Below are positions 1 to 34,736 of a stretch of DNA of 34,736 nt, piece after piece. The stretch covers positions 1 to 34,736 of IMG/VR virus record IMGVR_UViG_3300030330_001316; one strand, given 5' to 3'. The notes beneath the pieces were generated by a model. The model saw nothing but the letters and a program-made list of their open reading frames with translations, was not told the DNA's origin and ran no database searches. The position numbers and the translations under genes are program-made. Position 1 is the first letter of the stretch; each line of letters begins with the position of its first letter. Source of the DNA: a virus (taxonomy: Duplodnaviria > Caudoviricetes).

Positions 1-97
1 ATTGGCTGAATTTGCACCCGCATCAAAGGTTGCAGCACTTCCACACCCTAGGCTTGTTCGAGCTGTTAAACCTGATTCTAAAACAAAGTTGGAACCA
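1..97. repeat. Terminal direct repeat (assembly overlap indicating a circular or circularly permuted genome), copy 1
   Basis: Bases 1-97 are identical to 34640-34736. An internal near-copy at about 34019-34115 differs at several positions, so the exact match is end to end. Confidence 0.93.
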
Positions 98-1035
98 TCA
101 CCAACAATGAAGTTGGAATCTGTTGGTGTCAGTCCTGCAATGTCATCAAGTTGTGCATCATGTGCTTGGACATCTGAACCAATGGCAAGACCAAGTGATG
201 TGCGGGCCGTGGCTCCTGACTCTGTCACAAAGTTGGAACCATCACCAATGATGATGTGGCTATCAGTTGGTGTCAATCCTGCAATGTCATCAAGTTGTGC
301 ATCATGTGCTTGAACGTTTGTGCCAATGGTTAGACCAAGTGAAGTGCGGGCCGTGGCTCCTGACTCTGTTACAAAGTTTGAACCATCACCCACAATGAAA
401 GCACCATCAGCTGGTGTCAATCCTGCAATGTCATCAAGTTGTGCATCATGTGCTTGGACATCTGAACCAATGGCCACACCAAGTGATGTGCGGGCCGTGG
501 CTCCTGACTCTGTCACAAAGTTGGAACCATTGCCAATGATGATGTGTGAATCTGTGGGAGTCAATCCTGCAATGTCATCAAGTTGTGCATCATATGCTTG
601 AACGTTTGTGCCAATGGTCAGACCAAGTGATGTGCGTGCCGTGGCACCACTTTCTCCGATCCATTCAGAACCATCACCAACCAAGAAGGTGGAATCTGTT
701 GGTGTCAATGTTGCATTCACATCATTGATTGTTTTGAGATTAAGAACAACAGGACCAGTCAATCCGTTCACACTTGCCACGGCATCAGTGTTGTCAATGA
801 CATCAAACATGGCACTATTGATTGGAGATGATGCGTCTTGATTAAATACAATATGATCACCAACATTCAATGTGACACCTGCCAAGGTTCCACCTGTTGA
901 AACAATGTAGAAGTCACCCTTGACTGAACTGGTCAAGTCAGGTGTGTTGGTGGTTACGTTGTATGATCCTTTATAGGTCAAGCCACCTGTGACACTGCCT
1001 GCACTTGTTGGATTTGCTTTTATTTCAATACTCAT
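1..1035 (-). CDS. Tail fibre protein, N-terminal part (continues across the join into 34639-33626; about 682 aa in total)
   Basis: Absent from the ORF track. ATG at 1035 follows AAGGAG and reads MSIEIKANPTSAGSVTGGLTYKGSYNVTTNTPDL...VASVNGLTGPVVL, then 48-aa repeats, with no stop before base 1. It is in frame with ORF 33626..34633. Confidence 0.85.
   Translation of the reverse strand, partial: MSIEIKANPTSAGSVTGGLTYKGSYNVTTNTPDLTSSVKGDFYIVSTGGTLAGVTLNVGDHIVFNQDASSPINSAMFDVIDNTDAVASVNGLTGPVVLNLKTINDVNATLTPTDSTFLVGDGSEWIGESGATARTSLGLTIGTNVQAYDAQLDDIAGLTPTDSHIIIGNGSNFVTESGATARTSLGVAIGSDVQAHDAQLDDIAGLTPADGAFIVGDGSNFVTESGATARTSLGLTIGTNVQAHDAQLDDIAGLTPTDSHIIIGDGSNFVTESGATARTSLGLAIGSDVQAHDAQLDDIAGLTPTDSNFIVGDGSNFVLESGLTARTSLGCGSAATFDAGANSAN
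50..700. repeat. 144-bp (48-aa) tandem repeats in the tail fibre, four full units plus one partial unit
   Basis: GTCATCAAGTTGTGCATCA recurs at about 142, 286, 430 and 574. Unit is ARTSLGxxIGxxVQAxDAQLDDIAGLTPxDxxxIxGxGSNFVxESGxT. Confidence 0.95.
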
Positions 1036-1044
1036 GTTTTCTCC

Positions 1045-1410
1045 TTATTTCACAAAGCCTGCGATGAAGTAAACTGAATCACCTGATGCACCTTTTTTGT
1101 ATGCAATGGTGGAAACTTCTTGAGCAATGGTCACAATGTCATCACTGTATGAATAATCAACAGGCAATTCATTTGTAATGGCATCACCTGCACCTGTTCG
1201 AGCACGATATTTTATATACATCAAGTTAGATCCTTTGTTGACAACTGCCAAGAAAGCAAACTTCAAACTTGCTGCACATGCTGAACCCGTGGTTGAATCC
1301 ACAAAGTCTGATGATACTAAGTCATTCCAATTGGTATTTGCTACACCTGATGCATTATAAACACCTCTGATTGAACCTGCACTCATTGGGTCATTTGTTA
1401 GAAACGGCAT
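1045..1410 (-). CDS. Hypothetical protein, probably virion or tail associated
   Basis: ATG at 1410 preceded by GAAGGAG; beta-rich 121 aa; lies directly upstream of the tail fibre gene. Confidence 0.6.
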   Translation of the reverse strand: MPFLTNDPMSAGSIRGVYNASGVANTNWNDLVSSDFVDSTTGSACAASLKFAFLAVVNKGSNLMYIKYRARTGAGDAITNELPVDYSYSDDIVTIAQEVSTIAYKKGASGDSVYFIAGFVK

Positions 1411-1654
1411 CTTTTGATTCTCCTTCATTGTTGGGTTGAGTCTTTGATTTGATTACGTTGGAACCTGCAAAGATCAAGAATAAACTATCAATTGCACTGA
1501 TAATTTCTGCATGTGCTTTTCCTATTAAAGCAAGGATAAACAAGACAAGCAAGGTGCAATAAAACGCCATTGCTTTACGTCCACCAAAGAAGTCCAACAT
1601 GGTCCTGTCTTTGGTCTCTTCTGTCTCTTCTGTCTCAGTCTTCATAGTCTTCAT
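1391..1654 (-). CDS. Holin-like small membrane protein (start may be 1654 or 1645)
   Basis: Two hydrophobic segments (AMAFYCTLLVLFILALIG and IISAIDSLFLIFAG) with charged termini; directly follows the CHAP hydrolase. Confidence 0.6.
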   Translation of the reverse strand: MKTMKTETEETEETKDRTMLDFFGGRKAMAFYCTLLVLFILALIGKAHAEIISAIDSLFLIFAGSNVIKSKTQPNNEGESKDAVSNK

Positions 1655-2324
1655 CAATCAATCTATAAACGTGTGCAACGTCTTCAAGGTTTCGTGTACG
1701 TTTGACCACACCTTCACGCCATGTCTGATCAGGTCCAACACCATGTGCATTGCCTTCTGTGGTGTGGAAGTTTCCTTCTTTATCAGGTGATGTGCGTGCA
1801 ATGGTGATGTGGTTACCATAGAATGGTGTTTGTTCTTTGGATGTGTACACAACCACAATGTCACCTGGTCTGATGTCTTCATTGTCTTGATGGCGTGAAG
1901 TCTCAAACCAATTATCATACAATCTCCAACATGAAGGGAAGATCTTTTGACGCACAATGAAACGCACTTTTGGTCCATATACGGCAGCAGCAAAAGCACC
2001 ACACCAAGCATATTGACCGTTTCGTATATAATCTTTTTCCCAAGTCCATCCAAGTGCATTGGTGTTCTTGATGTAGTATGTGATGCGGCTTGAATCACCA
2101 CCTCCACCAGGTTCTGTGATGTTGTCTGACCACTCTGATTCAGCATTCTTCAAGACATATGCAACATGCTCATGTGGATTGACATTGCGTTCAATGTTTA
2201 CATTCACATTCTTTTTAACATTGATGTCAATATTGATCTGATTCAATGCACGTCTGTAACGTCTTGTTTCATGTTCGAGAAGGTCAAGTTTTTCTTCAAG
2301 TTGTGCTTTTGTATATCTACTCAT
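1635..2324 (-). CDS. CHAP-family cysteine peptidoglycan hydrolase (endolysin or virion lysin)
   Basis: Motifs AWCGAF (catalytic Cys), PGDIVV, GNHITI (His) and TTEGN are typical of CHAP/NlpC-P60 amidases; N-terminal coiled coil. Confidence 0.8.
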   Translation of the reverse strand: MSRYTKAQLEEKLDLLEHETRRYRRALNQINIDINVKKNVNVNIERNVNPHEHVAYVLKNAESEWSDNITEPGGGGDSSRITYYIKNTNALGWTWEKDYIRNGQYAWCGAFAAAVYGPKVRFIVRQKIFPSCWRLYDNWFETSRHQDNEDIRPGDIVVVYTSKEQTPFYGNHITIARTSPDKEGNFHTTEGNAHGVGPDQTWREGVVKRTRNLEDVAHVYRLIDEDYED

Positions 2325-5300
2325 ACATATTCCTTTCCATTGTCAGATGCACCTAAGACACCTGATGTGTTTGCAATATAGGCATCCACTTGTTGACCTG
2401 CCGTGGCACTTGCATATGCAGTTGGTTCAAGTGTACCGTTCAATGTTGAAATGCCGTGGGTTGTGGTAAATGTGATGGTTGCAGTTGATCCATTGTCAAC
2501 AATGGAAGAGATGACCAAACCTGTGGTTGCATTATCATGGTCACCTGGTGGCAAGTAATCAACCACATCATCCACTTTGAAGAAGTCAGAATCCTTGACA
2601 TCTACACCCAAGGCATTGGAGTTTGAAAAGGCATCTTGGTCAATGGTCACTGTGGTTGTGGTTGGTGCAGCTGTCACAAGTGCTGAATCATGCCATGATG
2701 CAGAACGCAATCCTGTGTGGATCAATTCAACTTCACATCCTTCACCCATTAGTTCTTGACGTATTGAACGGATAAATCCAACACCATCAGTGACACCATA
2801 GTCAGGACCATATGCCTTCAACAATGGTGAATTGACCAATGCATACCTGCCAACATCCATCAATGCACTTTGACCCGTTCCAATCATACCACGCCATACA
2901 CGCAAGGGATTTGAAAGAAGATTAAAGAGTCGAGTAATGACAGGCAAGAAGAATGAAAAGGAGTCACCACCCGTTCCACCAATCTGATCAGATGACACAC
3001 CAAACAAATCCAATTTAATACCCTTGGTTTCATTGTTGTATCTGTTGATGGCTTCTTGATTGTTGAAGATGCGTTGTGTTCTAAGTTTCTGTTCATTGAC
3101 ATCATAATCAAAGTTGACTTCAATCTGTGTGACTATGTCTTCATAGGTTGACCAGGTTGGTGGATTGTCTGCAATCCAATCACCTTCATTGATGGTCAAT
3201 GCACTTGATGCGGCTTGTTCGAGTCCAATGGGTTGCAATGCTATCTTGCAACGTCCATCTTGATTGCGCCTCATCACCAAGACTGCACCCATTGCTTGAA
3301 GAAGTGGTGTGAGCACTCCCCTAAAATCCTCACCTTCACTTCTCAAGTCAAGGTTGATCATTATGTTTGGAATGGATTCATATTGCAAGAATGAATTAAT
3401 GTCAATCTCAGTGTCCTTGATATTCAACCCAATGGATGACTGATCAAAAGTGCCGTTCACACTTGATCCACCTCCACTTTGAAGAAGTCTCAAGATAGCT
3501 TCACCAGGTGTTTGAAATGTAATTCGGTTACTCAAGTAAACCCTTGCAGGTTCAAATCCTGACCAATCACCAAATGATGAACGTCTTGAATCTGCAAAAG
3601 GTTCTTGGATGTGCAACAAGAATCCAACATCTGAACCACCATATGTTGCAGTTGATTGGTGTGTTATTGGAAAAGTCTGTGATGATTCACGTTCATTTTT
3701 CCTGTCATAATAAACCACCTCAACACCAAAAGACACACCCGCACTTGCTGATGTTGGCAAACCTAGGTTGTCTTTCACCAAGATTGTTGGTTCACCATTT
3801 TGATAATATGCGAGTGCAGTCCCTCTGATGTCATTCTTCTTGCTTTGGTCTTTCCTGTCTCCACCTTTGAAGGATGCCCAAGATGCACTCTCAAAAGGTT
3901 CTTCAACGGCACCTTGTTGAACAATTGGATCACTTGGATGTGGAGTCACCCAAATGTCAAAAGGATAAAACAATCTTTCCATGTTGTCTGTGGTGTATAT
4001 GCCTGTGATATTATTATCCCATATACCCAATGGTGGAAGTTCATATACATATTCAAGATATTTCAAGGCACGTTTACCTGTGAAAAAGAATATGGTGGAA
4101 TCTGCCGTTTCTTTGTTCACCAATGACTTCATCATAAAAGATGTATCATCTGAGATCTTCCAATTAATGAAGGCACCCAATGTTCCTTGTGCTGATCCTG
4201 TTTGATTTGTTTCAAGTACAGTGTTGATGATTTCAGGAAATCTTTGAACACCTGATGTGATCCTGTATGATTTGATTTCACCCCGTGGTGTTCTTACTCG
4301 AACACGCTTTGTTGCAGATGATGCAGGCACAAGACTGTTGTATGATGTGTTTGTGTTGTCATAAGTCAGATTGGTGGATGTCATGGTTTCAGGAAACAGA
4401 CGTCCATCTGAGTTGATCAATTCAGGATAGCGTGGATGGATATAATAGTTTCCATCATCAGCAGGTGGTAAGCTTGCATCAAAGGTTGTGGAATGATCAA
4501 GTGGTAGGTCATCAGCATCAAAAGTCAATGTGGATGAACCTGTTGAACCTGTAACACCAAAAGGTTCACTGTCTAGTGTAAAGATTCCAAACTCCAATCT
4601 TGATCCATTCAATTCATCAAAGTTGTGGTATCCATGCAAGAGACCAGTTTCAATTGCAGTTTCTGAAACCTTGTTGTCAATTAAAGCAGTCAAGGGAACC
4701 AATGACAATTGGATTGAATCAAGTGTGTCCACAATTGGAGACGATTCAATAAAGCCATTGATAATTTCTGTCATTGCATTGATTGAACCATCAGGTCTTT
4801 TCTGACCCATATATAAAGAAGCCTTGCGCCCTCGAAAGTTCACAATGTCTGTGTAGACTTCAGGCACATTGGTTCCACCCAATGATGATGCGTGTGTTTG
4901 AATCGGTGTACGTCCAACACCACGTGTGGAAATGGTCAGTGTTGTGGATGTTGCAGAACTTACCCGCACTGATTCAGCTCCGATATGCATCACACGAGGA
5001 AAGGACAAGGATGTGAAATCTTGATCAACTGTGATGGTCTTGGTGCTGTCATTGTGAAATAGATCAGTTGAAACTTGTGCCTTGGTCACATCTGTTGCAC
5101 GTGGTCCACATCTTCCAAAGATTACATGTGGATCATCAGTGCCACCTCTTAACCTTTCAGAGGAAAGGACAATTGAAACGGGTGCATAGTCTGCAATCCC
5201 ACCTGCAGGATCAATTGAAGCTTGGTATGCACCAACTGAAACAATGCCTTGAACGTTCGAGTAAGGCACACCCGTTGTCAAGTTGGCATCAAGATTGGTT

Positions 5301-5395
5301 GTGGAAATATCCACATCATCAGACACATACCTTGTGGAAAGTCCACCAATTTCCAAAACAAAGACGCGTCTGCCGTGGTCCTCAAGTATGCTCAT
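2321..5395 (-). CDS. Large tail tip / baseplate hub protein (1024 aa)
   Basis: Size, beta-rich Thr/Ser/Gly composition and position downstream of the tape measure; ATGA overlaps with both neighbours. Confidence 0.7.
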   Translation of the reverse strand: MSILEDHGRRVFVLEIGGLSTRYVSDDVDISTTNLDANLTTGVPYSNVQGIVSVGAYQASIDPAGGIADYAPVSIVLSSERLRGGTDDPHVIFGRCGPRATDVTKAQVSTDLFHNDSTKTITVDQDFTSLSFPRVMHIGAESVRVSSATSTTLTISTRGVGRTPIQTHASSLGGTNVPEVYTDIVNFRGRKASLYMGQKRPDGSINAMTEIINGFIESSPIVDTLDSIQLSLVPLTALIDNKVSETAIETGLLHGYHNFDELNGSRLEFGIFTLDSEPFGVTGSTGSSTLTFDADDLPLDHSTTFDASLPPADDGNYYIHPRYPELINSDGRLFPETMTSTNLTYDNTNTSYNSLVPASSATKRVRVRTPRGEIKSYRITSGVQRFPEIINTVLETNQTGSAQGTLGAFINWKISDDTSFMMKSLVNKETADSTIFFFTGKRALKYLEYVYELPPLGIWDNNITGIYTTDNMERLFYPFDIWVTPHPSDPIVQQGAVEEPFESASWASFKGGDRKDQSKKNDIRGTALAYYQNGEPTILVKDNLGLPTSASAGVSFGVEVVYYDRKNERESSQTFPITHQSTATYGGSDVGFLLHIQEPFADSRRSSFGDWSGFEPARVYLSNRITFQTPGEAILRLLQSGGGSSVNGTFDQSSIGLNIKDTEIDINSFLQYESIPNIMINLDLRSEGEDFRGVLTPLLQAMGAVLVMRRNQDGRCKIALQPIGLEQAASSALTINEGDWIADNPPTWSTYEDIVTQIEVNFDYDVNEQKLRTQRIFNNQEAINRYNNETKGIKLDLFGVSSDQIGGTGGDSFSFFLPVITRLFNLLSNPLRVWRGMIGTGQSALMDVGRYALVNSPLLKAYGPDYGVTDGVGFIRSIRQELMGEGCEVELIHTGLRSASWHDSALVTAAPTTTTVTIDQDAFSNSNALGVDVKDSDFFKVDDVVDYLPPGDHDNATTGLVISSIVDNGSTATITFTTTHGISTLNGTLEPTAYASATAGQQVDAYIANTSGVLGASDNGKEYV

Positions 5396-6033
5396 GGTGT
5401 CACCTCAGGTTGATATAGATCAAAGAAAGAAACTGAAACAAGATCACAGTCTTCAACTTCCACTTCAAACAGAAGCATATCACCACGGTTTGCAGATGGA
5501 ATATACAATGGCCTTGGATCATCAGAACCACTTGTTCCACTTGGTGGATCATAAAAGGTTGCACCTGTGGTTGCCAATGCAGGTCTGTCAAGATCTCCAT
5601 CATTGAACATTTGAAGGTGTGCAGGAAATGTGAACTTGACTGCTTTGGATAAGACTGTACCACTTGTATTCTTTATTCTGAATGTGATTGCAGGACTGTT
5701 TCCACTACTTGAATTAGTGGCTACGTATTGAAAGATCACACCGATCCATTCACTGATTGGTGTTGATCCATAATAAAATGAATAGTATTTGTTTGTCTTG
5801 TTCAGACCTGGTGAAATACCTGACCAATTTGTGTTGGTTACTACATTGAAGATTGTGGCAAACCTTCCAATGGTATCCTTAGCAATTGTATAGTTGGCAT
5901 GACCAAGGAACTTGCAATGTGACATTTGGACCAATGCTTGTGCAAATTGGTTGACGACTCCACCCATTACAGTGACACCCATAAAGGTGGATTGTTCCCT
6001 TGCAAGTGGTTGGTATGATCTTGGTACTAGCAT
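5392..6033 (-). CDS. Minor tail protein (hypothetical)
   Basis: Tightly packed 213-aa ORF in the tail-tip cluster. Confidence 0.6.
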   Translation of the reverse strand: MLVPRSYQPLAREQSTFMGVTVMGGVVNQFAQALVQMSHCKFLGHANYTIAKDTIGRFATIFNVVTNTNWSGISPGLNKTNKYYSFYYGSTPISEWIGVIFQYVATNSSSGNSPAITFRIKNTSGTVLSKAVKFTFPAHLQMFNDGDLDRPALATTGATFYDPPSGTSGSDDPRPLYIPSANRGDMLLFEVEVEDCDLVSVSFFDLYQPEVTP

Positions 6034-6035
6034 CT

Positions 6036-7112
6036 TTAATTACTCCAAACAGACAAGGCAGTGATACGAGGCAAGGACAAAGACACTGCCAACCTATCAG
6101 CAGAATCAAGAAGTGTGTCTGATTCCACATAAGCAGTTGGATTGATCTTGTACAATGGAAATCCAAAGACCACAGATTCAAGTGTGGTGTTCTCCAATGA
6201 TGGTGTGAAGTTGAATTCATTCCACCCGTTCGAGGTCACAGAAAACAACCTGTTCATAAAGGCAAACTTTTTGGTGCCACTAATATTGACCACATATATC
6301 CACAAGGTGATTGAACCACCTCCAATGAATAGTGGACTTTGAACTTGCATTGATTGACAATCACCAACACCCAAGGACTTGGGACTTTGACCACGTCCTG
6401 TGAATGCACTTGGTGTAGCATCTGCATTCTGTATTCCTGACCAGATTAACAATGGTCTTTTCCTTGATCTCAATGTTTGAATGTTTGTTCTCCATTGGAC
6501 ACCCGCACGAGATGAAAGTGCATTGTTTGCACCAAGACGTGAAGCACCAAAAGGTGTGATCTTGTCAGAACCTTGTGCCGTATTTCCTGCACTCAATGGT
6601 GAAGTCAATGCAGTGAAACGTGCTGCAATCACTTGGACATCCACATCATATGTGTTTGCATCAACCTTGCCTTGCATAACAATGTCCACATAAACAGCTG
6701 TTGTGGATGATGTGAAGGTGTGTGAAACTGTTGCGTGTGCGTATGTGCTTGCAGTTGATGTGATTGAAATGGAACTGTTTCCTTGTGCCACACTGTTGGC
6801 ATCTGTCAAGGTGAACTTTAAGGTGCCTGTTCCTGTGGATGTGACACGTGCTGCAACATGGAATTGAATCGTGGTGTGGTCATTGGATGGTATAGGGACA
6901 CGCCATCTACAAAGATCCACAAATGAGGTGGAGTTAGTCACACATGTGTTGGCATCAAAAGCTTGACTAATACAATTCGAGGTGGATCCATGTGCATGCA
7001 GATAATTGGAAAGGTCACCCATACGTGCCAATGTGGTTGTGGTAATCACACGGCCTGCAATCAAATCACTTGTGTCAGGAACATTGGGTGGACTTGTAAA
7101 TGTGTTACTCAT
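6036..7112 (-). CDS. Minor tail protein (hypothetical)
   Basis: Start revised to ATG 7112 (MSNTFTSPP), which overlaps the upstream stop; Thr/Ser-rich; tail-tip cluster. Confidence 0.6.
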   Translation of the reverse strand: MSNTFTSPPNVPDTSDLIAGRVITTTTLARMGDLSNYLHAHGSTSNCISQAFDANTCVTNSTSFVDLCRWRVPIPSNDHTTIQFHVAARVTSTGTGTLKFTLTDANSVAQGNSSISITSTASTYAHATVSHTFTSSTTAVYVDIVMQGKVDANTYDVDVQVIAARFTALTSPLSAGNTAQGSDKITPFGASRLGANNALSSRAGVQWRTNIQTLRSRKRPLLIWSGIQNADATPSAFTGRGQSPKSLGVGDCQSMQVQSPLFIGGGSITLWIYVVNISGTKKFAFMNRLFSVTSNGWNEFNFTPSLENTTLESVVFGFPLYKINPTAYVESDTLLDSADRLAVSLSLPRITALSVWSN

Positions 7113-8305
7113 AAGTGCTCCAATACTAAGGAAACAGGCACACGTCTTTTTAATCGGTTTGGATATACCAAGTTGATGGTGTTTGCATCCACCAATGAAC
7201 ACCTGATGCGTCCTGTGTTTCCATTGTCTTCAGATGTGAAAAGGAGATCATAAGCAGGTTGACTCACATTGATTCCACTTGTAATCAAAGACCGTCTTGA
7301 ATCACCAACGTTTTGGTAAAACGTGATTCTTTCACCATTGCCAATGTATTCAATAAAGTTGTTTGTGAAATGTCTATATAAATCTTTAGTGTCAAGCAAT
7401 GCATCAAGGTCAAATGATAGGATGGATTGAACATAAGAACCAACAAAGTTGGATGCATAGCCACCGCCTATTTTACGCCTTGACTGTGAAACGGTTTGTG
7501 TCTGCATATGGTGGTCTTGGTATGGTCTTGTGGGATATAGTGCACCAGGTAGTGGATAGTCAGCAGACAACTTTTTAAAAAAGGTTCCACTTGGTGTTTC
7601 ATTTCCACTAAATCCAAGTCTTTCTCTAAATGAAGTGGAAACCCAAGTAATGTCACTGATGGCGTTGGAGTACATACATTCAACATGGCCATTATCATTG
7701 ATGTACCATTTAATATACTGGCTTGCAGTGTTTGCAACCAAGTCACGTTTTTCCAAATTGTTGGCAGTGTTTACATCATCCACATCACTTGTGGTTCCAC
7801 GTTCTCGAATTGCAACAATCAAATCCTGAACATTCAAACGTCCTGTGATGTCAAAAGAAAAAGAACTTGAACCTGCTGCATTTTGAAATTCATATTGTGA
7901 ATCATCCAAGTCACTCCCACGTGTCCAATCATTTGGACAAGTGAATGATGTTGCAGCTGTTGCAAAAGTGGATGAACCAAGACCAAGGATGTCATCACCT
8001 GATTTTAATCTGACTTTGAAACTATCATCACAACTGATTAAAACCTTATCACTTGAATTGATGGACACTGACCAATTGGTTCCAAAGTTTGAGGTGGATT
8101 GAAGCAAGTCAGACATGGCAAAACCTGATTCACTCCCACGTCCATTCAAGAATGAAATTGCATCATCATAGATCCCTTCACCCGTTCCAAAAGTTGGCAA
8201 TGTGACATTGTTTGAACTACGGTTGAACACATTGACACCCGACCAGGTTCTTGCATTGAATGCACTTAATAGTGCAAAGTTTGGTGATGGATTATTCAAG
8301 GGCAT
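7109..8305 (-). CDS. Distal tail (Dit-position) protein, hypothetical
   Basis: First gene after the tape measure, RBS AGGAG; assignment by synteny only. Confidence 0.55.
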   Translation of the reverse strand: MPLNNPSPNFALLSAFNARTWSGVNVFNRSSNNVTLPTFGTGEGIYDDAISFLNGRGSESGFAMSDLLQSTSNFGTNWSVSINSSDKVLISCDDSFKVRLKSGDDILGLGSSTFATAATSFTCPNDWTRGSDLDDSQYEFQNAAGSSSFSFDITGRLNVQDLIVAIRERGTTSDVDDVNTANNLEKRDLVANTASQYIKWYINDNGHVECMYSNAISDITWVSTSFRERLGFSGNETPSGTFFKKLSADYPLPGALYPTRPYQDHHMQTQTVSQSRRKIGGGYASNFVGSYVQSILSFDLDALLDTKDLYRHFTNNFIEYIGNGERITFYQNVGDSRRSLITSGINVSQPAYDLLFTSEDNGNTGRIRCSLVDANTINLVYPNRLKRRVPVSLVLEHL

Positions 8306-8307
8306 GA

Positions 8308-10437
8308 TTATCTCCTATTCATACGAGGTGCGCCGCGTCTTGGTGTGTTGATGATTGAAACCAATCTGTCTGCAAGTGCTTGTTCAGCTGCCTTCTTGGT
8401 ATCATACACAACAGCACCACCAAAGTTGATATTGAACACCATTGAATCAGTTCTCACTTCTTCACGTTGTGGTGTTGGTGCCGTGGTTGGTGTTCCTGTT
8501 GGTGTAGCACCCGCACCACCTGCACCACCTGATGAACTGAGTGCTGAACCTGCCGCACCTGCAACCACTGCCGCCGTTCCAAACAGTGCAGCCGCTTTGA
8601 ATGATGCTGCCGCTTTTGGATCACCAAGGGCAATTTGTGAAAACCCCTTAGCCAATGAAATCAAGGATTCAACACCTGCCTGTTGTGCAAGTCCTTTCAG
8701 GATTTCTGCCGTGGCTTCTTGGAATGAATCACCAAACAACAATGCACCAACGGCAGCCTCTGCAAATCCTTTTCCATAATTATCAAAGTAGTCTTCAACA
8801 AGTTCACTGCGTTCTTTTAAGTTCTCTTGATCCAACTTTAAACGGTCTAATGCATACCTTTGTTCAATGGCTTTCAGGTCTTCACCCTTCATGCGTGCAA
8901 GTTCGAGTTCTTGATTGAACTCCAATTTCAACATGTTTAAACGTTTATCTTGTTCAGCTTGCAATGCACCAAAGTCTGTGATGGATGAATCCTCTTGAAG
9001 TTCAAGTGTTCTTTTTGCAAGATCATGTTTGACTTCAAGTTCTTTCAAGTTGGCTTCTTGGATTGCATTGAGTTTGTCTTGTTCAGCTTTCTTGGTTTGA
9101 TTGAGGTCCTGTTGCATGATCTTCTGAATAGCTAATTGGAAACGTTTTTCTTCAATCAGTCTTTCCTTGGTTCCTTGCTTGGTCAAGATCACTGAAATCC
9201 TATGCCGTTCAGTTTCCAATGCAAGTGCCTGGTCAAGTCCTTCTTTCTCCTGTTGGATGGTCATCATTCTAATCTTAGATGATAAGGCAAGTTCTTTCCT
9301 TGCTTCTTGGACTTGTTCCTTTAAACGTGCTTCTTGTGCCTTCTTCCTTTCAAGGTATGCTTTTCTTTGTTCTTCACGTTCCTTTTTAACAAGTTCAACC
9401 TGCTGTTGTTGGACTCTCATTCTCTCAACATCAACAGCGTTCAATTCTCCTTGTGCCTTTACCCGTGCCAAGATTGCAACTGTTTGATCATGGTTGGCAT
9501 CTTCAAGTTCTTCTTCGAGCTTTAAGAGTTTGATCTTTTGTGTCAGTTCATCATCAAGTTGTGCAATTTCATCACCCTTGTTTGCCATCTTTGCACGTAT
9601 CAAAGCGGATTCTTTTTGGAGGTTGGCAAGCTTCTTGGCATCTGCTTTCAATGCATCTGTTGCACGTTTTTCAAACTCCTGTTCCTGTTCTGCTGCTGCC
9701 ATCAATTCATTCAGTGTCTCACGTTGCACCTTTTGAAATTCATGGATGGCTTTGGATGCTGCTGCACGTGATTTGATTAAATCCCTGTCTGCCTTCTGTC
9801 TTTTTAAAACATTTTGAACATATTCATATCCACCATCCTTTTCTGCTTCAGCTTGTGCACGTGCCGCATCTGCCGCATTCTTTTTGGCTTGCGTGATCTT
9901 GTCAAAGGTCTTTCTGTATTTGGTCATTGCAGTTTCAAAAGCTTCTTTAGCTAATTGAGATTCAATGACAGCCAATGAAAACTTTTCAAGTTCTTCTGTG
10001 GTTGGAATGATTCCCTTTTCTGCCAATGCTTCAAGCTTTGATTGCAGGTCAGATGATGCCGCATTCATGGCTTCTTCTGCTTCTTGTGCTTCTTGTGCCG
10101 CACCTGTAATCATCCTGAATGTTTCATAGACCAAGATACCTGCTGCAACCACTTGACCAATTGGTCCGAGTAAAGCAAGAAACCCTTTTGCACCCGTGTC
10201 ACCAAGACCTGCAATTCCTTGACCAAGACTTTTGAAAGACTCCTTTAATTCACCAACGGCACCACCCACATTCTCAAGACCTTCACCAAGTTTTTCATTA
10301 GTTGCACCAAAGGTGTCAGCTAAGGATGACCCTGTTTCACCAAGACCTTCAAGGCCACCCGTTAATTCATCAATTTGTTTGTCTACTTTTTTAGCACCTG
10401 ACAGTTCTATTTCAATGTCTATTTCAGGAGTGGCCAT
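8308..10437 (-). CDS. Tail tape measure protein (709 aa)
   Basis: Long Ala/Glu/Lys/Gln helical coiled-coil core with hydrophobic Gly/Ala segments near both ends; follows the frameshifted chaperone pair. Confidence 0.9.
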   Translation of the reverse strand: MATPEIDIEIELSGAKKVDKQIDELTGGLEGLGETGSSLADTFGATNEKLGEGLENVGGAVGELKESFKSLGQGIAGLGDTGAKGFLALLGPIGQVVAAGILVYETFRMITGAAQEAQEAEEAMNAASSDLQSKLEALAEKGIIPTTEELEKFSLAVIESQLAKEAFETAMTKYRKTFDKITQAKKNAADAARAQAEAEKDGGYEYVQNVLKRQKADRDLIKSRAAASKAIHEFQKVQRETLNELMAAAEQEQEFEKRATDALKADAKKLANLQKESALIRAKMANKGDEIAQLDDELTQKIKLLKLEEELEDANHDQTVAILARVKAQGELNAVDVERMRVQQQQVELVKKEREEQRKAYLERKKAQEARLKEQVQEARKELALSSKIRMMTIQQEKEGLDQALALETERHRISVILTKQGTKERLIEEKRFQLAIQKIMQQDLNQTKKAEQDKLNAIQEANLKELEVKHDLAKRTLELQEDSSITDFGALQAEQDKRLNMLKLEFNQELELARMKGEDLKAIEQRYALDRLKLDQENLKERSELVEDYFDNYGKGFAEAAVGALLFGDSFQEATAEILKGLAQQAGVESLISLAKGFSQIALGDPKAAASFKAAALFGTAAVVAGAAGSALSSSGGAGGAGATPTGTPTTAPTPQREEVRTDSMVFNINFGGAVVYDTKKAAEQALADRLVSIINTPRRGAPRMNRR

Positions 10438-10855
10438 TGTTCATTTCCTTCATCTGTTGTTCATGTGAACGTCTTTGCATTTCCATGGTGTTTGAATTAA
10501 GTATATCAAAGCATTCTATAATTGCACATGATGGATTTGGAAATGTTTCAGTTAGTCTGATCAATCCTGATTGGTGCCTGTTGAATGCAGTGATGATTGA
10601 TGCCATCTTGTTCATTCCTGCAACAGGACAAGAACGCACCTTTAAATCAGAGTACCATTCACCACAGTTTGGTGCTACTCGATAACCTGGCACAAAGCGT
10701 CCATGGCCATCTTCTTCTGACAATGGCAAACCACTTTCAAAAGGTCCTCCACAGTTGCCACGCTTTTGACGCAAGCCAACCTTTGAACGGCATTGATCAC
10801 AAGACCAACCACGGCCCCCACTAAACGGAATCCATACAGCAGAGGCAAGCGCTAT
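10424..10855 (-). CDS. Tail assembly chaperone C-terminal extension (gpGT-like), made by -1 frameshift; fusion about 311 aa
   Basis: The -1 frame is open from the slippery site (IALASAVWIPFSGGRGWSCDQCRSKVGL) into ORF 10424..10774, which itself has only a TTG start. Confidence 0.85.
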   Translation of the reverse strand: MALASAVWIPFSGGRGWSCDQCRSKVGLRQKRGNCGGPFESGLPLSEEDGHGRFVPGYRVAPNCGEWYSDLKVRSCPVAGMNKMASIITAFNRHQSGLIRLTETFPNPSCAIIECFDILNSNTMEMQRRSHEQQMKEMNNGHS

Positions 10856-11358
10856 TTTCCCACATCACCAACAAGTGAAATGCGTTGAATGTGTAAAACA
10901 AGTTCTGTGATTGCTTGGATTCTGTGAGCTTCTGGTCTGATTGTTTGGATGCTTTCAAGGTTGGCATCTTCACCATCAATTGACACAAGTGAAGCGTCAA
11001 TCATTTCCAAGTATACCCTGTTCAAATATGCTTGGTAAGAAGATAAAGCCTGTTTCTCTTCCTCTGAAAGTGCATGGTGCCACGTGGCTTTTTCCTTGTC
11101 ATCATCAGGTGATTCAATCCACAACAGTCTTCCAAGTTCAGAACGGGTGAATGATCCTGCTTTCATTTCAGCCTCTTCACGCTCGGCAGGTGATAAGGCT
11201 TTCAATGTGAACTTAGTTGCATCTTCTTGGGCAATACCATTGAAGACACCTGTGGTCAAGTATTCCGTTCTTTGGTCATCATCCAATTGAATGGATGGAT
11301 CAAAAGACAGATAAATGTTTACTGTTGAGTTCGAGGAAACAAGGAAAGAAATTGCCAT
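10852..11358 (-). CDS. Tail assembly chaperone (gpG-like)
   Basis: Acidic 168-aa protein between major tail and tape measure genes, ending in the slippery sequence. Confidence 0.85.
   Translation of the reverse strand: MAISFLVSSNSTVNIYLSFDPSIQLDDDQRTEYLTTGVFNGIAQEDATKFTLKALSPAEREEAEMKAGSFTRSELGRLLWIESPDDDKEKATWHHALSEEEKQALSSYQAYLNRVYLEMIDASLVSIDGEDANLESIQTIRPEAHRIQAITELVLHIQRISLVGDVGK
10855..10861 (-). promoter_or_regulatory. Programmed -1 ribosomal frameshift slippery site G GGA AAA
   Basis: Minus strand reads GTG GGA AAA TAG: an X XXY YYZ heptamer immediately before the chaperone stop, as in lambda G/GT. Confidence 0.88.
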
Positions 11359-11361
11359 GTG

Positions 11362-12654
11362 TTATACTCCCAATGCAATACGCAACGGGCTGTTACCTGC
11401 ACCCGTTTCAGAAACATCACCACCAAAGCGTGTTTGTTTATAGTTTAAAGTTTGACGCACAATGTCATTGCCACTGACATCATATGCACTTGGATCATTG
11501 GTGAGGTATGCAGCAGGCAACATGAATGCACATCCTTTTCCATCACCATTGGGTCCTGTACCTACCAAGACTTGACGCACTGTACGGTTGAAATAATCTG
11601 AATTGATTGTTGTATTCAATGTGGTCAATGTCAAGTTCAATTCAACATCCACATCACTGATTTCCATTTCAGACATGGCAAGGATGGAATCAGAATGACC
11701 AAGTGGTGTCAGTGTGTTGGTGATGGTCAAGGTGAAGTCTTCACAATCAAGTTTGGTGCGTGCGAGTTTATCACCTGTTCCACTTGCATTGGTCAATGAA
11801 GTTGGTGATGTGGATGACACCACAACATAAGATCCTCTGAAGAAAGGTGGTGCACCTGTGTTGTATGATGGTTCAACAGGACCAGATGCATTTCCATGGT
11901 CATCTTGGATGCACGCACTTTGGAAAGTAAACTCACCCATAACACGTCCATTGTCCAAAGTGATTGACAAGGATTCAAGGACACATCCAAAGCAGATGGT
12001 TTTAAAGTCCACACCATTCACTTCAAAAGCTACACTTGAAACCTTTTCACCTGTGTTGGTTCTTGAACCTGGGTACCAAGTCTGCATTGCTCGAACAGTG
12101 TCAGAGGGTGTCAAGGCAGACAATGCAGGTGAAATGGAAACGGCACCACTTTCATCGTTGTTTGTTACTGCTGAATACTCGGCACGTCCTGCAACTTCCA
12201 CACCAATCAATCCACCAATGGTGAAATCTGATTCAGCTGTTGTGGGGGTGAACAGGTTGACATTGGCTACACCTGTTGGTGTGTCAGATGTGAAAGAATG
12301 CTTGGCTGTCTTGAATCCTGCACCTAACAAGTAACCAAGATAGTTTGTATCATAATTATCTGCCGCACTTCCAATGGTGGTCAAGTCCAATTGAATCACC
12401 ACTTGACCTGTTCTTCTTCTGACGCGGCTGCCGCTTGAATAAACAGTGTCAGGTTCAGGAGGCAATCCATAGGAACCGTCACGTGCATCATTGCGTTCAC
12501 TTGCAACAGGTTCACCATAGATGATGATTGGATCACGTTCACAAGGGATTGATACAAAGTTCAATCCTGATGTGGTTGGTAAACCTGTGCTTGGATTTAA
12601 AGATCCAAACGTACTTTCATTAATCACACCAATTGATCTGTGTGTAACACTCAT
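11362..12654 (-). CDS. Major tail (tube) protein
   Basis: Position upstream of the chaperone; begins with an ESTFG-type tube motif; acidic, Thr/Ser/Gly-rich; no sheath gene seen. Confidence 0.75.
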   Translation of the reverse strand: MSVTHRSIGVINESTFGSLNPSTGLPTTSGLNFVSIPCERDPIIIYGEPVASERNDARDGSYGLPPEPDTVYSSGSRVRRRTGQVVIQLDLTTIGSAADNYDTNYLGYLLGAGFKTAKHSFTSDTPTGVANVNLFTPTTAESDFTIGGLIGVEVAGRAEYSAVTNNDESGAVSISPALSALTPSDTVRAMQTWYPGSRTNTGEKVSSVAFEVNGVDFKTICFGCVLESLSITLDNGRVMGEFTFQSACIQDDHGNASGPVEPSYNTGAPPFFRGSYVVVSSTSPTSLTNASGTGDKLARTKLDCEDFTLTITNTLTPLGHSDSILAMSEMEISDVDVELNLTLTTLNTTINSDYFNRTVRQVLVGTGPNGDGKGCAFMLPAAYLTNDPSAYDVSGNDIVRQTLNYKQTRFGGDVSETGAGNSPLRIALGV

Positions 12655-12656
12655 AT

Positions 12657-13121
12657 TTATTCCTCCAAGTATAAAAGGTCAAAGGGAAGTAAAAGGACAA
12701 CGGCCTCAACTGTTCCATTGATGTCTTGTATGTTTTCTGTGGTTGGTGCACCAGGTATCAAGGACACAATACCCGTGTTGACTAAATCATAGTCAGGACC
12801 TTTCAAAGTATCAATCAACTTGGCAGCGTCTTCATTGATTAAACGTCTTAAGAATCCAATGTCCTGTGGTATATCATAACGCACACGCAATTCCATGGAT
12901 GATCTTTTACGTCCACTCAAACCCGCTTCACCATCATCAGAAGCAAATCCAACGGTAATGATTTCAAAGTATCGTGTGGAGTTCACACGTTGATCCAATG
13001 GTTGTGTGCGACCATTACCCGTGGCAATGGCAATGAATCCATGATGTGCATCAGTCTTGGGTGTGATACCTTCAATCATGTCTTCAAGTTTTTCAGTTGC
13101 TTTGAATATTCCTTGACTCAT
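12657..13121 (-). CDS. Tail completion/terminator protein (putative)
   Basis: Acidic 154-aa protein just upstream of the tail tube gene; synteny. Confidence 0.6.
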   Translation of the reverse strand: MSQGIFKATEKLEDMIEGITPKTDAHHGFIAIATGNGRTQPLDQRVNSTRYFEIITVGFASDDGEAGLSGRKRSSMELRVRYDIPQDIGFLRRLINEDAAKLIDTLKGPDYDLVNTGIVSLIPGAPTTENIQDINGTVEAVVLLLPFDLLYLEE

Positions 13122-13648
13122 TATTTGCTCAACTTGTCTGCAATTGTTTGACGTACTGACACCACCAACAATCTGATTTCACTTGGTGAAAGACCAAGGT
13201 ATTCACGTTCTGCATTCACTGCATAACCATAGTATCTGACATGCTTGGTCAATCCAATCACAAAGCGTGTTCGAGTTGCACTAAGGACTACAAGATTATT
13301 CATCAAAGCACCTGAAAGAACAAGGTCCACCTCTGCACTATCTGTTTGACCAGGTACAGTGCCACGTTTTCTTGATAGGTGTTTGTATTCTCTGTAACCA
13401 CCATCAAAACGCATGGTCTTTCCTGTCTTGGTCAACACACCACCTTTTGGTTTCAACCTTGCACCCGTTCCTTTATCCACAGATATGTAAATCTTTTTCC
13501 TTGAATACTGTGTGAATGCTGAACCGTTCGCATCAATCCCCTTGCTAGTCCTTAACTTGATTGATGCAAGTGTGTCCATTGCCAAACGTTGTGTGTCTGC
13601 TTTGGTCCATATGGCTTTGGGTAGTTTTAGATTTACTTTAGTAGGCAT
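13121..13648 (-). CDS. Neck / virion morphogenesis protein (Mu gpG-like)
   Basis: Basic protein with RTSKGIDANG, VDLVLSGALM and REYLGLS segments resembling Mu gpG-type tail completion proteins; synteny. Confidence 0.65.
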   Translation of the reverse strand: MPTKVNLKLPKAIWTKADTQRLAMDTLASIKLRTSKGIDANGSAFTQYSRKKIYISVDKGTGARLKPKGGVLTKTGKTMRFDGGYREYKHLSRKRGTVPGQTDSAEVDLVLSGALMNNLVVLSATRTRFVIGLTKHVRYYGYAVNAEREYLGLSPSEIRLLVVSVRQTIADKLSK

Positions 13649-13658
13649 GATTAAGTCC

Positions 13659-13683
13659 TAAATAGGAAGTGATTTCCTATTTA
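13659..13683. promoter_or_regulatory. Perfect 10-bp hairpin between head and neck genes
   Basis: TAAATAGGAA-gtgat-TTCCTATTTA overlaps the upstream stop codon and touches the AGGA RBS of the next gene. Confidence 0.55.
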
Positions 13684-14628
13684 ATGTTTCATTCCTCTTG
13701 ATGCAGTGAAAAAGGAATCATTGCTTGTTCGAGTGTAGCCTTTCCATGATGCACGAAAGTCTGAAGTCTTGCCACCAGTTTCACGTCTGTCAAGTTCTCC
13801 ATCATCAATGACACCATCACCATCCAAGTCCAATGCCAATGAACGCAAGGCAATTTCCATCAGATCATGGCAACGTTGTCTCATTTGATCTGCAACATCC
13901 ATTTGTAAACTTTGTTCATAGACCAATGCTGCTGTACAATAGGCATGTGCAAGATGGAACTGTTCAGGATTGAATACTTCATCCTCTGTGGCTTCATCTG
14001 CTATGACCACATCACGAACTTGTAAAATCAATTCATCCAATGCACCTTTGATTTGTGGTGCAAAATCACTTTGTCTTCTTGGAATCATGTCTGCCAACTG
14101 TGGCAACAAGGCAACCAAGTCATCATGTGAAAGCCCCGTGTCAAAAGGTCTTGGTGTGGATTTCAACAAACCTTTTTCTTGTTTGGATTGTGTCAATGCA
14201 CCAAGGTCTGTTGTGAAGTTGATTTCATATGGATATGTGTTGGCAGTTGTCAAGACTGCAATGGTGTTGGCCAATGTGGTTGACCACAATGCAAATTCAA
14301 GTGATGCAGTTGATGACAGGTCAATTTCACGTGGCAAGGGTTCAGCCAAGATTGCAGTTGTACCAACCACTCGAACCACAGTGACATTGTAAAAGGTATC
14401 ACCATTGGTGATCAAGAACCCTTTCATCTGATCACGCTGCAAACCTGTTGCCTGATTATCAACTGTCAATGTGCGTCTGTCATTGGCAATGGCTGACACT
14501 GTTGCATTGGCACGTGATTGTGAAAGACTATAATTGATACTGTTCAAGGTCAAGACAGGTGTGCCACTGATTGGACTCGGTGCAATCCATTCAAAGGTAT
14601 AGCTTTTATTTAAGACAGCTTTTCTCAT
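13681..14628 (-). CDS. Head completion / head-tail adaptor protein (putative)
   Basis: Position after head genes; beta-rich N-terminal half and helical C-terminal half. Confidence 0.55.
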   Translation of the reverse strand: MRKAVLNKSYTFEWIAPSPISGTPVLTLNSINYSLSQSRANATVSAIANDRRTLTVDNQATGLQRDQMKGFLITNGDTFYNVTVVRVVGTTAILAEPLPREIDLSSTASLEFALWSTTLANTIAVLTTANTYPYEINFTTDLGALTQSKQEKGLLKSTPRPFDTGLSHDDLVALLPQLADMIPRRQSDFAPQIKGALDELILQVRDVVIADEATEDEVFNPEQFHLAHAYCTAALVYEQSLQMDVADQMRQRCHDLMEIALRSLALDLDGDGVIDDGELDRRETGGKTSDFRASWKGYTRTSNDSFFTASRGMKH

Positions 14629-15545
14629 CTTTTCTTTGCTCCTGTGTTGGCATCTGAAATGTCTTTAGATGTGGCAAGTTTAAGGTTGGCAAGTTCAACA
14701 AAGTTGGAAGTCACAGGACTCCATGAATGTCTGCAATTGTATCCACCGCCTGATGACCTAACCGATAAACCTTGATTGTTATTAAGTTTACTCATTTGAT
14801 CTTTGCTCACCACCTTGTTGATCAATGGTTTACAAAAGTTTCGAGTGATACCATCTTTTGGACCAGTGTATAAATACAAATCCATGCCAACGGCATCAGC
14901 TGCAATCATGTTGACAGATCTGCCAAACTGACTGATCTTGGTGCGTACCTCTGTGGTCAAGGTGCCTGCACCACGTTGAAGGGATTGTGCAAGGTTGGAC
15001 ATTGCTTGATCCTTGGGTGTATCTACAACCATTGACAGCAAAGAGTCACGCACGTTCTTGGAAACGGCAGGCACAACAATGTCATCAAAGACATTCTGAA
15101 CAGTCAGAGTCTTCAATGCATTCACTTCATTCTCAATAAACAAAGGTGTCCAAGTTGGATCAACCACATTCAATGATTCATTGATTGATTGTAATAATTT
15201 ATCTTGCTGTTCAATAAAATCTTCTATTGATTCAGCAAATCCCCCTTGTAAAATCAGATCAACCAATTGGTCTTTCTGAAGATCAAGGAGTACAGCAGGA
15301 TCAGTCTGTTTAAGAAGTTCATCCAATTGTTTCAGAAGCTTCTTGGATGATCTTGAATAGACCACACCAAACTGATCTGCCGTTTTCTTCTCTGCTTTTA
15401 GTTCTTTTATCTTTGCCTTGGTGATGTCTGCAAGTTGCTTTGGTTGGTCTTTCAATTGACGTTGAAGATCTTGGATGGCCTTCTCATCTGCATCAACACG
15501 TTCTGCCAACAGGACATGTGAATGTTCATCAAAGCAACAAAACAT
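14625..15545 (-). CDS. Minor head morphogenesis protein (Mu gpF / SPP1 gp7-like)
   Basis: C-terminal YTGPKDGITRNFC...GGYNCRHSW motif typical of the family. Confidence 0.8.
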   Translation of the reverse strand: MFCCFDEHSHVLLAERVDADEKAIQDLQRQLKDQPKQLADITKAKIKELKAEKKTADQFGVVYSRSSKKLLKQLDELLKQTDPAVLLDLQKDQLVDLILQGGFAESIEDFIEQQDKLLQSINESLNVVDPTWTPLFIENEVNALKTLTVQNVFDDIVVPAVSKNVRDSLLSMVVDTPKDQAMSNLAQSLQRGAGTLTTEVRTKISQFGRSVNMIAADAVGMDLYLYTGPKDGITRNFCKPLINKVVSKDQMSKLNNNQGLSVRSSGGGYNCRHSWSPVTSNFVELANLKLATSKDISDANTGAKKR

Positions 15546-15555
15546 TAATCAACTC

Positions 15556-16572
15556 TTATAGACAGTCAGTTACTAAGAAACCAAATGATGAATCAACCAT
15601 CTTAAATTGGTTGACTTGTTCAGCCCAAACGTAACGACGGATTAAATCAAGGCTGTCATATTGACCTGCAATCATGTCTTTGTACTCGAAGTCAAGAGCG
15701 GTTACAGGCATGGCCTTCACGTTTCCTGTCTTGCTTACAATTGCGTCTGATCCCTTCATGATTCCCATAAAGATTTGATCACCGGTCCAAATGTAACTTT
15801 CTGAAGATGTTGCACCAGGAACAGCAGTTTCACGTCTTGCAGCACCAACATAAACGTTGGGGATACCCAAAACATTTTGAAGAACTTGGATGATGGCTTG
15901 ATCATTCAACAAAAGGTTTCCACTTGCAATTCCTTTTGTTGCATCACCAACATAACCACGCATTTCAGGATTTCGTGCTAGTTCACGGAATACTTCACGT
16001 CCAAGAATTAATGTATCAGGATTGATGCCATGTGAATTTGCAAAGACCAAGTCTTTCACAATGTGAAGGTCACTTAAAGGTTCAGCACCTGCTGCATTGA
16101 ATTTGACACCCGCACCACCTGTGATGGCGTCGGCATCTGATTTGCTACCTGCTGCAAAGTTTGCCGCTGTAAAGAGAAGATCTGCTGCACGTTTTTCTTT
16201 TGCAAGTTTCATGGTTCGTGCAACTTTGCGGATAATTCGAGCTTCTTCAGAACCTGGGTATTGAGAATCCTCAATGTCTTCCATGGCAATTGAATCAGAT
16301 GCTGAATAGATCTTTGCTTTGTATGTTAAGTTTGTACGATCAAAAGATCCAATCATTGGACGTGATGCACCAGGTGCACGTTCAAGATCCAAGTCAGGTG
16401 ATCCCATAAAGTTGCGAGTATTCTCAATAAGTAGAGTTCCACTTCTTTCAGGAATGTTGACCTTTTCAAAGATTTGGTCTGCAATCAGTTGTGAATCACT
16501 AGGGATTGCCTCAACTGCAAGGGAAGTCAGGACCTGGTCAACAGGATGTATATTACTATAAGATGAAGCCAT
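15556..16572 (-). CDS. Major capsid protein
   Basis: 338 aa, strong RBS AAGGAG, PVDQVLTSLA...IADQIF...RAPGA pattern; follows scaffold and decoration genes. Confidence 0.88.
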   Translation of the reverse strand: MASSYSNIHPVDQVLTSLAVEAIPSDSQLIADQIFEKVNIPERSGTLLIENTRNFMGSPDLDLERAPGASRPMIGSFDRTNLTYKAKIYSASDSIAMEDIEDSQYPGSEEARIIRKVARTMKLAKEKRAADLLFTAANFAAGSKSDADAITGGAGVKFNAAGAEPLSDLHIVKDLVFANSHGINPDTLILGREVFRELARNPEMRGYVGDATKGIASGNLLLNDQAIIQVLQNVLGIPNVYVGAARRETAVPGATSSESYIWTGDQIFMGIMKGSDAIVSKTGNVKAMPVTALDFEYKDMIAGQYDSLDLIRRYVWAEQVNQFKMVDSSFGFLVTDCL

Positions 16573-16584
16573 TGTTTAAACTCC

Positions 16585-16977
16585 TTAAGCTTTCACAACA
16601 GATGGACCAACAAAGAGAACAAGAAGTTGTTCACCTGCACCAGCTGTTGAAGTTTGATTGATATTAGGAAGAATGCGTGCAACAGGGTATTCATTAGCTG
16701 ATCCTGAAACCGCTTTGACTTGACCATTGGTGGTTGCTGTCAAAAGAGGTGCAGTATTAAAAGTCAAGGCAGCACTTGCAATAACTCGCGTGGTTCCAAA
16801 AACAACCACATCAACCGTGTCACCTGCATCACATGCACGTTGTGCAACACCAACGCATCCAATTTCAGTGCCTGCGTCAGTAATGGTCACTTTTCCATTT
16901 CCATCAATTGACACCAAGGCAAATTCTGTAATGGCTTCAGCAGCCACAAAGCTTTCAACAATGTTTTGAGTTTGCAT
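16585..16977 (-). CDS. Capsid decoration/cement protein (DUF2190-like)
   Basis: 130 aa, Ala/Gly/Thr/Val-rich, FVAAEAI and VGVA...AGDTVDV pattern; between scaffold and capsid genes. Confidence 0.7.
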   Translation of the reverse strand: MQTQNIVESFVAAEAITEFALVSIDGNGKVTITDAGTEIGCVGVAQRACDAGDTVDVVVFGTTRVIASAALTFNTAPLLTATTNGQVKAVSGSANEYPVARILPNINQTSTAGAGEQLLVLFVGPSVVKA

Positions 16978-16980
16978 CTT

Positions 16981-17718
16981 TTAAACTCCGTATGCTTGAT
17001 TATATTCAGAAGGGTTTGTATTTCGGAATTCAGTCAAGGCTTGTGAATAACTGATTCCTTTATCTTCACTTAACTTTTTGATCTTAAGATTCAAAGTCTC
17101 TTTGTTGATCTCTTGACCACTTGCACCATGTCCAATGGTGGTCATAGGCACAACACTGTTTGATTGACGTTCACTGAACATGTTCCAAAAAGAGTCACGT
17201 CCTTCAAGTTTCATGTCATAGGCTTCACGTGCAACAGCTTCTTCATTGGGTGAAATCTTGCCTTCATTGAGAAGTTGATTCACTGCTGTTGTCTTTTCTA
17301 CTTCAATCTTTTCTTGACGTAGTTGTGTCACTTGTTCTCTTAACATTTGGATTTCAGACAGGAGTGCAGGACTTGTCAAAGATTCATTCATCTTCTTGTG
17401 CTCATTCATCTTCTTGTCTTTCTTGTCATCCTCATCTTTTGAGTAATGCTCATTCATCTTCTTTTTGTCATCATCATAGTGTTCATTCATCTTCTTTTTA
17501 TCATCATCAGAATGTTCACCAAGTGTTTCACCAAGGACTTCATCAAGTTCTTCATTGTCTTGTGCAATCTTGGCTTCATTGTCTTCATTCATGCTTTTGA
17601 CTTGTTGTTCGAGTTGCTTAATCATCTCATCTTTTTGACGATTCAAGTCTTGTTCTCGTGTGGCAAAGTCAACAAGATCATCATGATCCATAGCATTCAA
17701 CTGATCTTTTGAATACAT
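16981..17718 (-). CDS. Nested in-frame scaffolding protein (Mu gpZ / lambda Nu3-like, 245 aa)
   Basis: AAAGGAGAATTTGAAC-ATG at 17718 is in frame and lies where the protease domain ends. Confidence 0.7.
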   Translation of the reverse strand: MYSKDQLNAMDHDDLVDFATREQDLNRQKDEMIKQLEQQVKSMNEDNEAKIAQDNEELDEVLGETLGEHSDDDKKKMNEHYDDDKKKMNEHYSKDEDDKKDKKMNEHKKMNESLTSPALLSEIQMLREQVTQLRQEKIEVEKTTAVNQLLNEGKISPNEEAVAREAYDMKLEGRDSFWNMFSERQSNSVVPMTTIGHGASGQEINKETLNLKIKKLSEDKGISYSQALTEFRNTNPSEYNQAYGV

Positions 17719-19047
17719 GTTCAAATTCTCCTTTAGAAAAATTCTGTCTATCTTGTCAGATTGTTGTGCTGGTCGTGGAGTCAATGTGATTGCCAACAGT
17801 TGAGCATCACCAACTTTGTCACCACCATCACGTGTGAATATTTCACCATGTAAATACTCAGGACTTGACCAAAGTATTCCACCGGCTTCATTAACTACTT
17901 TTAATCCTCTTTCATTATATGCAGGGACTGCATACAAACCATCATCCTTGACTTCAAGATCAATGATCATGCCAAGTGCATTGCCTGCATCAGGACCTTG
18001 AACGCCATCTTGAAATGGACTTGTGGCATGTTGCCAATCAATGATAACAGGATCAGATTCTTTTCTTTCATTGAACACCCGCACCATTTCATCCAACAGT
18101 TCAGTGTCAATTGCATCACCAATGGGTTGACCATTCATGCGTGAAGATACCTGACCAAGTGAAAGAGTTTTGAACGGTCTGCCAACAGTCAGACCATCAG
18201 GAACTTCATATGTCCTGACTTCATTCAACAGTGATGCTTCTGCATATGCTGTCAATGTTTGTGATTTTGAATCAGCTGTCTTCATTTGTTTCACTACCTT
18301 TCTTGACCATGTGAACCCTGCATCACCACCCCACAGATGCCAAGCTTGCCAACCTTTCCCTTGTTCTGACCAGGTTGATCCTTGCTTGTCAACTTCATGG
18401 CGTGTGAAATAGTTCAACATTCTTTTGACAGTGTCAGGACTCAACTGTTCACCATTGGACAAGTCACGTGCACGTGCAAGTCCAACTTCAGTGCCACCTC
18501 TTTGACTTGGTGGTTTAGTTGCTCGAACTTCAAGACCACGCCTTGCAGCATCTTGAACACCTTGAGGTGGAGTGAAATCAATGTGTGAATACTTATCAGG
18601 AATTGACAACAGTTCTGATTTGGTTTCTTTTTCAGTGCGTTGTGGGTGGCCCTTGGGTAGCAAGTCCAAGTCTGTTGTATATGACTTTTTCCGTTCACCC
18701 GTTCCAACCAATTTCAAGAATGCTTTGACTCGTGCCAATGCCCATTGTGTTCTTGATGTGACTTGTGGTCTATGACTTGAAGAGAAGGCACCCGCACCAC
18801 GTCTGAACACTGCTTTCAACTTACCAAGATCAACCTGTTTGGATTTGGCTGAATACTTGTCATTATGTTCATCTCTATATTTCTCAAGTGTCTTGACAGC
18901 TTGATCAGAAATCTTGATGCCACCTCTTGCACCACTTGCTGAACCTTTTGGATTCTTCTTGGATCCTGTGATTCTGTCTTTCTTGGGTGCAGGTGTTTGG
19001 GCTTGTGTGCGTTTCTTCTTAGCTTTCAATCTGATCTTTTTAACCAT
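16981..19047 (-). CDS. Prohead protease/scaffold polyprotein (Mu gpI-like) with extra N-terminal domains
   Basis: IIDWQH, WSSPEY and ITLTPRPA match Mu-like protease motifs; acidic coiled-coil C-terminal scaffold. Confidence 0.82.
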   Translation of the reverse strand: MVKKIRLKAKKKRTQAQTPAPKKDRITGSKKNPKGSASGARGGIKISDQAVKTLEKYRDEHNDKYSAKSKQVDLGKLKAVFRRGAGAFSSSHRPQVTSRTQWALARVKAFLKLVGTGERKKSYTTDLDLLPKGHPQRTEKETKSELLSIPDKYSHIDFTPPQGVQDAARRGLEVRATKPPSQRGGTEVGLARARDLSNGEQLSPDTVKRMLNYFTRHEVDKQGSTWSEQGKGWQAWHLWGGDAGFTWSRKVVKQMKTADSKSQTLTAYAEASLLNEVRTYEVPDGLTVGRPFKTLSLGQVSSRMNGQPIGDAIDTELLDEMVRVFNERKESDPVIIDWQHATSPFQDGVQGPDAGNALGMIIDLEVKDDGLYAVPAYNERGLKVVNEAGGILWSSPEYLHGEIFTRDGGDKVGDAQLLAITLTPRPAQQSDKIDRIFLKENLNMYSKDQLNAMDHDDLVDFATREQDLNRQKDEMIKQLEQQVKSMNEDNEAKIAQDNEELDEVLGETLGEHSDDDKKKMNEHYDDDKKKMNEHYSKDEDDKKDKKMNEHKKMNESLTSPALLSEIQMLREQVTQLRQEKIEVEKTTAVNQLLNEGKISPNEEAVAREAYDMKLEGRDSFWNMFSERQSNSVVPMTTIGHGASGQEINKETLNLKIKKLSEDKGISYSQALTEFRNTNPSEYNQAYGV

Positions 19048-20443
19048 TGGCTTGTTTCCTCTTGATTAATGTTTCAGCAAGTGAAGCCACACCACCGCCT
19101 TGTTTTGCAGTTCTGTCAAAAGGAGATCTTTCAGCTATTTCAGGAAGATCACCAGCACCAAGGCGTTCACGAATTGCACGTTCAAGTTCATCATCAGGTG
19201 TCAACAATCCTGACTGAACAAGACCAGGCAACATGCCAAGTGATTCAGCCAAGTCATCAGTGTCAAGACCTGTGTGTGTTAACCGTGGCAATTTGGATGG
19301 ATCCACATAGCCATAATTCCAACGGATTAAACGTCCTATGGTTCCACCTCCACGCCTGTCACATCCACTGATTTGACTTGCAACAATATCACAAAGATTG
19401 ATTGCAGCACGTCTGAACACTGACAGATGGACTTCACCAACTGACCTTGAACCCGTGTCTGAAATACCAAGGTTTGCAAATTGTGCCAAGAAGGCTTGAC
19501 TGATTTGGTTGTCACATTCTTTGATGATGTCCAATGGACCTTGTGAATAGAGGTAGGGTGTAGTTGAATAAGTGTCAAACTTGACCACAGGTGATTCCAC
19601 CAGGTATGACAATTCAGTTGAGAGAAGTGCTTCAGCTTGAGCAGCTGCATCATCAATCATGGCACTGACATCAGCATCATTCAGACCTTGCATTTCAGCC
19701 TGTCCACGGTCAACTGAAACCTTGGGTGTTGGAATTGCCCAACGTTCGAGACCAACGCACATCAAGTTTGATACACGTTGCTTGGTCCTCCACCACCACC
19801 AAACAGGACGCAACATTCCAATGCCTTCAAAGTTTGAGCCTGTTCTATTGAGTGTTAATAAAAGGAGTTTGTTTGCTGGTATAGGTTCAGGTGTGTATGT
19901 ATAACCAACCACATTTTGCATGACACCATCCAAGTGTTGACCATCTTGAGATAACCACTTGTTATGTGCTGATGGTTCCCTGTCTGCATAGTAGTCCAAC
20001 CACACTCTGATTTTACCTTTTGAATCAGGACCAACTTTATAGATCTCCTCTGCATATCTGTAACCCGTTGGCACAAACTCCCACAAGTATGTAAGTTGAT
20101 CCTCGAAAGATGCATTCATTTGTCCTGCATATCCATCAAATCCAAAAGCCTCATTAGCATAGCGTGCAAGTTCTTCACTGACTGCATCACCTTCAACACC
20201 AGGTTGAAAACGCCATGTTGCAGATAAAAGAGTCTGTCTCAACATATGCCATGAACGTCTGACCACGGGATCAGTCTGTAACATTTCCTCGGCTTCACGT
20301 ATCCAATTAAGTCCTGTGAGTTTTGGATTCTGTTCTTTGCCTGTGATCTTTCCACCAGACAATTGTGTGCCTGTGATGCCACGCGTTCTAAAACGTGGCA
20401 ACATGGCCTTCATATGTGGTTCATCTCTTTTATCATCAATCAT
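19040..20443 (-). CDS. Portal protein (Mu gp29/DUF935-like); start probably ATG 20443
   Basis: About 470 aa with NFEGIGMLR, ERWAIPTP and GSRSVGEVH motifs; position between terminase and protease. Confidence 0.85.
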   Translation of the reverse strand: MIDDKRDEPHMKAMLPRFRTRGITGTQLSGGKITGKEQNPKLTGLNWIREAEEMLQTDPVVRRSWHMLRQTLLSATWRFQPGVEGDAVSEELARYANEAFGFDGYAGQMNASFEDQLTYLWEFVPTGYRYAEEIYKVGPDSKGKIRVWLDYYADREPSAHNKWLSQDGQHLDGVMQNVVGYTYTPEPIPANKLLLLTLNRTGSNFEGIGMLRPVWWWWRTKQRVSNLMCVGLERWAIPTPKVSVDRGQAEMQGLNDADVSAMIDDAAAQAEALLSTELSYLVESPVVKFDTYSTTPYLYSQGPLDIIKECDNQISQAFLAQFANLGISDTGSRSVGEVHLSVFRRAAINLCDIVASQISGCDRRGGGTIGRLIRWNYGYVDPSKLPRLTHTGLDTDDLAESLGMLPGLVQSGLLTPDDELERAIRERLGAGDLPEIAERSPFDRTAKQGGGVASLAETLIKRKQANG

Positions 20444-20477
20444 GGCGTGCACTGCTTTGGATGGATGTGTTTTTTCT

Positions 20478-20521
20478 ATTGTGTGCAATATAGTTCATCT
20501 TGTCAATGAATTATAATTCAT
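20478..20521 (-). promoter_or_regulatory. Putative sigma70 promoter of the structural operon with adjacent 16-bp palindrome
   Basis: TTGACA (20506-20501), 17-bp spacer, CACAAT (20483-20478); ATGAATTATAATTCAT at 20506-20521 abuts the -35 box. Confidence 0.5.
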
Positions 20522-20534
20522 GTACATATAACAC

Positions 20535-20647
20535 AGACTTCAATGCACGCATTACCCTTTTTTTATTTTCTTTTATACGTGATACACGTTTCAAAGAGAG
20601 TAGATATTTTGACTTCAGATCACCAGTGCATTGGAGTCTTTTTATTT
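20535..20647 (+). ncRNA. Candidate structured non-coding RNA (long hairpin with central bubble)
   Basis: Stems 20535-48/20626-39, 20562-73/20593-604 and 20577-81/20585-89; all four non-canonical pairs are G-U on the plus strand; TATAAT upstream and a U-tract downstream. Confidence 0.45.
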
Positions 20648-21803
20648 AGAACAATGACAGCTGTTCACCAACCTTGGTTTCCTTTGGTTGTGGTTGATCA
20701 TATGTCAATAATGTGTTTGTCCAATGTTCAATGCGTGCTTTGGCAATTTCAAAGTATTCTTCTTCACGTTCAATGCCAACAAAGTCAAACCCTTCAAGAC
20801 CTGCTGCGATTCCTGTTGAACCACTTCCAAGGAATGGATCAAGGATGATGCCGTTTCTAGGTGTGATCAACCTGCAAAGATAACGCATCAAGTCAATTGG
20901 TTTTACAGTTGGATGGATGTTGACCCTTGATCCATGTCCATCAAGTCCTTGTTCCCTTTCCTGTCTTGATGCTTTGGCACAATAAAAGAATCTTTTCCAC
21001 TCACCACATTCAACTTGTTCATCCATGATCACATTGGATGGCCATCTGCCCTCCAAACCACCTGTTGTGTGTGTGTGTTTTCTTGTACTCCACATTCCAA
21101 CTTCATGTTGTGTTCTTCTCAAATCCTCATCAGTCTCAATTCTACACCCATCAATATTCAATCCACCAACACCATGTTTTAAAACGTTGTGTGCAACGGT
21201 TCCATCCAATGGTTTCCTGCATAGGATAGCAGGTTCAAAAGCAGGCTTTAATGCTGTTCCATATCCTTCATATTCACTTGATCCTTTGGTGATATATGCT
21301 GTCTTTCCAACCATTTCCATTCTATATAAAGAATTACTTTTATCACAATTTTCCCTTGAGTTTGGATTTCTGCCAATGACTTCACGTTCATTGCCTTGGA
21401 TCTTGTCAATGGCCTTGCCAATGTTCAAAGACTTTGGAAAGCCTGAACCATACAACCATTGGATGGTGTCACGTACTTCAAACCCTGCAAGCCTTAATGA
21501 GATTGACATAAGATCCTGCGTTCTTGATCCTGCAAAAGCAATCAGATGTCCACCAGGTTTCAACACTCTGATCACTTCTTTCCACAGTTCAGGTGGAGGT
21601 ACCCAAGAATCCCAAGACTTACCCATAAAACCACTTCCTTTTGGTTTCCATGTTTCACCCATTGACCATGCTTGCAAACAAGAACTAACTTGTGCGGGTG
21701 TGGTTTGTCCAAGTCCATATGGTGGATCACAAACCACGGCATCAATTGAACATGGATCAAGGTTACTTAATTCTTGCATGGAATCACCACATATTAAACG
21801 CAT
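20646..21803 (-). CDS. DNA N6-adenine/N4-cytosine methyltransferase (beta class)
   Basis: DPPY motif IV near the N-terminus, HPTVKP and LDPFLGSGSTG motif I near the C-terminus; start revised to ATG 21803 (MRLICGDS). Confidence 0.93.
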   Translation of the reverse strand: MRLICGDSMQELSNLDPCSIDAVVCDPPYGLGQTTPAQVSSCLQAWSMGETWKPKGSGFMGKSWDSWVPPPELWKEVIRVLKPGGHLIAFAGSRTQDLMSISLRLAGFEVRDTIQWLYGSGFPKSLNIGKAIDKIQGNEREVIGRNPNSRENCDKSNSLYRMEMVGKTAYITKGSSEYEGYGTALKPAFEPAILCRKPLDGTVAHNVLKHGVGGLNIDGCRIETDEDLRRTQHEVGMWSTRKHTHTTGGLEGRWPSNVIMDEQVECGEWKRFFYCAKASRQEREQGLDGHGSRVNIHPTVKPIDLMRYLCRLITPRNGIILDPFLGSGSTGIAAGLEGFDFVGIEREEEYFEIAKARIEHWTNTLLTYDQPQPKETKVGEQLSLF

Positions 21804-21804
21804 T

Positions 21805-23175
21805 CTAAAAACTCCTGAATTTCTTTTGTCTTCTTGTTCGAGCGTTTCCACTTCCAAGTGCCTTGCGTGGTGTGATGGTTGGCAAGGACATCTCAGACCA
21901 ATAATGGAAAATGCAATCATATCTCAATGCGTCAAGTGGATCTTCACGACCATCTTTCTTTGGTTCATCCTTGGTGGGTGTCCATCCATATGACAAGATG
22001 GCTTTCCTGAATGAATTGCCAACTGCCTTCTCACCACGATTCCAAACTTCACGTGTGCACAAGTACTTCCTTTGAGCAATGGCACGTTTGACTTTCTGAA
22101 TACCATTCAACACGTTGGTCATCACAGGATCTGTGGTGAACTTCAGAGGCACACCGATTCCACCTTCATGTGGAAGTTTCTTCATGGCCCTAAAAGCTGA
22201 ACGGCCTGTCTGATCGTTTCGAGCTGCACCCGCTTTGTCTGCGACACCTGAATCCAACCAAATCCTTGGACCAGGTGCACGTGCCATCAATGAACGTGGC
22301 CATGCTATCAACAGGATCATCCTTGCAAGTTCATCAATGGTACATTCCTGTGGATTGATTTCATGGACAATGATGGTGGCTTCACGTTCTTCATCATAGA
22401 CCATGATCAAGACACTTGGTTTTCTGAATCCCCAATCAACTGCAATACGTCCTGTCATTTCAGGTCTGTACTTGAAGTCATCAATGACATGGTTGGCAGT
22501 CCATTCAGAATAGATCAATCCACTTGGTGGACGTGGTTGATTCATCACCATGGCAAGACGTTCTTCTTCAGGTAAAAGTTTGGTGGCTTCAAACCATTCA
22601 TCAGACAAGTTGGATTGATTGACATAGGAAGTGAAGAGTAAAGGATTGTATCCTGCTTTTTCTGATAGTGCACACCACCAAGCATCTGCAACAGGCAAGC
22701 CAACCATGATCAAGATTGGTGTTGGTCCACTCCTCAAACGTCCAAGTGCTTTTTGTGCAACTTCATCATCCTTGAATGTTTGGCATTCATCAATCAAGGC
22801 CACACCTGATGTGATGTTCAAACCTTCCAATGGATTGTGAGTTGCTTCACGTGTACCTGGTCTGAAGTATGAACGGCACCATATGGATGAACCTGTGATT
22901 GGATCAGACCACTTGGATTCAAGAGCATTGAAAGTCCATCCAATTGGACCTAACCACTTTTGAAGTTCAGGACCAAGAACAGATCTATACCTTGGACTTG
23001 TATCTGTGATCAATAAGGATGATGTGCCAGGTCTGATGCGGCTGATGAACCATAGTGCAAAGACTAAGCCGCTTGTTTTACCCGATCCCCAACCACAACG
23101 TGCACTGATCACTTTGTCCTGTCTTCTTATTCGAGCAACAATATTTTGTTGAAGTTCATTCAGGTTTAAGTTCAT
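21805..23175 (-). CDS. terL: Terminase large subunit
   Basis: Walker A GWGSGKT, Walker B ALIDE, RNase H-like nuclease motifs AVDWG and DPLDALRY. Confidence 0.93.
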   Translation of the reverse strand: MNLNLNELQQNIVARIRRQDKVISARCGWGSGKTSGLVFALWFISRIRPGTSSLLITDTSPRYRSVLGPELQKWLGPIGWTFNALESKWSDPITGSSIWCRSYFRPGTREATHNPLEGLNITSGVALIDECQTFKDDEVAQKALGRLRSGPTPILIMVGLPVADAWWCALSEKAGYNPLLFTSYVNQSNLSDEWFEATKLLPEEERLAMVMNQPRPPSGLIYSEWTANHVIDDFKYRPEMTGRIAVDWGFRKPSVLIMVYDEEREATIIVHEINPQECTIDELARMILLIAWPRSLMARAPGPRIWLDSGVADKAGAARNDQTGRSAFRAMKKLPHEGGIGVPLKFTTDPVMTNVLNGIQKVKRAIAQRKYLCTREVWNRGEKAVGNSFRKAILSYGWTPTKDEPKKDGREDPLDALRYDCIFHYWSEMSLPTITPRKALGSGNARTRRQKKFRSF

Positions 23176-23903
23176 GGAAGTTTAAATGTCTCTAAAAAGA
23201 AATCAGTATCATTGGCATTGGAGAAGCTGCGTAACTTTTTAAAAAGCTCTTGTGGTGAAAGACAGCCTTGAATGGATTGTGCATAATCTGAAAATGAATC
23301 AAACATGTGAACCACCTTGTGAACTGTCAATTGTGAATGTATTGAGTCCACTAGAGGCAGATATGCAATGCACCAAATTGGTCCAAATACAGAAGCAGTC
23401 AAAGAGGAAACAACATCCTTGGATGATGTTTGTGAAATGCCAATGATCAAAAGATTTAATGTGTTTACATCAGTTTTGGCACGTTTTAAAAACTTGGTTG
23501 CACGTGTTTCTTTTCCATCTTTGAACTTAAAGATGTGACTCATAGATTGTTCAAGTCCATACTTCTCCAATGATTCTGATGTAATCAATTTAAACTCTGC
23601 TAACATCAAAGTATTAAAACGGCCTGTTGCATCTCTAAATGAATCATAATTTAATTTATAACAAAGATCATGGTGGAAATTGTCACCATGTACCATCATT
23701 GATTGGATGTTTTGTTTGCATTGTGAATCTTTGTAATGTGCTCTTAAAATATAGTTGTTATTCATTGCAGACTGTTGAAACGCCATTGCACCCATTGATT
23801 CAAACTTGAATCCTGCTGATGATCTCCATGGATAAGCTGTCAATCCTGTATGGTCTGTAGTTTTTTTATAGAGTGAAATAGGTAGTTGGCTGACTTGTAA
23901 CAT
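23172..23903 (-). CDS. Hypothetical protein inserted between terS and terL (243 aa)
   Basis: ATG 23903 with AAAGGAGAACAC RBS; ATGA overlap with terL; no motif recognised. Confidence 0.75.
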   Translation of the reverse strand: MLQVSQLPISLYKKTTDHTGLTAYPWRSSAGFKFESMGAMAFQQSAMNNNYILRAHYKDSQCKQNIQSMMVHGDNFHHDLCYKLNYDSFRDATGRFNTLMLAEFKLITSESLEKYGLEQSMSHIFKFKDGKETRATKFLKRAKTDVNTLNLLIIGISQTSSKDVVSSLTASVFGPIWCIAYLPLVDSIHSQLTVHKVVHMFDSFSDYAQSIQGCLSPQELFKKLRSFSNANDTDFFLETFKLP

Positions 23904-23928
23904 GTGTTCTCCTTTACATGAATAAAAT

Positions 23929-24390
23929 TTAATTGTCTGTATTAACATCAGGACGTTCAACATTTAGCAAGTGGTCAGTCTGTTCAATCATAGCCTTGAT
24001 TTCATCCAAACCTTCTGACCTCGAAACGTGCATATCAATCTGTTCTTTCTTGGTCCATGATTCAGGAAACCTGCGTTCAAGGATCCAAGCAGCTGCACGC
24101 CAATCTTCAGACTGTGAAAGCTTGTTGACCAATTTGGCTTCACTGATTCCAATGGCTTCATCCACCAGGTTGTCAAACTCTTCATGCTCTTTCCTCCACC
24201 TGTGAAACGTGGCTTCACTGATTCCCTCTGCCAATGCTGATGCCCTGAATGTGTTGCCATTGGAAATGTGGGTGCAAATATTATGCACTCGGATTTGGTT
24301 GTACTTGCACGCGCGCGTTGTTTTGCTCTTATCTTTATTAATAAGAACAGCTTCACGTGCTGCTAAACCTTTTAAATCTTCATCCTTCAT
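23929..24390 (-). CDS. terS: Terminase small subunit
   Basis: HTH segment RASALAEGISEATFHRWRK and DWRAAAWILERRFP motif common in TerS; upstream of terL; start revised to ATG 24390. Confidence 0.8.
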   Translation of the reverse strand: MKDEDLKGLAAREAVLINKDKSKTTRACKYNQIRVHNICTHISNGNTFRASALAEGISEATFHRWRKEHEEFDNLVDEAIGISEAKLVNKLSQSEDWRAAAWILERRFPESWTKKEQIDMHVSRSEGLDEIKAMIEQTDHLLNVERPDVNTDN

Positions 24391-24604
24391 CTTCTTCTTC
24401 TTCCCTTGGATCTGATTCAATTATCCTGTCAATCTCGGCTTGCAATTCCCAAACCTGCCGACGTGCAACTTGTTTGATTTGCTCATAAGCCCTTGGATTA
24501 TTTCTGATCAACTGTTGTGAAACTTCAAGTGCAAGGTCAATTTCTTGGATTTGCAACTCAAGTTCTTTGATTCTTTCGAGATCAAGATTTTGAATAGTGG
24601 TCAT
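24380..24604 (-). CDS. Small coiled-coil hypothetical protein (74 aa)
   Basis: ATG 24604 overlaps the SSB stop (ATGA), RBS AAGGA; acidic tail. Confidence 0.65.
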   Translation of the reverse strand: MTTIQNLDLERIKELELQIQEIDLALEVSQQLIRNNPRAYEQIKQVARRQVWELQAEIDRIIESDPREEEEDEG

Positions 24605-24912
24605 GGTGTTTCCTTCTTTCCATCCAAGATTAAAACCTTGTGGCACATCAGATTCCAATAAGTCTTTCCTTGATAATCATTGGACTCCATTGAACCCTCA
24701 ACATATACCTTGGTCCCTGTCTGCACATGCTTGGAAATATACATTGCAATATTGTTGAATGCTTTACAGTAAAACCATTGTGTGTGTGGATTGCCTTGTT
24801 TCTTGGATGACACTGCAACATTGAAGTGGACCAGCGTGTTTCCATTGGATGTTGCTTTTTCTTCAGGATCACGTCCAACATTTCCAATGATGTGAATTTT
24901 ATTTAGACTCAT
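24601..24912 (-). CDS. ssb: Single-stranded DNA-binding protein (OB fold, no acidic tail)
   Basis: LNKIHIIGNVGRDPE, FNVAV, TQWF and GTKVYVEGS match SSB signatures; start ATG 24912. Confidence 0.92.
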   Translation of the reverse strand: MSLNKIHIIGNVGRDPEEKATSNGNTLVHFNVAVSSKKQGNPHTQWFYCKAFNNIAMYISKHVQTGTKVYVEGSMESNDYQGKTYWNLMCHKVLILDGKKETP

Positions 24913-25057
24913 GTGCCTTGTCTTTCTTCTGTCTTTCCTTGATTCCTTGTTCAAGCATTTCTCGCATCACATATGAACGTGGTTTGTTTTCACGTTTTGC
25001 AATATCATCCAATGCATCAGACATGATCAAGGGAACGTTTAACATAATTGATTTCAT
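24899..25057 (-). CDS. Ribbon-helix-helix (Arc/CopG-like) regulator, 52 aa
   Basis: Below the ORF-track cutoff: MKSIMLNVPLIMSDALDDIAKRENKPRSYVMREMLEQGIKERQKKDKAHESK shows alternating beta strand, helix A, RS turn and helix B. Confidence 0.8.
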   Translation of the reverse strand: MKSIMLNVPLIMSDALDDIAKRENKPRSYVMREMLEQGIKERQKKDKAHESK

Positions 25058-25179
25058 ATACATTACACTTTCCTTACATATATATATATGTATATATGTA
25101 TACTACATTAAAATGAATTGATGTCAAGACTTGATCAAGTATTATGTATTTGTATTCATCATGCTTTGGAGTTTTTAAA
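25058..25179. promoter_or_regulatory. Divergent promoter region with 18-bp (TA)n palindrome
   Basis: AT-rich; TACATATATATATATGTA at 25075-25092; minus-strand TTGACA at 25127-25122 with TAGTAT 16 bp downstream. Confidence 0.55.
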
Positions 25180-25461
25180 ATGAATGTGAACTTTGATTCA
25201 ATTTGGCATATTATCGGACTACTTGGAACCATTGGTTCATTGATCTTTTATGCTGCTCGAACACTTGGAAAGACCATGGAACAAATTGAAAGACTGCAAG
25301 AGGCTTTGGTTTTATTGCAACAGAATTTGGAGAGTCAAACCAAGTCTTGCAAAGATGGAAGAATTGAACTGTGGACTGAAGTGAACAAGATGAGAGAAAG
25401 ACTTGCCAAGGTTGAAACGTTGCAAGAACATCAAACCGCTTTGAGTGTGAATCAAAAATGA
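25180..25461 (+). CDS. Membrane-anchored coiled-coil protein (93 aa)
   Basis: GGAG RBS, one N-terminal transmembrane segment, heptad-rich remainder; ATGA overlap with thyX. Confidence 0.7.
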   Translation: MNVNFDSIWHIIGLLGTIGSLIFYAARTLGKTMEQIERLQEALVLLQQNLESQTKSCKDGRIELWTEVNKMRERLAKVETLQEHQTALSVNQK

Positions 25462-26105
25462 ATGTGAAACTAATAAAACAAGATGGTGGTGCTGTTGACA
25501 TTGTGAATGCGGCTCGCATCTCCTTTGGTAAACAAGTTGACAGCATGTCAGACAAAGATTGGAAGTTGATCAAATACTTGTGGATGAATCAACACACTTC
25601 ACCTTTCAGGCACATCTCTTTTACTTTCCATATCAATGCACCAATCTTTGTTTTAAGACAATGGATGAAACACCAGGTTGGATGTGCATGGAATGAAATT
25701 AGTGGAAGATATGTGAAGTTTGAACACGTCTTTCATTATCCAAATGAATGGAGATCATCACCACACGATTCAGTGAAACAAGGAAGTGGTCAACCGTTGG
25801 ATGATGAAACACAATCAGATTGTGCCACTATATATCAAAACACCATTGATTCATTGTATGAAACATACAACCATCTGTTGACCTTGGGAGTGTGCCGAGA
25901 ACAGGCAAGAATGATCCTGCCTGTTTCCTTAATGTCAGAATGTTATTGGACATGTTCCTTTCAGGCATTGATTCATTTCTTGAAACAAAGAACAGACTCA
26001 CATGCACAAAAAGAAATTGCTGAATATGCATGGTCAATTGTGCAGCTGTTGAACCAAGATGAAGACATGAAGAAACTTTTATCAATTTGTGGACTTGTTC
26101 AATGA
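25458..26105 (+). CDS. thyX: FAD-dependent thymidylate synthase ThyX
   Basis: IVNAARISF, HTSPF, PIFVLRQWMKHQ, WNEISGRY, REQARMILP and HAQKEI motifs. Confidence 0.96.
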   Translation: MNVKLIKQDGGAVDIVNAARISFGKQVDSMSDKDWKLIKYLWMNQHTSPFRHISFTFHINAPIFVLRQWMKHQVGCAWNEISGRYVKFEHVFHYPNEWRSSPHDSVKQGSGQPLDDETQSDCATIYQNTIDSLYETYNHLLTLGVCREQARMILPVSLMSECYWTCSFQALIHFLKQRTDSHAQKEIAEYAWSIVQLLNQDEDMKKLLSICGLVQ

Positions 26106-26554
26106 CCTGGTCGGTTCATTGGATCAACCATGCGTTCTTGATCTCAAACCAATCACCATGCACACGTGGTCAAGTTGGTTGTGTTATAGTTGACCAATTT
26201 AATAATCCTGTTTCAATGGGTTTCAATGGTCCACCTCGAAAGGCACCAGGCACTTTGTGCAATGTAGATGAATGTGAACGGACTAAACAAAACATTAAGT
26301 CAGGTACACAGATTGAAATTGGTTGCCATCATGCTGAACAGAATGCATTGATGAACGCATTAAGGAAAGGAATCAGTGTTTTAAACTGTTCTATTTATAT
26401 CACCACGGCACCATGTTTGGTTTGTGCAAGGTTGATCCATCATGCAGGTATTGAGTCTGTTCATTATCCCTCTTCAAGTGCATATGATCAAAGAGGCAAA
26501 GAATACTTGATCAAGAACAATGTGAAGATAAACATGATAAGTGTTTCCAAATAA
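26102..26554 (+). CDS. dCMP deaminase
   Basis: Zinc motifs HAEQNA and PCLVC, plus SPCTRGQVGC and GFNGPP; start ATG 26102 overlaps the thyX stop. Confidence 0.93.
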   Translation: MTWSVHWINHAFLISNQSPCTRGQVGCVIVDQFNNPVSMGFNGPPRKAPGTLCNVDECERTKQNIKSGTQIEIGCHHAEQNALMNALRKGISVLNCSIYITTAPCLVCARLIHHAGIESVHYPSSSAYDQRGKEYLIKNNVKINMISVSK

Positions 26555-26637
26555 GGTCAGACATGTTAAATTGTGTACAGTTGGTCAGAACCTTGTGCCT
26601 TGGGTGCTGTTGGCTGACAAGTAAAGTTGATACATAG

Positions 26638-26682
26638 AATGAAGGTGTGGTGTTCTCCCAATGTCCACACCTTCATTTTTTT
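26638..26682 (+). terminator. Rho-independent terminator between convergent operons
   Basis: 13-bp perfect stem AATGAAGGTGTGG / CCACACCTTCATT, 14-nt loop, then a T run. Confidence 0.75.
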
Positions 26683-27667
26683 ATGTCCAAAAGTCATCAG
26701 ATGCACGTCTGTCTTGACCTTGCATTTTGAACTTGAAACCCTTGCACATGGATCCAATGCGACTGATTGAACGCATGTCAAGGAATTGTGTTTTCATCTG
26801 TTTTGGTGTCATGTTGGATGCAAAGAGAACTTGAACACCAGCCGCATGGATTGCATGGATCAGTTCATTGGTTGTCTGTCTTGACCATTCATTTTGTCTG
26901 AAGAATCCAAGCTCATCAAACAGAACCACATGCACACCATCCAACCATGAAAAGCGTGGATCAGTAATGGATTTATCAAAAGACTTTCTGATGTCCTCCA
27001 AAAGCTGTTGATGTGAAACATACTTGATCTTTTTACCCGACCAAATCAATTCTCTAGCAATGGCACATAAAAGATGTGTCTTTCCATTTCCTGTTGTTCC
27101 ATAGATTAAACCACCTTGATGTTTACCTTGGACAAACTCCAAAGCAAGTTCTTTTAGACCAGGTTCAAAATCATAATTTCCAACATGCTTGCCAATGGCA
27201 TCAGCTGTCAAACCACTGTTCTTGAAGTTGAGTAGATACTTGTTTGTAAGTCCACAATATTTGCATGGCACACCATATGTATATGAATGCTCGACAGGCA
27301 CCCACATTCCATCATCATCAATGATCAAGTTGTGAGGACGTTGTGAAACGTCTTCAATCTCCTTGCCATCTGTCTTGACCATCACAGGATGATATTCAGC
27401 AAGATCATTGAGTGTGCGGGTTTCTTGCTTTGAATGGATACCTGAATGTGAGGCAGTACATCCATCATATTCACAAGCGGGTAAAAGATTCACATTGAGT
27501 TGTGGAACTCCACCAATGACTTCACGTGTCAACAGGTTGGACTCTTCAAGTCTTCTATGATGGACAATGGTTGGTTCTTTGACCTCGGTTTGAATTGCAT
27601 TGGATTTCAATGAACGTGCCCAATGTTCAAGGTTAAAGTCTTTCAATGCGTCTTTGATTGATTTCAT
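26681..27667 (-). CDS. DnaC/IstB-like AAA+ helicase loader
   Basis: Walker A GTTGNGKT, Walker B VVLFDELG, FASN and RSISRI motifs; Cys pairs (CEYDGC, CKYC) in the N-terminal part; follows the initiator. Confidence 0.88.
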   Translation of the reverse strand: MKSIKDALKDFNLEHWARSLKSNAIQTEVKEPTIVHHRRLEESNLLTREVIGGVPQLNVNLLPACEYDGCTASHSGIHSKQETRTLNDLAEYHPVMVKTDGKEIEDVSQRPHNLIIDDDGMWVPVEHSYTYGVPCKYCGLTNKYLLNFKNSGLTADAIGKHVGNYDFEPGLKELALEFVQGKHQGGLIYGTTGNGKTHLLCAIARELIWSGKKIKYVSHQQLLEDIRKSFDKSITDPRFSWLDGVHVVLFDELGFFRQNEWSRQTTNELIHAIHAAGVQVLFASNMTPKQMKTQFLDMRSISRIGSMCKGFKFKMQGQDRRASDDFWT

Positions 27668-27692
27668 GTGTTCTCCTTTACATGAATGTGGT

Positions 27693-28331
27693 TTATTTCC
27701 AAAAAGGCGTTGCAGCTTGTGGAAAGAGTAAACGTTGTTTGTCTGATTCTAGCATCTTTGGTCTTGATTGGATATAAAGTTCTGTTTGCCGTCTGACCAC
27801 AGGATCTTGGATTGAACTTGGATAAATCCAAAAATCATCAATACCCCCCCCCTCAATGCAAACTTGATCCACTTCCATGTCACCATGTGGTTCAGGTTCT
27901 TCTATATTGTTTGTAATTGAATTAATATTGTTACTTATTGTATGGATGTCATCAGTGTCACTCTCAAAGGTGTCATGTGTGTCACCCCCTAGTGTCATTG
28001 GTGACACCCCCTTAGTGTCATGTGTGTCATCTAGTGTCATTGGTGACACCCCCTTAATATTAGAAACCAAGACAGTTGTTTGTGCAATTGTAGACACTTC
28101 TTTTTCAATATGTTTGGATGTTCGAGTGATCCACTTAATTTCAATTAATTTCTTGATTGCTCTTTGTACTGTTCTTTTTTTGATGTTGGTTAGACTGACA
28201 AGTTGACTGATGGCCACCTGACCAGTGAAAGACTTCCAATCAACCTTTAAGAGAATAGCCAACATAACTATCTTTTCAGTTGATGTGAGATCAGATGCCA
28301 TGACTTGCAATCTTACGTCATATTCTTTCAT
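27693..28331 (-). CDS. Replication initiator (lambda O-like, N-terminal winged HTH)
   Basis: LTSTEKIVMLAI...RTVQRAIKKLIEIKWI HTH, internal DNA repeats, paired with a DnaC-like gene; start ATG 28331. Confidence 0.82.
   Translation of the reverse strand: MKEYDVRLQVMASDLTSTEKIVMLAILLKVDWKSFTGQVAISQLVSLTNIKKRTVQRAIKKLIEIKWITRTSKHIEKEVSTIAQTTVLVSNIKGVSPMTLDDTHDTKGVSPMTLGGDTHDTFESDTDDIHTISNNINSITNNIEEPEPHGDMEVDQVCIEGGGIDDFWIYPSSIQDPVVRRQTELYIQSRPKMLESDKQRLLFPQAATPFWK
27901..28056. repeat. Putative replication origin: iterons plus AT-rich unwinding element
   Basis: 26-bp repeat at 27989 and 28031, 15-bp repeat at 27970 and 28015, many GTGTCA units; AT-rich tract 27901-27940. Confidence 0.8.
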
Positions 28332-28467
28332 GTGTTCTCCTTTCTTGATATGTCTTTTATATATTGGTCTAAAATTAAATTCAATATAAATTAACAAAAA
28401 AGTTAATTAACGGTTGACAAAAAAGTTAATTAGTGTTTTTATCAAATCATCAAAGAAAGGAGAACAC
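28332..28467. promoter_or_regulatory. Divergent early control region with two tandem operator-like sites
   Basis: TT(A/G)ACAAAAAAGTTAATTA at 28391-28409 and 28414-28432; the second contains TTGACA. Confidence 0.7.
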
Positions 28468-28671
28468 ATGAAAGATCAAATCATTTCTGATCTGAAAGAC
28501 CAGTCAATGACACTGAAGACATTGGCATCAGACATGAATTGCAGTTATGAGCATCTTATATATGTATTAAATGGACAACGTCCAATGTCATACAAGGTTG
28601 CAAACAAACTGTGTGAATCACTCAACAAACTTACCTCGAACAATTACCACCTGACTGACTTTGGATTTTAA
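28468..28671 (+). CDS. Cro/XRE-like HTH transcriptional regulator (67 aa)
   Basis: MTLKTLASDMNCSYEHLIYVLNGQRPMS HTH pattern; AAAGGAGAACAC RBS. Confidence 0.82.
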   Translation: MKDQIISDLKDQSMTLKTLASDMNCSYEHLIYVLNGQRPMSYKVANKLCESLNKLTSNNYHLTDFGF

Positions 28672-28681
28672 GGATATACAA

Positions 28682-28876
28682 ATGAACTATAATCAACGTT
28701 TACAACGCACGAGACAAATTGAACTTTTTACCTTCTTGATCATGGTTATCTTTGCGGCTTGCTTGATGATCAAGTTTCAAGACAATTGCAAAGAACGCCG
28801 TGGAGCTGCTCACCAGGTCAAGGCACCCAAGGCTGAAATCCTCAAAGACGTTTCTTTTACACTTTCAAACAAATAA
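28682..28876 (+). CDS. Small membrane protein (64 aa)
   Basis: AAGGA RBS, ATG 28682, one hydrophobic segment LFTFLIMVIFAACLMI. Confidence 0.6.
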   Translation: MNYNQRLQRTRQIELFTFLIMVIFAACLMIKFQDNCKERRGAAHQVKAPKAEILKDVSFTLSNK

Positions 28877-28905
28877 ATAATACTTGCATATAAAGGAGAA
28901 CAAAT

Positions 28906-29532
28906 ATGCTTACCGAACAACAAGATCACATCATCAAGAATGCATCCAAAAATCAAAATGAATATGATGACAATGTGAAATGCTTTTTAACCTTTGGTCA
29001 TCTCTTCAACCACAATCCTCTTGCATGTATGTCTCAAACATATTGCATTCATGGAAAGCCTGCATTGAATGCTGATGCCATGGTTGGAATTGTGAGAAAG
29101 TGGGTTGATCCTGTAACAGGTCAAAAGGTGTGTGCAATGATGAAGGCTGAAACATTGACACCTGAATATGATGATCAAGGCAACGTCAATCCAAATACTG
29201 TTGGTGTGCGGTATGTGGCCATGCGTACTGATGAATTAATGATGTCAAAGGAATATGGGATTGATGCACCAGTTCATACTTGGACTTTCACCTTGAATGA
29301 TGCAATGTTGCGAAACAATCATAAAAACCGTACATGGCGAGAAATGCCATTGATCATGTGTGGAAAACGTGCTGCAACTGCTTTGTGCCGTATGGCGTTT
29401 CCTGATGTGGTTGGAACTGCCAACAGTCCTGATGAACTTGCTGAACAGATGTTACAAGATTCTGATGAAGTTGAACGCATTGCCTATGCATCCAATGGTG
29501 AACGTATACCTTACGATTTAAAACAAGGTTAA
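28906..29532 (+). CDS. RecT-like single-strand annealing protein
   Basis: YCIHGKPAL and W..MP..M..KRA...LCRMAFPDV...DEL patterns as in RecT/Redbeta-like phage annealases; AAAGGAG RBS. Confidence 0.7.
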   Translation: MLTEQQDHIIKNASKNQNEYDDNVKCFLTFGHLFNHNPLACMSQTYCIHGKPALNADAMVGIVRKWVDPVTGQKVCAMMKAETLTPEYDDQGNVNPNTVGVRYVAMRTDELMMSKEYGIDAPVHTWTFTLNDAMLRNNHKNRTWREMPLIMCGKRAATALCRMAFPDVVGTANSPDELAEQMLQDSDEVERIAYASNGERIPYDLKQG

Positions 29533-31529
29533 TGAGGCAACTCACACTTCAAGCCATCACAGGCACCAGTCAAGTGTGCATCATTTCCACCTGCAATTGA
29601 TGTGAAGTCAATCACAGACCAATCAGTTTCATTTAACATCTTCCACTTTGCAGCACCAAGGGAACCATCCAAAACGGTTTGATAAGGTGCATTCTCATAA
29701 ATGAAGTCACCCGCATCAGGCAACATGGCCACACCTTTCACTGTGTGTCTGATCTTCCACAACCAATCTGCAACAAATCTCCATTCATGGTTTTTTATTG
29801 TGCAGGTGTTTGACACGTTGTGTGTCAATCCTTCAATGCGAGTGTTGATACTACCAGGTAGCACCCAATGCTTCTGAACAAGGTCCACCTGTTCGAGGTG
29901 GTATTGTGCATTCACTTCTTCTCTTATCCATGCATTAGTATCAGGAACTTCACATGCAAATTGGATGATACCCGTGTCACCATCTTGGTCAATGACCACA
30001 TGTGGAAGTTTCTCCTTGATCTCTTTCCATACAGGGTTGATCTTGCTTAGTCTGATAGTCCTGATCCAACGTTTTGCATGAAACGGGTGGATGCCTGCAC
30101 TTGTACCAAGTAGTGTGGATGTGTTTCCACTTGGCTTGATACATGTTGTTCGAGATGCATAATTGATTCCAATCAGTTTGGACACTCTAATGTTTTCATC
30201 TACAACAGCCGCGGCACCCGCTTCAAGGATCTTTGGTGAGAAGGACACACTGAAGTTGGAATACATACCTGTCAAGCTAACACCAATCAATGCCTCTTGT
30301 TCAATGATCTTCTTTGATGTTCTTCCTAAATATCCCGTGTCTGTATATCCTGCCTGCAATGTACCAATAAAAGACGCAACCTTGCACGATTCAATGAACT
30401 CTTCAAAGGTCTTGTTTTTTTGCATGTTGATCTCGGTTAGATTGCAAACACTCCATCCACTTCTAAAGATCCACCCTGTCTGTTCAAGGCGTTCTTTGTC
30501 CCGACTAACAGACAAAGGTATTTTCTCCATAGTTTCACCACTTGGTGATTGTACCCAATAAGGCCACAAACCAATTTCACAACATGGATTTGTTCCAAAG
30601 TCAGGAGCATTGGAAAAGAACACACCAGGTTCACCAAAGTTACTATTGAGATCAACTGCACGTTTCACATTCACTTTGGATTCATTGCCATCAGTCACAA
30701 TTGTTGAACTAATATTTGCATATGCTCGGTTAGGATGTGTGATATACCAATCACCAACTTTTGCCTTAAGCATCAATTCATCATCATCATCAAACAGACA
30801 GATGGATGCAGAACGTCTGACACCACCTGATAAGACAGCAGCAGACAAAGACATGCACATGTCAAAGACATCCACAGATCTCAAACGTTTACCAAGACGT
30901 GAAACCAAGATGTGTCTGATTTCATTCAAACACGCTTCAAGTGGTTTGTGACCTGGTGCAATTCCACCTGATGAAATAGGTGAACCCTTGGGTCTGACTA
31001 GGTGATAATCAAAATGTATTTCATAATCAATGGAGTGATCAAAATAATCAGTGTGAAAGTATGAATCCAATAATGCTTGTAATGCTGCACACCAACCTTC
31101 AATGGAGTCTTGAACAAGATGCAAGAGATCTTTACGCACTTGATGCTGTTCAACTGATATAATTCGAGGTAGTTCTTTAATGTGTCTTTGCTTTACACTG
31201 AAACCTGTACCACACCCGCACAATAACAACCAAAACATTTCACTGAAAAACCGTGGTCTGTCAGCTGGTGAATATGTGCAGTTATATATTCTCATGTTTC
31301 TTTGCTTGATGGCCTTACCTCCAAATTGCATGGACCTTTGTGAAGGCACCACCCGCTTTGATTTGACCAGGTCAAAAGCTTCTTTAATTTCATCTTCTAG
31401 GTGTGGATACTTTTCAACATGCATGTCAACCACCCGATCAACTGCATCAGTCCATGATTCTCTTCCACCTTCTTTTTGTCTTGCGTATTGTGAAGCAAAG
31501 ACCACTTCACCCATTAATTCATTTTGCAT
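29529..31529 (-). CDS. nrdJ: Class II adenosylcobalamin-dependent ribonucleotide reductase (monomeric RTPR type)
   Basis: PSQRSMQFGG, YNC, GCGTGFS, GGVRRSA, TNPCCEI, CNLTEIN, TCIKPSG and C-terminal CDGLKC redox pair; no beta-subunit gene present. Confidence 0.93.
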   Translation of the reverse strand: MQNELMGEVVFASQYARQKEGGRESWTDAVDRVVDMHVEKYPHLEDEIKEAFDLVKSKRVVPSQRSMQFGGKAIKQRNMRIYNCTYSPADRPRFFSEMFWLLLCGCGTGFSVKQRHIKELPRIISVEQHQVRKDLLHLVQDSIEGWCAALQALLDSYFHTDYFDHSIDYEIHFDYHLVRPKGSPISSGGIAPGHKPLEACLNEIRHILVSRLGKRLRSVDVFDMCMSLSAAVLSGGVRRSASICLFDDDDELMLKAKVGDWYITHPNRAYANISSTIVTDGNESKVNVKRAVDLNSNFGEPGVFFSNAPDFGTNPCCEIGLWPYWVQSPSGETMEKIPLSVSRDKERLEQTGWIFRSGWSVCNLTEINMQKNKTFEEFIESCKVASFIGTLQAGYTDTGYLGRTSKKIIEQEALIGVSLTGMYSNFSVSFSPKILEAGAAAVVDENIRVSKLIGINYASRTTCIKPSGNTSTLLGTSAGIHPFHAKRWIRTIRLSKINPVWKEIKEKLPHVVIDQDGDTGIIQFACEVPDTNAWIREEVNAQYHLEQVDLVQKHWVLPGSINTRIEGLTHNVSNTCTIKNHEWRFVADWLWKIRHTVKGVAMLPDAGDFIYENAPYQTVLDGSLGAAKWKMLNETDWSVIDFTSIAGGNDAHLTGACDGLKCELPH

Positions 31530-31536
31530 TGATTCC

Positions 31537-31956
31537 TCATCTTAAACTTAAATACAAGGTTGATGCTGTCAGCACACCAACCAATGCACCTGAAACAATG
31601 AGAAGTTTATTTGAATATTCTTTCTCTTGTTCAAGTTCCTGTTTAAGATGTTCATTCAATTGTTTTGTTTCGTCAAGAGTCTTTTGAAATATGTTGATCC
31701 TACTTTCACAACGTTGGACACGTTCCTTGACTTCAAGTTCAAAACGGGTCTTGATTTCACTAACTCGAATTAAGCAACTGTTTCCATGCAATGCACTTTG
31801 GATGTCAGCCATATCACCAACAGAAACAATGAAACCATTGGAGGGTGCCACGGTCCCCACAGGTACAAACTTGGAACGGATTTCATGGCCATCATCAAGA
31901 GTGATGGTTGCAAATCCAAGTTGGAGGATTGCAGGCAAAACAAGATTCAAAATCAT
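31537..31956 (-). CDS. Membrane protein with signal-like N-terminus, coiled coil and C-terminal TM (spanin-like)
   Basis: Hydrophobic ends and heptad core; ATGA-coupled to the upstream gene; no lipobox seen. Confidence 0.5.
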   Translation of the reverse strand: MILNLVLPAILQLGFATITLDDGHEIRSKFVPVGTVAPSNGFIVSVGDMADIQSALHGNSCLIRVSEIKTRFELEVKERVQRCESRINIFQKTLDETKQLNEHLKQELEQEKEYSNKLLIVSGALVGVLTASTLYLSLR

Positions 31957-32291
31957 TTCTTTCTATCCTTAACAATCCGATCAATTAAAGTATTGCAGTT
32001 GATTTTAATGGATTCTTTTTCTTCCCTGCAAATCCGTTGCTCACGTTCAATGCAAGATGTTTCACCATCTGCAATACACTTGGCATGTTTGGATTCAAGT
32101 GAATTGATCTGATGTGTCTGTTCTTTGATAAGTTCCACCTTTTCAGAACAGATCACTTTTGGATCATCACTTGCAAGAGACATTCCAAACATGATGGACA
32201 AAGATATGACGATTAAAAACAACAAGACCAAAACAAAAGGAGATTGCAAAATCTTGTCAGCATCTTTTAAATCTAAATTTAAATTAAACAT
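31953..32291 (-). CDS. Membrane-anchored Cys-rich coiled-coil protein (i-spanin-like)
   Basis: N-terminal TM followed by a helical domain with five Cys. Confidence 0.5.
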   Translation of the reverse strand: MFNLNLDLKDADKILQSPFVLVLLFLIVISLSIMFGMSLASDDPKVICSEKVELIKEQTHQINSLESKHAKCIADGETSCIEREQRICREEKESIKINCNTLIDRIVKDRKK

Positions 32292-32788
32292 TATTCAATT
32301 CTCCATATCATACAACGTCCAAGGCCACTGTTGGAATCATATTGTGTATCCTCAATTTCAACATTGGTGTTGGTCTTTTTAACTTGCAAACCAATAATTG
32401 CAGTTCCATCACTTTCTATGTATCCTCTTGCATGTTCATTTTTATGTGGATCACCAATGGCAAGTGCACCAACTTCACGCCCTTCATACCCAATAACAGT
32501 GCGGGTGGAACCGTCCCAAGAATACCAAGTATATTCAGATCCCCACGTGCCTGTTGAACTTGATTTTGTCATCATACGTGCATCAAGATAAAACTTGCCA
32601 CTTGGAAGGGTGACTCTGTGGTTGGTTGTATCAATTGTCAGTGTGGATGAATATTGATCAATCACAGTGTCATATCCTGCTGCAAGTTCAACGTCTGCAT
32701 AACTAGTTGATGTGACGTTTTGGTTGGTCACTAAGTTAAGAATAAAAACACTTAGCTTTCCTTTTGTGGCTTCACTGAAATATGTCAT
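32291..32788 (-). CDS. Small tail-fibre-associated beta-sandwich protein 3
   Basis: Start ATG 32788 (MTYF), VTLPSGKFYL segment, ends CMIWRIE. Confidence 0.6.
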   Translation of the reverse strand: MTYFSEATKGKLSVFILNLVTNQNVTSTSYADVELAAGYDTVIDQYSSTLTIDTTNHRVTLPSGKFYLDARMMTKSSSTGTWGSEYTWYSWDGSTRTVIGYEGREVGALAIGDPHKNEHARGYIESDGTAIIGLQVKKTNTNVEIEDTQYDSNSGLGRCMIWRIE

Positions 32789-33186
32789 GTGTTCAATCTC
32801 CAAAGTCTACAATGTGAGTAATTTGTGAAACTGATGGATCCTGTACCAGCTGATGTTGCACGATCAGGTTCAACCGTGTTGGCATAGTCAAAAGCATCTT
32901 CACTTATTTGGAAAAGATTATTGCTTTCACTTGGCATGCGTCCTCTATACTTAAAGTCTGATAGTCCTGTATTTGGATAATAGACCATAGCCCTGTTTGT
33001 CACTCCATCATTATCACGTGACATACGCATAATAATAATAGCATTATCAGTCAATGAAGTGACACCACTTGAAACAGTTGTGACCATATCGTTTGGTATA
33101 TCAAAAACCACATCATCAATGGTTGTGGAGGTCACTGCCGTTGATTGGATGTAACCAATTGATGGTCTTCTTGGTGTATAACTCAT
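32785..33186 (-). CDS. Small tail-fibre-associated beta-sandwich protein 2
   Basis: Start ATG 33186 (MSYT), ATGA-coupled, ends CRLWRLNT. Confidence 0.55.
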   Translation of the reverse strand: MSYTPRRPSIGYIQSTAVTSTTIDDVVFDIPNDMVTTVSSGVTSLTDNAIIIMRMSRDNDGVTNRAMVYYPNTGLSDFKYRGRMPSESNNLFQISEDAFDYANTVEPDRATSAGTGSISFTNYSHCRLWRLNT

Positions 33187-33629
33187 ATATCCACTTCCTT
33201 CCAAACCACAATGCAACCACCCGCATCTGTTGGTGTTCCTGTGGATGTTAATGTTTTTACAATTAATTTCACATCAACTGACACGGGTGCATTGATTGTT
33301 GCAAGTGCCACATCACGTTCACCAACGGCATCACCTGAAACTTGAACTTGTCCAACAATGCCAACATCAGCAAAAGATCCACTTGAATTTTCTTGCCACA
33401 CAAAAGTAATCACATCATTTTGGTCTACTACATCCACATATGGATACCCTTCAATCATATAACGACCAGGTGACAAAGTAATGACACCACTCGAAATGGA
33501 CAATGCCAAATTCCCTGTTGCACTCGCCAATGAATATGTTGCACCTTGTGAATAACTTGCAAGACTAAGTGAAGCAAGTGCAAGTCTGAATTCCACTTGT
33601 CTTGTTCCTAAGTTGCGTTTATATGTCAT
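33183..33629 (-). CDS. Small tail-fibre-associated beta-sandwich protein 1
   Basis: Start ATG 33629 (MTYK) overlaps the fibre stop, ITLSPGRYMI segment, ends CIVVWKEVDI. Confidence 0.6.
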   Translation of the reverse strand: MTYKRNLGTRQVEFRLALASLSLASYSQGATYSLASATGNLALSISSGVITLSPGRYMIEGYPYVDVVDQNDVITFVWQENSSGSFADVGIVGQVQVSGDAVGERDVALATINAPVSVDVKLIVKTLTSTGTPTDAGGCIVVWKEVDI

Positions 33630-34639
33630 ATGATGATCCATCCTGTTCCATCTGAACATAAAGTCACAGATTCATATTGAACAGTCAAAGTGATTGCTGT
33701 ACCTGCACCACCTGAATCAATTTGCTCGGTTCCATCAGGATCAATGGTGATGGTAGATGCAAGCAAGTTCTTGACCTGTAATTTGAATCCTGTCAATCCA
33801 CTTGATGATGGAAGGTTCACAGTTGCAGCAGATGAAGAGCAAGTATAAACCCGTTCAAGTTCACTCGCACCAATTGCACCATCTGTGGTTCCAATTGTAT
33901 ATGTTGCGGCTGTAATGGATGTGACTGTTGGACGTGTGCCACCTCCACTTGGCAGATTGGTCAATAGTGAACCATCAACAGCAGGCAACTTGCCCGCGGC
34001 TGTCAGTTGAACAAGTTGGTTGGCACTGTTGGCACCCGCATCAAAGGTTGCAGCACTTCCACACCCTAGGCTTGTTCGAGCTGTTAAACCTGATTCTAAA
34101 ACAAAGTTTGAACCATCACCAACAATGAAGTTGGAATCTGTTGGTGTCAGTCCTGCAATGTCTGCAAGTTGTGCGTCATATGCTTGGACATCAGTGCCAA
34201 TGGTTAGACCAAGTGAAGTGCGTGCCGTGGCTCCTGATTCTGTCACAAAGTTGGAACCATCACCAACAATGATGTGTGAATCTGTTGGTGTCAATCCTGC
34301 AATGTCTGCAAGTTGTGCGTCATATGCTTGGACATCTGAACCAATGGAAACACCAAGTGATGTGCGGGCCGTGGCTCCTGACTCTGTCACAAAGTTGGAA
34401 CCATTGCCAATGATGATGTGGCCATCAGTTGGTGTCAGTCCTGCAACATCATCAAGTTGTGCGTCATATGCTTGGACGTTGGTGCCAATCACAAGGCCAA
34501 GGTTGGTGCGTGCTGTTCCTACATTGGCTAAATCACTCAAGTTGTTTGATGCGAGCAAATCACCTCCACCAGGTAAATTGGTCAATAGTGAACCATCAAC
34601 AGCAGGCAACTTGCCCGCGGCTGTCAGTTGCACAAGTTG
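33626..34639 (-). CDS. Tail fibre protein, C-terminal part (continuation of 1035-1)
   Basis: Three more 48-aa repeats, duplicated AATFDAG...LPAVDGSLLTNLP module and C-terminal TVNLP...SVTLCSDGTGWIII domain. Confidence 0.85.
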   Translation of the reverse strand, partial: QLVQLTAAGKLPAVDGSLLTNLPGGGDLLASNNLSDLANVGTARTNLGLVIGTNVQAYDAQLDDVAGLTPTDGHIIIGNGSNFVTESGATARTSLGVSIGSDVQAYDAQLADIAGLTPTDSHIIVGDGSNFVTESGATARTSLGLTIGTDVQAYDAQLADIAGLTPTDSNFIVGDGSNFVLESGLTARTSLGCGSAATFDAGANSANQLVQLTAAGKLPAVDGSLLTNLPSGGGTRPTVTSITAATYTIGTTDGAIGASELERVYTCSSSAATVNLPSSSGLTGFKLQVKNLLASTITIDPDGTEQIDSGGAGTAITLTVQYESVTLCSDGTGWIII

Positions 34640-34736
34640 ATTGGCTGAATTTGCACCCGCATCAAAGGTTGCAGCACTTCCACACCCTAGGCTTGTTCGA
34701 GCTGTTAAACCTGATTCTAAAACAAAGTTGGAACCA
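34640..34736. repeat. Terminal direct repeat, copy 2
   Basis: Identical to bases 1-97. Confidence 0.93.

Follow-up and report, generated by a model that had tools for sequence, protein, structure and literature searches.

How can a short word be depleted from a phage genome and yet be held along it at even intervals? This question is raised by the window, that is, the whole 34,736-nt stretch analyzed here, in which the genome of an uncultured marine phage forms a 34,639-bp circle followed by a 97-bp direct terminal repeat (34640..34736, a copy of 1–97) representing the circular assembly overlap. An initial annotation had described an evenly spaced TTCGAG/CTCGAA lattice along this genome, and a computational recount matched its TCGA counts, contexts and coordinates throughout. 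The linear window contains 43 TCGA, including the repeat copy at 34696, which leaves 42 sites on the circle (57..34081; mean gap 825 bp), lying in both orientations and in all three codon frames. These comprise 25 TTCGAG, 14 CTCGAA and one each of GTCGAG, CTCGAT and CTCGAC, while the palindromic hexamers TTCGAA, CTCGAG, ATCGAT and GTCGAC each occur 0 times. GTTCGAG accounts for 23 of the sites, with G at −2 being weakly preferred (55% vs a 33% background).

To quantify this bias, the 40 ORFs were compared with codon-preserving shuffles, which did not reproduce the TTCGAG excess: 38 TTCGAG/CTCGAA were found vs 6.9±2.5 expected in 500 synonymous-codon shuffles (maximum 14), and vs 4.6±2.1 under a stricter null of 300 shuffles also keeping the next base, corresponding to a 5–8-fold enrichment. 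TCGA as a whole was depleted in ORFs (41 vs 99.5 expected under the plain codon shuffle), and under the stricter shuffle the depletion was confined to non-TTCGAG contexts (3 vs ~19 expected). The CGA core is purged, with an observed/expected ratio (O/E) of 0.19, compared with 0.33 for TCGA. TTCAAG is enriched (80 vs 48.7), and CCGG (2 sites), GCGC (6) and CGCG are strongly avoided in the phage genome. The purge of the CGA core, as well as the CCAG lattice and the lineage dependence of the motif described below, had gone unnoticed in the initial annotation.

The gaps between TCGA sites range from 257 to 1735 bp and have a coefficient of variation (CV) of 0.427, well below that of random placement (0.98±0.14; 0/20,000 random placements as low) and of control words. 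Among 20 4-mers, 128 5-mers and 398 6-mers having 25–60 sites (median CV 0.98–1.03), the TCGA-based words were the most even, and the most even of 117 7-mers had a CV of 0.70. TTCGAG/CTCGAA alone gave a CV of 0.47, and when 39-site subsets were drawn at random from the 376 places synonymously able to carry the word, 0/50,000 reached CV≤0.467. Long gaps were cut off as well, with a maximum of 1735 bp (0/20,000 simulations). The spacing is strand-blind, because evenness is greater with both strands pooled (CV 0.43) than on each strand taken singly (0.61 and 0.60), and gaps between same- and opposite-orientation neighbours are equal (TTCGAG, p=0.61, 7 genomes; CCAG, p=0.22, 30 loci). Selection to keep about one site per kb and to avoid clustering, as initially proposed, is backed by these spacing simulations and synonymous-site resampling, and also by the relatives considered below. 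In the window a short TTCGAG gap tended to be followed by a long one (lag-1 correlation −0.46, p=0.001); for TTCGAG the negative lag-1 reached significance in only 3/9 loci, and CCAG did not show it. In a toy model, full occupancy gave a lag-1 of ~0, and 30–50% occupancy one of about −0.3 to −0.4; a negative value would equally arise from any longer-range benefit.

A second lattice, consisting of 61 CCAG/CTGG sites (411..34572, both strands pooled) with a mean gap of 569 bp and a CV of 0.65, runs through the same genome. As with TCGA, one context is favoured: 56/61 sites are ACCAG, with S-A-CCAG-G-T preferred, and TCCAG occurs 0 times vs 72 expected. CCAG in ORFs is depleted (57 vs 204 expected), while CCA (O/E 1.8), CAG (O/E 1.2) and CCTG (O/E 1.87) are not. 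The two lattices are independent, showing no cross-repulsion (nearest distance 193 vs 201±17). A survey of evenness took in every 4-mer that showed depletion in ≥5 of 61 loci, and the only even ones were CCAG, TCGA and the TCGA overlaps CGAG and CGAA; residual sites of the other avoided 4-mers were random or clustered. The mean evenness z was −2.2 in 41 CCAG-depleted loci vs +0.2 in 13 others, and −2.2 in 16 TCGA-depleted loci vs −0.2 in 41 others. After dereplication at 90% capsid identity, 13/13 CCAG-depleted representatives had z<0, and 9 others averaged +0.2 (p=1.5e-4). The CCAG lattice is family-wide. CCAG lattices allow close pairs (minimum 5–72 bp) yet cap long gaps, as in relative G006, where 75 sites leave a maximum gap of 911 bp; CCAGG makes up 37/61 CCAG in this phage and 18/75 in G006.

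Comparison with related phages showed that the spacing is kept while the sites turn over. Aligned TTCGAG sites in common with the window number 28/38 in G002 and 15/37 in G001. The distance to shared sites is 737 bp for G002-private sites (412 bp expected; 0/1500) and 900 bp for window-private ones (413 bp expected; p=0.0007); when loss-gain compensation was tested directly, 0/6 TTCGAG pairs reached significance. The motifs themselves are lineage-specific. G003, whose portal is 95–96% identical, has 28 TTCGAG among 101 TCGA with no significant evenness; G001, with the same portal identity, is without a CCAG lattice; G004, G005 and G009 (portal 87%) keep ACCAG. G004 and G005 show only a weak TTCGAG lattice (CV 0.85 and 0.73). 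The CCAG context is ACCAG, TCCAG or GCCAG depending on the lineage, locus L221 has a CCGG lattice, and the purge is near-total for CAG in L017, where 8.8 kb holds 6 sites, and for CCTC in G013/L193. By analogy, this lineage variability resembles that of host specificities.

Both lattices traverse the siphovirus-like virion and packaging module on the minus strand (8308..24420; tape measure, major capsid at 15556–16572, protease, portal at 19040–20488 and terminase). The replication/nucleotide module (24601..31529) encodes SSB, ThyX, dCMP deaminase, a DnaC-like loader, an O-like initiator, an HTH protein, a RecT-like protein and a class II RNR, and the scan of 44 ORFs detected no primase, polymerase or integrase. 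A repeat-rich tail fibre gene (682 aa, PHROG tail fibre match; minus strand) crosses the circular origin, running from position 1035 into its 3′ part at 33626..34639, and the TCGA sites at 57 and 34075 lie within two copies of one of its repeat units. Each of the two largest TCGA gaps falls across a variable gene slot, and the same applies to the two largest gaps in G002. In the window, the second largest (31764–33490, 1726 bp) holds most of three minus-strand accessory ORFs adjoining the tail fibre gene (32291..33659), which had no tblastn match in 16 relatives. In the largest (20102–21837, 1735 bp) sits an N6/N4 DNA methyltransferase gene (20646..21803, minus strand; PF01555, E 3.6e-29), within a variable slot between terminase and portal.

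That this methyltransferase itself writes or protects the sites is suggested by its presence in the window and is nevertheless highly improbable. PF01555 is present in 4/15 relatives; G001, G002 and G004, all at least 99% complete, are without it yet retain the TTCGAG bias, while G007 and G015 carry it despite having abundant TCGA and an undepleted CGA core. G002 and G006 encode a C5 methylase instead, that of G002 in the slot between terminase and portal. Because lattice-bearing relatives lack the methylase, the phage enzyme was ruled out as the lattice writer.

Two independent strand-blind lattices, whose favoured contexts are selected and whose other contexts are purged, which turn over with spacing kept, differ in motif between lineages and are independent of the phage methylase, have to be accounted for. 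Judged from sequence, there is about an even chance that the sites are substrates of a host modification (phosphorothioate or methyl) that would mark the genome as self for a missing-self defence, which scans DNA and attacks unmarked stretches. It is equally probable that each site is costly but needed, the mark being read at a distance by a DndFGH-, BREX type 4- or DISARM-like defence. With TTCGAG/CTCGAA retained at intervals of about 0.8 kb and ACCAG at intervals of about 0.6 kb, and with the other contexts of both cores purged, the phage would have its sites modified inside the host before packaging. A marked site would then stop or release a translocating nickase or helicase over ~1–2 kb, as phosphorothioate does DndFGH, and unmarked or poorly marked sites would increase attack, a pattern described for class 1 DISARM; hence only the best-modified flanks would be retained, and only where their loss would open a long gap. 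Partial marking would account for short gaps being followed by long ones. Neither a host nor defence genes came to light, with scans against GTDB giving no match and no prophage among 80 metagenome loci.

Within this class, a phosphorothioate mark (Dnd-, Ssp- or BREX type 4-like) appears slightly ahead of methylation (DISARM- or BREX-like). The phosphorothioate systems DndABCDE-DndFGH/DndI, SspABCD-SspE and BREX type 4 likewise use 3–4 bp cores, often non-palindromic and with flank preference; their sites are partially occupied, which may hold for the lattice too, the mark blocks the translocation of DndFGH (PMC11662687), and spacing-dependent protection has been proposed (PMC8053081). Reported phosphorothioate consensus words are GAAC/GTTC, GATC, GGCC, CCA, CAG, NCTC, CCGG and GAGC, and the CAG (L017), CCTC (G013/L193) and CCGG (L221) words purged or latticed in the relatives correspond to the reported motifs C*AG, C*CTC and C*CGG, which stand beside C*CA. 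The TCGA and CCAG cores of the window differ from these consensus words and were not among them in the literature examined. Published systems modify 10–15% of sites at spacings mostly of 1.5–10 kb, wider than the present lattice, and the phosphorothioate literature examined described neither a phage-side lattice nor a cost of unmodified sites for Dnd or Ssp. In class 1 DISARM, DNA without motifs is restricted, DNA with unmethylated motifs more strongly and DNA with methylated motifs less so, and phage protection did not scale with site number (10.1101/2021.12.28.474362). DISARM is alike in its TCGA- and CCAGG-containing motifs (class 1 of Serratia, ACACAG and MTCGAK; class 2, CCWGG), has a partial methylation that the lattice may share, and differs in that 39/42 TCGA sites are TTCGAG/CTCGAA, outside MTCGAK, that CCAG lattices accept all 3′ bases with CCTG not depleted, and that no distance rule is reported for it. 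In the literature examined, no described defence system matched TTCGAG/CTCGAA and ACCAG exactly.

Of the initial interpretation, the selection on spacing and against clustering stood, and its candidate of a host self-mark is also the putative explanation preferred here, whereas the Dam/GATC mismatch-repair analogy and a packaging ruler lost ground. Under a mismatch-repair reading, the sites would tell a host nickase, analogous to MutH/GATC but of other specificity, which strand to cut; they would be costly since cut when unmethylated, and needed within ~1 kb of every base. The spacing is strand-blind and TCGA palindromic, the same cost-benefit logic and ~1 kb range are reported for the 4-bp GATC site in phiX174 (PMC5014478), and m6A at TCGA is reported on a marine viral genome (PMC8919816). 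This explanation is unlikely and the analogy not favoured, because fourfold-site divergence did not rise consistently with distance from a site in six pairs (a weak test with unreliable rank statistics, nearly all bases lying ≤0.9 kb from a site; G004 bins 0.44, 0.43, 0.43, 0.39 and 0.42, with slight rises only in G002 and G001) and because GATC sites are randomly spaced in the window (194 sites, CV 1.04), in lambda (116, 1.02) and in P2 (25, 1.03); moreover, a repair pathway sits poorly with two independent lattices, one of them on non-palindromic CCAG, and with rapid motif change. Of similarly low probability is a ruler of binding sites for a DNA-organising protein, be it a host HIP1-like nucleoid factor or a phage packaging or ejection protein. 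Strand-blind, frame-blind and selected spacing inside genes would suit it, and HIP1 (GCGATCGC) of cyanobacteria is a precedent for selected, strand-blind, non-randomly spaced motifs in coding DNA (PMC5861425). However, HIP1 is described there as an 8-bp palindrome over-represented 15–300-fold with 10–90 kb periods, while the present core is depleted, spaced at <1 kb and devoid of palindromic TCGA hexamers. The ruler also leaves the purge of other contexts and the CGA core unexplained, no candidate binding gene co-varying with the lattice was found among the relatives, and its packaging version is weakened by the differing motif states of G003 and G001 despite their near-identical portals.

A reading in which the sites are only costly, a two-site enzyme (McrBC-like or two-site restriction) repelling neighbours and Vsr-like biased repair continually making TTCGAG, draws on the minimum TCGA gap of 257 bp and on restriction pressure seen as CCGG, GCGC and CGCG avoidance. 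It is improbable, since long gaps are capped too, CCAG lattices tolerate close pairs while limiting long gaps, and the presumed repair precursor TTCAAG is enriched rather than drained. Classical restriction-site avoidance shares the purge of CCGG, GCGC and most TCGA/CCAG contexts, but not one context enriched and evenly spaced (38 vs 6.9, CV 0.47). Chi and KOPS sites are short words running genome-wide through genes, strand-polar and over-represented; the lattice differs from these and from primase sites in being orientation-independent. Primase or replication signals are very unlikely: the spacing is similar to Okazaki-fragment length, and per-strand evenness in the window slightly exceeds the permuted value (p=0.047), but the evenness is a property of the pooled strands, orientation does not affect gaps, and no primase was recognized among the 44 ORFs.

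Turning again to the host self-mark, site avoidance is the textbook phage answer to restriction, whereas here, for several motifs, selection removes a site and at the same time maintains it at fixed density, a combination that points to a host process measuring the distance between marks. This phage and its relatives keep TCGA and CCAG at even intervals of about 0.4–0.9 kb. No description of a depleted-but-even, strand-independent lattice was found in the literature, and the papers examined give no settled account of how self is distinguished from non-self on partly modified DNA by phosphorothioate, BREX and DISARM systems. Somewhat short of an even chance, the lattices may constitute a gene-free counter-defence, a minimal lattice of host modification sites for each host system, such that a scanner meets a mark within ~1–1.7 kb. 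With the same tentativeness, undescribed defence systems of uncultured marine bacteria would have their motif and surveillance range written in these lattices, and TCGA, CCAG, CCGG and possibly CCTGA could, just as provisionally, be mined as their cores from phage sequence. Should the reader be something else, the lattice is still a selected genome-wide signal without a described reader. Scanning metagenomes for 'depleted but even' words could uncover such systems and pair phages with hosts, and the tolerated gaps would serve as a natural estimate of range, up to ~1.7 kb for TCGA and ~0.8–1.5 kb for CCAG where the lattices are most even.

All 42 TCGA tetranucleotides on the 34,639-bp circle were found within TCGAG/CTCGA, 39 of them as TTCGAG/CTCGAA, which confirmed the coordinates of the initial annotation. 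Its claim of even spacing also held: the variation of the gaps (CV, about 1 when random) was 0.427, none of 20,000 simulations of random placement was as even, and control words of similar abundance (25–60 sites) had median CVs of 0.98–1.03. The proposed enrichment was likewise borne out, with 38 TTCGAG in 40 ORFs compared with 6.9 ± 2.5 expected from 500 codon shuffles. Under a stricter null keeping the next base (300 codon shuffles), the 38 TTCGAG stood against 4.6 ± 2.1, and TCGA in other contexts was observed 3 times in the ORFs against approximately 19 expected; TCGA overall was undepleted (41 observed, 23.6 expected), because this null carries over the low CG. Synonymous opportunities for TTCGAG exist at 376 places, which are unevenly spread (CV 1.16), and none of 50,000 random 39-place subsets was as even as the observed sites. 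Given the control k-mer CVs of about 1 and the failure of both the codon and opportunity nulls to reproduce the lattice, artefact and composition were ruled out as causes. The sites occupy all three codon frames and are placed without regard to gene starts (388 vs 371 ± 26 bp), which excluded a gene-start or single-peptide cause. Each 8-kb stretch of the window holds 8–11 sites, and the two largest gaps cover the methylase and accessory ORFs, which are absent from most or all of the 16 relatives (whole records G001–G016). Short gaps tend to precede long ones (lag-1 r = −0.46, p = 0.001).

A second word, CCAG/CTGG, is depleted in the window ORFs (57 observed vs 204 expected) and retained at 61 sites, 56 of them ACCAG and none TCCAG, with a CV of 0.65 (p about 5e-5). 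Its gaps gave no lag-1 signal, and the two lattices are positioned independently of each other. Both are orientation-blind: pooling the strands lowered the TCGA CV in the window to 0.43 from 0.61 and 0.60 for the single strands, and across relatives neighbour gaps of both lattices are equal for same and opposite orientations. A contrary lean appeared in the window alone, where per-strand TTCGAG evenness was slightly above that of label permutation (p = 0.047).

The initial annotation had asked whether related phages keep the spacing while sites turn over. Turnover was evident, as 28/38 TCGA sites are common to G002 (89% nucleotide identity) and 15/37 to G001, a retention like that of control words. 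Private sites keep away from shared ones (p < 0.001 both ways for G002), and window-private sites were repelled by shared ones in 6/6 pairs (p < 0.03), compared with p < 0.05 in 2/12 control comparisons. Direct loss–gain pairing was significant in 0/6 pairs.

Relatives were fetched by capsid (80 viral and 80 metagenome loci), together with smaller RNR and methylase sets and the 16 whole records. TTCGAG is the main TCGA context, with CGA purged (O/E 0.1–0.3), in G001, G002, G004, G005, G009 and G016, at CVs of 0.65, 0.58, 0.85, 0.73, 0.52 and 0.51, respectively; the lattice is therefore weak in G004 and G005. The clean TCGA pattern is missing in G003 (92% capsid identity) and G010 (90%), and G006–G008, G014 and G015 have abundant TCGA and a TCCAG lattice instead; in G006 it comprises 75 sites (CV 0.51, largest gap 911 bp), and it is weaker in G007, G008 and G015. 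CCAG is nearly gone from G016 and the relative locus L017, while another, L221 (13.5 kb, CG O/E 0.3), holds only 8 CCAG sites and evenly kept CCGG (45 sites, CV 0.57). Among 61 non-independent scored loci (the window, the 16 whole records and 44 chosen, mostly longer loci), the only tetranucleotides depleted in at least 5 loci that were also even were CCAG, TCGA and the overlapping CGAG and CGAA; the remainder had random or clustered spacing. When each cluster of 90% capsid identity was represented by a single locus (26 from 60 loci), CCAG-depleted representatives had z < 0 in 13/13 cases (mean −1.8) vs +0.2 in 9 undepleted ones (p = 1.5e-4). The TCGA lattice is confined essentially to one clade, and no GATC, TCGA or CCAG lattice was found in lambda, P2 or 8 unrelated loci. 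The depleted but evenly spaced lattice is real, selected, multi-motif and family-wide.

Such a pattern would require that each site carry a cost wherever it stands and bring a benefit only when no other lies nearby; each of these elements has a counterpart in known systems. A phage meeting a defence that checks for a host self-mark would retain only the best-modified contexts, at a density just sufficient, and a genome-encoded way past such a check is the most likely reading, to which we give about an even chance. Phosphorothioate marks are reported to halt translocation of the DndFGH nickase and to release DndI or SspE (PMC11662687, PMC9646914); only 10–15% of sites are modified, and protection has been proposed to depend on spacing (PMC8053081). 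The published spacings, mostly 1.5–10 kb (PMC8053081), are wider than those of the window lattice. Three of the reported motifs C*AG, C*CA, C*CGG and N*CTC (PMC11931770, PMC12914056) are purged or latticed in relatives. For class 1 DISARM, ACACAG and MTCGAK are described as partly methylated and a motif-free plasmid as restricted, with stronger restriction for unmethylated and weaker for methylated motifs, and phage protection did not scale to site number (10.1101/2021.12.28.474362). In a toy model combining a cost per site with a penalty on mark-to-mark distance, full occupancy left lag-1 close to 0, and an occupancy of 30–50% brought it to about −0.3 to −0.4 with similar CV; the observed value would be compatible with partial occupancy but is no proof of it. 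Against the self-mark reading count the wider published spacings, the DISARM protection that did not scale, the missing CCAG lag-1 signal, the exact window motifs, which are unreported in the phosphorothioate and DISARM literature examined, and the host scans that found no match. Among the papers listed by searches with most subscription journals outside their coverage, none named a regularly spaced site lattice in phage genomes; PMC12707154, PMC10470545 and, for term matches, the marine methylome supplements PMC8919816 and PMC9516812 were also covered. By its features, the lattice does not belong with HIP1, Dam/GATC, DISARM motifs, polar sites or plain avoidance, and a depleted-but-even lattice has no described reader.

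Among other explanations, a mismatch-repair signal would share the cost–benefit logic and range reported for GATC (PMC5014478), but binned divergence rates gave no consistent gradient away from the sites (gene-residual Spearman values are unreliable, being ranks of a binary variable) and two coliphages had no GATC lattice; we regard it as unlikely. The same low standing is given to a DNA-organising ruler, which has a precedent in HIP1 (PMC5861425) but leaves the purge and motif switching unexplained. A cost of site pairs with biased repair fits less well and is improbable, as, more so, are priming sites, which also fit less well; a cause outside this list has only a slim chance, slightly above that of priming.

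The phage's own methylase is the least probable origin of the sites and fits less well. The slot between terminase and portal (window 20489–21805) holds an N6/N4 methylase in the window and 4/15 relatives, a C5 methylase in 2/16 records (G002, G006), and in other relatives a T5orf172/GIY-YIG-like ORF (G009, G013) or nothing; this content is unrelated to lattice state, and the phage methylase was therefore rejected as reader or writer. In the portal tree, one of 4 completed gene trees on which the phylogeny rests, the window groups with G001 and G003 (100/100), apart from G004/G005/G009; G001 lacks the CCAG lattice and G003 a clean TCGA lattice, and G004/G005/G009 keep ACCAG. Because these groups cut across lattice state, head or packaging proteins are probably not the reader. 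We infer that several motifs per genome, switching between close lineages, resemble host modification specificities.

Pfam and PADLOC scans gave no reader candidate among the orphan ORFs. For the host, GTDB was scanned with both the capsid sequence and an alignment of it and gave no match, a plasmid SSB search gave no lead, Atlas returned viruses only, homologue and cluster comparisons yielded only distant, uninformative names, and the metagenome loci, on contigs of at most 37 kb, gave no lead. In tblastn against cultured phages, capsid and terminase were unmatched, and RNR and portal reached at most 40% and 26%. The sole host hint is a Shine-Dalgarno-like GGAG upstream of many window genes. 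Public runs containing the window are marine (small-share runs left out), and two holding it in full are possibly its own source.

The complete circular record (34,639 bp, terminal repeat 97 bp, GC 41%) encodes siphovirus-like head, tail and packaging proteins, SSB, ThyX, dCMP deaminase, class II RNR, the N6/N4 methylase, a DnaC-like loader, an O-like initiator and a RecT-like protein; no primase, polymerase or integrase was found among the 44 ORFs scanned. A 682-aa tail fibre spans the origin (33626–34639 plus 1–1035, minus strand), with 48-residue repeats (144-bp period) and an internal duplication of 621 bp; small plus-strand ORFs at 2–841 were rejected as shadows of this wrapped gene. At 16981–19047 (minus strand) lies a Mu-like protease/scaffold of 688 aa; its N-terminal part is a DUF5824 region, and it carries short KKMNEH repeats. 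The AT-rich TATATATATATGTATATATGTATAC tract at 25060–25110, separating divergent SSB-side and ThyX-side genes, is a possible origin or promoter region.

Further words are depleted or even in relatives. CAG/CTG is almost fully purged in L017 (whole 8.8 kb; 6 sites, O/E 0.03), L016:1000–5423 and L026, with CCGG at O/E 5; L016 is rich in CAG up to about position 1000 and free of it beyond, which likely marks a recombination boundary. In G013 (L142–L143) and L193, CCTC (O/E 0.03–0.05) falls below TCTC (0.28) and ACTC (0.4–0.46), the same ranking as that described for N*CTC occupancy in BREX type 4, and in G013 CCTA is likewise at 0.03. CCTGA/TCAGG forms a possible third lattice, with 26 sites in G006 (L128–L129; CV 0.43) and 17 in L219 (0.54), a candidate in L161 and a purge to 1 site in L159; since z-scores can be inflated at small n (a 12-site word in P2 scores −4.6), the G006 case is only a lead. 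In L156:1–8600, CTC and CGC have O/E of 0.19 and 0.18, and the 17 TCTC sites of this locus are even (CV 0.49), with none past position 8526. The non-palindromic CCGA/TCGG has 0 sites in G004 (37 kb), G009 (26 kb) and L087 (15 kb). Across G001–G016 and L149–L228, CG O/E runs from 0.38 (window) to 1.64 (G015) and CA from 1.65 to 0.67, so that dinucleotide bias flips inside one phage family at about 80% capsid identity, with GC contents of 38–65%.
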